A stretch of DNA of 64,000 bases from IMG/VR virus record IMGVR_UViG_2836755666_000018, positions 10,315 through 74,314 of that record; one strand, written 5' to 3'. The notes under the pieces are model-generated. The model made no database searches. It was not told the origin of the DNA and saw nothing but the letters and a program-made list of their open reading frames with translations. Below are positions 1 to 64,000 of the stretch, one piece after another; the stretch's first letter is position 1; the number at the start of each line of letters is the position of its first letter. The position numbers were made by a program, and so were the translations under genes. The stretch comes from a virus (taxonomy: Duplodnaviria > Caudoviricetes).

Positions 1-150
1 TCTGCGCCTTTGAGTTCACTTTCCAGCAGAAAAAACGCTTGCCAGTGCGTCAATATTTCGTTCGGTAAAGCGGCGATTTTACGCGGGTCAGGTTGACCCC
101 ATCTATCAGCCAGTTGGAAAATAAAGCGTAAGCGAGCGGAGTCGGTTAGT
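1..150 (-). CDS. Tail assembly chaperone frameshift extension (gpT-like), partial
   Basis: -1 frame after A AAA AAC stays open to the window edge: KLTDSARLRFIFQLADRWGQPDPRKIAALPNEILTHWQAFFLLE. Confidence 0.75.
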
Positions 151-493
151 TTTTTTTAGCGCCATCCAGACTGCCACAGCTAAATTGCTGAACAAACTTG
201 AGGGCTTCAATCAATGATTGCGTGGATTTGGTAGCAATTAATTCCTCTGCGGTGGGCAATTCTTCTGTGGGTAAGGGTTGCCCTGCTTTATCGCAAATCG
301 TTTGCAAAATCAGGTTTGCTCCCGCAATACTTGCCTGTGTGTTAGAGCCACTGTCTTGCGCCTGTTTTAACGCTTGCTCATAGGTATCTAGCTCTGCAAT
401 GGTTAAGCGGCGTAGATAAACATCAACATCAAAAATAGCGTGTTTTTCAACATAACTATCCGGTGCTAATAAACGTGATTTAAGTGATGACAT
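146..493 (-). CDS. Phage tail assembly chaperone (gpG-like)
   Basis: 115 aa ORF downstream of major tail gene, ends GAKKN* on a slippery A8C run. Confidence 0.8.
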   Translation of the reverse strand: MSSLKSRLLAPDSYVEKHAIFDVDVYLRRLTIAELDTYEQALKQAQDSGSNTQASIAGANLILQTICDKAGQPLPTEELPTAEELIATKSTQSLIEALKFVQQFSCGSLDGAKKN

Positions 494-503
494 GCTATTT
501 ACC

Positions 504-731
504 TTATTCTTTTTCTTCTAATGCTCTGACACGTTTGGTGAGCGCATCAAGTTCTGATGACAAATCCTTACCGGGTTCGCCTTTTTCTCCTTTATCGCCC
601 TTATCCCCTTTTTCGGGTAAGGTATTAAGTGCTTCAAAGTTGTCATTGGTTTTACTAAAAGCATCACGTAAAGTATCACCCGTTCCATCATCCGGTTTTG
701 TGCCAATATTGATTTTTTTGATTTCTGCCAT
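504..731 (-). CDS. Small virion-accessory protein with short collagen-like repeat
   Basis: INIGTKPDDGTGDTLRDAFSKTNDNF motif typical of tail/baseplate proteins, plus GDKGDKGEKGEPGKD. Confidence 0.65.
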   Translation of the reverse strand: MAEIKKINIGTKPDDGTGDTLRDAFSKTNDNFEALNTLPEKGDKGDKGEKGEPGKDLSSELDALTKRVRALEEKE

Positions 732-783
732 CAGTTTACTTTCCTCTTGGTGCTATCCGCCGTGAATTTTGTCGCATCGGCGG

Positions 784-1068
784 TTAAGGCTTTGGGGGTA
801 CTGTTCCCCAGGTGAGATTATTCTGTTTCCCTTTTACCGTAATTTGAATGACTTCACTTGCTGGCGCACTAATCTCATTCATCTCCCAGCCTGACAGGGC
901 CAAGATCATCGTGGCTGTCCGTTTATTGGGTAGCTCAATATAAAGCTGAACGGTTTCTCTATTTTGTGCCAAATTTAAAAATTCAGTAAAATCTTCATTT
1001 TCGGGGTCATCGATAAAACCTAGCGTCTTTTCCGGCCCTTCCGGTAAATCGGCTATATATTGTTTGTT
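784..1068 (-). CDS. Helper major tail protein, 3' part (split by satellite 1)
   Basis: Reads NKQYIADLPEGPEKTLGFIDDPENEDF...WGTVPPKP*; joins in frame to 16269-16450 through the shared AACAAACA. Confidence 0.88.
   Translation of the reverse strand, partial: NKQYIADLPEGPEKTLGFIDDPENEDFTEFLNLAQNRETVQLYIELPNKRTATMILALSGWEMNEISAPASEVIQITVKGKQNNLTWGTVPPKP
1061..1068. repeat. att core of satellite 1 (terL-side end)
   Basis: TGTTTGTT at the exact point where tail-gene coding stops. Confidence 0.85.
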
Positions 1069-1141
1069 TTTATTTCAAATTATTTATATCTATTTGAATT
1101 ATATATATTTATTTATATATACAGGCATAAAAATAGCTATC

Positions 1142-1165
1142 TGCAATACACATTGCAATACACAG
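1142..1165. promoter_or_regulatory. Putative integrase arm-type sites (tandem GCAATACACA)
   Basis: TGCAATACACATTGCAATACACAG; same motif near all four satellite ends. Confidence 0.75.
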
Positions 1166-1221
1166 GTTTTAATCAGAAGAGAAATTTGTTTAAGATTATC
1201 CGGGGCGCTAATAAAAACCCG

Positions 1222-2889
1222 CTACACACCATCAAATGAAGCTAATCGTTCTTTCTGCTCATCGGTCAGGCTAAAGGTAAAGTCCTCATGCTCTATCTGC
1301 CATGTACCAAAGCTCATCAAAAAGGCTAAGGCGGGGTCAATTTTGTTAGCCGATTTTTTCTTGTTCGGTTTGATATTGGCGTTTGCATCGGTTTCCATTA
1401 CCACATTTGCGATCGCCCACGCTAAAACGGGGTCACCGTTATGGTGGATATTCTGACGATTAACAAAGACTTCTGCTGACTTGGCGACAGGGCTTAAACG
1501 CATATAGGTTTGTGGGAAGGGTTCAACATCTAAACCTGCACCCTGTAATTGCGTTCTGAGATGAGTGGCATTCCATGTATCAAAGCCAATGAGCTTAATT
1601 TCAAACTGCTCACTGTCTTTGAGAATATCATCTCTGATACGGTCATAATCAATACAATCGCCTTTAGTGGTTCTCAGCCAGCCTGACCGTACCCATTGAT
1701 GATAGATTGCTCTATTTTTATTCGCTGGACTCTGTAATTGCGCTTCGGGGATATAGTGACGGCTCAATAGCAAGAGCGCATTTTCTTGTGGGAAGGTATA
1801 ACAGACGCTAGTAATATCGTTTGTTGAGGATAAATCCATCCCTGCATAACAGGTTTGTCCCTTTAAATCCGTTTCCTTGTAGTCCCGTTGACAGGCAGCC
1901 CAAGCCCCTTCACCCATCCACGGCGTTTGACCCTGACACCAGATATTAAATCGTTTGGTTAACATCTCTGTCCATTGTGAGGGAATTCCCCTTGCTTTTT
2001 TAATCGTATCGTTCAGGGCATGACTTTCTACAGAGACATTAAGATTAGGATTGGCTTTAACCCAGTTATGCTCATCATCAAGCTCACCGTCTTCGTCTAG
2101 TTCATAAATCAGGGCAAAGAGTGATTCATTCTGCGCTTCACCGTCCAATATCTGACAACAATAATCATAGTGCTGTTTACAGGCTGAAATAACATTGCTC
2201 CCTGCGGTGGTAATGGCAAAAAGTAGTGCTTCAGGGCGTGCCCCCATCCCTAACTCAAGCGCGGAATAAACCGCATTATCAGGGTGTAAATGATACTCAT
2301 CGACAATCGCCAGACTCGGATTAGTCCCTTCGATTGTTGCCGCCTTAGCTGCCAGAGGTTTTAGCAAACTGTTATTTTTAGGATAAATTATTTTATGTTG
2401 CTGGATAGTCAGCCGTTTCTTTAGGCTAGGGGATAGCAAACACATCTGACGGGCATCATCAAAAACAATGCGTGCCTGGTCTCGACTCACGGCTGCTGTA
2501 TAAATATCCTGTTGACCCCCTTCCATGATTAAAAACCAGTTAGCCAGTATTGCAGCTAATGTAGACTTAGCGTTCTTTCTTGGCACTTGGATATACGCAC
2601 TACGATATTTTCTTCTTCCCGTGCTAACTTCTTTGAATCCTAAAATATTCGCTATAGCAAATTGCTGCCAAGGTTCTAATTGAATAGGCTTGCCTCGAAG
2701 ATGTCCTTTGACATGGGGGCAGAGACTGGAAAAAGCGATAAACCGTGCTACCGTTGGCGTATCGAAGGTATAAACAGGATTATTGAGGTCATTAAAATAA
2801 CGATTAACCGCCTGTTTTAAGCGTTTACAGGCCGGAATATCGCTATTTCTGACGCGCTCAGCGTATTGATGCCAATCGGTCAAGTTCAT
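1222..2889 (-). CDS. terL: Satellite terminase large subunit
   Basis: LEPWQ, Walker A VPRKNAKST, Walker B AIVDEYH, ITTAG, KIDP motifs. Confidence 0.95.
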   Translation of the reverse strand: MNLTDWHQYAERVRNSDIPACKRLKQAVNRYFNDLNNPVYTFDTPTVARFIAFSSLCPHVKGHLRGKPIQLEPWQQFAIANILGFKEVSTGRRKYRSAYIQVPRKNAKSTLAAILANWFLIMEGGQQDIYTAAVSRDQARIVFDDARQMCLLSPSLKKRLTIQQHKIIYPKNNSLLKPLAAKAATIEGTNPSLAIVDEYHLHPDNAVYSALELGMGARPEALLFAITTAGSNVISACKQHYDYCCQILDGEAQNESLFALIYELDEDGELDDEHNWVKANPNLNVSVESHALNDTIKKARGIPSQWTEMLTKRFNIWCQGQTPWMGEGAWAACQRDYKETDLKGQTCYAGMDLSSTNDITSVCYTFPQENALLLLSRHYIPEAQLQSPANKNRAIYHQWVRSGWLRTTKGDCIDYDRIRDDILKDSEQFEIKLIGFDTWNATHLRTQLQGAGLDVEPFPQTYMRLSPVAKSAEVFVNRQNIHHNGDPVLAWAIANVVMETDANANIKPNKKKSANKIDPALAFLMSFGTWQIEHEDFTFSLTDEQKERLASFDGV

Positions 2890-3223
2890 CTTCTTCTTGC
2901 ATTTCTACCGGATTACGGCGACGTGATACGGGGTCAAAACCTAATAGTGAGGCCATTTTTATCATGGTTTTTTCTGCCTCGGCTTTTGCGCTTAGTGCGG
3001 GGTTCCTACTTTCGCTTCCCTGACTGTTGGCGATACTAAATCCGCGTTCTGCGAGGTCTGCAACGGCTTTTCGGTAAATGGAATAGTTGACGCAATACAG
3101 CTCAAAGCTACTCCAATCAGTGGGGTTCAGGTCGTTACGCTCTGCAACGAATTTTGCCTTAGCTTTCCATTCTGTAGTAGCAATCTCATCAAGATAGCTA
3201 GGGGCTTTGGGTGCTCTTGCCAT
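2858..3223 (-). CDS. terS: Satellite terminase small subunit (P27 family)
   Basis: PKAPSYLD...NPAL...LGFDPVSRRR; directly upstream of terL. Confidence 0.9.
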   Translation of the reverse strand: MARAPKAPSYLDEIATTEWKAKAKFVAERNDLNPTDWSSFELYCVNYSIYRKAVADLAERGFSIANSQGSESRNPALSAKAEAEKTMIKMASLLGFDPVSRRRNPVEMQEEDELDRLASIR

Positions 3224-3254
3224 AATCTATTGTTTTCCTTATTGTTTTATTTTC

Positions 3255-3337
3255 AAAAAAATTACTGCGCATAAAAATTGGATTGACGTGCGGTCCCAGC
3301 GCAATAGGGGGTTGTCATATTTAACTCCCCCACCCCC
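3255..3337 (-). other. Candidate satellite cos/packaging region
   Basis: Non-coding gap between HNH module and terS with G-run and GGGACCGCACGTC, as in HK97-type cos regions; conserved at about 24095-24180; exact cut site not determinable. Confidence 0.5.
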
Positions 3338-3495
3338 TACTTCCAAGGCTGATTCCTAAAACATTCCATTAGCTCACGGTCACGCTGAGTCAATCGTTTA
3401 ACGTAGGATTTATTCGCGCTTGGCTTAACGCGTCGATAACCTTGGCTATGTCTAAGTAATCCCTTAATCAATTGATTTATCTGATATTCGTCCAT
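3337..3495 (-). CDS. Small hypothetical protein
   Basis: MDEYQINQ...QRDRELMECFRNQPWK, conserved in satellite 2. Confidence 0.5.
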   Translation of the reverse strand: MDEYQINQLIKGLLRHSQGYRRVKPSANKSYVKRLTQRDRELMECFRNQPWK

Positions 3496-3934
3496 TAAGG
3501 TTATACTCGTGTATCCAGTCATTACGATGAGCAGCTTTTTCTTCCTGCTCACGGAACATGCCAGCTTTACGCTGTGCTTTAGTTATTGGATCTTGCTGAA
3601 TAATTTTGCGGTTATGACATCCCTGACACAATGATTGATGGTTATCTTGCCACCAGAACAGTACATCGCTATCTCCATCGATTGGGATGATATGGTCAAC
3701 GATTTTAGCGGGTGTATATATCCCCTGACTTTCGCACTTCACGCAAAGAGGATGCTCCTTCAAATAAATCAGACGATATTTAGCCCATTGGCTGGAGTAG
3801 CCACGCTGGGTATGCGTTCCTCGTTGTTTTTCTACTCTGCGTCTGGCTGCTCGTTTATGCGCCTCGCACTTACCCGATTTCACTCGGGTACTACAGCCTG
3901 GCTCTGTACATCTTTTTAATGGTTGATACGGCAT
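3464..3934 (-). CDS. HNH endonuclease (terminase cofactor)
   Basis: RGYSSQW...HPLCVKC...VDHIIP...NHQSLCQGCHN. Confidence 0.92.
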   Translation of the reverse strand: MPYQPLKRCTEPGCSTRVKSGKCEAHKRAARRRVEKQRGTHTQRGYSSQWAKYRLIYLKEHPLCVKCESQGIYTPAKIVDHIIPIDGDSDVLFWWQDNHQSLCQGCHNRKIIQQDPITKAQRKAGMFREQEEKAAHRNDWIHEYNLNGRISDKSID

Positions 3935-4237
3935 TTAATACACTCCAATATCTCGATACACTGACCATAACGATTTAATCGTAAAGGGGACTTCTTTAAG
4001 CTCAACATCTGTTGCCATTTCCCGATTCTCATAGAGCAATCCGATATAGAGCAAACACCCAACCTTAATTGCTGGCGTGAATGTCAATCCTTCATCAAAC
4101 CGTTTGCCGATATGTTGTTGACAGGCTTCAAGTGCTGCTTCGGCATACGTGGTTAATAATTTATCATCCAGCGTAAAACTCTCTTCTAATCGACAATGCT
4201 GTTTGATTTCATTTAAAGGGATTTTTACATTAATCAA
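3935..4237 (-). CDS. Head-tail connector (gp6-like)
   Basis: LNEIKQHCRL...LLYENRE...VPF...VYR. Confidence 0.88.
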   Translation of the reverse strand: MINVKIPLNEIKQHCRLEESFTLDDKLLTTYAEAALEACQQHIGKRFDEGLTFTPAIKVGCLLYIGLLYENREMATDVELKEVPFTIKSLWSVYRDIGVY

Positions 4238-4568
4238 ATCGTCCTCCTCCCTTGCAAATCAATTCTAATCTTGATTGGCGTGCATCGGATAAAACAACGG
4301 CTATCTCAAATCGAGAACCCAGTGTATTAGCACCTTTATACACAATGGCGTTGTCAATCGTGATATCAGGACGATAACGCATCCAAATCTTGACGATGGC
4401 TTGAGGATAGCGAGTACCAAAGGTTAATAACTCCTGACCGCGTAGCGCTTTTACTTCTGCCCAGACATCTTCAACATCTACCCAGGTTACTCGCTGGTCA
4501 CCTAGATTACCGTATGTAATCTCTTGTTTCTGAATCGTCACACGATGTCTTAATCGTCCTGCTCTCAT
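4230..4568 (-). CDS. Head closure / head-tail adaptor
   Basis: MRAGRLRHRVTIQ...VWAEV...IWMRYRPDI. Confidence 0.9.
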   Translation of the reverse strand: MRAGRLRHRVTIQKQEITYGNLGDQRVTWVDVEDVWAEVKALRGQELLTFGTRYPQAIVKIWMRYRPDITIDNAIVYKGANTLGSRFEIAVVLSDARQSRLELICKGGGRFD

Positions 4569-5782
4569 GCGTTGTCCTCCGCATGTTTCTTAACCTCAAT
4601 ATGCTGTTTCCACGCCTGACTAAATTCATCACCGCCATCACGAGGCGGTAAGCCTTCCCGTTCACGGGCTTCATTGGGGCACATCACACCGGATTTAATC
4701 GCCGTTTCATAACTTAAGAAACGCTCTCTTGGGTTGGCTCTGAGTAAATCGGCGGTGTCAAATTCCACTTGGTAACGCATACCGGATTGCGGAACATTAA
4801 GTAGTAGTGCCGATTTGATTTGCTGTTCGAAATTCGCTAACCAAGGGCGCATGGTAATGGTTAAAAACGCGCGGCTGGCTTCACTAAAATTACTGTAGGT
4901 ACTGTTGGAATATTCTTGCAGAAAAATAGGGCTGACATTAAACATGCGGGCGATATCTTCTATCGTAAAACGGCGGGAAGCTAACCATTCTGCATCCTGA
5001 TTACTCATGCCTAATTTTTCATATCCCATTCCACCTTCAAGGATTGGCACTTTACCCGCATTTTTTGCCCCTCGATAACGTTCAAGCGCGTCAAGGGCTT
5101 TTTGCCCTTTGGCATCATTCAGCCACTCATTGGATTTAATAATCCCTGCTGCCATCATGCCATCTTTCATCACACTCGCGCCGTGGCGCTGTTGGGCTAG
5201 TCCTAAACCTAATGTCTCCCGACAAATCGTAATCGGTGAACGTCCCATAAACCCATCATCCGTGGCGTAACGTAAATGTAAGATTTCTTCTTGCAGACAG
5301 ATACGGACTTGACCACTGTAGGGCTCGGTTATCGTATAACGGTAACGGTGCTCACTTAATCGTTCAGGTACAACCGCACTCGGCGGATAAGGATGTAATG
5401 AAGCGGGCTGTCCGTCTTTACCCCATGTGATAAGCGCATAGGCATTACCATTGAGTAAGCAATGGCGCATTAGGGTTCGTTTAAACTGGAAAGGTGTTTG
5501 ACAATCATTTGGTTTTTCATTGAGCAAATAATCTACCACGTGGTTACTTAGCCATTCCCGTGATTCCATACCTTTATCATTGTGTACCCGATATAAAAAA
5601 CAGGGCATCGTCGCCACCGCTTCACTAATCACCGTAACGGCATTGATAACAGCGGGTAAGCCTTCTGCGGTGATCGGTGAGACATATTCGCCTGACCGAC
5701 TGTTAGGAATGCCAGCCAGTGACAGGAACTCATCAATACTAAAGCTGCGTTCTTCTGCCTTTTTATGTCTGAATGGCCACAT
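4565..5782 (-). CDS. Satellite portal protein (HK97 family)
   Basis: LLNGNAYA, EILHLR, GRSPI, IARMFNVSP, PNEAREREGLPP; start at TGATG overlap. Confidence 0.95.
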   Translation of the reverse strand: MWPFRHKKAEERSFSIDEFLSLAGIPNSRSGEYVSPITAEGLPAVINAVTVISEAVATMPCFLYRVHNDKGMESREWLSNHVVDYLLNEKPNDCQTPFQFKRTLMRHCLLNGNAYALITWGKDGQPASLHPYPPSAVVPERLSEHRYRYTITEPYSGQVRICLQEEILHLRYATDDGFMGRSPITICRETLGLGLAQQRHGASVMKDGMMAAGIIKSNEWLNDAKGQKALDALERYRGAKNAGKVPILEGGMGYEKLGMSNQDAEWLASRRFTIEDIARMFNVSPIFLQEYSNSTYSNFSEASRAFLTITMRPWLANFEQQIKSALLLNVPQSGMRYQVEFDTADLLRANPRERFLSYETAIKSGVMCPNEAREREGLPPRDGGDEFSQAWKQHIEVKKHAEDNA

Positions 5783-6336
5783 CATTCCACCTCGGATAAT
5801 TGGAGCCACCGATGATGTAAATACGTGGGTTTGGAGCGATTAACATTGAGTGAACGCTTGGCAATTTCGACACCACTTTCAGGGTAAGCGGGTAAACTGG
5901 TGATCGTAATTTCGAGCAATTCAGCCTCAATAACCGTTCTAAGATAAGGCTTTTCGCCAATTTCCCAATGGTCTTTTATCGTCCTAAACGCAAAGCTCAT
6001 GCCGGAGATATCCCCCCGTTCAACCAGTGTCAGAACATCTCGGCCTAATTGCGTATCAGGCGGGGTAAGCGCAAACCGTAACCCCGTTTCATCTTCAGCC
6101 AGTTGTAACGTACTCGACGCGGTACGCCCTAACAGGTTGGTCACGTCATGTTCAAACAGACACCTTACATCTGTCTCTTTTCCCAGACTGTTTTTAAACG
6201 CATACGGGGCGAAGGTTTCAATAAATTCACCCCATAACAGTTGTGAGCGGCTATTCCACTTAACCGCATAGCCTGTTAGCTTTTTTTCATCAGCAGACAG
6301 GCTTGCCGTACGTATTTCAAAATCGGTTGATTTCAT
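5782..6336 (-). CDS. Prohead protease (HK97 family)
   Basis: GYAVKWN, LFEHD, GMSFAF, LLEITITSLPAYP. Confidence 0.93.
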   Translation of the reverse strand: MKSTDFEIRTASLSADEKKLTGYAVKWNSRSQLLWGEFIETFAPYAFKNSLGKETDVRCLFEHDVTNLLGRTASSTLQLAEDETGLRFALTPPDTQLGRDVLTLVERGDISGMSFAFRTIKDHWEIGEKPYLRTVIEAELLEITITSLPAYPESGVEIAKRSLNVNRSKPTYLHHRWLQLSEVE

Positions 6337-6341
6337 GGATA

Positions 6342-7511
6342 TTAGCCTCCGGCTCCTTTCGCCTTGACCTCAAGCACTTTAATTGCATTGGAATCGACTA
6401 ATCCACCGCCTAGATATTTATCAGTATGGATCTTGATAAAGCCAGGCTCAGTAATATTGTCAGGCCGTGTACGTGTGCCCGTCTGATGGTCAACAATGGT
6501 GTAACCGCGTTTAAAGTCACCGAGGGCTATCACATCATCATTCATAAATTCAAGGTAATGAACCGATAAACCCAACAGACTATCAGGATCACCCACTTGT
6601 AACCGTTCACGCCAGATATAATCACCATTGCCATTTTTCAATTTTTGTACTTTGGCAGCCGTGTTTGAGTTCATCACCCAGACGGCATTTTTACGGTATT
6701 TATTTTTTAGCGTGAATTTCAGGTCAATCAGACTATCCGCTTCCAGCTTGGTCACTTCCTGCTTTTGCAATGTGCCAAAGCTGCGGTCTTTATCTGCTTT
6801 CGTATCACGGGGATAGGATAGAAATCCTTTTGCTTTTTTTGTGCCGTTACCACTGACTAAATCGGTTTCTTCGGTATCAACAAAGGTGTCAGCAATTTCA
6901 CGGGTCAACCAGCCTAAAATATCGACATCACTAAAATCGAGGATTTCCTGAGTGGTTTTAGGATAGGCATAGACAGGAAATAACTTGATACTGACTTCTT
7001 CCAGTTTAGGGGTAGCGGTTTCGGTGCGGGCTTTGCCTTCTTCACCGTGATTGATCACGGCACCACCAACAGACACCAGTTGCTTATATTCGTTGCTGTG
7101 AGTGGTCTTGATAGTACAGATTTTACGCATGACGGACTCATCACTGAGACGTTGCATAATCTGTTTATTTAGTTCAGGAATAACGGTATAGCCACCATCA
7201 GCCGGAACCCCAGTCGAAAGTCCGCGCGTTTCCCCTGTCAAAACATAATGCCTTAATGCATCATTTCCCTGTTCTTTTTGTACAGGCTTTGCCGCTAATG
7301 TTCTTTCTTCATCAGCAAGGCTTTCATAACGGGCAATTTCAGTATTAAGGGTTTCCGACTGATGACGCAACGCATCAAAGTTTTTAGCTTCATCTTCGGT
7401 CAGTGTTCGTTTTTCGGTTTCTGCTAAGGTCAGCATTGATCGCATTTGTGCCGTTAAATCGGCTTTTTGCTGACGTAATTCAAGTAGTCTTTTCAAGGTT
7501 GGCTCCTGCAT
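6342..7511 (-). CDS. Satellite major capsid protein (HK97 fold with delta domain)
   Basis: Coiled N-terminus, DGGYTVIPE, YRKNAVWVMN, GDFKRGY. Confidence 0.95.
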   Translation of the reverse strand: MQEPTLKRLLELRQQKADLTAQMRSMLTLAETEKRTLTEDEAKNFDALRHQSETLNTEIARYESLADEERTLAAKPVQKEQGNDALRHYVLTGETRGLSTGVPADGGYTVIPELNKQIMQRLSDESVMRKICTIKTTHSNEYKQLVSVGGAVINHGEEGKARTETATPKLEEVSIKLFPVYAYPKTTQEILDFSDVDILGWLTREIADTFVDTEETDLVSGNGTKKAKGFLSYPRDTKADKDRSFGTLQKQEVTKLEADSLIDLKFTLKNKYRKNAVWVMNSNTAAKVQKLKNGNGDYIWRERLQVGDPDSLLGLSVHYLEFMNDDVIALGDFKRGYTIVDHQTGTRTRPDNITEPGFIKIHTDKYLGGGLVDSNAIKVLEVKAKGAGG

Positions 7512-7930
7512 GCAGTGATTGTCTTAACTGAACATGCAGAAAAAAAGCAGCTAAGGGAAGGTGATATAAACCTTAACCGCTTTTAGTAACCATGAATATT
7601 TCAAAATACACCTGCATGAATCAGGAACCTCAATTTAACATGATGAAAAATAACAGGAAACAACCTCACAGGAAGGCAAAAAAGATGAGAAAACATGAGA
7701 ACCAATAATTTACGCAACTTTACATTAGTTATTTATCAAATATCATCAGCTAAAAATTTAACAGATGTTCTTATCAATTTATCATTCTCCTAGGTCACTG
7801 TTGTGATGACCTCGAAATAACCCGCTAACCCTTTGATTTACTGCAAGTGGTCAAATTGACCCCTTGCTAGAATATTCAATTCATCAAGAAAATTTCTAAT
7901 GACATAGTGAGTAATCTGTTATGACTATCT

Positions 7931-8440
7931 TTATTGATTTGAATTCTGAATAAAACGATGAGTCGCGTACCCTTGTGGCTCTTCTGATGGTATTTCATCT
8001 AAATAAAAGATAGCGTTTTCATTGATATAAATATCAAAAAATTGACACCCCTCCTTACCGTAGATGAATTTTCCTGTTCTTCTCTCAAAATGGCAGCTAC
8101 CGCATGCCCATAAAATATATTTGAAAAAAGGTCTATAAACTTGAGGCATTGAATACCGTGGTGGGAAGCTTTCCACAAATCTTTTGCTTTTGGCTGGTAT
8201 CATTTCGGGCTGGTAGTTCCACCAAACACTAATACGTAATTCATCATAACCCAGATCAAACCAATTAATAATTGTTCGTCTGCCAGCAATAATCAATTCA
8301 CGATATCCATGTCTATTTTTTGTTCTATCATCAGCTGATCGCCCGTTCAAATCAAAGTGTCCTGATTTAATAGCTTCATTTAACGCAATAACCATCAGCT
8401 TTAAAATACACACTTGCTTTTCTGTTTTTTTCATTCGCAT
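7931..8440 (-). CDS. Hypothetical accessory protein unique to satellite 1
   Basis: 169 aa AT-rich ORF between primase and capsid, absent from satellite 2. Confidence 0.7.
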   Translation of the reverse strand: MRMKKTEKQVCILKLMVIALNEAIKSGHFDLNGRSADDRTKNRHGYRELIIAGRRTIINWFDLGYDELRISVWWNYQPEMIPAKSKRFVESFPPRYSMPQVYRPFFKYILWACGSCHFERRTGKFIYGKEGCQFFDIYINENAIFYLDEIPSEEPQGYATHRFIQNSNQ

Positions 8441-8550
8441 ACCTATTATTTATTCATGCTTGGTCACCGTCGTCATGACCTATTTAATTTATCCGATTTC
8501 CAAAATCAGTAAATTTATACAGTCAAAATACGCCCTAGCTGAAAAATTCC

Positions 8551-8660
8551 AAAAAACCTATACTACCTGTACAAACAGAAATAAATATATTTAATTTCAA
8601 TAAGTTAACTATGTACAGGTAGATGAAAATACCCCTAAATACCACTAAGAACCTGTACAC
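8551..8660. other. Satellite 1 origin-like block (ACCTGTA iterons around an AT-rich IHF-like site)
   Basis: Directly downstream of primase; inverted homologue at 14170-14285. Confidence 0.6.
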
Positions 8661-8783
8661 ATTGATTGAGCCTAGGAACTAAGCACCGCGTTAGAGTAGA
8701 TAACATCGATTTAAAATTTAATTATCGCTCTCCTTGGACAAGGAAGGTAACCCGGAAATTTTATTTTTAGGGGATCTTAGCTT

Positions 8784-11012
8784 TTAGAATACATCTTTTA
8801 ACTCCATACCAATCATATCGGCAAATCTGATCCGTAATTCATCAACACTCGGTAGTTCATAAACAATTCCTATACCGCATCCCCTACGTCCTAGTTTATT
8901 TAGCCCCATTCTGATCATCGTTTTCCCAACGCGACTACGGGCGGCGGCTTCGGTTTCCGGTTCACCATTACTTTTACACCAGAATAAATAGTTATCGATT
9001 AATTCAGTTACTGGAATTCGTACCTTTCGATCAAACGGTTCATCTTTTGATAATTCGGCATACAGGTAAGCATATAACCCCGTTAAACCAAAGAGTATTT
9101 CTTCTTTAAGTGCCTCGGTTTTCGGTGCGCGGTGGCGATCAAAACCTGAAATATCATAATGCTGTAAATAATAAAGTAGCTTGGCTGCACCTTTATCATT
9201 CACCCATTGGTATAAGTTATCAAAATAGCTTTTATCTTGTGCTCTACTGCCGTCAGGCTCTAATACTAAATATCGCCTCTCTTTTATTCCTGCCTTCAAT
9301 GCCTGAGTACTATTACTTGCAAATATCAAACGTGAAAAATTAGCCATTGGCTCAGGATCAATTCCTTTCCGCTCAAGGTTAAACGTAGATTCACTAATAA
9401 TGCCATTGAGTTTTTCGCCATCTTTAGCACTGGCTACTGTCGCTTCATCAGCAAATACCAACAATTTATTTGCTAACATGGCATTGAACTTTGCGGTAAG
9501 GTGCTCTGCACCGTTAACCTGTACGCCGTATTGCCCTAAAATTTGGAGTAATGGCTTTACAAAAGTTCCTTTTCCTGCCCCTCTGACCGATTTCATAGCG
9601 ATAGCCACGGACGGTTTTTCATCCGGTTTCTGGATTAAATGCGCCATCCATGCAATTACATATTGATACGCTATTTCATCACCTGAACAAATTATGTGGC
9701 GGATATGATTTAAATAAAGGCTACAATCCCCCTCAACAGGTTTAACCGATAACCCCATATACAGGTTGTAGACAGTATCAGGACATTTTGACGGTTCAGG
9801 GTAAAAACCGACTCCATTAGGTTTATAGTTCTTCCCTTTCCATTTTAACCAGGCATCACCTAATGATAGCTTTTTGGCAATGCGCCCTTCATGCAGGAAA
9901 TAGTTTTTAAATTGCGCTAATTCCTCAAAGGTATGCATTAATCCATTAACTTGACAAGGTTTAAGGGTGACAACTCTGTGTTTTCCGCCGATCGTAACAT
10001 GGGTATAAATGCCATTCATCTTTTGAAGTAAAGCGAGTTCGTTAGCCGTAATCACTTCTCCACTTCCTAGCTCGTAGGGATCAAAATCGGTTACTTCATC
10101 AAATTCAACTTGATACGCCCCCTCTATAAACGCCTGTTTTGCTGCCTCAATCCCATGTTGCTGACGGTAATCATCCCAATCAGCTTTTTCTTTGGTTGGC
10201 GGTATGGTGACCCAACCATTAACCACTTTTGCGGTTTTCTCCGCTTTAATCTTGCCAATATTGGCTTCATCGGGCTTAACATCATTATCCGCCGCAATAA
10301 TGATTTTTGATTGGGGGTAATGCTTCCTGACCCATGTAGCAACGGGTAATAAATTACCTTCATCAAGCGCTGCCAGTACCACGCCTTCATGTAACTGGCT
10401 CACGGTTAAAGCGGTTGCATATCCTTCGGCAATTAACACCGTATCGGGCGTTCCAGTGAAATCAACGACGGGAATATAGCCGCCTTTTTTCTTTGTGCCT
10501 GAGATAAAGCGCTTTTCACCGTTAGCTCTGATAATCTGAGCACCCAGTAATTTATCACCCTGTTTTACGGGTAATATCATCGAGCCATCTTTTAATAGCT
10601 TAACTGAACAGGTATGACCTTTGAGTATTAAGTACTGAGATTGACCTAATGTGGCTTCTTCTAATAACTTTGCGGATTTTTTAATAGCATCCGTTAAAGG
10701 CGGTTTATCTGATATAGTCGTTTCTTTTTGGACAGGTATTGAAATAACCTTAGCCACTTCCTTAGCCGCTTCCGTGACATCAACATTAAATAACCGTCTC
10801 ACTAAATCCAGTCCGTCACCACTACCACACTGATTACAGATAAATGTGCCGTTACCTTCCTTATCATCAAAGCGAAAGCGGTCTTTACCCCCACAAGCTG
10901 GACAAGCGGTATGACGATTCAAGGGGACTTCTGCCCCCAGTGATGCTAATATACCTTGCCAACGTCCTGTGGCCTGCTGCTTAACCTGACGGATTAAATC
11001 AATATTTCTCAT
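8784..11012 (-). CDS. Satellite 1 primase-helicase (Zn finger + TOPRIM + DUF5906/SF3-like helicase)
   Basis: CPACGGKDRF, AEGYATA, AADND, DWDD; Walker A RGAGKGT, FADEA, IFASN. Confidence 0.92.
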   Translation of the reverse strand: MRNIDLIRQVKQQATGRWQGILASLGAEVPLNRHTACPACGGKDRFRFDDKEGNGTFICNQCGSGDGLDLVRRLFNVDVTEAAKEVAKVISIPVQKETTISDKPPLTDAIKKSAKLLEEATLGQSQYLILKGHTCSVKLLKDGSMILPVKQGDKLLGAQIIRANGEKRFISGTKKKGGYIPVVDFTGTPDTVLIAEGYATALTVSQLHEGVVLAALDEGNLLPVATWVRKHYPQSKIIIAADNDVKPDEANIGKIKAEKTAKVVNGWVTIPPTKEKADWDDYRQQHGIEAAKQAFIEGAYQVEFDEVTDFDPYELGSGEVITANELALLQKMNGIYTHVTIGGKHRVVTLKPCQVNGLMHTFEELAQFKNYFLHEGRIAKKLSLGDAWLKWKGKNYKPNGVGFYPEPSKCPDTVYNLYMGLSVKPVEGDCSLYLNHIRHIICSGDEIAYQYVIAWMAHLIQKPDEKPSVAIAMKSVRGAGKGTFVKPLLQILGQYGVQVNGAEHLTAKFNAMLANKLLVFADEATVASAKDGEKLNGIISESTFNLERKGIDPEPMANFSRLIFASNSTQALKAGIKERRYLVLEPDGSRAQDKSYFDNLYQWVNDKGAAKLLYYLQHYDISGFDRHRAPKTEALKEEILFGLTGLYAYLYAELSKDEPFDRKVRIPVTELIDNYLFWCKSNGEPETEAAARSRVGKTMIRMGLNKLGRRGCGIGIVYELPSVDELRIRFADMIGMELKDVF

Positions 11013-11359
11013 GATTTATCCTCCTGAGCAGCAGCGCTATCCGCCATGTCATTCATCATGTCAACCCACATATCAAGCCCCATCCCTGACAACTTGCCGT
11101 TCTCAACGCACAGGTCAAGTATTTGCTCAGCGACGGATTCCCAAGATTTGTATTCATCTTTCAACGGCGCTAACACATAAGTATCAACCAGCTTCCTAAT
11201 CCCTTTTACACCGTCGATAATATCAACATGAATAGCGTCATCTTCGGTGTATAAGGTAAACCAGTCTCCGCCGTATTCCTCTCTCACATCCTGATAGATT
11301 GCCTTAGCAAATGCATTGATTCGTGCATTCAGGCGAAAGTTTAAAGTGATTAATGTCAT
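11009..11359 (-). CDS. Hypothetical protein
   Basis: Overlap-coupled ORF, conserved in satellite 2. Confidence 0.75.
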   Translation of the reverse strand: MTLITLNFRLNARINAFAKAIYQDVREEYGGDWFTLYTEDDAIHVDIIDGVKGIRKLVDTYVLAPLKDEYKSWESVAEQILDLCVENGKLSGMGLDMWVDMMNDMADSAAAQEDKS

Positions 11360-11368
11360 CTCTCCCCC

Positions 11369-11911
11369 TTAATGCACCACAGCGACAGGCTGAACGCTGC
11401 CGTTAAGCACATCATCGATAAATAGGTTATGGAGTTGGGCTAAAATTTCTTGCCCCATAAAGGAAAGTTTTAAACACTTAGCATTACTGACTTCTAGCAT
11501 GTTTCGATAAAACGTCAGAATATATTGCTCTGCGTCTTCCTTGGTCTCCCTAGAATAAAAAGCGCCTTCAATATTATTCTCCATGCCCATGCGTTCAGTC
11601 GCCAGAAAAATAGGAAGGTGATAGTTTTTATGGGTGTAGTAAGGCTGACCATTTTTAACGTTGCATTGCATAACGAAAATAGCCGAAATAACACAGCGTA
11701 CGGACGTGATCACATCGGCTTTGTTAAAATCGTCTTTTTTCCAGTATTCATCGATTAATTTCAGGATTAACTTAGGGTCATCATCCCAATGACCCTCATT
11801 AACACGATTAGGGATATCCGCCACAGGAATCGTTATTTTTTCAATATGCCCCTGTTCGTTTAAATGTGTAAGGCATACATTTTTGCCAATGGTTTTTATT
11901 TTATAGCTCAT
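11369..11911 (-). CDS. Hypothetical protein
   Basis: Conserved in satellite 2. Confidence 0.75.
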   Translation of the reverse strand: MSYKIKTIGKNVCLTHLNEQGHIEKITIPVADIPNRVNEGHWDDDPKLILKLIDEYWKKDDFNKADVITSVRCVISAIFVMQCNVKNGQPYYTHKNYHLPIFLATERMGMENNIEGAFYSRETKEDAEQYILTFYRNMLEVSNAKCLKLSFMGQEILAQLHNLFIDDVLNGSVQPVAVVH

Positions 11912-12144
11912 CTTGACCCCTTCCTTTTTTTAGCCTGTTTGCGCTTACACTTTTTCGACTTAGTGCCTGTGTGCTTTGAGCCACTGACATAAGTGTTAAT
12001 CCCAGGATTTCTTATAAATTGGGGCTTCACTTTTCCCTTAAGAAAAGCCCGTGTATTCTTAGCGTTAAAGGTATTATCCCGCCCTGAGTTATAGCCATCG
12101 CTAAAAGTAATTAATGGTTGTTCGTCATATTGTGTCATGTTCAT
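11908..12144 (-). CDS. Small basic hypothetical protein
   Basis: ATGA overlaps, conserved in satellite 2. Confidence 0.65.
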   Translation of the reverse strand: MNMTQYDEQPLITFSDGYNSGRDNTFNAKNTRAFLKGKVKPQFIRNPGINTYVSGSKHTGTKSKKCKRKQAKKRKGSR

Positions 12145-12458
12145 CTCACGCCCTCCGATACAGGGAACCCTTCACGCTGATAGAGTGTGAACTGGGCGTT
12201 TTCTGCGTTGATAATGAGTGCCTGAGCAATTTTAGGTAAGCACATCAACGCCTCACTCATCCGGCATAAATCCGCTTTCGCCTGACTATCGGCATAGTTT
12301 TCATTGCCACATGCCCAATATGCGCATTCACCAAAGGCTTTTAGCCCTGACATAATCCCGTCAAACGCGGCATCACAAGCGCCTTTCATTTCTCTTAGCT
12401 CTTTAGTGCTCATGGCTTGTAAATTATCCGGTATGAGGTAATGCTGAATATCAGCCAT
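12141..12458 (-). CDS. Hypothetical PICI protein
   Basis: Conserved in satellite 2 (32782-33099). Confidence 0.75.
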   Translation of the reverse strand: MADIQHYLIPDNLQAMSTKELREMKGACDAAFDGIMSGLKAFGECAYWACGNENYADSQAKADLCRMSEALMCLPKIAQALIINAENAQFTLYQREGFPVSEGVR

Positions 12459-13053
12459 GCAGAGCCTCCTTAGCGAAATCGCCTAAATCACAGATAGACA
12501 GTTGGGAAAGTTCAATAACGGCACGCGTTGCCGGACGAAGGCGCTTAAGCTCTCTACGGCGTAGGGTCATCGCTGCACTACCTGGCTTACCATGACCAAG
12601 ATAAGAGTCTTTCTCAGCCTTGGCGACAAGGTGTTGTGCTTCTTCCGGTTTCATCTGGCTTAACTCTTCAATTGAAGGGATATCAACATGACGGAGTTCA
12701 CCTAAGGTGTTACGGCGGAAATAGCTATCTATCATCTCATTCTGTACATCCCACGATAGCGAATCGTTGAACGGTTTAACGATAAGTAAATAACCTCTTT
12801 CGGTGATAAGCAGTCCCCTAGCGGTACGTTTCGGGAAAACGTCTTTTAGCCACATCGTATGTTTAACAGACGATGTCACATCAAAGAAATCTTTACCTTC
12901 AACAAAACGAGAACGATGACGATTAAACGTCTGCCTTGCTGTTCCTTTAGGGCGATCATGTGCCTTATCAATCATGGCAAAGGTCACAACACGCTTACCT
13001 TGGTACTCCACAACGGGCATCGCACGATTATGGATAGCGACAAAATTACGCAT
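12451..13053 (-). CDS. ORF6N-domain DNA-binding protein
   Basis: VEYQGKRVVTFAMIDKAH...FNRHRSRFVEGKDFF...ITERGYLLIVKPF. Confidence 0.85.
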   Translation of the reverse strand: MRNFVAIHNRAMPVVEYQGKRVVTFAMIDKAHDRPKGTARQTFNRHRSRFVEGKDFFDVTSSVKHTMWLKDVFPKRTARGLLITERGYLLIVKPFNDSLSWDVQNEMIDSYFRRNTLGELRHVDIPSIEELSQMKPEEAQHLVAKAEKDSYLGHGKPGSAAMTLRRRELKRLRPATRAVIELSQLSICDLGDFAKEALHG

Positions 13054-13279
13054 GAGCCACCTCCTGACGTTGAGAAGCGGAGCACGCTATGATGCTTTGG
13101 GGTGTTATGGGCTTACGGCCTGACCAGACAAGCCGATCACCTTTGAACAGCACATGAAATAATCTGCGCTCACGACGGGTTAATGACACTTTGCCGTAGG
13201 GAATGTTGGAATCTAGAGGGATAATCCAGTAAGTATCTGTAAATTTAGGGTGAGTTTGGGTAGACTTATACGAAGCCAT
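13046..13279 (-). CDS. Icd-like (host cell division inhibitor family) protein
   Basis: MASYKSTQTHPKF...LVWSGRKP...EVAHA, RBS GAGG upstream, typical PICI position. Confidence 0.65.
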   Translation of the reverse strand: MASYKSTQTHPKFTDTYWIIPLDSNIPYGKVSLTRRERRLFHVLFKGDRLVWSGRKPITPQSIIACSASQRQEVAHA

Positions 13280-13412
13280 AACTGTTACCTCAGTTAACAT
13301 TGTGGTTAGATGCTCTGCAAGTGTTTGCGCACTGCGGGGCATTGTCTTACTTATTGCTATGCAATAGTGTACATTGGTAATCTCAATATCTAATATATAC
13401 AGGAAAAAACCA

Positions 13413-13589
13413 ATGTCAACCAAAGAACACCAAAAAGAAAGAATCGTTGTACAATTGCGATTAGATTCTAGCTTATCTGAACGCCTTAACTTAGCAATGA
13501 AAGAGGACGGAGATGACAATAAAGCTGGTTGGATAAAACGCTTACTTCGCAGAGAACTAGACAAAAGAGGCATCCCCCCCAAAGGCTGA
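13413..13589 (+). CDS. Small ribbon-helix-helix-like regulator divergent from icd
   Basis: IVVQLRLDSSLSERLNLAM...AGWIKRLLRREL; degraded homologue at 34390-34570. Confidence 0.65.
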   Translation: MSTKEHQKERIVVQLRLDSSLSERLNLAMKEDGDDNKAGWIKRLLRRELDKRGIPPKG

Positions 13590-13638
13590 GATTGCTTAGA
13601 GAAATATTCCGCTGGTTGCCCCTGAGCCAACCCAACCA

Positions 13639-14030
13639 ACCCGATATTATCGGGTAGCCTCATCATCAGAGAAATATTTCCTTGATGTTCTGAGTGACCA
13701 TGAGCCACTCGCTTTGTTTGTTTATTAACCGTTCCTCTTAATGATGAATGGTTATTTTTTGCACTACTCAAATTTGAGTAGATGAAGTATTGTAAACTGC
13801 GATTAGCGGGTTGTTTCTCGTACTGCACAAATTGAATCAACCTATTGTTTTTAATGCTTTCTTTTGTGCGCACCTCTCTAACGGCTTGTACACCCATGTT
13901 GTTTAATTTCTGAACTACACTTTTTGTGTAGTGACCTACACTTTTTTTGTAGGTCGACTTGTTCAGGCGATTAAATATATCGCCCCCCTGATTTTTGGCA
14001 TAAAGAAGCCCTTCACGGTTATTCACCGTG
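13639..14030. repeat. Array of different short palindromes
   Basis: ACCCGATA-T-TATCGGGT, TAACCGTTC-N11-GAATGGTTA, CTACTCAAATTTGAGTAG, ACTACAC-T5-GTGTAGT, ACCTACA-N7-TGTAGGT, CACGGT-N5-ACCGTG. Confidence 0.75.
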
Positions 14031-14169
14031 TTTTGAATGTTCATATTGAACCTTATTTAATTAATTGAGCGGTGAGTCATGCTGCTTGGTCAGAAAAAAG
14101 GGGACTTTCGGTAATCACTGCCTACCAGGGAAAGGAAGGAATTTTTTTCTAACCGACTTCCTCTTTAAG

Positions 14170-14285
14170 TTGTTACAGGTCTTTATAGGTTTTTAGAGGT
14201 ATTTTATCTACCTGTACCTAATTAACTAATTGATATTAAATAGATTAAATGTAATTGGTACAGGTGATACAGGTTTTTTAGGTTT
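14170..14285. other. Second origin-like block (TACAGGT iterons + IHF consensus), inverted relative to 8551-8660
   Basis: Reverse complement aligns to 8551-8660; TATCAATTAGTTA fits WATCAANNNNTTR. Confidence 0.6.
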
Positions 14286-14313
14286 TCTGCCAAAAAGGGT
14301 ATTTTTCCTCTAA

Positions 14314-14598
14314 TCAATGAGATTGACGGCTATAAGGATTATTCACGTTCTTCACCTCTGGCGGATTGCGTGCCCACCATAGAACATCGCTTAATAGCCA
14401 TGAGACGGAGTTCTTTCCCATAGGTATACGCTTAGGAAATTTTCCTTCTTCCTCTAACACCCATCGACGGGAACGGGATAAACCGGATATCTGCTTACAT
14501 TCGGCTTCCCTGATTCGTCGATCATACTTTTGACCGTATTCATCTAAAATAAATTGTCTTTCTTCTCTGGTAGGTTCAGTAAATTTAACGGTTATCAT
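14314..14598 (-). CDS. alpA: AlpA family regulator
   Basis: IREAECKQISGLSRSRRW...GKFPKRIPMGKNSVSWLLSDV. Confidence 0.88.
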   Translation of the reverse strand: MITVKFTEPTREERQFILDEYGQKYDRRIREAECKQISGLSRSRRWVLEEEGKFPKRIPMGKNSVSWLLSDVLWWARNPPEVKNVNNPYSRQSH

Positions 14599-14615
14599 TA
14601 TTTTCTCTCCATAAT

Positions 14616-14638
14616 AAAAAACCCCGATTAACGGGGTT
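14616..14638 (-). terminator. Intrinsic terminator between the two alpA genes
   Basis: ACCCCG-TTAAT-CGGGGT hairpin followed by a T-run on the minus strand. Confidence 0.6.
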
Positions 14639-14670
14639 CAATTCATGACATTTAATTTTATACGTTTTAG

Positions 14671-14895
14671 TTATTCAGGTTTCCATGTGCCGTTTACCCA
14701 AGCCTGAACCTCGGATAATCGGTATAGTTTTGTTTTGGGCCCATAAACGTATCTTTTAGGAAATCTGCCCATTTTTATCATATAGTGCCTTGTTGATGCT
14801 CCTATGCTGGTTAACCATTTACATTCACCTTCTTTTATCATTCTATCTATCTCAGGCTCTAACAATAATTCATCTTTACTCATTATTTTTATCAT
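14671..14895 (-). CDS. AlpA family protein, probable excisionase/RDF
   Basis: DRMIKEGEC...GRFPKR...YRLSEVQAWV; coupled to int. Confidence 0.82.
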   Translation of the reverse strand: MIKIMSKDELLLEPEIDRMIKEGECKWLTSIGASTRHYMIKMGRFPKRYVYGPKTKLYRLSEVQAWVNGTWKPE

Positions 14896-16097
14896 TGGTT
14901 ATCTGCCTCTATAAATGTATTCAGATAGCGTAACCAATCCTCTAATGCCTGAGTTTTTTCATTCATATATTGGCTACGGTTATATATTCCCATCACCCCA
15001 GGCAATGTATGTCCTAACAATTGTTCAATAACATAAATGTTAACACCCTTGTCCGCCATATTTGTTGCTAATGTTCGTCTCATATCATGTAAACACCATG
15101 ATCTAGCATGTCCTAATTTCTTCCATAACCTACCCATCGTTGTACTGATAGGTACTTGATTGTAGAGTTTACCAAGGATTAAATTAGTATTATTTACCGC
15201 TTTTAAATTGACTAGCCACTGTCTTATGTCTTTTGGTATTGGGCGAATGATTTCTCTACCATTTTTGCTATTCTCTTTGGGTACTGTCCATATCCAGTTT
15301 TGAAAATCCCATTCATCCCATGTCGATTTTCTAATTTCAACCATGCGACAACCAAATAAAATAGCCAGCAATAAAATATGTCTATAATGCGATTCAATGA
15401 CGGTATTGTTGAGTTCTTTATTAGCCAAACGCCACACATCCCTTAACTCATTTTCTGTTAAGACTCTGTCTCTTTTCTTTGCATTTTTGCCCATATCAGA
15501 CAACGTAAAATCGTCTAATTCATGATTAACGGCATAACGTCTTACCCGACAAAATCGCAAAGCTTGTTTTACATCGAGGAATGTCCCACCGGAAATAACG
15601 GGGGCTTTTCTTTTTAGTTTATCAAATAACGATAACCATATATCTGCTTTACATTCGCTTAATGGCATATCACCGATATGAAGATAAATATACCGTTTCA
15701 AATTGTTTTGAACTTTTAGCCAATCTTTCCTTTTATCCTTAACGTAGTGTTCAATCCAATATTCAAGCGCATCTTTCACCGTCACGGGTTTTAGTGTTGT
15801 TTCTTTTTGAATTTTAATATAAATACGAGGGTCTTTATTTTCTACTAGCCATTCTCTACACTGATTTCTTACCTTCCTTGCCTGTTTTAACGACATATCA
15901 GGATATTTACCTAATGTTAACCAAATAGGGGAACTATTGCGATCACCTAATCGATAAAAGAAGACAAAGCTGACCATCCCACTTTTAGATACCCTGATTG
16001 ATAATCCCCTTCCATCAGCAACGAGTAATTGCTTTTCTCTTAGGCTACCGCTGAGTGCTTTTAATCGTTTTTCACTGAGCTTATTTTCTGCTGCCAT
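14892..16097 (-). CDS. int: Tyrosine integrase of satellite 1
   Basis: N-terminal arm-binding domain (DGRGL...TLGKYP); R-K-HxxR-H-Y residues FGCR, SKNG, HDMRR, LGH, GIY. Confidence 0.95.
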   Translation of the reverse strand: MAAENKLSEKRLKALSGSLREKQLLVADGRGLSIRVSKSGMVSFVFFYRLGDRNSSPIWLTLGKYPDMSLKQARKVRNQCREWLVENKDPRIYIKIQKETTLKPVTVKDALEYWIEHYVKDKRKDWLKVQNNLKRYIYLHIGDMPLSECKADIWLSLFDKLKRKAPVISGGTFLDVKQALRFCRVRRYAVNHELDDFTLSDMGKNAKKRDRVLTENELRDVWRLANKELNNTVIESHYRHILLLAILFGCRMVEIRKSTWDEWDFQNWIWTVPKENSKNGREIIRPIPKDIRQWLVNLKAVNNTNLILGKLYNQVPISTTMGRLWKKLGHARSWCLHDMRRTLATNMADKGVNIYVIEQLLGHTLPGVMGIYNRSQYMNEKTQALEDWLRYLNTFIEADNQ

Positions 16098-16118
16098 AGC
16101 GTTAACTTCTCATTTCTA

Positions 16119-16141
16119 GCAATACACATTGCAATACACAG
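16119..16141. promoter_or_regulatory. Putative integrase arm-type sites
   Basis: GCAATACACATTGCAATACACAG; IHF-like AATCAATAAATTA at about 16206-16218. Confidence 0.75.
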
Positions 16142-16268
16142 AGTTCAGTACCAATGAATAAACATGAAATAACACCAGTACATAAATTAATAACTAATTA
16201 TTTAAAATCAATAAATTACTTAAAACATGGAAACGCGAATATGCGTAAATAATTACTATGTTACACAG

Positions 16269-16276
16269 TGTTTGTT
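16269..16276. repeat. att core of satellite 1 (int-side end)
   Basis: TGTTTGTT. Confidence 0.85.
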
Positions 16277-16450
16277 GGTGTCAAGTAATGTGGTGCAGTC
16301 TATAAAGCTTCCTGTTAATCCTGTTGCGCCTATTGCTCTACAGGTATCCAGAAGTTTCATTGCAGTCACTGCATCCCCCACTTTGCCAAATTTCACTACG
16401 GTATTTTCGGGTAACTTAGCGTATTCCGGCGAACTTTTTCTTTTAGCCAT
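16269..16450 (-). CDS. Helper major tail protein, 5' part (split by satellite 1)
   Basis: MAKRKSSPEYAKLP...GSFIDCTTLLDTNK; follows HK97 gp10-like gene. Confidence 0.88.
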
Positions 16451-16467
16451 AGTATTTTCCTGTTGTA

Positions 16468-16881
16468 TTAACGATGTTTTTCAATGCTGGCGCGAATTTC
16501 TGATGCTAAGGTATTAAGGATAAATTCACGGTGATAATCCAATGCGGGTCGGATAAAAGGGCGCGCTATCTGTTTAACCGTACCAAACTCTTGGGCGCGT
16601 GCTTTTATCGCCTGTTGTTTTGAAGGGCCAACTCTCACTGTGACGACGGTTTGTGTTTTTTTGTCCTTTATTCTGCTGTTAGTGCGGATTTTAATGCTAT
16701 CTCGCATATGTTCGCCTGAATGAATCGCATCAAATCCCGAATGGCCTTTCATATCGGCGAGCACCGGTTTCATTACTTCACTCCCTGCTTTGCGTAAAAC
16801 CTCAACCGCAACTTCATCGCCCAATTTTTTTAATACCGATTCAAGATCGCTTAATCCCTTCACTTCTACTCGATTTCTCAT
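16468..16881 (-). CDS. HK97 gp10-like tail/neck protein
   Basis: VKGLSDLE...GEHMRDSI...QEFGTVKQIARPFIRPALD. Confidence 0.88.
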   Translation of the reverse strand: MRNRVEVKGLSDLESVLKKLGDEVAVEVLRKAGSEVMKPVLADMKGHSGFDAIHSGEHMRDSIKIRTNSRIKDKKTQTVVTVRVGPSKQQAIKARAQEFGTVKQIARPFIRPALDYHREFILNTLASEIRASIEKHR

Positions 16882-17265
16882 TTAGCATCCTCCGCATAGG
16901 TCAAAATAAAATCCCGCGTGATCCGATAACATATACGGTTTTCTGTCAGTTCTTCCCTGTCCTGAATTAAGTTACCGCGTTCAATATGTTGTACCGGATA
17001 GTCACCCAGATAACCGTGTTCAATTTTTTCCCATTCCTCCTTGATTTTTTCGCTTAGCCAGAGGGCTTTTTCATAATCATTGAGTAACTGAACTGTTATC
17101 TGATATCGCGCCTGTACGAGCGTTGTTTTTGCTAACCCCGTAAATACTTTCGGATCACTGATACGCTGATAAATGACCCTTCAAGCTGTTTTGAAGGAAG
17201 TTGAAGGGGAAAGCATCTAATCCCGTAATACGGCTTAAGTCTTTTTTAATATCATTTTCTATCAT
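16881..17265 (-). pseudogene. Probable tail terminator/completion protein, frameshifted in this sequence
   Basis: Position between head closure and gp10; readable C-terminal YQRISDP...ARYQI...ITRDFILTYAEDAK*; indels near 17180-17220. Confidence 0.55.
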
Positions 17266-17578
17266 GGCGGATATTTGCTTCTGTGGTAATAATGAGTCGA
17301 TCAGGTTGATTACGATCTAATGCTCTGACGGTAAAGCGACGTTGCCGATATTCAACCAGCCAATCAATATCAATATCGTTTCTTGGCCTTAACGTAAAAC
17401 GCAAAGTTTCAATCACCTGTTCTTGATCAGCGGTGCGAATTTTCCGATTAGATATCGACTCCGCATGGGCCCAAACGGTGTTAACCGCTTCCATTTCAGT
17501 ATACGGATCGCCTAAAGGACGATATTTTGTGATAGGCCGATACAAGGTAATGCGTTTAGTCAATTCGGCGGCTAACAT
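17252..17578 (-). CDS. Helper head closure protein
   Basis: MLAAELTKRITL...VWAHAE...FTLRPR. Confidence 0.85.
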   Translation of the reverse strand: MLAAELTKRITLYRPITKYRPLGDPYTEMEAVNTVWAHAESISNRKIRTADQEQVIETLRFTLRPRNDIDIDWLVEYRQRRFTVRALDRNQPDRLIITTEANIRHDRK

Positions 17579-17879
17579 CCTTCCCTCTCATCGGGTATAT
17601 CCGATAATCGTTTAATATTTCGTAAAATCCAGGGGGAATTCTTTTTAACTCCCGCGTGTCATACCAAAAGCCTACCGCCAATATCAATGCCTGTTTAATC
17701 AACGGCGTTATCACTAATTGGGTTGCGTTTTGCGTCTTTTTCTCTGAATCAGATAATGAACGGTTAAGGTAGTTTTCTGCTTTTTCTTTGGCAGCGGCAA
17801 GGTACATCAATAAAAGCGCATCTTCCTCATCCGTATCAATACGACACTGAAGATGTAAATCATCAAGCGTAGGTAACAT
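17556..17879 (-). CDS. Helper head-tail connector (gp6-like)
   Basis: PTLDDLHLQCRID...AENYLNR...GFWYDTRE. Confidence 0.85.
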   Translation of the reverse strand: MLPTLDDLHLQCRIDTDEEDALLLMYLAAAKEKAENYLNRSLSDSEKKTQNATQLVITPLIKQALILAVGFWYDTRELKRIPPGFYEILNDYRIYPMRGKDVSRRID

Positions 17880-17924
17880 GCCAAACCTCAACTTTTGCAA
17901 AAGGGGCATATTGCCCCTCTTAAA

Positions 17925-19133
17925 TTAACCGCCTGCTCCACTGGCTTTGCCCTTCAATAATTTAATCGCATTACTATCCACTAACATAGACCCCACTCTT
18001 TTTGTCGTATAAAAATGAACAAACGGTTTATTGGTATAGGGATCTCTCAATACCCTGACACCAATACGATCTAAAATGGTATAGCAACGTTTAAAATTAC
18101 CAAAAGCAACCGGAACATTGCCCGCGCCTAAATCCGCAAACTGTTCATTTTCTGCAATACCGTAACCTAATAAGGCGGAGGGTTGTCCTAACTGCAAACC
18201 AGGTTGCCACAAATAATTACCTTGTGAATCTTTTAATGTTCTTACCTGAAATAATGTCTTATTATTCATCATAAACCGGGCATTAGTACGATAAGGTTTA
18301 CGCAAGGTATAAATGAGTTGCATGATTTCATCAGCGGTAATTTCTGATGGTTTTTTAAGCATCAGGTGTTGCAGCGTTCCCCATTCACGCTCCTTATCCG
18401 CTTTTTCATCGCTCCCATAGGCTAACAATCCTTTTTTTTTTGACCATCACCGGATGTAAATGCCAACTCTTCCTGTTGAGCAAACTCCTGCGTCAATTCT
18501 GACACGATAAATTGTTCAACAAAAAACTATCATCAAGCATTCTTTGGGTGGCAGCTGGATTACCATAAATTTCACCCCAGACAGGCTCAATAACCCCTAA
18601 TTTCGATGTCGATGTCTCCGGACGCTTATCCGTTTCACCGACCCAACCACTTGTCGTTCCGCCTTTATTAATTAGCTTTTTATAATCGGGGGTACCAACC
18701 GTTAATACCTGACATTCCTGGCGCATCACAATTTCATCCCCCAACGCCTTGATGATATTGCGGTCTAATTCCTCAGGTACTGCATACCCCCCGTCAGGGT
18801 CTGTGGTCGTTTGCATGGCTTTTTTTTCAAGTTCAGCGAGTCCCTCTTCTTTGCCTTTGCGGATGAACAGCGAAAAAGCCAATTTATGATCATTTATACT
18901 CTGGCTGCTTTTCATTGCCGCAGGGCGTTTTAACGCCACTAATTCTTCTTCAAGCGAGGATTTTAACGCATCGAGTTCACTGAGTTTAGCATTCAGTGTT
19001 TCAACATTTTCCGATAGCTTACCCTTCTGCGCTTCAATGGCTTCAATACGTTTATCATTTTTTCTTTAAATTCGTTAAATCGGTTTTGTAGCTCTTGTGC
19101 TACCAGTTCAACATCTTTCTTGTCTATTGGCAT
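17925..19133 (-). pseudogene. Helper major capsid protein (HK97 family), frameshifted
   Basis: DGGYAVPEELD, WVGE, YRTNARFMMN, FGNFKRCY spread over several frames; breaks at homopolymers. Confidence 0.85.
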
Positions 19134-19149
19134 AATTTACCCTTATCTT

Positions 19150-19794
19150 TTAAAATATAATGGATTTCAAGGCTGCTAACAGATCGGTTTCAACGTCTCG
19201 CTGAGACAAAGCAAGGTAGCCTTCCGCCATGAAATTTTTTGCTTGTGTTCGAGAAAGTCCAACATCACGCAGGACTCGTTCAATCTCTTTTGGTGCGGGA
19301 ATTTGACCTTGCGCAAATACTGATTTGATCGTATTAATCCTCGCTTCATCATTCGCTGGAAAGGTCACTAAACTCACCTCCCATAAATCTATCTCTTTAA
19401 TCAAAAGACCCTTTAGTGCGTTCGTATTCGCCATCTTTAAGCACATACCCAATAGAAAGGCCGGATAGTGATCCGGCCTTCATGTGCGCATGGGCTCGCT
19501 TGGCTAAAGGGTCATCTTCAATGAGCAATTTTCCTTTGACAAATAACCCTCTTTCATCCTCCCACATTTCGGTATAGACCCTATCGGTTCATCCATGCGG
19601 TGCTGCCAAAGAAGGGCAGGAAAACTATTTTACATCGCCAATGCGTTAGTGATGTTTCAAATGCGCCTCGCATTACGATGTCATCAAAACTGTCTTTACC
19701 CCAAAACAGAACCATAGCCGGAAAACTCACCCGATTCAGTCACTGATTTTAGACTCAGCGGCATATCAAACCGCTGTTTTATCATTATTGTCAT
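19150..19794 (-). pseudogene. Helper prohead protease, frameshifted
   Basis: GEFSGYGSV, LLWQH, GLSIGY, DLWEVSLVTFPAN in different frames. Confidence 0.8.
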
Positions 19795-20994
19795 TCGATT
19801 TATCCTCGCTAAACTCGGTAAGACTGGGTTTTGTTGTCATATTCATCGGCGTTAAATAAATATCACCGCCTTCACGAGGGTTAAGCTCCTCCAGTTCGCG
19901 GCATTCATTTGGGGAATAAATTCCCAATTAATTCCCGTTGCGTAAGCTGCAAACCGTGATTTCATATCACCACGTAATAACGCCCCAGTATTGAACTTAG
20001 CATAAAAATTTTTCTGCTTTTTTTCAGCGATTAACCCGATATTGATTCGCTGTTCAATGCGCGTTAGATAAGGAACCAGCGAATAGTTGATAAAACCAAT
20101 GCCCAGATTCTCAATATTATTAAACGTGGCTCTATCTGTATTTTGCACCATGTGCAACGGAACGCGAAAAATACGGCAGATTTCTTCCAGTTGAAACTTG
20201 CGTGTTTCCAAAAACTGAGCATCTTCCGCTGACAAACTAATTTGTTGCCACTTCAATCCCATTTCAAGGATCATCGGTTTATGGGCATTCTCAAGGCCTT
20301 GATGGCGGACTTCAAAGTCATTTTTTAATCGCTCATAAGCGTCATCTGTCAAATATTGTTCCGTTTGTAAAACCCCACTTGTCACTGCCCCATTTCCAAA
20401 TAGACGTGAGCCATGCTCTTCTGTTGCTAGTCCAAGACCGATGGCTTGACGTGCATACGCAATTGGACTCAACCCTATTAATCCATCCAATGTAAAAATG
20501 CGAACATGCCATATTTCATCCTGACTCAGAATACGGCTTGTTCCATCTGGCAACGTGACTTGATATTCAATACCCCATTGAGGATTTAGCGTTGGTGCGA
20601 CACTGTCAGGACTTAATGGAAGTAATTCAACCACTTCGCCTAAGGCCTTAACCTTATAGGCATAAAAATTGCCCCTCAGACACAAACTCGTTATTAATAA
20701 TTCCCAAAACTCTTGTGAAGTCATATACCCATTTGGTTTGGCTGATAATAGCTGATGAAGCCTTTCTTTCGTGGCGCGTTGATTGCATTGTGCCGTTCGT
20801 TCATACAGGGCACAAGGCAGCATGCCGACAGATTCTGCTAATACTCTGACACAGCTAAATACCGCGGTTAGCTGCATAGCCAACCTAGGACTGACTCTAC
20901 GACCGGCGTAAGTATCGTAAGAAAGCCCCATCAGATGACCAAGTTCCTGTGAAGTTATGTCACTTTTTTTGCTAAAAAGTCCTGGAAAAAACAT
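19766..20994 (-). pseudogene. Helper portal protein, frameshift near 3' end
   Basis: LRGNFYA, GLSPI, ICRIFRVP; C-terminus GDIYLTPMNM in another frame. Confidence 0.88.
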
Positions 20995-21002
20995 AATGCC
21001 TC

Positions 21003-21170
21003 TTATTGTTTGATTTTTCGACTCATCATGTACGAAACCAAAAATGACCACAGCAAACAAAGAATACCGCCAACAATAAAACCAGCGGCGGGCAGCAATA
21101 ACCAGGCACCGAAAGCCAATAAAATGGCACCAATAATGCCTGTGATAAATGAAAGCAGTGTTAATATCAT
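21003..21170 (-). CDS. Small membrane protein between terL and portal
   Basis: MILTLLSFITGIIGAILLAFGAWLLLPAAGFIVGGILCLLWSFLV..., typical position. Confidence 0.7.
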   Translation of the reverse strand: MILTLLSFITGIIGAILLAFGAWLLLPAAGFIVGGILCLLWSFLVSYMMSRKIKQ

Positions 21171-21180
21171 TGTGTGATCC

Positions 21181-21921
21181 TTAAAGCGATCTCAGTCCGT
21201 GGGAACTAATAATTTCAGAAAGCGAAGGTTGATGGTTCCCCCCATTGACTAATAATCGACTCATTGCGGTAAAAAGCGCACAAGGGCCATCAATCTTAGC
21301 TTCCGCCGTTGACTTATTTGGGAAGATGTTGTCATTTTTGTCAGGTCTTACCGTCACATTAGACATCATCCAGTTCATTACTGGGTGTTGGTTGTGGTGC
21401 AGTTTCCCGGCGTATACCAATGCTTCCACTGCTTTCATTGCTTCTGACAGATTTCTGACTGTTTGAGAAACTTCAACCAGTGGTAGGCCTTCTTCTGCGA
21501 GTGATAAGCCAAATTGCGTTGCACTCCAGGGATCAAATCCTATTTCTTTTAATGTTTGTCCTGAGACCCACGTAATGATTTCCTCTTTGATTTGATTGTG
21601 ATCAACCACTTCACCATCAGTCAGGGTTAATACCCCCATCGCTGACCATTTCCGATAGAGTTCTGCAATTTGTCGAGAACAACGCGCTAGCCTGTCCTCT
21701 GGCAGCCAGAACCTGGCATCAGTATGAACATGACCATTGTTTGCCTGCCAGACTTTGACGGCCGCACAAATATCAATTTTGTTAGCCAAATCAACACCGA
21801 CCCACATCGGATAGGTTTTAGCTCGTGCATTGGGGCGACAGCAGAGATCTGTCCATTTGAGCATATCCATCCAGGCTGACTCTGCACTCACCCAAACGTT
21901 GGCGTGCTTTGTTATAAAATT
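21181..21921 (-). CDS. terL: Helper terminase large subunit, 3' part (split by satellite 2)
   Basis: NFITKHANVWVSAESAWMD...GVDLA...FDPWSA...KIDG; in-frame join to 37260-38267; possible extra indels near 21830-21850. Confidence 0.88.
   Translation of the reverse strand, partial: NFITKHANVWVSAESAWMDMLKWTDLCCRPNARAKTYPMWVGVDLANKIDICAAVKVWQANNGHVHTDARFWLPEDRLARCSRQIAELYRKWSAMGVLTLTDGEVVDHNQIKEEIITWVSGQTLKEIGFDPWSATQFGLSLAEEGLPLVEVSQTVRNLSEAMKAVEALVYAGKLHHNQHPVMNWMMSNVTVRPDKNDNIFPNKSTAEAKIDGPCALFTAMSRLLVNGGNHQPSLSEIISSHGLRSL
21907..21921. repeat. att core of satellite 2 (terL-side end)
   Basis: CTTTGTTATAAAATT; IHF consensus TATCAATAAGTTA about 25 bp inside. Confidence 0.9.
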
Positions 21922-21988
21922 ACAAACAATTATAATTTAACTATATATCAATAAGTTAATGAATATTTATTATTTATTTATAGCTATC

Positions 21989-22012
21989 TGCAATACACAT
22001 TGCAATACACAG
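21989..22012. promoter_or_regulatory. Putative integrase arm-type sites
   Basis: TGCAATACACATTGCAATACACAG. Confidence 0.75.
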
Positions 22013-22068
22013 GTTTTAATCAGAAGAGAAATTTGTTTAAGATTATCCGGGGCGCTAATAAAAACCCG

Positions 22069-23729
22069 CTACACCCCATCAAATGAAGCTAATCGTTGTT
22101 TCTGCTCATCGGTCAAACTAAAGGTAAAGTCCTCATGCTCTATCTGCCATGTGCCAAAACTCATCAGAAACGCTAAGGCCGGGTCGATTTTATTAGCCGA
22201 TTTCTTCTTGTTCGGTTTAATATTGGCGTTTGCATCGGTTTCCATCACTACATTTGCGATCGCCCATGTTAAAACAGGGTCGCCGTTATGGTGGATATTC
22301 TGACGATTAACAAACACTTCTGCTGACTTGGCGACAGGGCTTAAACGCATATAGGTTTGTGGGAAGGGTTCAACATCTAAACCTGCACCCTGTAATTGCG
22401 TTCTAAGATGAGTCGCATTCCACGTATCAAAGCCAATGAGCTTAATCTCAAACTGCTCACTGTCTTTGAGAATATCATCTCTGATACGGTCATAATCAAT
22501 ACAATCGCCTTTGGTGGTTCTCAGCCAGCCTAACCGCACCCATTGATGATAGATTGCTCTATTTTTATTCGCTGGACTCTGTAATTGCGCTTCGGGGATA
22601 TAGTGACGGCTCAATAGCAAGAGCGCATTCTCTTGTGGGAAGGTATAACAGACGCTAGTAATATCGTTTGTTGAGGATAAATCCATCCCTGCATAACAGG
22701 TTTGTCCCTTTAAATCCGTTTCCTTGTAGTCCCGTTGACAGGCAGCCCAAGCCCCTTCACCCATCCACGGCGTTTGACCCTGACACCAGATATTAAATCG
22801 TTTGGTTAACATCTCTGTCCATTGTGAGGGAATTCCCCTTGCTTTTTTAATCGTATCGTTCAGGGCATGACTTTCTACAGAGACATTAAGATTAGGATTG
22901 GCTTTAACCCAGTTATGCTCATCATCAAGCTCACCGTCTTCGTCTAGTTCATAAATCAGGGCAAAGAGTGATTCATTCTGCGCTTCACCGTCCAATATCT
23001 GACAACAATAATCATAGTGCTGTTTACAGGCTGAAATAACATTGCTCCCTGCGGTGGTAATGGCAAAAGTAGTGCTTCAGGGCGTGCCCCATCCCTAACT
23101 CAAGCGCGGAATAAACCGCATTATCAGGGTGTAGATGGTACTCATCGACGATCGCCAGACTCGGATTAGTGCCCTCAATGGTGGCAGCTTTGGCAGCAAG
23201 CGGCTTTAGCAAACTGTTATTTTAGGATAAATTATTTTATGTTGCTGGATAGTCAGCCGTTTCTTTAGGCTAGGGATAGCAAACACATCTGACGGGCATC
23301 ATCAAAACAATGCGTGCCTGGTCTCGACTCACGGCTGCCGTATAAATATCCTGTTGCCCCTTCCATGATTAAAAACCAATTAGCCAGTATTGCAGCCAAT
23401 GTAGACTTAGCGTTCTTTCTTGGCACTTGGATATACGCACTACGATATTTTCTTCTTCCCGTGCTAACTTCTTTGAATCCTAAAATATTCGCTATAGCAA
23501 ATTGCTGCCAAGGTTCTAATTGAATGGGCTTACCTCGAAGATGTCCTTTTACATGGGGGCAGAGACGGGAAAAAGCGATAAAACGTGCTACCGTTGGCGT
23601 ATCGAAGGTATAAACGGGATTATTGCGGTCATTAAAATAACGATTAACCGCCTGTTTTAAGCGCTTACAGGCCGGAATATCGCTATTTCTGACGCGCTCA
23701 GCGTATTGATGCCAATCGGTCAAGTTCAT
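22069..23729 (-). pseudogene. terL: Satellite 2 terminase large subunit, frameshifted
   Basis: Near-identical to 1222-2889 with single-base homopolymer deletions. Confidence 0.9.
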
Positions 23730-24063
23730 CTTCTTCTTGCATTTCTACCGGATTACGGCGACGTGATACGGGGTCAAAACCTAATAGGGAGGCCATTTTT
23801 ATCATGGTTTTTTCTGCCTCAGCTTTGGCGCTTAATGCGGGGTTCCTACTTTCGCTTCCCTGACTGTTGGCGATACTAAATCCGCGTTCTGCGAGGTCTG
23901 CAACGGCTTTTCGGTAAATGGAATAGTTGACGCAATACAGCTCAAAGCTACTCCAATCAGTGGGGTTCAGGTCGTTACGCTCTGCAACGAATTTTGCCTT
24001 AGCTTTCCATTCTGTAGTAGCAATCTCATCAAGATAGCTAGGTGCTTTGGGTGCTCTTGCCAT
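23698..24063 (-). CDS. terS: Satellite 2 terminase small subunit
   Basis: Protein identical to 2858-3223. Confidence 0.9.
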   Translation of the reverse strand: MARAPKAPSYLDEIATTEWKAKAKFVAERNDLNPTDWSSFELYCVNYSIYRKAVADLAERGFSIANSQGSESRNPALSAKAEAEKTMIKMASLLGFDPVSRRRNPVEMQEEDELDRLASIR

Positions 24064-24305
24064 AATCTACTGTTTTCCTTATTGTTTTATTTTCAAAAAA
24101 ATGACCGCGCATAAAAAATTCGATTGACGTGCGGTCCCAGCGCAATAGGGGGTTGTCATATTTAACTCCCCCACCCCCTACTTCCCAAGGCTGATTCCTA
24201 AAACATTCCATTAGCTCACGGTCACGCTGAGCCAATCGTTTAACGTAGGATTTATTCGCGCTTGGCTTAACGCGTCGATAACCTTGGCTATGTCTAAGTA
24301 ATCCC

Positions 24306-24774
24306 TTAATCAATTGATTTATCTGATATTCGTCCATTAAGGTTATACTCGTGTATCCAGTCATTACGATGAGCAGCTTTTTCTTCCTGCTCACGGAACA
24401 TGCCAGCTTTACGCTGTGCTTTAGTTATTGGATCTTGCTGAATAATTTTGCGGTTATGACATCCCTGACACAATGATTGATGGTTATCTTGCCACCAGAA
24501 CAGTACATCGCTATCTCCATCGATTGGGATGATATGGTCAACGATTTTAGCGGGTGTATATATCCCCTGACTTTCGCACTTCACGCAAAGAGGATGCTCC
24601 TTCAAATAAATCAGACGATATTTAGCCCATTGGCTGGAGTAGCCACGCTGGGTATGCGTTCCACGTTGTTTTCTACTCTGCGTCTGGCTGCTCGTTTATG
24701 CGCCTCGCACTTACCCGATTTCACTCGGGTACTACAGCCTGGCTCTGTACATCTTTTAATGGTTGATACGGCAT
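24306..24774 (-). pseudogene. HNH endonuclease, frameshifted
   Basis: Copy of 3464-3934 with indels. Confidence 0.85.
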
Positions 24775-25076
24775 TTAATACACTCCAATATCTCGATACA
24801 CTGACCATAACGATTTAATCGTAAAGGGACTTCTTTAAGCTCAACATCTGTTGCCATTTCCCGATTCTCATAGAGCAATCCGATATAGAGCAAACACCCA
24901 ACCTTAATTGCTGGCGTGAATGTCAATCCTTCATCAAACCGTTTGCCGATATGTTGTTGACAGGCTTCAAGTGCTGCTTCGGCATACGTGGTTAATAATT
25001 TATCATCCAGCGTAAAACTCTCTTCTAATCGACAATGCTGTTTGATTTCATTTAAAGGGATTTTTACATTAATCAA
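24775..25076 (-). pseudogene. Head-tail connector, frameshift near 3' end
   Basis: Copy of 3935-4237, one G missing in a run. Confidence 0.82.
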
Positions 25077-25407
25077 ATCGTCCTCCTCCCTTGCAAATCA
25101 ATTCTAATCTTGATTGGCGTGCATCGGATAAAACAACGGCTATCTCAAATCGAGAACCCAGTGTATTAGCACCTTTATACACAATGGCGTTGTCAATCGT
25201 GATATCAGGACGATAACGCATCCAAATCTTGACGATGGCTTGAGGATAGCGAGTACCAAAGGTTAATAACTCCTGACCGCGTAGCGCTTTTACTTCTGCC
25301 CAGACATCTTCAACATCTACCCAGGTTACTCGCTGGTCACCTAGATTACCGTATGTAATCTCTTGTTTCTGAATCGTCACACGATGTCTTAATCGTCCTG
25401 CTCTCAT
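25069..25407 (-). CDS. Head closure / head-tail adaptor
   Basis: Identical protein to 4230-4568. Confidence 0.9.
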   Translation of the reverse strand: MRAGRLRHRVTIQKQEITYGNLGDQRVTWVDVEDVWAEVKALRGQELLTFGTRYPQAIVKIWMRYRPDITIDNAIVYKGANTLGSRFEIAVVLSDARQSRLELICKGGGRFD

Positions 25408-26621
25408 GCGTTGTCCTCCGCATGTTTCTTAACCTCAATATGCTGTTTCCACGCCTGACTAAATTCATCACCGCCATCACGAGGCGGTAAGCCTTCCCGT
25501 TCACGGGCTTCATTGGGGCACATCACACCGGATTTAATCGCCGTTTCATAACTTAAGAAACGCTCTCTTGGGTTGGCTCTGAGTAAATCGGCGGTGTCAA
25601 ATTCCACTTGGTAACGCATACCGGATTGCGGAACATTAAGTAGTAGTGCCGATTTGATTTGCTGTTCGAAATTCGCTAACCAAGGGCGCATGGTAATGGT
25701 TAAAAACGCGCGGCTGGCTTCACTAAAATTACTGTAGGTACTGTTGGAATATTCTTGCAGAAAAATAGGGCTGACATTGAACATGCGGGCGATATCTTCT
25801 ATCGTAAAACGGCGGGAAGCTAACCATTCTGCATCCTGATTACTCATGCCTAATTTTTCATATCCCATTCCACCTTCAAGGATTGGCACTTTACCCGCAT
25901 TTTTTGCGCCTCGATAACGTTCAAGCGCGTCAAGGGCTTTTTGCCCTTTGGCATCATTCAGCCACTCATTGGATTTAATAATCCCTGCTGCCATCATGCC
26001 ATCTTTCATCACACTCGCGCCGTGGCGCTGTTGGGCTAGTCCTAAACCTAATGTCTCCCGACAAATCGTAATCGGTGAACGTCCCATAAACCCATCATCC
26101 GTGGCGTAACGTAAATGTAAGATTTCTTCTTGCAGACAGATACGGACTTGACCACTGTATGGCTCGGTTATCGTATAACGGTAACGGTGCTCACTTAATC
26201 GTTCAGGTACAACCGCACTCGGCGGATAAGGATGTAATGAAGCGGGCTGTCCGTCTTTACCCCATGTGATAAGCGCATAGGCATTACCATTGAGTAAGCA
26301 ATGGCGCATTAGGGTTCGTTTAAACTGGAAAGGTGTTTGACAATCATTTGGTTTTTCATTGAGCAAATAATCTACCACGTGGTTACTTAGCCATTCCCGT
26401 GATTCCATACCTTTATCATTGTGTACCCGATATAAAAAACAGGGCATCGTCGCCACCGCTTCACTAATCACCGTAACGGCATTGATAACAGCGGGTAAGC
26501 CTTCTGCGGTTATCGGTGAGACATATTCGCCTGACCGACTGTTAGGAATGCCAGCCAGTGACAGGAACTCATCAATACTAAGGCTGCGTTCTTCTGCCTT
26601 TTTATGTCTGAATGGCCACAT
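25404..26621 (-). CDS. Satellite 2 portal protein
   Basis: Near-identical to satellite 1 portal. Confidence 0.93.
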   Translation of the reverse strand: MWPFRHKKAEERSLSIDEFLSLAGIPNSRSGEYVSPITAEGLPAVINAVTVISEAVATMPCFLYRVHNDKGMESREWLSNHVVDYLLNEKPNDCQTPFQFKRTLMRHCLLNGNAYALITWGKDGQPASLHPYPPSAVVPERLSEHRYRYTITEPYSGQVRICLQEEILHLRYATDDGFMGRSPITICRETLGLGLAQQRHGASVMKDGMMAAGIIKSNEWLNDAKGQKALDALERYRGAKNAGKVPILEGGMGYEKLGMSNQDAEWLASRRFTIEDIARMFNVSPIFLQEYSNSTYSNFSEASRAFLTITMRPWLANFEQQIKSALLLNVPQSGMRYQVEFDTADLLRANPRERFLSYETAIKSGVMCPNEAREREGLPPRDGGDEFSQAWKQHIEVKKHAEDNA

Positions 26622-27177
26622 TATTCCACCTCAGATAATTGTAGCCACCGATTGTACAAATGCGTGGGTTTGGAGCGATTAGCATTGAGTGAACGCTTGG
26701 CAATTTCGACACCACTTTCAGGGTAAGCGGGTAAACTGGTGATCGTGATTTCTAGCAATTCAGCCTCAATAACCGTTCTGAGATAAGGCTTTTCACCAAT
26801 TTCCCAATGGTCTTTTATCGTCCTAAACGCAAAGCTCATACCGGATATATCCCCCCCGTTCAACCAGTGTTAGAACATCTCGGCCTAATTGGGTATCAGG
26901 CGGGGTAAGCGCAAACCGTAACCCCGTTTCATCTTCAGCCAGTTGTAACGTACTCGACGCGGTACGCCCTAATAGATTAGTTACGTCATGTTCAAACAGA
27001 CACCTTACATCTGTTCCTTTTCCCAGACTGTTTTTAAACGCATAGGGGGGCAAAGGTTTCAATAAATTCACCCCACAACAGTTGTGAACGGCTATTCCAT
27101 TTAACCGCATAGCCCATTAGTTTTTTTTCATCAGCGGTGATGCCTGCCGTGCGTATTTCAAAATCGGTTGATTTCAT
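26621..27177 (-). pseudogene. Prohead protease, frameshifted
   Basis: Copy of 5782-6336 with indels in C/G runs. Confidence 0.85.
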
Positions 27178-27181
27178 GGCG

Positions 27182-28331
27182 TTATGCCTTAACCTCAAGC
27201 ACTTTAATCGCATTGGAATCGACTAATCCACCACCGAGATATTTATCAGTATGAATTTTGATAAAGCCAGGCTCAGTAATATTGTCAGGTCGTGTACGGG
27301 TGCCTGTCTGATGGTCAACAATGGTGTAGCCACGTTTAAAGTCACCCAGCGCTATCACATCATCATTCATAAATTCAAGGTAATGAACCGATAAACCCAA
27401 CAGACTATCAGGATCACCCACTTGTAACCGTTCACGCCAGATATAATCACCATTGCCATTTTCAATTTTGTACTTTGGCAGCGGTGTTTGAGTTCATCAC
27501 CCAGACAGCATTTTACGGTATTTATTTTTTAGCGTGAATTTCAGGTCAATCAGGCTATCGGCTTCCAGTTTGGTCACTTCCTGCTTTTGCAATGTGCCAA
27601 AACTACGCGCTTTATCGGCTTTCGTATCACGGGGATAGGATAGAAATCCTTTTGCTTTCTTTGTACCGTTACCACTGACTAAATCGGTTTCTTCGGTATC
27701 AACAAAGGTGTCAGCGATTTCACGGGTCAACCAGCCTAAAATATCGACATCACTAAAATCCAGAATTTCCTGTGTTGTCTTGGGATAGGCATAGACAGGA
27801 AATAACTTGATACTCACTTCTTCCAGTTTAGGGGTAGCGGTTTCGGTTCTGGCTTTGCCTTCTTCACCGTGATTGATCACGGCACCACCAACAGACACCA
27901 GTTGCTTATATTCGTTGCTGTGAGTGGTCTTGATAGTACAGATTTTACGCATGACGGACTCATCACTGAGACGTTGCATAATCTGTTTATTCAGTTCAGG
28001 GATAACGGTATAGCCACCATCAGCCGGAACCCCAGTCGAAAGCCCGCGTGTTTCCCCTGTCAAAACATAATGCCTTAATGCATCATTTCCCTGTTCTTTT
28101 TGTACAGGCTTTGCCGCTAATGTTCTTTCTTCATCAGCGAGACTTTCATAACGGGCGATTTCAGTATTGAGGGTTTCCGACTGATGACGCAACGCATCAA
28201 AGTTTTAGCTTCATCTTCGGTCAGTGTTCGTTTTCTGTTTCTGCTAATGTCAGCATTGATCGCATTTGTGCCGTTAAATCGGCTTTTTGCTGACGTAATT
28301 CAAGTAGTCTTTTCAAGGTTGGCTCCTGCAT
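27182..28331 (-). pseudogene. Satellite 2 major capsid protein, frameshifted
   Basis: Copy of 6342-7511 with homopolymer deletions. Confidence 0.88.
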
Positions 28332-28765
28332 GCAGTGATTGTCTTGACTGAACATGCAGAAAAAAAGCAGCTAAGGGAAGGTGATATAAACCTTAACCGC
28401 TTTTAGTAACCATGAATATTTCAAAATACACCTGCATGAATCAGGAACCTCAATTTAACATGATGAAAAATAACAGGAAACAACCTCACAGGAAGGCAAA
28501 AGATGAGAAAACATGAGAACCAATAATTTACATAACTTTACATTAATTATTTATTAAAACATTAATAAGGGTTGCACCCGTTTTAGTGAAAACATCATGA
28601 GCTATTTTGGACAATCGGTAATCACTGCCTACCAGGAAAAGAAAGAATTTTTATGATGATCCTTGTTCTCTTTCGAAAAGATAAAATTTATTTAATAATA
28701 TTTCTCATGTCAGAGAAAAAATAAAAATATTTTAGCGTGCGTTTTATATAATTAAAAAAAACTGG

Positions 28766-29225
28766 AAAACTGTTCATACTGTTCACCAATTCAATAAAAG
28801 ATATATATATCAATAAATTATGTGGTGAATAGTTTTGTGTTAAGTGTTCACCACTGTTCACCCTTTCAATAAAGTGTTCACCTTTTTATGGATTGCTTTA
28901 GTTCAGGCAATAATAGTATAACGTATTGATATATAATATATTTATTTGCAATCATTAACAATCAAAACACTTTTATTAAATATTAATAAACACTTCCATC
29001 TTTTATTTTTCTTACAAGATTAAAAAATTATTTTATTAACCAACTTAAATAAATATTAATTTTATTTATAAATAAATTGAAGTTAGAAAACTTTTGTTCA
29101 TTACCCCTCCCATAAAAGGTGAACAGTGGTGAACACTTGGTGAATAGTTTTAAGTTAAGTGTTCACCCTTTAATTTATTGATATATATATCTTTTATTGA
29201 ATTGGTGAACAGTATGAACAGTTTT
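28766..29225. other. Satellite 2 replication origin: P4-type TGTTCACC iterons in a long inverted repeat around an AT-rich core
   Basis: 55-bp perfect inverted repeat 28766-28820 / 29171-29225, multiple TGTTCACC/GGTGAACA, IHF-like TATCAATAAATTA. Confidence 0.8.
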
Positions 29226-29390
29226 TACCAAAAAGTTTTATACGCATCTATTTTTTGTCTAACGCGACTTAAATAAAAAATTCTTTCCTTTCCCTGGTAG
29301 GCAGATAAAAAAGCCAGCCTTTTACTGGCTGGCGTTGTTTGTTTAGTATTGGCTGATGCTGGTTTGATATTACGGTGTCTATAATTTATG

Positions 29391-31655
29391 TTAAGGTACA
29401 CTTGGCAACCAATCTTCGGCCTCCACTTCATTTAATTCCAGATTTGTTCTATATCCATGTTTTGTTCTTTCTCTAATATACCTTTTACCCAGTTCTTTAA
29501 GCGCATTATTAATCGAGCGTCCAAAGGCGGTTAAACTCAAGGCGTTTTTATTACCGTTCCCTTGCATATAAGCCGTGTAAGCATGGTATAAATATTTCCT
29601 TGGCACTGGCGGGTAAATATTGGCGTTCCCCATCATCATACCGCTAGCAGCTTCTAATGTAATGAGATAGGCGCAAAAATCGATGAGGGGTCACTTTCCC
29701 GTTTGATTTCTATCGCTTCCCCTGATCCCCTTTGTTCAAGTAATAACGCTTTTGCGTCTTCTGGATCATCAAAGTTGCCAACAATCGACGTACAATGACA
29801 GCGATCTCACTTGAAATCTTTTCCGCTAACCTAGAATCTTTATCTTCGTCTTTTACCTTGTTATTGAACTGGAATATCACTCGCCTACGGGCTACACCGT
29901 CTGCACGTTCAGTGAATATCATAGGGGTATTATTTGTTGCAATAACAACGGCTCTTATTACAGTGCTATACTGATGTTCATATTTAGGGTCAATTTCAAT
30001 TAAATCACCGCCTGTTATGGCTTTTGCTCCCGTGGCTTCTCCTATGTACTTCGGTTGATCGGGGATGGTGATCAATCGTTTACTAACGAATTGTGCTCGC
30101 CCTCTCGCGGTATCTAAAGCGGCCATATTGCTACTTCCGGTATTATCTTCACCTACGAGTAAAGTGGCTATTTGGGCAAAACACTTTACCGCTTCCGCCT
30201 ATTCCTGTAATTTCTAAAACAGTTCCCAGTCATAGCGGTTAGCTAAAATCATATATAACCCTGCAAAATCCGTTTCATTTTATACGGGTCACGATTAGCA
30301 GCATGATCTAACCATTTATGAAAATGTGGGCATGATCCGTAAATTTTCATCGGGTGGGGCGGGTCTATATTCAATCCCATTGTGATTTAATAACCAGTTA
30401 TCGGGCTGGTGTGGTGAAAATACTTTAGTTTTAATATTAAAGACACCATTAGCAAAAGGAATAACATCGTTACAAGGCTTACCCAACTTAGGGACAATAA
30501 TTTTCAATGCCTCCACCGCATTATTAACCGCTCGGTTGCTAAAGTTGGTGTTATGTTGACAATAGATATTGCCCATTTCACGAGCCAGATCAAGGTGGGA
30601 AATTTTTTCCCATATCCCTGATACGTAGCGATAAAATACCTTACTATCACTGTGTACAGCGATCCCCTCATAACGTTCAGCCAGCAACAAGGCTTTTTCA
30701 TTGTCTGCCATTTGAGAAAGATTGTTACCCGTCTTTTGCTTGTCAGGCTCAACTTGATACGCCCCCTCTATAAACGCCTGTTTTGCTGCCTCAATCCCAT
30801 GTTGCTGACGGTAATCATCCCAATCAGCTTTTCTTTGGTTGGCGGTATGGTGACCCAACCATTAACCACTTTTGCGGTTTTCTCCGCTTTAATCTTGCCA
30901 ATATTGGCTTCATCGGGCTTAACATCATTATCCGCCGCAATAATGATTTTGATTGAGGTAATGCTTCCTGACCCATGTAGCAACGGGTAATAAATTACCT
31001 TCATCAAGCGCTGCCAGTACCACGCCTTCATGCAACTGGCTCACGGTTAAAGCGGTTGCATATCCTTCGGCAATTAACACCGTATCGGGCGTTCCAGTGA
31101 AATCAACGACGGGAATATAGCCACCTTTTTTCTTTGTGCCTGAGATAAAGCGCTTTTCACCGTTAGCTCTGATAATCTGAGCACCCAGTAATTTATCACC
31201 CTGTTTTACGGGTAATATCATCGAGCCATCTTTTAATAGCTTAACTGAACAGGTATGACCTTTGAGTATTAAGTACTGAGATTGACCTAATGTGGCTTCT
31301 TCTAATAACTTTGCGGATTTTTTAATAGCATCCGTTAAAGGCGGTTTATCTGATATAGTCGTTTCTTTTTTGGACAGGTATTGAAATAACCTTAGCCACT
31401 TCCTTAGCCGCTTCCGTGACATCAACATTAAATAACCGTCTCACTAAATCCAGTCCGTCACCACTACCACACTGATTACAGATAAATGTGCCGTTACCTT
31501 CCTTATCATCAAAGCGAAAGCGGTCTTTACCCCCACAAGCTGGACAAGCGGTATGACGATTCAAGGGGACTTCTGCCCCCCAGTGATGCTAATATACCTT
31601 GCCAACGTCCTGTGGCCTGCTGCTTAACCTGACGGATTAAATCAATATTTCTCAT
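29391..31655 (-). pseudogene. Satellite 2 primase-helicase, P4 alpha-like (D5 helicase + winged-helix origin-binding domain), frameshifted
   Basis: N-terminus as in satellite 1 up to GAYQVE; then IPFANGV, KAITGGD, IATNN, YLYHAYTAYM...SLTAFGR. Confidence 0.85.
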
Positions 31656-32001
31656 GATTTATCCTCCTGAGCAGCAGCGCTATCCGCCATGTCATTCATC
31701 ATGTCAACCCACATATCAAGCCCCATCCCTGACAACTTGCCGTTCTCAACGCACAGGTCAAGTATTTGTTCAGCGACAGATTCCCAAGATTTGTATTCAT
31801 CTTTCAACGGTTTTAATGCATAAGTATCAACCAGCTTCCGAATCCCTTTTACGCCGTCGATAATATCAACATGAATAGCGTCATCTTCGGTGTATAAGGT
31901 AAACCAGTCTCCGCCGTTTTCTGCTCTTACATCCTGATAGATTGCCTTAGCAAAAAGCGTTAGCCCGTGCATTCAGGCGAAAGTTTAAAGTGATTAATGT
32001 C
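31652..32001 (-). pseudogene. Hypothetical protein (homologue of 11009-11359), 5' indel
   Basis: Sequence homology. Confidence 0.65.
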
Positions 32002-32012
32002 ATCTTTCCCCC

Positions 32013-32553
32013 TTAATGCACCACAGCAACGGGCTGAACATTGCCGTTAAGCACATCATCGATAAATAGGTTATGGAGTTGGGCTAAAATTTCTTGCCCC
32101 ATAAAGGAAAGTTTTAAACACTTAGCATTACTGACTTCTAGCATGTTTCGATAAAACGTCAGAATATATTGCTCTGCGTCTTCCTTGGTCTCCCTAGAAT
32201 AAAAAGCGCCTTCAATATTATTCTCCATGCCCATGCGTTCAGTCGCCAGAAAAATAGGAAGGTGATAGTTTTTATGGGTGTAGTAAGGCTGACCATTTTT
32301 AACGTTGCATTGCATAACGAAAATAGCCGAAATAACACAGCGTACGGACGTGATCACATCGGCTTTGTTAAAATCGTCTTTTTTTCCAGTATTCATCGAT
32401 TAATTTCAGGATTAACTTAGGGTCATCATCCCAATGACCCTCATTAACACGATTAGGGATATCCGCCACAGGAATCGTTATTTTTCAATATGCCCCTGTT
32501 CGTTTAAATGTGTAAGGCATACATTTTGCCAATGGTTTTATTTTATAGCTCAT
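32013..32553 (-). pseudogene. Hypothetical protein (homologue of 11369-11911), frameshifted
   Basis: Sequence homology. Confidence 0.65.
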
Positions 32554-32785
32554 CTTGACCCCTTCCTTTTTTTAGCCTGTTTGCGCTTACACTTTTCGAC
32601 TTAGTGCCTGTGTGCTTTGAGCCACTGACATAAGTGTTAATCCCAGGATTTCTTATAAATTGGGGCTTCACTTTTCCCTTAAGAAAAGCCCGTGTATTCT
32701 TAGCGTTAAAGGTATTATCCCGCCCTGAGTTATAGCCATCGCTAAAAGTAATTAATGGTTGTTCGTCATATTGTGTCATGTTCAT
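32543..32785 (-). CDS. Small basic hypothetical protein (homologue of 11908-12144)
   Basis: Sequence homology; 3' indels. Confidence 0.6.
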   Translation of the reverse strand: MNMTQYDEQPLITFSDGYNSGRDNTFNAKNTRAFLKGKVKPQFIRNPGINTYVSGSKHTGTKSKSVSANRLKKGRGQDEL

Positions 32786-33099
32786 CTCACGCCCTCCGAT
32801 ACAGGGAATCCTTCACGCTGATAGAGTGTGAACTGGGCGTTTTCTGCGTTGATAATGAGTGCCTGAGCAATTTTAGGTAAGCACATCAACGCCTCACTCA
32901 TCCGGCATAAATCCGCTTTCGCCTGACTATCGGCATAGTTTTCATTGCTACATGCCCAATATGCGCATTCACCAAAGGCTTTTAGCCCTGACATAATCCC
33001 ATCAAACCCTGCCTCACAAGCACCTTTCATTTCTCTTAGATCTTTAGTGCTCATCGCCTGTAAATTATCCGCTATGAGGTAATGCTGAATATCAGCCAT
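32782..33099 (-). CDS. Hypothetical PICI protein
   Basis: Homologue of 12141-12458. Confidence 0.72.
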   Translation of the reverse strand: MADIQHYLIADNLQAMSTKDLREMKGACEAGFDGIMSGLKAFGECAYWACSNENYADSQAKADLCRMSEALMCLPKIAQALIINAENAQFTLYQREGFPVSEGVR

Positions 33100-33691
33100 G
33101 ATGTACCCCCTTGGTGAAATCACCTAAATCACAGATAGACAGTTGGGAAAGTTCAATAACGGTTTTGATGGCTGGACGAAGGCGCTTAAGCTCTCTACGG
33201 CGTAGGGTCATCGCTGCACTGCCTGGCTTACCATGACCAAGATAAGAGTCCTTCTCTGCCTTAACGACAAGATGTTGCGCTTCCTCCGGTTTCATCTGGC
33301 TTAACTCTTCAAGCGAAGGAATATCAACATGACGGAGTTCACCTAAGGTGTTACGGCGGAAATAAACATTGACTAGCTCTTTTTGTATTTTCCAAGAAAG
33401 CTCATCACGAAATGACTTAACGATTAACAAATAACCTGATTCAGTTAGAACCGTTAGCCCCCTGTTTGGCACAGAAATTCCTAAAGTATCTAATTGATAC
33501 TTTAGAGATACTGGAATCGATAAATAATCTTCCTCATAGACAAAATGTTCTCTATGGCGGTTAAATGCGACTCGTGTAGTTCCTTTAGGGCGATCATGTG
33601 CCTTATCAATCATGGCAAAAGTAACAACACGCTTACCTTGGTACTCCACAACAGGCATCGCCCGATTATGGATAGCGACAAAATTAGACAT
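33092..33691 (-). CDS. ORF6N-domain DNA-binding protein
   Basis: Termini match 12451-13053, centre differs. Confidence 0.85.
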   Translation of the reverse strand: MSNFVAIHNRAMPVVEYQGKRVVTFAMIDKAHDRPKGTTRVAFNRHREHFVYEEDYLSIPVSLKYQLDTLGISVPNRGLTVLTESGYLLIVKSFRDELSWKIQKELVNVYFRRNTLGELRHVDIPSLEELSQMKPEEAQHLVVKAEKDSYLGHGKPGSAAMTLRRRELKRLRPAIKTVIELSQLSICDLGDFTKGVHHG

Positions 33692-33887
33692 GTTGTCCCT
33701 CCTTACCCATGTCTAGCATGGTCACGAGGGTATTAGCCCTTTCAGACGCCAAAAACACTAAATCAGATAGATAAAAGGCTAGGCTATTATCCTTTTCTAC
33801 TGCTATCTGATTGATACAATTAAGCAAAGATGCCGTTATGGTTGCATAGTGAAGAAGATTGTCATTATTGACATAAGCGCTATTCAT
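33684..33887 (-). CDS. Hypothetical protein unique to satellite 2
   Basis: Overlap-coupled with RBS GGAGG. Confidence 0.6.
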   Translation of the reverse strand: MNSAYVNNDNLLHYATITASLLNCINQIAVEKDNSLAFYLSDLVFLASERANTLVTMLDMGKEGQHV

Positions 33888-34072
33888 AATGTCACCTCCT
33901 CTAAATCCTGACGAGATTTAGCCAAGTCCCTGGCATATTCGAGTAGGGCGAAAGCAATGTCTTGTGACTTCGGATCGCTAAATAAATATTCCATCGTCTC
34001 AAGCAATGTCGCTATGACATTTAATTTGTCTTGAGGGTGAATATAAGCCGCTGGAAGTGAGCTATTACACAT
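33884..34072 (-). CDS. Hypothetical protein unique to satellite 2
   Basis: MCNSSLPAAY..., RBS GGAGG upstream. Confidence 0.55.
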   Translation of the reverse strand: MCNSSLPAAYIHPQDKLNVIATLLETMEYLFSDPKSQDIAFALLEYARDLAKSRQDLEEVTL

Positions 34073-34259
34073 AAGCCACCTCCTGTACAGGCTTAAGGCC
34101 TGACAAGACAAGCCGATCACCTTTGACCAGCACATGAAATAATCTGCGCTCACGACGGGTTAATGACACTTTGCCGTAGGGAATGTTGGAATCTAGAGGG
34201 ATAATCCAGTAAGTATCTGTAAAATTAGGGCGAGTTTAGGTAGACTTATACGAAGCCAT
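34064..34259 (-). pseudogene. Icd-like protein, frameshifted
   Basis: Homologue of 13046-13279; 3' end approximate. Confidence 0.5.
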
Positions 34260-34629
34260 AACTGTTACTCCAGTTATCGTTGTGGTTAGGCGCCCTGCTA
34301 GTGTGGTACGACTGTAGGGCGTTGTCTTTTATACAATGCCATAGTCACTTGTAGTTACAAATAAACACAGTATAATAGGAGTAAACCAAGTGTCAATACA
34401 GGAAAAGGATAAACGAAATAACGCAGTTTTCTAATTTCGAGTTGAACCGCCACTTGGAGCTGCTAAGGAATAAAACAGCATTATTAGAAGACGGCGATGC
34501 TTCTGTTTCAGGATGGATGAAACGCATTATCCGTAAAGAACTAGACAAAAGAGGCATCCCCTAAAGGCTGAAATCGCTTAGATACATATTCCGCTGATTG
34601 CTTCTGAGCCAATCCAGCCAACCCAACCA

Positions 34630-35021
34630 ACCCGATATTATCGGGTAGCCTCATCATCAGAGAAAAATTTCCTTGATGTTCTGAGTGACCATGAGCCACT
34701 CGCTTTGTTTGTTTATTAACCGTTCCTCTTAATGATGAATGGTTATTTTTTGCACTACTCAAATTTGAGTAGATGAGGTATTTTAAGCTGCGGTTAGATG
34801 GTTGTTTTGTATACTGCACAAATTGAATCAACCTATTGTTTTTAATGCTTTCTTTTGTTCGCACCTCTCTAATGGCTTGTACACCCATGTTGTTTAATTT
34901 CTGAACTACACTTTTTGTGTAGTGACCTACACTTTTTTTGTAGGTCGACTTGTTCAGGCGATTAAATATATCGCCCCCCTGATTTTTGGCATAAAGAAGC
35001 CCTTCACGGTTATTCACCGTG
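34630..35021. repeat. Palindrome array, second copy
   Basis: Same palindromes as 13639-14030. Confidence 0.72.
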
Positions 35022-35301
35022 TTTTGAATGTTCATATTGAACCTTATTTAATTAATTGAGCGGTGAGTCATGCTGCTTGGTCAGAAAAAGGGGACTTTCG
35101 GTAATCACTGCCTGCCAGGGAAAGGAAAGAATTTTTTTAATCTACTTCCTCTTTAAGTTGTTACAGGTCTTTATAGGTTTTTAGAGGTATTTTATCTACC
35201 TATACCTAATTAACTAATTGATATTAAACGGATTAAATGTAATTGGTACAGGTGATACAGGTTTTTTAGGTTTTCTGCCAAAAAGGGGACTTTTCCCCTC
35301 A

Positions 35302-35586
35302 TCAGTGAGATTGACGGCTGTAAGGATTATTCACGTTCTTCACCTCTGGCGGATTGCGTGCCCACCATAGAACATCGCTTAATAGCCATGAGACGGAGTT
35401 CTTTCCCATAGGTATACGCTTAGGAAATTTTCCTTCTTCCTCTAACACCCATCGACGGGAACGGGATAAACCAGATATCTGCTTACATTCGGCTTCCCTG
35501 ATTCGGCGATCATACTTTTGACCATATTCATCTAAAATAAATTGTCTTTCTTCTCTGGTAGGTTCAGTAAATTTAACCGTTATCAT
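35302..35586 (-). CDS. alpA: AlpA family regulator
   Basis: Identical protein to 14314-14598. Confidence 0.88.
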   Translation of the reverse strand: MITVKFTEPTREERQFILDEYGQKYDRRIREAECKQISGLSRSRRWVLEEEGKFPKRIPMGKNSVSWLLSDVLWWARNPPEVKNVNNPYSRQSH

Positions 35587-35660
35587 TATTTCTTCTCCAT
35601 AATAAAAAAACCCCGATTAACGGGGTTCAATTCATGACATTTAATTTTTATACGTTCTAG

Positions 35661-35885
35661 TTATTCAGGTTTCCATGTGCCTTTTATCCAAGCCTGAACT
35701 TCGGATAATCGGTATAATCTGGTTTGTAGTCCTATATTTATTTTTAAAGGAAATCTGCCCCTTTTTTCTAAATAATATCTATGATTTCTACCTAGCGAAG
35801 TTAACCATTCACATTCTTCTTCTTTAATTAATCGGTCAATTTCATCCATATTTTCTATCTCAGCACGAGTTAATATTAGTATCAT
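35661..35885 (-). CDS. AlpA family protein, probable excisionase/RDF
   Basis: Divergent homologue of 14671-14895. Confidence 0.82.
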   Translation of the reverse strand: MILILTRAEIENMDEIDRLIKEEECEWLTSLGRNHRYYLEKRGRFPLKINIGLQTRLYRLSEVQAWIKGTWKPE

Positions 35886-35900
35886 AAAACCATCTTCTTT

Positions 35901-37088
35901 TTATAATGCGTTTAAATAATCTACCCACCAAACAAGCGCTTCTCTTTTCCTATTCATATATTTACTTCGATTGTATATTCCCGCTACACCAGTTAATGTG
36001 TGACCAAGTAATTGTTCAATAACATTATGTTCAAATCCGTTATCACTAAGATTTGTAGCGATTACTCTTCGCATATCATGTGGAGTCCATTTTTCTAAAT
36101 GATTAAGCCTTTTCCATATTTTTATCATGCTGATACTGGCTGCACTCTGACGCATGTTAAAACCAATTACCCTCTCTCTATTACAAGTTGCTTTGTTTAA
36201 TAGTGATAGCCATTGTTTAAAATTATAGGGAATGGGTCTAATAATTTCTCTACCATTTTTACTATGATGAGGGGGGACTCGCCATATATCATTTTCTAAG
36301 TCCCATTCATCCCATGTTGATAATATTATTTCAGAAAGACGACAACCAAAGACAATAAGAAATTTTAAAATAATTCTATTTTCATATGAGATAATATGAT
36401 TATCATATTCTTTATTCACATAATGCCACAGCGCTTTTAATTCATCCTTTGTTAACACTCTCTCTCTTTTATTTGATTTTTTTCCTACATCACTTACATC
36501 TAAATCGTCAATTTCATGGCTGATTGCATATTTTCTAACCCTACAAAATTTTAAAGCCTGTTTTGTTGTTTTTAACATTGCGCCTGCTTGTACCGGAGCA
36601 ACTTTTTTTATTCTATCGAAACAGTTAACCCACATAGACAACGAACAATCATTCAATGGAATATCTCCAATATCGGAATAAATATGTTTCATGAAACAAC
36701 TTTGAATATATTTTGCGCCTTTTCTTTTATCTTGAGCATAATTATTAATCCAGTATTCTAAGCTATCTTTGACTGTAACAGGTTTCAGTAAATCATCTTT
36801 GGTTATTTTGATTTGTATTCTCGGATCTTTACCCCCAGCTAACCATATTCGACAATTATCTCTCTGCTCCCTTGCGGCTTTTAAACTTAAATCTGGGTAC
36901 TTGCCTAATGTTAACCATATAGGCGCGCTCTTTCTCCCGTAAAGGCGAAAGAAAAAAACAAAACTTATCGTACCTGTTTTACTTATTCTTATAGCTAACC
37001 CATTACCATCAGCAATAGTTTGTTGTTTTTCGCTTAATTTACCATGTAAGGATCTTAACTTTTTATCACTGAGCTTGTTGACTGCCAT
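35901..37088 (-). CDS. int: Tyrosine integrase of satellite 2
   Basis: MAVNKLSDK..., FGCR, SKNG, HDMRR, LGH, GIY; divergent from integrase 1. Confidence 0.95.
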   Translation of the reverse strand: MAVNKLSDKKLRSLHGKLSEKQQTIADGNGLAIRISKTGTISFVFFFRLYGRKSAPIWLTLGKYPDLSLKAAREQRDNCRIWLAGGKDPRIQIKITKDDLLKPVTVKDSLEYWINNYAQDKRKGAKYIQSCFMKHIYSDIGDIPLNDCSLSMWVNCFDRIKKVAPVQAGAMLKTTKQALKFCRVRKYAISHEIDDLDVSDVGKKSNKRERVLTKDELKALWHYVNKEYDNHIISYENRIILKFLIVFGCRLSEIILSTWDEWDLENDIWRVPPHHSKNGREIIRPIPYNFKQWLSLLNKATCNRERVIGFNMRQSAASISMIKIWKRLNHLEKWTPHDMRRVIATNLSDNGFEHNVIEQLLGHTLTGVAGIYNRSKYMNRKREALVWWVDYLNAL

Positions 37089-37108
37089 GTAGCGCCCTTT
37101 TTTCAATT

Positions 37109-37132
37109 TGCAATACACATTGCAATACACAG
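37109..37132. promoter_or_regulatory. Putative integrase arm-type sites
   Basis: TGCAATACACATTGCAATACACAG. Confidence 0.75.
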
Positions 37133-37259
37133 AGTTGTGTAAAAACCAGAAAACACGAAAAAACACGAGAACAATAAAAAATGAATAATCTATTTTATAT
37201 CAGTATCTTACAAACAACACGAGGACGGCTAATCCATTATAATTAGCAGATATTACATT

Positions 37260-37274
37260 CTTTGTTATAAAATT
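37260..37274. repeat. att core of satellite 2 (int-side end)
   Basis: CTTTGTTATAAAATT. Confidence 0.9.
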
Positions 37275-38267
37275 CGTCCTAGCTGAAACCTGCTCCTGTG
37301 CTTTTTTTGCAAGGCGGCGCATATCATCCCATCGCTTGCAAATACCTAATCCAGGATTGGCTTTTTGCCACATCTTCTCGTCAAACGGATCATCTTTCTT
37401 GTCTAGGGTATAAATAATGCCAAAGAAGGAATCGTCTTCAACCTGCCCCTGTAAAACCTTGATGGCATAATCGCGTAATTCGTAGCATATGCCTTCTTTA
37501 TTAAATCCAGCGGTGGTAATACCGAAGAGCAAGGATTGTAATCTTGCACCTGTTGCCGTCTCTAATACGTCCCAAACATCACGCGTTTTGTGTGCGTGCA
37601 GTTCATCGACAATACCGCAATGGATATTTAACCCGTCCAAATTATTTGCATCGCTGGATAGTGGTTCGAATTTTGAAGCGGTGACTTCTTGATAAATCGC
37701 TAATTTATTGAACTCAAAACATTGACCAAGGGTATGTTTAGCCTTCCTTATCATGTTTTTTGCATCTTCAAAGACAATGCGAGCCTGATCACGAGTCGTG
37801 GCGGCTGAATAAACCTCTGCGCCACCTTCGCCGTCTGATCCGGTCATATAAAGTGCAATACCTGAAGAAAGCGTTGATTTGGCATTCTTACGGGCAACTT
37901 CGTTATAGGCGGTACGAAAACGTCTGACCATCACGACTCGTCCACTGCCATCATTACGGATTACCCTTTCCCCCGTTTGTTCATCGACTAAAGGGATAAC
38001 AAATCCAAAAATATTGATCAGGATAAAAATATGCCAATCCATCAATTTTATAGTTTGACCGGCAAGATTACCTTTTACATGGGGCACAAACTGATAGAAA
38101 TTAAGGATATGTTGTGCGCGGGGGAAGCTAAAATAGATACCCCGTTCTTCACCATGCTCAAGGTCATTCAAAAAGCGTTGACACGCCAATCGTACATATT
38201 CACACGCGATGATATCACCCGACACAGCGCGTTGTGCATAGCTAATGCCTTCCGCTACTTTTGCCAT
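37260..38267 (-). CDS. terL: Helper terminase large subunit, 5' part (split by satellite 2)
   Basis: VARKNAKST, IVDELHAH, ITTAG, WQKANP...ARTNFITK. Confidence 0.92.
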
Positions 38268-38743
38268 TAGTCTATCCTGCTTTTCAAAAATTCGACAAAC
38301 GGATCTATTTCGTTTGAAGCCTTACCGTTTACTTTTGACCTGCTAGCGGGGGTCATGCCGAATTCAGCTTGCATTCTGCAAATGCGCTTCCACGCATCGG
38401 CCATCATGGCAACTTGCGGATGTGGACGGATCATGACGTTGCCGTCAGTGGATGTTGTCTTGTAGGTCTCGCCTTCTTTGTCAATAACATCTCGATGTTT
38501 TCGCCATTCGACATACGCCCCAACCAGCAATTCCAGAGCCATACCATCGATAGCAGTAATAACGCCTATCGCATCTAGCCGTTCGCAAAGAACCTTAAAC
38601 CAGTAGCGTTCTTGCTTGTTAAAGTGTTTTGGTGTTGGGGGAACCCCTTTTTCGGGTTTTGGCTCATTTTTATTAATTGCCCTTTTTGAAGGATTACCCC
38701 TTATCAAACGTAGATGTGTCGGTGTTTTTGGGGGTCCAGACAT
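38267..38743 (-). CDS. terS: Helper terminase small subunit (P27 family)
   Basis: GPPKTPTHLRLIRGNPSKR...HPQV...EFGMTPASRSKV. Confidence 0.92.
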   Translation of the reverse strand: MSGPPKTPTHLRLIRGNPSKRAINKNEPKPEKGVPPTPKHFNKQERYWFKVLCERLDAIGVITAIDGMALELLVGAYVEWRKHRDVIDKEGETYKTTSTDGNVMIRPHPQVAMMADAWKRICRMQAEFGMTPASRSKVNGKASNEIDPFVEFLKSRID

Positions 38744-38858
38744 AATTTAAAATTCCTATTAATCGCGCAATTGGGATACCTATAAAAAGGTTTTCTAACC
38801 TGCGGTGGTGTAAAAAAAGGCAAATCGGCGGTTCCCAAAGGTAAAAGAGGGAGCGATT

Positions 38859-39218
38859 TTACCCGCCCCTCCCTCGCTTTTCTCTTGCGGTCTTCGTGCG
38901 ATGGCATGGCCAACATAACGCTTGCAAGTTACTTTCTGCATCATTGCCGCCTGTTGCTTTTGCGAGAATATGGTCAACGGTGGTTGCGGTTATCAATCGC
39001 CCTTCAACTAAACATCCCTGACACAAAAATTTATCACGTTTTAATATTTTTTTACGGAGATGATCCCACTTTGTACCATAGCCACGCTGATGACGGCTTT
39101 TACCTTGTTGATAATCTTTCCAACTTTGGTTTCGATGTGCGTCACAGTACCCACTGCATTCAGTTGTTGTCTTGGCACAACCGGGTTTGCGACAGGCACG
39201 AGGAATACGTGGCGGCAT
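38859..39218 (-). CDS. Helper HNH endonuclease
   Basis: RGYGTKW...LCQGC...VDHI...NLQALCWPCH. Confidence 0.92.
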   Translation of the reverse strand: MPPRIPRACRKPGCAKTTTECSGYCDAHRNQSWKDYQQGKSRHQRGYGTKWDHLRKKILKRDKFLCQGCLVEGRLITATTVDHILAKATGGNDAESNLQALCWPCHRTKTAREKRGRGG

Positions 39219-39226
39219 AGTCCTCC

Positions 39227-39679
39227 TTAAGCATTCACTTCTTCTGCTGATTTTAAATATATATCAGGCGCATCAACTATTATCTCATCAGTCACAATGA
39301 AAGAGGCCTTAACACGTGGAATTTCCTGCGGTTTACTCTCTATAACCGTCGATTCCTGATTAGAGAGTATCTTGCCATTAACGGTAAGTGCATAGCCTTT
39401 AAACACACCCCTAATAAACAGTTTTGATAATTTTATCGATGTCTCTTTTTCATCATTGATTTGTTTATCTCTTGCTTTTTTCGCGCCTTCTCGAGCACCT
39501 ATATTACAAGCCTCTTGTACTGCCATTTGCAAACTGGCTGGATATGTTTTCTCTTCGTTAATTGACCCCATTTGTTGCATCAAATTAGCAATACGTTGCA
39601 AGCGATCTTCTAATTTAATGAGATCACTATCATCAGCCTTTATTCTTACTCTAATTTCTGGTGCATTTTTTTCAGACAT
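39227..39679 (-). CDS. Hypothetical phage protein
   Basis: 150 aa ORF with RBS in late operon. Confidence 0.65.
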   Translation of the reverse strand: MSEKNAPEIRVRIKADDSDLIKLEDRLQRIANLMQQMGSINEEKTYPASLQMAVQEACNIGAREGAKKARDKQINDEKETSIKLSKLFIRGVFKGYALTVNGKILSNQESTVIESKPQEIPRVKASFIVTDEIIVDAPDIYLKSAEEVNA

Positions 39680-39809
39680 AGCTCACCTATTTCAAATTAA
39701 TGGTAATCTTTAATAATTATTTCCAACTGAATGGTGGCCAACCTGTTAAACCCCCACATAGCAAGCCAAAAATAAACGTAATTATTGGATAAAGGAGCCA
39801 CCAATATTC

Positions 39810-40205
39810 ATGAATGATTTGATAAAAATCCTGCAACTTTACTCACCTCTGATTAGTTTATTAACATTCTTTTTGGGCTTATATATTGGTAACAAACACG
39901 CCATAGGTAGAGATAAAAGACAAGAGTTTAATGAACGTGCTGAACCCATAATTGACTATTTTGATTATATGCAGTCATGGTTTGAACAACGGGGTTTTAC
40001 TACTGCATTCCTCTTACCAGAATCTGCCATAACATGCTTAATGCGACGGTTATCTAAAAGACAACAGAAACGCTTCGAAGCTTTAATTTGTCAATATCAA
40101 TCGACTTTTAATCAGCTCAAGCATGAAAAATCCAGAACGGATGAGGCATACAATTTATTATTAAAACAGGTGGCAGATATAAAACTATTTTTACGCTTAA
40201 AATAA
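39810..40205 (+). CDS. Moron-like membrane-anchored hypothetical protein
   Basis: Antisense to the late operon, N-terminal hydrophobic helix, RBS AAGGAG. Confidence 0.7.
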   Translation: MNDLIKILQLYSPLISLLTFFLGLYIGNKHAIGRDKRQEFNERAEPIIDYFDYMQSWFEQRGFTTAFLLPESAITCLMRRLSKRQQKRFEALICQYQSTFNQLKHEKSRTDEAYNLLLKQVADIKLFLRLK

Positions 40206-40212
40206 ATCAAAA

Positions 40213-40665
40213 TTAACCACTACACTGTGTCTTGATGTACTGCTGTAAATATTCCGTCTGTTTTTCGTTCTCAATCATCATCTTTCTGAGACGGAAATAA
40301 TCTTGTCGAGCTGCTTCGCTAAATTGTGAGGTGGCTTCATCATATCGGCTCTTGGTGGTAACGATTTTGGATGTACGACACACGGCGTTGACGCGCAACC
40401 GCTGAGTGCCAGCGCGAACAGCATCATGCAGCTTATCCAGTTCAGCGTTGGCATTGTTCAGTTCCTCGGTGTGTTGAATATCGAGTTGGTGTAAAGCATC
40501 GATTTTTTGCTGTTGTAATTTCACCGCTTCAATTTGTGCGTGATATTGCTGTTTTAGTGTGTGGTATTGTGTTTTCAGATTTTTGTAGTTTGATAAGACA
40601 ACGCTGAGATAAATCATCAATCCAACAATGATTATCAAGATGGGTGTGACAGGTCTCCATAACAT
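40213..40665 (-). CDS. Rz-like i-spanin
   Basis: N-terminal TM, coiled coil, GTQRLRVNAVC...YLQQYIKTQC. Confidence 0.88.
   Translation of the reverse strand: MLWRPVTPILIIIVGLMIYLSVVLSNYKNLKTQYHTLKQQYHAQIEAVKLQQQKIDALHQLDIQHTEELNNANAELDKLHDAVRAGTQRLRVNAVCRTSKIVTTKSRYDEATSQFSEAARQDYFRLRKMMIENEKQTEYLQQYIKTQCSG
40278..40454 (-). CDS. Rz1-like o-spanin embedded in Rz
   Basis: Alternate frame MPTLNWISCMMLFALALSGCAST..., lipobox LSGC, Pro-rich. Confidence 0.75.
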   Translation of the reverse strand: MPTLNWISCMMLFALALSGCASTPCVVHPKSLPPRADMMKPPHNLAKQLDKIISVSER

Positions 40666-41117
40666 ATTACGCTCTCAATTTCCCGCCGGGTCATTAACCC
40701 TTTCCATTTTCTACCATCAACATGAACCCATCGTCTCATTTCATCACAAGCGCCTTTTCGGTCATCAGCGTTGAGCTTTTTGAGTAACGTGGATTTAGCG
40801 AAATTCCCCACGCCCACGTTGTATGCAAATGAGTAAAGGGCTGCCTGAGTGAGTGTATTGATACTGACCTTAATCAGTGGGTCAACGTAACGTTTTACCG
40901 CTTTTAAATCGTCATCAAGCCATTTATCGCAGTCTTTTTGCGTGTACGTCCGGTTACGCTCAATATCGTTGCCGGTATGCCCGTAGCAAACAGAAAGCAC
41001 ACCGCCACCGTCAAAATAGGGATTAAGTCTTAATCCTTCGAAATGCGTTATCATGCTTGAGGCCAGAAACAACGCACTACCGCCCGTTGCCATCACTATT
41101 TTTTTCGGTATCTTCAT
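40635..41117 (-). CDS. SAR-type lysozyme (GH24 endolysin)
   Basis: FEGLRLNPYFD...CYGHTG...FAYNVG...GLMTRREIE. Confidence 0.93.
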   Translation of the reverse strand: MKIPKKIVMATGGSALFLASSMITHFEGLRLNPYFDGGGVLSVCYGHTGNDIERNRTYTQKDCDKWLDDDLKAVKRYVDPLIKVSINTLTQAALYSFAYNVGVGNFAKSTLLKKLNADDRKGACDEMRRWVHVDGRKWKGLMTRREIESVICYGDLSHPS

Positions 41118-41319
41118 ACTGACGCTCTTTGAGTTTGTACTCCCTTCGGCGGTAGTACACGTTGATTAAAAATGTCCCTATCGTGCAGCCGATACCCATC
41201 ACTGCAACCCACTGGTCAAGGGTTAAAAAATCAAAAATCGTTGTTGTAACGCCACCGATGGTGGTCATAATGCCCCACAGATAGGCAGCAGGTGTTGAAT
41301 ATTTTTCAGACATGCGCAT
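41077..41319 (-). CDS. Class II holin
   Basis: Two hydrophobic segments, basic tail NVYYRRRE, possible dual start MRM. Confidence 0.82.
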   Translation of the reverse strand: MRMSEKYSTPAAYLWGIMTTIGGVTTTIFDFLTLDQWVAVMGIGCTIGTFLINVYYRRREYKLKERQYEDTEKNSDGNGR

Positions 41320-41381
41320 ATACCCTCCCACTGAGGGTTCCATTGCTTTAAGTGATTGGTTGGATGACTTAAAAAGTTTAA

Positions 41382-41579
41382 TTAATCCATGAGTTTTCTT
41401 GCCAATGCTCTACACTGTATTTCCGTTAGTGGAAACTCAATAATGTTATTTCCGCTATGCGATATTCGTACTAACTTCCCTGACTGCTTATCGTCTATAA
41501 TGCTCAGTGCATAGATTGAGGGTTTGCATATGGTTAAACCCTCTTCGATTAAAATTGTCTTATTAATGAGGTCACTCAT
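41382..41579 (-). CDS. Hypothetical protein
   Basis: RBS AAGGAG, 65 aa. Confidence 0.55.
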   Translation of the reverse strand: MSDLINKTILIEEGLTICKPSIYALSIIDDKQSGKLVRISHSGNNIIEFPLTEIQCRALARKLMD

Positions 41580-41691
41580 GGGAATATTCTCCTTGTGAGG
41601 GTTCTATTGCTTTGTTTTGAACAGGGAGCCAGCCGCCTTACTCGTTTTAATGATTGTTTGTGTGAGTATTGCGGTGGCTTATTTTTAAAGC

Positions 41692-41928
41692 TTATTCAGG
41701 TTTTTTGGCAGGTAACACCGCCCAATAAGCATAATCTCTTGGTTTAAAGGTGACATACTCACCGTTATCCCAGCCTTGGAAATAGAGGAACTTGCCGGCT
41801 GAGTCAAAAGTCCCGACTACCTGGTTATAGTAATCTGCACTGTTAACGATAAGATATTGACGGGGGTATTCTTTTGTACCAGGTTTGACGCTAGAGGGAT
41901 GTAATTCAAGGTTTAATGTTTTAGTCAT
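41692..41928 (-). CDS. Hypothetical protein
   Basis: 78 aa ending WAVLP. Confidence 0.6.
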   Translation of the reverse strand: MTKTLNLELHPSSVKPGTKEYPRQYLIVNSADYYNQVVGTFDSAGKFLYFQGWDNGEYVTFKPRDYAYWAVLPAKKPE

Positions 41929-42063
41929 AAAATTTCTCTTTTTTGCTATTGTTATAAATTATCCAGTTCCTGGATATTGTTAATGACTCATCCCTAAAAC
42001 AAAAAAAAACACCTCAATGGGTGCTATTTTTGCGTATTCAATTTGTGAGTATTGCGGTGGCGT

Positions 42064-42091
42064 AAAACAAAAAACCTCGCAAAAGCGAGGT
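42064..42091 (-). terminator. Intrinsic terminator downstream of Q (tR'-like)
   Basis: ACCTCGC-TTTT-GCGAGGT followed by a T-run on the minus strand. Confidence 0.7.
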
Positions 42092-42170
42092 GAGCAAAAA
42101 AAAATAATTAATCGAGGTTTTATTTATCAGCGTACATTTCTGCTGGACGCAAAAATTCATCATGGGCACT

Positions 42171-42602
42171 TTAGCATACCTTTTGCGGCCGCACTAGTGT
42201 TTGATAACCGTTTGTATGATATTTGTACAATATGTCGATATCTAATTGAATATCAAGGGTTTCTAGGCATCCTAGAACAAATCCTTCCGCAATTTGCATT
42301 CTTTTTCGCACCTCATCCTCGCGTACCGCAAACTTTCGCGCAATAGCACGCTTCGATATCCCCCTGATGTAATAATCCTCGATATAATTCAACTCTCTCG
42401 CCATCCCCACCGTGTTAAGGCGACTGACGCACACATCAATCACCAGCCCATCCGCATCACTGCACGATAAGCGATTTGCGCCTGTAAACGGCATGAGGCG
42501 ACTAAAGCCGGAAGCCACTGACAGCCAGCTCACCGAGGCATACGGATTACCCGCACACCACCCGCCCCAGTGGAGTAGTATTTTCTCAATGTCTCTGCTC
42601 AT
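42171..42602 (-). CDS. Late antiterminator Q
   Basis: DIEKILLHWGGW...CSDADGL...ISKRAIA...AEGFVLGCL. Confidence 0.9.
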   Translation of the reverse strand: MSRDIEKILLHWGGWCAGNPYASVSWLSVASGFSRLMPFTGANRLSCSDADGLVIDVCVSRLNTVGMARELNYIEDYYIRGISKRAIARKFAVREDEVRKRMQIAEGFVLGCLETLDIQLDIDILYKYHTNGYQTLVRPQKVC

Positions 42603-42650
42603 GATCTTTTCGCTCCTGTTGTGAACGGCAATGTTTTTGGCACTCGTAGG

Positions 42651-42843
42651 TGTAACAACCGTAACGACCGTAACAACCTTTTTGTATTAATATCTTTAGG
42701 GACATATATTACTAACGCGCGTATTGATTTCAAAAAAGGTTGTTACGGTTGTTACACTAACTTTAACCTATTGATATTAAATAGATTAATAGTGTAACAA
42801 CCTGACGGATTTTAGGTCGTTACAGGTCGTTGCAGGTTGTTAC
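42651..42843. other. Helper origin-like block: GTAAC(A/G)ACC iterons in both orientations with IHF site
   Basis: Multiple GTAACAACC/GGTTGTTAC copies at the primase 3' end; TATCAATAGGTTA on the minus strand. Confidence 0.65.
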
Positions 42844-44756
42844 TCAGCTCCCAAACCCTGCAAACTTTTCCATCAACGCGACGCAAAATTTGTTTATACC
42901 CACAATTTAATAAAACATTGCCAATTCGCATTTGTTCCCTTCGCGATATATTTTTCGGTTCAAGGTTCAATGCTTCACGCAAAATATCCGCAGAACGTAA
43001 AAATTCCCGTGCCCGTGGTTTTTGGCCTGTCATTAAATCCGGTTCATCTAACCAACGCTCGATAATTTCCTGCCATGCATCTTTGATAAAATATTTTTCA
43101 TGTACCTGATTAGCCAATTGCTCTGCTTCTTTAAATTGAATCCCTGTTTTGGTAAATAGCTCTCGCGCTTCCGCCCAAAACTGAATCACATCCTTTTTGA
43201 TACCTTCTACATCCATTTTTCCAACTTCAACAGGCAGCCAACGACGATTACCGGTTTTATCGCCTAAAAATTCATCTTCATTTGTCGTACCAATACTCAA
43301 TGAGCGTCTAGGAAACTGGGTGGCGAATTCTTTGAACTTGGGTATCCACTTTTCATGTGTCCGCGTGACAAAGGCTTTGATGGATTCCAGTTCTTTCGTA
43401 TTCAGTCCGCGTAATTCGCTAATTTCTGCCACCAGACAACCGCGCATCTTACGCGCCAGATCATCATCTTTTTCAGCAAAGGAAATTTCAGTGAAAAAAG
43501 CCGGATCAGGGGATAACGCTGCCACGACAGAAGATTTTCCAGCACCTTGAGCACCTACTAGGATCGGCACCATATCCGCTTTGATACCGGGCTTTAACAC
43601 GCGTCCCGCAAGGGCTGTCCACATATAGCGCGATACCGCACGCGTATAAGCACTATCCTCAGTGCCAAAATGGGTATGATAAAACTTTTCGATACGCGGT
43701 ATACCGTCCCATTCGAGGCTTTTAAGCCATTCCATGGCGGAATCAAAAGGATTTTCATCCGCAGCCAGTAATACCACATCACGGATTAACTCACGTCCAA
43801 CCGCTTTGAAGCCTCGTTTTTCCATTGTGATACGCAATCGGGAATAATCAGCATCAGTAAAGGTTTGCCATGCTTTAGTGCCAACAGGCGCAAACATGAT
43901 CTCATCACGGAAAGTATCAAACCGAATTTCTACACCGACAAAATCAGGGCACATAACCGCTTTAGCCGCATTGTCAATGGTCGCTTCTATTTGGCCTGAC
44001 GTTTTATTGCGTTTAAACGTAGGCCAGTTTGAATTTTCAGTAGGGTCTGTTAGATCTTCGAACTCATCAATTGTAGCAACCGCTGTTTTCAATCGCTCGG
44101 CACCGGGATTTACCCATCCTGCTTTTTGCGCTAAACTGAATATCGCTTGATAGCCTGTTCTTTCAGCACGTAGTTCAGGCCATTTGGCTTCGGCAGCGGA
44201 TATGTCTCCTTTATCGACGGCAGAAGACCAATCAAGCCACATCTTTTTAGCTTCATCTTCAAAGTGTGTGTCTTTAAACCAGGCGAGGCGATTGCCCATA
44301 TCCACCCATGAAGGGTAGTTCTCAGCCTGGTTTAACATTTTCGGATACCATAGTGCGGATCGTAAATCTTCAAACGTCTGGTCATTAATATTTTGCAAAT
44401 CGACTAGACGGGTTAAATCGTCATTATCAGGCTTAGGGAGATCAACCCGCTCAATAACAGGCGTATTATCGGAGGCTAAAAGCGTATCAACATCAACCAC
44501 TGTGCCTTCGAAACTTTCATACTTTGCCCCTTCATGCGGTGCAAAAACCATATGCGAAGGCTCATAGACAGAGCGATCCCACTTAATCGCCAAATCGCTG
44601 AGCAATTCGAAACAATCCATCAACTCCTGCTCAATCCGTGGTCCTAGTTGTGCATACTCTAATGCAGTTGTCACCGATCATGCAAAACTGATCCACTAAC
44701 GATCATCTAAAACTGATCCACTTGGTATTATTCGCACATTTTTGTACGGATAATTT

Positions 44757-46545
<1,789 letters not shown>

Positions 46546-47036
46546 AACAGTGGATCAATTTTGATTGATCGGATTTAGATAAAAAGTGGATCAGTTTTCG
46601 GTGATCGTTGACATGCAGTCACCTCACGGGATAACAAAAAACCAATACGCCAGCGTTGTTCACCCTGCGCAACAGGATGTTCATGGCTTGCGGTGGTATA
46701 GGCAAAACATTGATAAAATCCGAGAATGCCTGTAAGCATTTCCCACGCATCCAGGGTACACCCATCCATGTCAAGCCATAACACGCTGCGGTTACCCGCA
46801 TTAAGTGCGTTACGCCCTTTCTTGGCATTTTTCATTGCACCCCAGATATAATTAAGGGCTTTTTTCTTTTTGTCGAAAATGGCTTTTGTATCAAAGGGAC
46901 TAATATTAATACGTTTGGTTAATTTTTTGATCGCCTGCTGATACTCGGCAAAAGAGCCCGCAACAGCAGGACTCGGGCGCTGATCACTCACACTACGCCC
47001 GACAGAATAATTGATTTGCATGGGTTATTTGGCCTT

Positions 47037-47243
47037 TCATCGAACAATAGCTGTATATAAAAGTTTCTCAAGAGATCTTACTGTTGATATACGTGGATTT
47101 GTGTGTATCCCCGCTAATAAACGACTAATTGTTGATTGTGGTACACCTGTAAGTTTAGCTATTTGATTTTGGGTATATCCCAAATCGAGCAAGTATTTCA
47201 CTATATCTTTGGGAGTTAATTCGTGCATAGATTTCGGCTCCAT
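47037..47243 (-). CDS. Cro-like HTH regulator
   Basis: TQNQIAKLTGVPQSTISRL, divergent from cI. Confidence 0.85.
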   Translation of the reverse strand: MEPKSMHELTPKDIVKYLLDLGYTQNQIAKLTGVPQSTISRLLAGIHTNPRISTVRSLEKLLYTAIVR

Positions 47244-47265
47244 TGGTATATTATGAACTTAAATT

Positions 47266-47335
47266 ATCCGAAAAAGCATTGACAATCAACCCGAATTTGG
47301 TTTCTTGTAGAAACCTCAAATATGCAATAACGCAT
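47266..47335. promoter_or_regulatory. OR-like operators (3 sites)
   Basis: ATCC-N6-GCAT 47266, ACCC-N6-GGTT 47289, ATGC-N6-GCAT 47322. Confidence 0.6.
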
Positions 47336-47366
47336 AATAATTCGATGAATAAGAAGGAAAAGAAAA

Positions 47367-48047
47367 ATGGCACTTGACTACGATATTTTAAAAAAAAACA
47401 TAAAATATTTAATGCAAAATACAGGTATTAGTAGCGTTACAGAACTTTCAAAACGTGTGAAAATGCAACAATCGACACTGCAACGAATGTTAGTAGGGGA
47501 AGTAAAAGATCCTAAGTACGTTACTCTAAAACAAATAGCTGAATTTTTTAAAATATCTCCAGTAGATTTAATTGAGTGCGACCTGCAGGAAAACCCACCA
47601 CGCACTTTAGTAGAAGTGGATGGCGACCCGTATGATTATTTAATATTTAAAGAAGTGCCAGTATTGGGTAATACTCAAGTTGGGCACGGTAGCTATTGGC
47701 CAAACATGAAGCATCCCGTAGAAAATAGAGGTGGTTACATACGTTGGCCTTCTTATGATGAAAATGCTTACGCATTAAAAAGTGTCGATGATTCTATGAT
47801 ACCTAGAATTAAAGAAGGTGAATTTATAATTGTAGAGCCAAATCATATCTATCACCCAGGTGATGAAGTTTTAGTTGTTACGGAAGAAGGTCAGGTAATG
47901 GTAAAAACATTTTTATTTGAACGAGATGCTCTTTACCATTTGTTACCTGTAAATGAAAATGTTGCTCCAATAAAAATACCTAAAAAGAAGGTTACGATAA
48001 TTCAATATATTGCGGGTATCGCAAAGTCATCTCTTTGGCACACCTAA
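47367..48047 (+). CDS. CI-like repressor (HTH + S24 peptidase)
   Basis: HTH QQSTLQR; DSMIP and VKT catalytic motifs. Confidence 0.9.
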   Translation: MALDYDILKKNIKYLMQNTGISSVTELSKRVKMQQSTLQRMLVGEVKDPKYVTLKQIAEFFKISPVDLIECDLQENPPRTLVEVDGDPYDYLIFKEVPVLGNTQVGHGSYWPNMKHPVENRGGYIRWPSYDENAYALKSVDDSMIPRIKEGEFIIVEPNHIYHPGDEVLVVTEEGQVMVKTFLFERDALYHLLPVNENVAPIKIPKKKVTIIQYIAGIAKSSLWHT

Positions 48048-48096
48048 TAAATTTAAAAAAAAATTAAAGTCTCATATAGCGAAACTTTTTAAGATA

Positions 48097-48187
48097 ATGC
48101 AATTATGGGTTGACAGCTAATGCAGTTTGGCATATAAATATCACATAAGGTAATGCGTTTATGGGTTACTTCTTAGCTCTTTAACAA
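48097..48187 (+). promoter_or_regulatory. pL-like promoter, OL-like operators and boxA
   Basis: TTGACA 48110, 17 bp, TATAAA 48133; ATGC-N6-G(G/C)(G/A)T at 48097, 48120, 48153; GCTCTTTAACAA 48176; second boxA CGCTCTTTAACA at 48819. Confidence 0.7.
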
Positions 48188-48464
48188 TTTAGAAAGTCGA
48201 AATGTACAGCGCGTTATGTCTGTAGTAGTGCAGTGGTGCACGTTGCATAGAGTGCGATCCGCTCTTTGCAGGACAGCAATGTCAAGGGACAGGCAGCCAT
48301 AACAGAGTGTACAAACGCAAAAAACACTAATTATAGGTCATTTTGCGAAGTGGCCTATGGTGAGTGACGACAGTAATTCAAAAGGATTTAAGATATGACG
48401 AATGTAAAAAGCACCTATGAAATTAGGCGCTTTGAACAAAAAGCGGTTAGTACTGTGTTTTTAG

Positions 48465-48717
48465 TTAGTGGGTATCTCCTTGAGGAGATTGAATGGCAGA
48501 CTTTTCCAAGGTGTCAATATGTTTGGTTAGATCAGCAATGAGTGTTCGAGCCATCTGTGGATTAATAATAAAGAACTGAGTTTCCTGAGCTTCATTAATT
48601 GACTGCATAGGCGACGAAAGAAATTGAAATTTCAACGCCAGCGCATCGTAACCTGGTAAAGGACCGATTTTCCAACCAGCAATAGGAAACGTGGGAATAT
48701 CATTTTTTTTTAGACAT
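48465..48717 (-). CDS. BssS-like protein (start shifted by an A-run)
   Basis: IPTFPIAGWKIGPLPGYDALALKF resembles the recalled BssS motif HPLVGWDI...YDALMLRL; one fewer A gives MSKKNDIP. Confidence 0.65.
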
Positions 48718-49009
48718 AATTTTTTCTTCTTTGTTGTTGTAGAGAACAGCAAGGATACCACCGAGCCTGATGTGGTGAAAAGACAGGCGCAATAAATTTA
48801 AATGCAATTAAGCAGTACCGCTCTTTAACACCCTTTCGCTGAAAAAGCGTAACCACAAAACACCCAAACAGTCGGTTTTGGGGTGTGTGAAATAACCAAA
48901 ATACAGCCATTAAGTTAAAAGCCAACACCAGGGAACTACCAAGATGACTGTAAATATAATCCGGACACCTCCGGCACACACCACCAAAACCGATTTGTAT
49001 TTAGGAGAA

Positions 49010-49243
49010 ATGATGAAATTTGAAGAATTGAGTGAAAAATCTCAAGAGAAAGCCAGCGAAGCGTTACGGTATGCATTACAGGCAGAAATGGATTCAAATC
49101 GCGCTATCGATAAGGTCAGGGCGAAAGCACTTGCATCGGCCATCAGAGATGGTTTTATTGCGCTGGAAAGAGAAGCATCAGAAAAAGATGCTGGTAAAGA
49201 TTGTGGCAAAGATAATATGAATTTTGGTTTTGCTAATTCATGA
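49010..49243 (+). CDS. Hypothetical phage early protein
   Basis: MMKFEELSEKSQEKA..., RBS AGGAG. Confidence 0.6.
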   Translation: MMKFEELSEKSQEKASEALRYALQAEMDSNRAIDKVRAKALASAIRDGFIALEREASEKDAGKDCGKDNMNFGFANS

Positions 49244-49525
49244 TGTGTACGGTAACCAGGCTTCCCAATCGTCAACCATGCTACAAACTATTATAGATGG
49301 ACTACCATAAGATAGAGGATGGGCAATACGATTAACTTGATTGCATATATCTTTTGCGGTGTTAGATGTATCACCTTGATATGTGGCATCTGGTAATTTT
49401 AGCAGTCTGTTATTATCGCTCATGAGTGTTCGATAAAATCCAAGTGATTTCATCCTTTCATGAAGAATTTCATATTGCTTTGAATCAGCATCATGCAGTT
49501 CAACTCGCGCCATATATTTAGCCAT
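49238..49525 (-). CDS. DUF2622/GhoS-like (Cas2-fold) protein
   Basis: MAKYMARVELHDADSKQYEILHERM...GFYRT...LPDATY. Confidence 0.7.
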   Translation of the reverse strand: MAKYMARVELHDADSKQYEILHERMKSLGFYRTLMSDNNRLLKLPDATYQGDTSNTAKDICNQVNRIAHPLSYGSPSIIVCSMVDDWEAWLPYTS

Positions 49526-49547
49526 TGTTAATATCGTCTCTCTTTTA

Positions 49548-49599
49548 TGTGTTGTGGGAAACACATAGTAACCTGTTTTGTGTGTTGTGGGAATACACA
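49548..49599. repeat. Tandem direct repeat TGTGTTGTGGGAA(A/T)ACACA
   Basis: Two copies, each able to form a small hairpin. Confidence 0.6.
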
Positions 49600-49818
49600 A
49601 AAGGGGGCGAGCCTGACGCGCCAGAAATATCAGGCATACCCTATCTAGTCCATCCCATCGGAAAAACCACCATGCAAAAAGCAAAAATCCTGTCATCGGA
49701 GCGATTTCCGATGAACAACAACGTCCGGCGCATACGCTATGTACAAAAATTAGAAGCGCTAAAACGCAATGGCAATCACCAGTTCCCTGTCACTATATAC
49801 CGTTGAGGTCAACGCATA

Positions 49819-50775
49819 ATGCTTACCACAAATACTCCCCTGCTGGCAAGACTGGCAGAAAACCACACGCAAATGATCATGGCGCACAATCAACTAGCCG
49901 AAGCCCATAAAATGTTAATCAGTCAGTTGGTCGCACATACTGAAAATGACCCCAGTGACCCAAACGAACCAACAGGGGCGAACAAACCAAAACCCTTCAC
50001 ACCGGACGTTAAGCCTCAACCTGTCGTGCCATCAGCTATGGTTGAGCCTCAAGAAGTGATTGAGCCTAAAATTACTATCGAAGTGCCCGCTAGCGCTGAA
50101 GACAAACCAACACCGGTTGTCGCCGAGAAAAAGGTTAAAACCCTTCGGGCAGAAACCAAACCTGCTAAAGCCGTTAAACCGATTGTTGAAACCCCTAAAG
50201 TAGCGCCTAAAGAAGAGCCTAAAGTAGAACTTAAGCCCGAACCGGTTGATATTGAATCGCTTGATTTGCGTCACGTCGTCGCCCTATCCGTCTTGTTTGG
50301 TGACAAAGCGCTTAAACCTGACAGTACGCAAGTCGCTAAAGCCACCGCAACGCTTGCATCTGAGAAAGCAAATAGTGTTACCGGACAAATTGATGCACTT
50401 TATTGCGCCTTAAATGGATTACCTAAGGTGACATTTCTTCCCAAAGTTAAAATTTTTACGATATGCCTAAAAACGTTGGCTAATTGGGATAATCTCTTTG
50501 GCATTACCGATCGTCGCGAATTTGCCTTGTCATTAGTGCGTGAATTGCCTACACCGGCGGAAGTGAAATTGGTAGAAGCTGAAGACCCACGAACTAAGTC
50601 TTCAAAACTGATCACTGAATTGGCAAAAAAAGGCTATCGGAATGAAGTCGTTAAAATACTCGATGAATTCAACGCTAAAAGGCTAGGTGATATTCCTGAT
50701 GACAATCTGGTTCAGTTTATCGAGAAAGCCCAACGCGTTTTAGCCAATGATAACGCCGAGGGTAGCGATGGCTGA
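49819..50775 (+). CDS. Hypothetical phage protein with Pro/Lys-rich linker
   Basis: 318 aa; C-terminal [13 protein letters not shown] motif typical upstream of DUF2800. Confidence 0.75.
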
Positions 50776-52066
50776 ACATGCAAAACTTTCCCCCTCCTCA
50801 GCACATAGATGGATGAGATGTAGCGCCAGTCTCGCAGTAGAAGCCACCTTACCCGATAAAACATCGCCATTTGCGGAAGAAGGCAGCGCGGCGCATGCGT
50901 TAGCGGAAAGTATCCTAACAATGCGTCAAAACCCGTTTAGCGAAGGGTGTAGACGAACCTACGGTTTTGATGCAAAGGATTATATCGGCACATATCCCTT
51001 GTTGAAAGCTAATTCGCCACAAGTGGATGAAGAGATGATTGAACACGTCCAGACCTATGTTGATACCGTCTGGCAACTAGCGGACGGGAAAATCCTACAG
51101 GTTGAAGAACGGGTGGATTTTTCAGCGGTCATTGGCGTAGAGAATTCTTTTGGTACCGCCGATGCGATTATTATCAGCGAGGATGAGCTACAAATCCATG
51201 ACCTAAAATACGGTAAAGGCGTTAAAGTGGATGCCCCGAACAACGAGCAGCTCATGCTTTATGCGCTGGGCGCTTTATATCAGTTTGACCTTGTTTATGA
51301 TTTCAAAACGGTTCGGCTTTTCATCCATCAACCCAGGCTTAACCATCTGTCTGAATGGGCGCTATCGGTTGAGGATTTAAAAGAATTTGGCGAACAGGCT
51401 AAATCAGGCGCGAAAAAAGCCATGGAGATGGTAACCCTCGCCGAGCGCAACGGGCTTGATGCGCTACCGGATAGTGCGTTTTCACCGGGTATCAAGCAAT
51501 GCCAGTTCTGCAAAGCAAAAGGCGGATTGTGTTTTGCTCAGGCGCAATTTATCCATAATGAAGTCAGAGGCGATTTTGTCGATTTAACTCAACCTTTGAA
51601 CCCCCAACTAAGTGATGCTATCAAACGCATTACGCTGCTAACCCCTGCACAAATGGCAAAACTCTACCAGCATGTCGATCTGGTAGAGAACTTTTGTAAA
51701 GCCCTACGAAATCGGGTCGCCGAAACATTACACAACGGGCAATCAGTACCGGGCTTTAAACTGGTGACTGGCAAACAGGGTAATCGCACCTGGGGTGATG
51801 AGCGTGAAGCCGAAGCGCTGTTAAAAGGCGCCAAACTTAAACAGGAACAAATCTACCACAAGAAAATTATCAGTCCACCACAGGCTGAAAAATTGCTTAA
51901 AAAAGACAAACCGAGTCGCTGGGCAAAACTGGAAGCACTTATTGAACGAGCAGACGGTAAACCCGTCATCGCACCGGAATCTGACCCAAGACCTGCCATT
52001 ATTACTAACCCCTTAAACGACTTTGACGATGTGACCGAAGCATCACTTGTTGATAAATCCATCTAA
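50768..52066 (+). CDS. DUF2800 PD-(D/E)XK nuclease-like protein
   Basis: [41 protein letters not shown]. Confidence 0.88.
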
Positions 52067-52078
52067 TTAAAAGGTAAC

Positions 52079-52636
52079 GTGATGAAAATCAAATTAAACA
52101 ACGTACGTCTGGCTTTTCCTGATTTGTTTGAACCCTCTCAATTTAGTGGTCAGAGTGAATTTAAATACCGCGCCACTTTCCTTATCGCTAAAAGTCGTAC
52201 TGACCTGATTGAGGAAATTAAAACCGGTATCAAACGTGTGATTGGGGAAAAATGGGGCGCCAAGGATATCGAAAAAATCTATAATAACATCTGCAATAAT
52301 CCTAACCATTTTTGCTTACGCGATGGCGACAATAAAGAATACGACGGCTACGCCGGAAACCTGTATATCAGCGCCAGTAATAAATCCCGCCCATTAGTCA
52401 TTGACCGCAATACCTCACCGTTAACCGCACAGGATGGTCGCCCCTACTCAGGCTGCTACGTTAACGCCACCATTGAGTTTTATGCCTATGACAATAATGG
52501 TAAAGGCGTTTCAGCGTCATTAAGAGGCGTTCAGTTTTTCCGGGATGGTGATGCATTTAGCGGTGGAAGTGTGGCCTCCGTTGACGAATTTGACGACCTG
52601 AGCATGGCTGAGGAAGAAGAGTTATTGGCAAGTTAA
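52079..52636 (+). CDS. DUF2815 ssDNA-binding-like protein
   Basis: VRLAFP, LRDGD, YSGCYVNA, GVQFFRDG, acidic tail. Confidence 0.88.
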   Translation: MMKIKLNNVRLAFPDLFEPSQFSGQSEFKYRATFLIAKSRTDLIEEIKTGIKRVIGEKWGAKDIEKIYNNICNNPNHFCLRDGDNKEYDGYAGNLYISASNKSRPLVIDRNTSPLTAQDGRPYSGCYVNATIEFYAYDNNGKGVSASLRGVQFFRDGDAFSGGSVASVDEFDDLSMAEEEELLAS

Positions 52637-52711
52637 CACCAGGGAAACTACCGCCGCCTGAGGTGGTGAAATAATCAGGCATCGCGCTATATTCCTTGAG
52701 GAGAGTTAAAC

Positions 52712-52906
52712 ATGAAATTAGATAATATGAGTGAAACCATTGCACTTACTAATCCCAGTAACAACCACCATTATCTGCTTAACCTGGAACAACCCGTTTA
52801 CGCTGATGAGGAAACCAGAACATTAATCAATATGATCCAACTACTGGCAGAAGAAAACCAGTACCTGAGAAAAGAGAATAAACGATTGGCAAAAAGCCAT
52901 CGGTAA
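52712..52906 (+). CDS. Small hypothetical protein
   Basis: RBS GAGGAG, coiled-coil C-terminus. Confidence 0.5.
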   Translation: MKLDNMSETIALTNPSNNHHYLLNLEQPVYADEETRTLINMIQLLAEENQYLRKENKRLAKSHR

Positions 52907-52908
52907 AA

Positions 52909-52984
52909 TGGTGGGCTATGCAGGACTCGAACCTGCGACCGATGGATTAAGAGTCCACTGCTCTACCCACTGAGCTAATAACCC
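52909..52984 (-). tRNA. tRNA-Lys(CTT)
   Basis: 76 nt GGGTTATTAGCTCAGTGGGTAGAGCAGTGGACTCTTAATCCATCGGTCGCAGGTTCGAGTCCTGCATAGCCCACCA; cloverleaf and CCA end. Confidence 0.93.
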
Positions 52985-52994
52985 ATGATAGTAA

Positions 52995-53339
52995 CTATAG
53001 TGCTGGCATCAAAAACGCTTTTACCACCAGAGAGAGGATACCTAAAATACCCGCGCCTAACATCCAGCGCATTAACTTTTGCTCAGCGCGAATGCCTGAC
53101 ATTTCCAGTTGTAAGTCTTTGCGAACTAGTGATATCTGTGAGTCTATTTTGGCATCAAGCTTATCGAATCTTGTATCTATTTCTTTACGAACATCCTCTA
53201 AATCTCTTTTGGTCGCTACATCAGCAACCTCATGTGACTTACGTACAGCAATAGAAATTGCTTTTGCTTGCTCTTTTGGCAAACCTGCATTCTCTAGTGT
53301 TTCGACAAACTCTTGTGTATCAAATGCAACTTGACCCAT
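52995..53339 (-). CDS. DUF1640/CCDC90-like coiled-coil membrane protein
   Basis: FDTQEFVETLENAG...QAKAI...VATKRDL, C-terminal TM. Confidence 0.85.
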   Translation of the reverse strand: MGQVAFDTQEFVETLENAGLPKEQAKAISIAVRKSHEVADVATKRDLEDVRKEIDTRFDKLDAKIDSQISLVRKDLQLEMSGIRAEQKLMRWMLGAGILGILSLVVKAFLMPAL

Positions 53340-53419
53340 AGGGAATCCTCCTTTTTGGTAAGTATAACCTAACGATATCCATTGACGAAAGAAGAAATCA
53401 TGCGCTATATTCTATATCA

Positions 53420-53620
53420 GGTGCTGAACACACCTTTTGATATAGCGGATACCGCTCCCGAAAGTAATGCGGTTTTTTTACGTCCATAGATTGTTATGGT
53501 CGGGTAGCGAACAGTATATACAACACCCTATTGGGGAAAACTGTTGGCCGTCTATATCCGGTGTTCAAGTACCCGACCGCCCATCCGAACAATGGGTGAT
53601 ATTGAACAATTGATATAGGA
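53420..53620 (+). ncRNA. C4/CI-like antisense RNA cassette upstream of Bro-N gene
   Basis: Targets TGAACA/GATATAG at 53425-53445 and 53602-53618; complements CTATATC/TGTTCAA at 53552-53568 inside stem GGTCGGGTA/TACCCGACC. Confidence 0.7.
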
Positions 53621-53627
53621 TGTAAAA

Positions 53628-54386
53628 ATGAATACTCAACTCAGATCATTTTATTTTAACAATATCTACGATGTGCGTGTTCAGATTATTAATTCTGAAC
53701 CATGGTTCTGCCTTAATGATGTTTGTAAAGCTTTGACAGTCATAAACTCAAGTGATTTGCTTTCAAAACAGTTAGATAAAGCTGGGGTAGAAAAAATCTA
53801 CCTTAGGTCAGATGGGCAGAGACGGCAATTTGCTTTTGTAAACGAACCTAATCTTTATCGTGTTATTTTCCGTAGCAATAAGCTGGAAGCAAAACAATTT
53901 CAGGATTGGGTGTTTAATGAAGTCCTTCCATCAATCCGCAAAACTGGCAAATATGAGCATCCTCAACCCCATCCAAAAGCCTCAGAGCGTTTTAGCCATT
54001 CAGACACCCGTAACCTGACACATTTAGTCTGGTGTATGACAAATGGTTTTCGATTTGAGCGTTCGTGGAGTAATGCGGTGTGGCTGGCGTTGCGCGAAGT
54101 AACTGGCACAGCATCACCAGAGCGTTTTCAGGTAGCGCATATCCCGTTAATGGCTGATGAGTGTCGCCGTATTTATTATATTACCGAGTCACTGCACCAA
54201 ATTATCAACGACGCAGAAAAACAGGTTATCAAACGACTTTTACGTAAGCGTGAGAATATCGATACCGTTTTAGCGGAAATAAAACAGCTTTTTGAGCAAT
54301 TCCACCATCAACAAATCGGGATAATCACTGCACGCACCGATCAGTGGTACGAAGGTGAGTTGACCCATTTCTTAGAACGCCACTAA
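53628..54386 (+). CDS. Bro-N domain antirepressor-like protein
   Basis: EPWFCLNDVC, VNEPNLYRVIFRS, FQDWVFNEVLPSIRKTGKY. Confidence 0.9.
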   Translation: MNTQLRSFYFNNIYDVRVQIINSEPWFCLNDVCKALTVINSSDLLSKQLDKAGVEKIYLRSDGQRRQFAFVNEPNLYRVIFRSNKLEAKQFQDWVFNEVLPSIRKTGKYEHPQPHPKASERFSHSDTRNLTHLVWCMTNGFRFERSWSNAVWLALREVTGTASPERFQVAHIPLMADECRRIYYITESLHQIINDAEKQVIKRLLRKRENIDTVLAEIKQLFEQFHHQQIGIITARTDQWYEGELTHFLERH

Positions 54387-54451
54387 TTAATCTTAACGCC
54401 CCTTTTTATAGGGGCAATCTTTCATCAATTTCATTATTGAGGAATTTTTAC

Positions 54452-55153
54452 ATGCAAAATTTAATGAACACACAAAATGTCACTCTGTCCGGCGGTGAAA
54501 AAATTGACTCACAACAATTACTGAGCATGGTTAACGAAACACGAAAAGAACACGGCGAACCGCCGATCAGGAATAATAAATTTATTGAAAAAATTAAGGA
54601 TGAGCTTGAAGGAGAGTACTACACAAAAAGTGTAGTGCAAAAAATGAACAACACAGAATCAGAAGTTATCGAAATGACGCTTAAACAAGCACTTCGTGTT
54701 GCCGCGCGTGAATCGAAAGCCGTTCGCCGCTCACTGATTGATAAATTGGAGCAGCAAAGTAAACCACAAAGCGCCAATGAAATTATTGCAGCAATGGCAT
54801 TAGCGAACGTTGCACAGGAGCGTCGGTTAAAGAGTATCGAGCATCAGGTAGAGCAAGTCTCAGAAGAAATCGAACACATCAAACAAGGCACGATACCCAC
54901 TGGTTTCCAAGGCTACAACTATTTGAAAACAAAATATGGCTTAAGCGATGCGAAATGTCGGCAGTTAGTAATGGCTTGGAATGTACCTTACAAAAAAGTG
55001 CCCCATGTAGCGCCAGGTGGCCAAATTACGCAAATGTCGGTGGTTGATGAAGCGGCATTTAAAAACGCGTTGGATAAGATGATGCTTGAGTCTGAGAAAC
55101 GCGGCAGTCAGTGGTATCACCCTAAAATGGGGCGTTTTTCCGTTACCGCCTGA
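54452..55153 (+). CDS. Phage antirepressor-like DNA-binding protein
   Basis: IDSQQLLSMVNETR...RVAARESKAVRRSL. Confidence 0.7.
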   Translation: MQNLMNTQNVTLSGGEKIDSQQLLSMVNETRKEHGEPPIRNNKFIEKIKDELEGEYYTKSVVQKMNNTESEVIEMTLKQALRVAARESKAVRRSLIDKLEQQSKPQSANEIIAAMALANVAQERRLKSIEHQVEQVSEEIEHIKQGTIPTGFQGYNYLKTKYGLSDAKCRQLVMAWNVPYKKVPHVAPGGQITQMSVVDEAAFKNALDKMMLESEKRGSQWYHPKMGRFSVTA

Positions 55154-55165
55154 TAAGGATAGATT

Positions 55166-57230
55166 ATGCAAAATTTACTATTTTGCGATTTAGAAACCTA
55201 CAGCGATATTCCGATTAATTGTGGCACACATCGCTATGCTGAAAATGCAGAAATATTACTTTTTGCGTATGCGTACAATCATGAACCCGTAAAGGTTTGG
55301 GATGTGACTGAAGATAAAACGATGCCAAAGGATTTAAAAGCCTACCTCGATGACCCTGAAATTTTAACCGTTTGGCATAATGGGGGGATGTTTGATACGG
55401 TGATTTTAAGCAAAGTGTTAAATATCGACTTACCCTTATCCCGCGTTCACGATACGCTGGTGCAAGCACTGGCACATTGCTTACCTGGCGCACTGGGTTC
55501 GCTTTGCGATATCTTCAACGTCAATAGCGATAAAGCCAAAGATAAAGAAGGTAAAGCGCTCATACAGCTATTTTGCAAACCGCGCCCTAAAAACAGCAAA
55601 ATACAACGCGCCACGGTGTTAACACATTTCGAAGAATGGCAACGTTTTAAGCAATACGCAGGTTCTGATATTTTAGCCATGCGTGAGATTTATCAGCATT
55701 TACCGCGTTGGAATATGAGTGTGGACGAAACCCAATTATGGCAGTTAGACCAAAAGATTAATCGCCGTGGAATGGGTATGGACGTTGAGTTGGCCAAAAG
55801 CGCCTTAACCGCCGTTGAAAACGAGCAAAAGCGGTTATCAGCCGTCACCCGGCAATTAACGGATAACACCGTACAGTCCGCAACCCAACGTGATGCACTA
55901 TTACAGCATATTGCCTCGGCATTTGGCATCACGTTACCGGATATGCAAGCCAGCACGCTACAGCGACGCGTTAATGACCCTGATATTCCACGGGCTTTAC
56001 GTGAACTGCTGTCAGTCCGTCTGCAATCGTGCACAACCAGCACCAGTAAATATAAAGCGCTGTTGAAATCGGTGAGTGTAGATGGACGACTTCGAGGAAC
56101 CAAACAGTTTTGTGGCGCTTCACGTACTGGACGATGGGCGGGGCGGATTTTTTCAACCGGATAATCTCCCCAGACCCACGCTTGACCAAAAAACCATTGA
56201 TGAGGGGGTTGAAGCGTTAAAAGCGGGTTGCGCCGAGCTGATTTGCGATGACATTATGCAACTGACCAGTTCTGCGCTTAGAGGATGTATTATTGCCCCG
56301 CAGGGTAAGAAGCTGGTTATTTCCGATTTATCCAATATTGAAGGTCGCATGTTGGCATGGCTGGCGGGCGAAAACTGGAAAGTCAAAGCTTTTAGCGAGT
56401 TCGATAACGGCAAAGGCGATGACCTCTATAAACTCGCCTATGCGCGCGCGTTTAATCTATTACCTAAAAACGTCACTAAAGCTCAACGACAAATCGGTAA
56501 GGTGATGGAGCTTGGATTAGGCTATGGCGGTGGGGTTGCGGCATTTTTGACATTTGCCCTCGCCTATGGCCTTGACTTAGCGGAACTGGCGGAAGCGGCA
56601 TTACCTAACATCCCGCCTGACGTTAAACGAGAGGCGATACGCTGGTATCAAAAATCTGTTGAAACAGATAAAACTTATGGCCTGAGCGAAAAAGTCTTTG
56701 TTACCTGCGATGCCCTTAAGCGCATGTGGCGCAATGCCCATCCACAAACCGTATCATTCTGGTACGATATTGAAGACGCCGTAAAAAAGGCCATTCAATC
56801 ACCTGAGATACCGTTTAAGTGCCGTAAACTTAACGTCCGGCGAAATAAAGGTTGGCTTAGGATTTGTCTACCATCAGGACGGAGTCTTTGTTACCCTTCT
56901 GCGCGAATAGAGAATGGACAGATTACCTACATGGGGACTAACCCCTACAGCCGTAAATGGGAAAGGCTAAAAACCTACGGGGGGAAAATTACAGAAAATA
57001 TCTGTCAGGCCGCTGCACGCGATGTATTAGCCTATAACATGCCGCCTATTGAAAAGGCGGGTTATGAGATTGTCCTAACCGTCCACGATGAGATTATCAG
57101 CGAAGCGCCCGATACCCCACAATTTTCCGCTGAGGGGTTAAGCGCACTGTTAAGTGCCAAGCCTGACTGGGCTTTTGATTTACCGCTTAGTGCAGCGGGG
57201 TTTGAGACTTATCGCTATCGCAAGGAATAA
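55166..57230 (+). CDS. Phage DNA polymerase family A (APSE-like), one frameshift at a T-run near 56150
   Basis: DLETYS exonuclease, [41 protein letters not shown]. Confidence 0.9.
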
Positions 57231-57318
57231 ATAATACACAGGATAAAATAAACATCATGGCCTTTAGAAAAAACGACAGCCCCCTTTATTGTAATGGTCA
57301 ACAAATTCTGTAGAAGAT

Positions 57319-58167
57319 CTAAGCGGCATTTTTTAGTTCATGATATTTTTGATGTGGCGTTAAATAACCAATCGTTGAATGGCGTCGATAATAATTGTAA
57401 AACTGAATATAATTTTCAACTTCACAGACAACAGATTGATGATTCATAAACGATAAACGGTTAAGTCTTTCTGTCTTTAAACTCCTAAAAAATCTTTCCA
57501 TCACGGCATTATCGAGGCAATTACCTCGCCGACTCATGCTTTGAGTTATTTTCCGTTCAAAGAGGTGCGCCCTAAACTCCTCCGATGAATATTGGCAACC
57601 TTGATCTGAATGGAACATCAAACTTGTCGTATCCGGTAATTGCCGTTCAATTGCGTTATCTAAGGCTTCTTTCACTAATTTCGAATCCGGTTTTGTTGAT
57701 AAGGCATAACCAATAATTTCTTTGGTGGCTAAATCCAACACACAGGCTAAATAGCTCCACCCATAGTGATGTCTAATATACGTGATATCCCCGACATAAT
57801 AGTGATTATGCTGTTCAGGGGAAAATTGTCGTTTAAGCAAATTAGGGGCATATCGATGTTCGTTACCCAATGAGTGATAGTAGTGCTTTTTCGTTGGTCT
57901 AATTGCAACTAATTGATTTAATTTCATGATGTTCGATATTTTATAAGTGCCAATTTGGTGCCCTAAACCCTTTAACTCGGCTTGAATACGTCTTTTGCCA
58001 TAAATTTGACCCGATGTATAAAAAATACGTTTGATTTCGCCACACAGTCTTTCATTTTCAACTGTCGGTATTTTCGTTTCATAATAAAAACTACTGCTGC
58101 TTACTTCAAAAAGATGGCATAACTCAGTGACCGTAAAATTGGGGTACATGATTTTCAGTTGCTTCAC
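57319..58167 (-). CDS. IS3 transposase OrfB
   Basis: YGKRRI, GDITY, HSDQGCQY, DNAVMERFF. Confidence 0.93.
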   Translation of the reverse strand: MKQLKIMYPNFTVTELCHLFEVSSSSFYYETKIPTVENERLCGEIKRIFYTSGQIYGKRRIQAELKGLGHQIGTYKISNIMKLNQLVAIRPTKKHYYHSLGNEHRYAPNLLKRQFSPEQHNHYYVGDITYIRHHYGWSYLACVLDLATKEIIGYALSTKPDSKLVKEALDNAIERQLPDTTSLMFHSDQGCQYSSEEFRAHLFERKITQSMSRRGNCLDNAVMERFFRSLKTERLNRLSFMNHQSVVCEVENYIQFYNYYRRHSTIGYLTPHQKYHELKNAA

Positions 58168-58478
58168 GATTTTGAGTTTTGATTGTCGAGGATGAAGTAA
58201 GCCGCGGCTTTTTTTAATATGTCATTATCCCTCTGAGCACGCTTAAGTTGAACTTCTAATTCTTGTATGCGCTGTTGCTCGGGTGTTAACGCTTTTGATT
58301 TTACAGGCGTATTCCCATTTAACTCGGCAAGATATTGTTGCTTCCATCGTGATACGGCAGATTTACCCGCACCGGATATTTTTTCAACTTGGATATTGCT
58401 ATATCCACCTTCAACCATGAGTTTTGCATATTCCAGTTTTTGCTTTCCGCTAAAGGTTACTTTTACTTTTCGGGTCAT
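58164..58478 (-). CDS. IS3 transposase OrfA
   Basis: HTH, ILKKAAAYF with A AAA AAG shift motif. Confidence 0.9.
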   Translation of the reverse strand: MTRKVKVTFSGKQKLEYAKLMVEGGYSNIQVEKISGAGKSAVSRWKQQYLAELNGNTPVKSKALTPEQQRIQELEVQLKRAQRDNDILKKAAAYFILDNQNSKS

Positions 58479-58728
58479 ATTTATACCTATAAGATTTTGC
58501 TTAATTATAAGCTATAAATCTCTACAGTTTTATTAGACCACTACATTATTTTAAGGCTGCACAGGACGCGGTACACCTTGAGCAGTCAGGGCAATACCAT
58601 GAAGCAGCGCGCGCATGGGCACAGGCAAACCGATTGGCGCGCAATCGCAATAACCGTATCTGGAGTGAGAACCGCGCCGATTTTTGCATTATGCAAATAA
58701 AACGGGAAGACATAAAAAGGAAGTATCC

Positions 58729-59010
58729 ATGCGGTTAATTAGGGAAGAGAGTATCGAAAAACATTTGGTGCGTGAAGTGCAAAAAATCGGTGGCATTGCC
58801 TATAAATTTGTTTCGCCTGGGCGACGAGGCGTACCTGACCGATTAGTCGCCCTGCCCAATGGCAACATTATTTTTGTGGAATGTAAAGCCCCAGGCGAAA
58901 AACCTACCCCCTACCAATTACGCGAACACGCACGGCTTTTTGCCCTAGGCCATCAGGTCATCGTACTGGACAGTCAGGATTTAAGCAGCATCTTACCTGT
59001 TGTGGATTGA
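58729..59010 (+). CDS. VRR-NUC domain protein
   Basis: EESIEKHL...KFVSPGRRGVPDRL...FVECKAPG. Confidence 0.9.
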   Translation: MRLIREESIEKHLVREVQKIGGIAYKFVSPGRRGVPDRLVALPNGNIIFVECKAPGEKPTPYQLREHARLFALGHQVIVLDSQDLSSILPVVD

Positions 59011-59098
59011 TACCTTAAAAACAATTTATTTCTTGTAGAATCCACATATTTTTATTATTTTTTAGTTAATTATTTTTGCATAAGGAGAGCAGTTACAC

Positions 59099-59984
59099 AT
59101 GCAGCTTAATTTCAGTTCGTTAGATTCTTTTGATCATGTCATATCTCCTTTTGAAGAAATGGCAGCTTATGAAGCTTTGTGGTCTGAAAATGGAGCTACA
59201 TTCAGGTCTATTGCAGACAGATTTAGAAAATATCCTGATACCATTCCATCAAGAATGGTTACTGAGAATGTAAGAAAAGAATTTAAGGAGATCTTAAAAG
59301 ATATTTTTGACCGATTTCAGGTTAAGCATTTTGGAATTAGAATACATGGAGCTAATGAATATCCCGAGAAATTAAGGGATGCTAAACATCCGATAGAAGT
59401 TTTTTATTATCAGGGATGGTGGGATCTAATAAATACTCGCAGCGTTGCAGTTGTTGGCTCTCGTAGGGTATCTGAAGAAGGTAAGAAAAGAACAAGAAAG
59501 CTTGTTAAATGCCTTATAGAAGATAATTTTACCATAGTTTCCGGTCTTGCTGAAGGTGTTGATACTGAGGCTCATAGAACAGCATTGGATGCTGGAGGGA
59601 ATACTATAGCAGTTATTGGCACGCCGTTATCACATTTTTTATCCAAAACAGAATATTGAGTTACAACAACGGATTAGAGAAAATTATTTATTGATCAGTC
59701 AGGTACCGTTCAAACGTTATCTAGATCAAGATTATCGTACTAATAGATTATTTTTTCCTGAGCGCAATGCTACTATGTCTGCTTTATCGGAAGCGACAAT
59801 TATTGTAGAAGCATCCGATACGTCAGGAACTTTGACTCAAGCCAGAGCAGCTTTGGATCAGGGTAGAAAATTATTTATACTGGATAGCTGTTTCAAAAAT
59901 AGTACAATATCTTGGCCTGAAAAATATGAAGCTCGTGGTGCAATTAGAGTTAAGAACTACCAAGATATTAAGGATAATCTGTGA
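59099..59984 (+). CDS. DprA/SLOG-family protein (ShosA-like), frameshift at T-run 59635-59640
   Basis: YPEKLR, VAVVGSR, IVSGLAEGVDTEAH, FPERNATMSALS, IVEASDTSGTL. Confidence 0.85.
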
Positions 59985-60625
59985 CATTTCTATTACAAAA
60001 GATAGATGAGCTTACTCTTGGTCATCATTTTCATTTAACTGAAGATGATATCTGTCTTTATTTTGGAGAGTATACAGCGGAAAAAGGATTTGCTTTCAGT
60101 AATACTAACAATTTGATTCTTAATTTAAAAAAGGATGTTTTAAAAAAAGATAAACCTGAATATAAATACAAGAAAAGAGCGATTAAACAAATAGCTTCTT
60201 TTTTATCTGAATATCGTGATTATTTGCTTAAATGTACAGTTGTACCTGTCCCACCATCTAGATGTAAATTAGATCCCAAATATGATGATAGATTAATTAA
60301 CATCCTTGATGAATGTAAAAAAATAAATTCCACTGTTGACTTTAGAGAGCTAATAACACAAAGAGAAACCTTAACAGCATCACATAATTCTTCAAATAGA
60401 CCATCTTGTGAAGAATTAGCAAATAATTATGAATTCCATGGCTCTTTAGCCAATGATATTAGATCTACTATAATTATTTTTGATGATATTTTAACCGCTG
60501 GTAGTCACTATAAGGCGATGAAAACCGTTATTAAGCAACATATTCCAGATGTTCAAATAATAGGGCTTTTTATCGCAAGAACGGTTAGAAATATTATTGA
60601 TGATTTTGATGTTATAGATTTTTAA
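59981..60625 (+). CDS. Phosphoribosyltransferase-fold protein (ShosT-like)
   Basis: VVPVPPS and PRPP-binding IIIFDDILTAGSH; GTGA overlap with dprA. Confidence 0.8.
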   Translation: MTFLLQKIDELTLGHHFHLTEDDICLYFGEYTAEKGFAFSNTNNLILNLKKDVLKKDKPEYKYKKRAIKQIASFLSEYRDYLLKCTVVPVPPSRCKLDPKYDDRLINILDECKKINSTVDFRELITQRETLTASHNSSNRPSCEELANNYEFHGSLANDIRSTIIIFDDILTAGSHYKAMKTVIKQHIPDVQIIGLFIARTVRNIIDDFDVIDF

Positions 60626-60671
60626 TCAAATTTTATATTCAACGCCGATTTTCCCCTGAAGTTTTTTTTGT

Positions 60672-60880
60672 ATCGATACCATGTTAGCGGAGATCAAACA
60701 GCTTTTTGAACATTTCCACCATCAACAAATCGGAATAATCACCGCACGCACCGATCACTGGTACGAAGGTGAATTGACCCATTTCTTAGAACGCCACTAA
60801 TTAATCTTAACGCCCCTTTTTATAGGGGCAATTTTTCATCAATTTAACTATTGAGGAATTTTTATATGCAAGATTTAACC
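60672..60880 (+). repeat. About 200 bp direct repeat of 54257-54463 (Bro-N 3' end, terminator-like hairpin, RBS)
   Basis: Near-identical ...GAAGGTGA.TTGACCCATTTCTTAGAACGCCACTAATTAATCTTAACGCCC... Confidence 0.85.
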
Positions 60881-61351
60881 GATGAGCAAATTATTGAGAA
60901 ATTGAAAAATATCGCCCCTGATTGCCCTAAATGGTTACTCGAGACTGAGCGCTTTAATAAAAATAAAAAACTCACAAAAACAGAACAAATGGAATTTGCA
61001 GAATATATGGTGAAAACAAAGCGAAGTATCTTTGCTTCCCGTTACCTTCTTTCTTGTTATGAACGCTTTGGTTTTAGTTCAAATGGTAACTACTTGTTCA
61101 CATATCACAATGTTTCGATCGAATTAGACAGAGAGGTTATTGAAAACCTACTTGCCCATCAAATTGAAAATCCAATCATGCAAGAAAAGCCAGGTGAAGG
61201 ATTTTTACCCGTCTGGTTTTTTTACAATGCTAACGATGCAAAAGAACAACAACAAGCAGATGAAAAATGGATACAAAACTTTATCGATGAAGTGATTATC
61301 GACGGTCTTAAGCTCTTTGTAACTCAACCTACATCATACACAACTCACTAG
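60866..61351 (+). CDS. Hypothetical protein
   Basis: RBS GAGG, about 161 aa. Confidence 0.7.
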   Translation: MQDLTDEQIIEKLKNIAPDCPKWLLETERFNKNKKLTKTEQMEFAEYMVKTKRSIFASRYLLSCYERFGFSSNGNYLFTYHNVSIELDREVIENLLAHQIENPIMQEKPGEGFLPVWFFYNANDAKEQQQADEKWIQNFIDEVIIDGLKLFVTQPTSYTTH

Positions 61352-61363
61352 AGGACAATCACG

Positions 61364-62218
61364 ATGAAAACTGAATTAATTACTATCGATTCAAATCAAT
61401 TACCCGTTATTGAGTGGCAAAATGTTCGTGTTGTGACGACTGAAACTCTCGCTTCTGGTTATGGCACTGAAGCCTCAAATATCAGAATGAATTTATCTAA
61501 TAATAAATCTCGTTTTATTGAAGGTATTCACTATTTCAATGTTACGGGGGAAGCGCTAGCACATTTGCGAGTAAATAATATTTACGCACAAATTTCGAAC
61601 AAAGCACGGGCTATTACCTTATATACAGAAAAAGGCGCAGCTCGCATGTCAAAAATTGTTGATACCGATGAAGCCTGGTCTTTCTTTGAAAAAATGGAAT
61701 CTGCTTACTTTAATCAAAAATTACTACCGAATGACCCAACAACTTTAGGCTTACCTAATTTCCTTGACCCTACTGAATCAGCAATCGCATGGGCTGCTCA
61801 GCATAAAAAAGTTCAATTATTAGGTGTACAGGTTCAACAACTTGAAACCGAAAACGATTGTCTTAAAAATCTCTTCAAAGAAGGTATGACCCCTACCCAA
61901 TTTAGCAAAATGCTTAACGGGGTAAACAGTCAGCAGATAAATCATTTTCTGGCAGGACTTAAATGGCTCTATAACGAAAGTAAGTCCGGTAACAATTTAC
62001 GCTGGCGTGTTGCCGCTACCGCTCGGGATAAATATTTAACCGAAAAGCAAAACGAAATAAGCCCTCATGGTGCGAATAGTTTCATTAGCTATCGCCCTGT
62101 TTTGCTGAGAAAGGGGGCACAGCGACTTTATGACCAGTATCTGGCTGACAAACTCCCCATGAAAAAGAACTGGAACGGATTACATACCCATGACAAAACT
62201 ATCCAGATTGTCGCCTGA
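61364..62218 (+). CDS. ORF6N + KilAC antirepressor-like protein
   Basis: RVVTTETLASGYG, NKSRFIEGIHYF, YTEKGAARMSK, GMTPTQFSKMLNG. Confidence 0.85.
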   Translation: MKTELITIDSNQLPVIEWQNVRVVTTETLASGYGTEASNIRMNLSNNKSRFIEGIHYFNVTGEALAHLRVNNIYAQISNKARAITLYTEKGAARMSKIVDTDEAWSFFEKMESAYFNQKLLPNDPTTLGLPNFLDPTESAIAWAAQHKKVQLLGVQVQQLETENDCLKNLFKEGMTPTQFSKMLNGVNSQQINHFLAGLKWLYNESKSGNNLRWRVAATARDKYLTEKQNEISPHGANSFISYRPVLLRKGAQRLYDQYLADKLPMKKNWNGLHTHDKTIQIVA

Positions 62219-63614
62219 ACAAAAGACAATCGCTAAAACCTTTGCCCCTCGACCTTACCAAAACCTCATTATCAATCACCTACTCGATATCAAACGCTCA
62301 AATGTATGGGCGGGAATGGGGATGGGCAAAACAGCAGCCACACTGACAGCTTTAGAAAATCTCTATCTTGCAGGCAGTGAAACCAAACCCACATTGGTAT
62401 TAGCCCCTTTACGGGTAGCCCAATCCACCTGGCCGGATGAAGTGCTTAAATGGAACCATCTCCATAATATCGAAGTGCAACCCATCATTGGCCCCACCAA
62501 ATCACGAATGGCAGCACTCAAAAATACCCATGCCAGCGTATTTACTATCAATTATGACAATCTCGTCTGGCTGGTTGACATCCTCGGAGAAAATTGGCCT
62601 TTTGGTACGATTATTGCCGATGAGAGCACTCGGTTAAAATCATTCCGGCTACGCAAAGGGGGTAAACGCACCGCAGCCCTTGCCAAAATCGCCCATAAAT
62701 CGGTTCATCGATGGGTAAACCTAACAGGCACACCTTCACCCAATGGCCTGATGGACTTATGGGGGCAAGCGTGGTTTGTTGACCAGGGCGAACGGCTAGG
62801 CAGAACGCATAATGCGTTTACGTCTCGCTGGTTTAATCGTATCCAATTTCCTGGGCAACAATGGAGCAAATTTGAGCCTTTAGGATTTGCTAATCTACAA
62901 ATTCAGGCAGCTCTCAGGGATGTCACCTTATCCCTTAACGCCGCTGACTGGTTTGATATCGAAGAGCCGATACACAACGTTATCAACATTACGTTACCTG
63001 TAAAAGCACGAGCGCACTATCAGGCGATGGAAAAAGAACTGTTTCTTGAGTTGGGCGATAGCGCTATCGAAGCGTTAAATGCTGCTGCCAAAACAATAAA
63101 ATGTTTGCAAATTGCAGCAGGCGCTATTTATAGCGATGACAATCACAACTGGACAGAAATACACGATGCCAAAATCCAGGCGCTGGAAAGTATTGTCAAT
63201 GAAGCCGGAGGAATGCCTGTACTGGTTGCTTACCACTGGAAACATGATCTTGAAAGACTGTTAAAAGCATTTCCAAAAGGCAAAATGTTAGACGCTAACC
63301 CACAAACCCTTACGGACTGGAATAATGGCAAAATCCCGATGCTCTTTGCCCATCCTGCAAGCTGTGGACACGGCTTAAATTTACAGGACGGCGGTAATAT
63401 TCTGGTTTTTTTCTCCCACTGGTGGGACTTGGAGCAGTACCAGCAAATTATCGAACGTATCGGCCCCACCCGTCAAGCGCAAGCTGGACATAATCGTCCT
63501 GTCTTTGTCCACCATATAGTCGCTAAAGATACCCTCGATGAAGTGGTGATGGCGCGCCGTAATTCAAAACGGGCAATACAGGATTTATTACTGGAAGCGA
63601 TGAGAAGGAAATAA
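62190..63614 (+). CDS. SNF2-like helicase
   Basis: PRPYQ, MGMGKT, IADES, LTGTP, GHGLNLQ. Confidence 0.92.
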   Translation: MTKLSRLSPEQKTIAKTFAPRPYQNLIINHLLDIKRSNVWAGMGMGKTAATLTALENLYLAGSETKPTLVLAPLRVAQSTWPDEVLKWNHLHNIEVQPIIGPTKSRMAALKNTHASVFTINYDNLVWLVDILGENWPFGTIIADESTRLKSFRLRKGGKRTAALAKIAHKSVHRWVNLTGTPSPNGLMDLWGQAWFVDQGERLGRTHNAFTSRWFNRIQFPGQQWSKFEPLGFANLQIQAALRDVTLSLNAADWFDIEEPIHNVINITLPVKARAHYQAMEKELFLELGDSAIEALNAAAKTIKCLQIAAGAIYSDDNHNWTEIHDAKIQALESIVNEAGGMPVLVAYHWKHDLERLLKAFPKGKMLDANPQTLTDWNNGKIPMLFAHPASCGHGLNLQDGGNILVFFSHWWDLEQYQQIIERIGPTRQAQAGHNRPVFVHHIVAKDTLDEVVMARRNSKRAIQDLLLEAMRRK

Positions 63615-63823
63615 AAAAATGCCAACTCAAACAAGTTGGCGACGACTTAAACCAGGAGAAAATGAGTTTAATCACGAAAAAACGTGAAAGGAATAAAAAT
63701 TACCATCTGCAATAAGCATAGAAGAGAAATAAAGAATTAACCTTAAATTTACAAAAATTTATATATTAATATCAAATAGTTATCATTAGCATTACTATTC
63801 TCATTAACAATGGAGAATTCACC

Positions 63824-64000
63824 ATGTGGATTTTAATCTTAGCCATGTACGCCAGCCCTTATGCCTCAAGTGACTTTGCAAGTGTTCATACTCAGGAATT
63901 CGACACTGAAAATATGTGCCAATTCGCCGCTAAACAATTTCAGCGTGAATTGGAAACTTTCAAAGATATAGATGCCAAAGCGATTTGCGTTAAGAAATAA
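63824..64000 (+). CDS. Small hypothetical protein
   Basis: MWILILAM...MCQ...AICVKK*, RBS GGAG. Confidence 0.55.
   Translation: MWILILAMYASPYASSDFASVHTQEFDTENMCQFAAKQFQRELETFKDIDAKAICVKK

Follow-up and report, generated by a model that had tools for sequence, protein, structure and literature searches.

Two satellites of capsid-forming gene content embedded in the terL and tail-tube genes of an Arsenophonus-type lambdoid prophage

The DNA analyzed here, referred to as the window, is a stretch of 64,000 nucleotides, the right-hand part of a virus record 74,314 bp long. It carries a lambdoid prophage, hereafter the helper, whose late operon runs on the minus strand; coordinates are window positions, and all features lie on the minus strand unless marked (+). 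The operon begins with a Q-like antiterminator, holin and endolysin (40213–42602), followed by HNH and TerS genes (38267–39218, named from translation and position), terL, and the portal, head, neck, and tail genes. Two elements, both co-oriented with the operon, interrupt it. Element 1 lies in the tail-tube gene and element 2 in terL. They are separated by the portal, protease, capsid, and neck genes of the helper (16468–21060), and both are downstream of the lysis genes. The record holds no helper integrase, and both prophage ends are absent. Contigs of Arsenophonus nasoniae DSM 15247 carry both attL junctions at 100% identity (element 1 on L001, element 2 on L086), which points to Arsenophonus as the host of the record.

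Upstream of the lysis genes, an IS21 copy (44669–46613, +) flanked by a 6-bp target duplication splits the helper helicase-primase gene (42812–47021), suggesting that the helper may be grounded, or may need a primase from the satellites or the help of other prophages. The empty site of this insertion was seen only in a 93% paralogue within a relative's genome. That genome contains several similar prophage pieces, including a related prophage with an uninterrupted tail-tube gene (L114, 86–93%); the 5′ part of the helper terL was not found in its assembly. Among named phage and plasmid collections, the helper head region was matched at only ~66%. A tRNA search gave one gene, located outside both elements. 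Rfam matches were limited to a tRNA and sRNA-Xcc1, neither a C4 nor an isrK RNA reaching gathering score, and a promoter scan gave 4 sites, fewer than in shuffled sequence (9.3).

Both interrupted genes can be rebuilt from their halves. The tail-tube gene is divided into a 5′ part at 16269–16450 (Pfam Phage_TTP_13 positions 2–49) and a 3′ part at 784–1068 (positions 49–137), and terL into a 5′ part at 37260–38267, with the ATPase domain and TerL_nuclease positions 2–62, and a 3′ part at 21181–21921 (positions 58–283), Pfam thereby placing the halves of each gene end to end. Core identity blocks of exactly 8 bp delimit element 1 (attR, 1061–1068; attL, 16269–16276), and blocks of exactly 15 bp delimit element 2 (attR, 21907–21921; attL, 37260–37274). 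In-silico excision from these cores reproduced the circles of 15,208 bp (element 1) and 15,353 bp (element 2) that a preliminary description of this DNA had predicted, leaving a rejoined tail tube of 152 aa (junction LLDTNK/QYIADLPEG) and a rejoined TerL of 577 aa (junction ARTNFITK/HANVWVSAE).

The rejoined tail tube aligned as a single gapless HSP spanning the junction in all 80 of 80 loci (71–90% identity). The rejoined TerL did so as a single HSP in 78 of 80 (78–82% identity), the two exceptions being a truncated locus (L026) and a locus where an element occupies the identical site (L025). This colinearity with intact homologues bears out the earlier proposal that element 1 splits a tail gene, that element 2 splits terL, and that excision restores both reading frames. 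Taken by themselves the cores could be chance matches, because a shuffled window contains about 3.75 repeated 15-mers; their placement exactly at both gene breaks, together with a 20-bp doubled motif at all four ends, is not chance.

That motif is the arm signature described for helper-embedded PICIs (HE-PICIs), for which PMC10111431 gives a doubled TGTATTGC motif on either side of the attP center, at ~81 bp (upstream) and 132 bp (downstream). A doubled TGTATTGC-type motif occurs at four of four att arms: on the attR and attL sides of element 1 (1143–1162 and 16119–16138) and of element 2 (21990–22009 and 37110–37129). At no more than 2 mismatches, the 20-bp doubled motif gave 0 matches in 50 shuffles. 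Distances from block center to the 20-bp core motif were 78.5/134.5 for element 1 and 76/138 for element 2, sums that fit the published value, and the summed arm spacing was ~210–211 bp against the published 81 + 132. Both cores also contain AACAAA at a nearly equal distance from the arms, and this shared sequence may explain how the target site changed.

Each element encodes a tyrosine integrase next to its attL (element 1, 14892–16097; element 2, 35901–37088), and the two share 55% identity. In an integrase tree, an analysis that the preliminary description had proposed, both grouped with late-gene-targeting integrases (100/100), apart from those of chromosomal hpt, fis, and rcnR elements; the tree comprises 10 rows with a midpoint root and without the reference integrases of PMC10111431. 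Searching with integrase 1 yielded 0 matches in viral contigs; genome contigs gave 3 loci, of which one is spurious.

Downstream of its integrase, element 1 carries two AlpA genes (14314–14895), an accessory zone (11009–14044) with a gene for an ORF6N protein of the Bro network, a primase with Zn ribbon, Toprim, and DUF5906 domains (8784–11012), and a packaging module (1222–7511) that encodes, in transcription order, capsid, protease, portal, head closure, adaptor, HNH, TerS, and TerL. All eight packaging components of capsid-forming PICIs (cf-PICIs), namely capsid, protease, portal, adaptor, connector, HNH, TerS, and TerL, are represented (8/8), and its 19 main ORFs gave no tail or holin family match. 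Named phage and plasmid collections yielded no close relative of element 1, returning a single 48-bp match.

Element 2 follows the same plan, with two AlpA genes (35302–35885; one found by profile scan, one by likeness to element 1), a primase that lies in pieces in the record (29391–31700, upper end approximate) and whose 3′ part reads through as a single long open frame in L084, and a packaging module (22069–28300, upper end approximate) 97% identical to that of element 1. At the DNA level, the two elements align in three blocks at 97%, 94%, and 77% identity, the first extending over 6.6 kb. The description of a full head and packaging set therefore holds for element 1 from its own ORFs and for element 2 through this 97% DNA identity; no tail gene was found among the 19 main ORFs of element 1 or the scanned ORFs of element 2.

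The record contains many frameshifts in element 2 and in the helper head genes, a feature that the preliminary description did not mention. The frameshifts checked in the head genes, terL, and shosA were missing from independent contigs. Short indels of element 2 fell in runs of at least four like bases in 18 of 19 cases relative to element 1 (one 16-bp indel excluded) and in 14 of 16 relative to L084, and the 12 indel rows listed, of 192, were all carried by X1, X2, and X7, three of the public sequencing runs considered below. Pseudogenization of element 2 was rejected as the likely cause on account of this concentration in like-base runs, and the frameshifts look like assembly errors rather than decay.

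Comparison of the packaging proteins places both elements with cf-PICIs. Capsid, portal, and TerL of the satellites share 66–76% identity with their counterparts in four E. coli elements and 81–84% with those in two viral records, but only about 29–42% with the helper's own, which argues against recent capture from the helper. In a capsid tree, the satellite capsid clustered with those of E. coli elements that have the cf-PICI gene order, and helper-type capsids fell outside this group (100/100); the lineage comparison used these E. coli elements rather than EcCIEDL933 itself. The accessible description of EcCIEDL933 lists int, alpA, primase, and a head and packaging set (10.1101/2022.09.08.507074), and the cfPICI model of SatelliteFinder, whose components we matched by hand against the available text of PMC10085698, lists the content found here. 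With this gene content confirmed at late-gene sites, the earlier view of both elements as capsid-forming PICIs embedded in late genes appears right.

The elements equally show the features of HE-PICIs. The four zones of that class can be recognized, namely integration (int/AlpA), Bro (ORF6N), replication (primase), and late (packaging module), and, as in HE-PICIs, both elements are integrated inside a prophage late gene. Both insertion sites are among the 14 HE-PICI sites published in the accessible part of PMC10111431. The tail break lies at Phage_TTP_13 position 49, exactly the published site. The TerL break, at TerL_nuclease 58–62, corresponds to about 242–245 on the older full-length Pfam model, an estimate since that model is now split, and approximates the published Terminase_1:245.

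The double arrangement itself, which the preliminary description had considered unreported, is already known, because Tommasini, Mageeney, and Williams (2023) described an Arsenophonus helper prophage, Ana29.79.guaB, with two HE-PICIs at A:Terminase_1:245 and V:Phage_TTP_13:49 (PMC10111431, Results and Fig. 5C legend). The Discussion of that article names a portal site for the Arsenophonus elements, unlike its Results. Its main text does not contain the term "capsid-forming", interprets late genes as captured, and gives the cf-PICI paper no more than a passing citation, and its supplementary gene profiles may well display head genes. A later article, in its accessible text, merely cites this work (PMC12090721). 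Our literature search, in which subscription journals were thinly covered, found no publication joining cf-PICIs with helper-embedded elements or Arsenophonus, and no name in print for a class of capsid-forming satellites embedded in late genes.

Similar elements recur elsewhere. The satellite capsid had matches in 530 E. coli genomes, of which four were examined; one is embedded in a prophage terL and shows both motifs (L236/L237), and three occupy chromosomal sites. Searching viral contigs with integrase 2 returned five loci. L137 and L141 occupy the terL site, the latter represented by attL only and cut off after the integrase start; L139/L154 is a capsid-forming element, by gene content, in an apparent tail-chaperone gene; L140 lies in an apparent portal gene, and no capsid match lies within 10 kb of it. 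The remaining locus, L138/L155, is a 15,499-bp record that is 99.9% identical to the terL-embedded L137 and combines an attP junction with a packaging set that is largely complete but gave no head-closure match; a tandem arrangement would yield the same junction. A paired-motif scan for attP found 0 in viral contigs, a count that is uninformative since the known positive L138 was missed, and its four metagenome matches were simple repeats, as judged from their core zones.

To look for excision products of element 2, we aligned assembled contigs from 4 of 18 listed runs (X1, X2, X7, and X8; three studies) to 17450–37400; X1 or X2 may be the source of the record itself. One X1 contig joins 21906 to 37260, skipping exactly 15,353 bp, at depth 48. 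The restored terL exists as DNA. In the same run, the contig with the element 2 attL and integrase has depth 100 and the helper portal–terL contig 159; in X2, the helper head-gene contig reaches 380 compared with 102 for the element 2 integrase contig. Contig depth does not equal copy number, and these ratios are hints only. In X2, a loose end of 15 letters at 21921 matches, by eye, the 5′ side of terL, one X7 contig ends at the element 2 core, and X8 has no row indicating the restored junction. Of the excision junctions that the preliminary description had proposed to look for, the restored attB of element 2 was found in these contigs; no circle (attP) junction was listed in any of the four runs. 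The restored junction suggests that element 2 is active, short of proof.

We consider it quite probable that the window represents an Arsenophonus-type lambdoid prophage carrying two HE-PICIs of cf-PICI gene content, one in terL and one in the tail-tube gene, which excise upon induction and delay the helper. The anatomy, frame restoration, arm motifs, integrase kinship, and restored terL junction are observed here, and the steps of induction, excision, and head filling are modeled on HE-PICI and cf-PICI work. In the HE-PICI model (PMC10111431), late transcription enters a co-oriented element, whose excision restores the helper gene and buys time for the satellite. cf-PICIs, in the portion available of 10.1101/2025.02.11.637232, fill their own heads and need only tails, producing tail-less heads without a helper. 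By analogy, Q-dependent late transcription after induction would reach int and alpA of each element, and each integrase, with an AlpA-type directionality factor, would recombine the attL and attR of its element, so that a 15-kb circle is released and the helper gene is made whole. Each element would then fill its own small heads by means of its own terminase, with tails drawn from the helper or from a different prophage. Helper DNA could not be packaged from the present copy before element 2 leaves, and this copy could give no tails before element 1 leaves.

The preliminary description had called this arrangement a double lock. The lock stands in cis but not beyond, because the related prophage L114 has an intact tail-tube gene and the lysis genes lie upstream of both inserts; the IS21-broken helicase-primase likewise tells against it. 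The net effect would be a delay favoring the satellites rather than an absolute lock.

The same observations lend some weight to an alternative in which the helper is a grounded, decaying prophage whose satellites excise spontaneously or at the prompting of other prophages and receive tails in trans, their location having no timing role now. IS21 within the helicase-primase gene, the intact tail-tube gene of L114, and the reported production of tail-less cf-PICI heads without a helper (10.1101/2025.02.11.637232) are all in keeping with it. Nevertheless, we judge it unlikely, though the strongest of the competitors: the absence of the checked frameshifts from independent contigs leaves little sign of decay, and the greater depth of the head-gene contigs over the element 2 integrase contig in X1 and X2 is a weak hint of amplification after excision.

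Somewhat less likely again is that the restored terL junction derives from a second, satellite-free helper copy, or from cells permanently without element 2, rather than from ongoing excision. The finding of attB without attP and the several similar prophage pieces in the relative's genome are compatible with this source. However, the portal-to-terL region forms one unbranched contig in X1, X2, and X7 (~2.5, 2.6, and 4.5 kb), implying that any second copy must be near identical, and the attP of a relative (L138/L155) was assembled. That the two elements are a mis-assembled duplication of a single one, as their 97% identity over 6.6 kb and the error-rich element 2 region might suggest, is largely refuted and highly improbable, given integrases of only 55% identity, both attL junctions at 100% on separate contigs of an independent assembly (L001 and L086), and element 2-specific contigs in four runs from three studies. 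The start of a further contig, L117, coincides exactly with the element 1 core, a hint of branching in the assembly; this contig was discounted, L001 being unbroken through attL.

Returning to the favored interpretation of two excising HE-PICIs with cf-PICI gene content, the capsid-forming nature of the elements and the restored terL junction are small additions to the published arrangement. If embedded elements are indeed capsid-forming, as their genes suggest, this would link two satellite classes so far described separately. More tentatively, and with a probability that we place clearly below even for the proposal and its consequences jointly, the HE-PICI/cf-PICI overlap may constitute a recurring class, in which capsid-forming satellites sit in the very late genes that they compete with or depend on. 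A terL element would then silence helper packaging while its own terminase works, and a tail-tube element would trigger, through its own excision, the tails that it needs. Which product this prophage makes (helper virions, satellites with tails, or satellite heads lacking them) would depend on the order of the two excisions, and the two satellites, whose heads are nearly identical, would be rivals for a single supply of tails. The E. coli terL element offers a system in which to ask whether an insertion in terL or a tail gene sets the timing of tail supply and of helper packaging.

Among known systems, Ana29.79.guaB is the closest, with two elements in one helper, at terL and Phage_TTP_13:49, the same host genus, and the doubled att motif (accessible text of PMC10111431). 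Its size, 79 kb by name, is compatible with a 74.3-kb record lacking both prophage ends; the comparison by sites, motif, host genus, and size showed no difference, and prophage and record may be one and the same. The elements are cf-PICI-like in their length of ~15 kb, in encoding int, alpA, and primase together with capsid, protease, portal, two head–tail genes, HNH, TerS, and TerL, and in giving no tail or holin match, and the gene order of element 1 equals that of an E. coli fis element (L240). They differ from the prototype EcCIEDL933 in lying within prophage late genes instead of a chromosomal gene and in carrying two alpA-like genes, and their capsid-forming character is predicted from gene content. 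With 11capE/50icd, the founding HE-PICI, they share a position inside, and co-oriented with, a helper late gene that excision restores (accessible text of PMC10111431). In the same source, 11capE is an 11-kb element at a capsid-gene site, without terS and presumed to use helper packaging, and virions were not detectable from the model composite of Tommasini et al. Unlike 11capE, the two elements described here encode their own head and packaging set.

The two embedded satellites of the Arsenophonus-type helper prophage share a 6.6-kb direct repeat of 97% identity, which extends over window 1133-7740 in element 1, the satellite inserted in the tail-tube gene, and over window 21980-28558 in element 2, inserted in terL. 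We speculate that homologous recombination between these copies could loop out approximately 20.8 kb, predicted to comprise the helper head genes together with one hybrid satellite, and that such repeat-mediated looping might offer a route to late-gene capture.

Analysis of the element 1 attL region revealed a promoter-like site with 10/12 matches (window 16255-16284, minus strand) that spans attL, with its -35 box within the tail gene and its -10 box within the satellite, and is directed at the integrase gene. Such sites are rarer in this region than in shuffled sequences, and the candidate is therefore considered weak.

Beside the two satellites, the helper carries a third interruption, an IS21 insertion (window 44669-46613) that splits the helicase-primase gene and is flanked by a 6-bp target duplication; the halves on either side correspond to phrog_256 positions 5-133 and 239-778. 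The helper DNA polymerase is made up of two overlapping ORFs (window 55166-57230; an apparent frameshift), followed by an intergenic IS3 at window ~57290-58550. PADLOC analysis identified a ShosTA-like defence pair, ShosA and ShosT, at window 59099-60625; shosA is split here but unsplit in contig L145 of the relative, as a single 299-codon open frame.

The helper early region also contains a tRNA-Lys(CTT) (window 52909-52984) and an sRNA-Xcc1 match (window 53498-53586). The tail-tube gene is followed by a 75-aa gene (window 504-731) whose product contains G-x-x repeats of collagen-like type and weakly matches a family of tail-fibre connectors. A tail-region ORF left of the window (G000:C1:5503-6039, same virus record) appears to encode an Ail/Lom-type outer-membrane protein.

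Related elements were identified in other genomes. In Escherichia coli tcmA_3 (NZ_CP059835.1), a predicted capsid-forming element (L236:146-17790 and L237) occupies the same terL site within a prophage and retains both arm motifs, the 20-bp doubled HE-PICI motif, with some head genes annotated as frameshifted. A second predicted capsid-forming element, encoding a related integrase, lies within a complete provirus (L154:1100-17150; G004), where its host gene appears to be a tail-chaperone gene. Erwinia endophytica likewise harbours a related integrase, alpA and the arm motif (L002:9700-11460), directly preceded by what appears to be a fragment of a portal gene.
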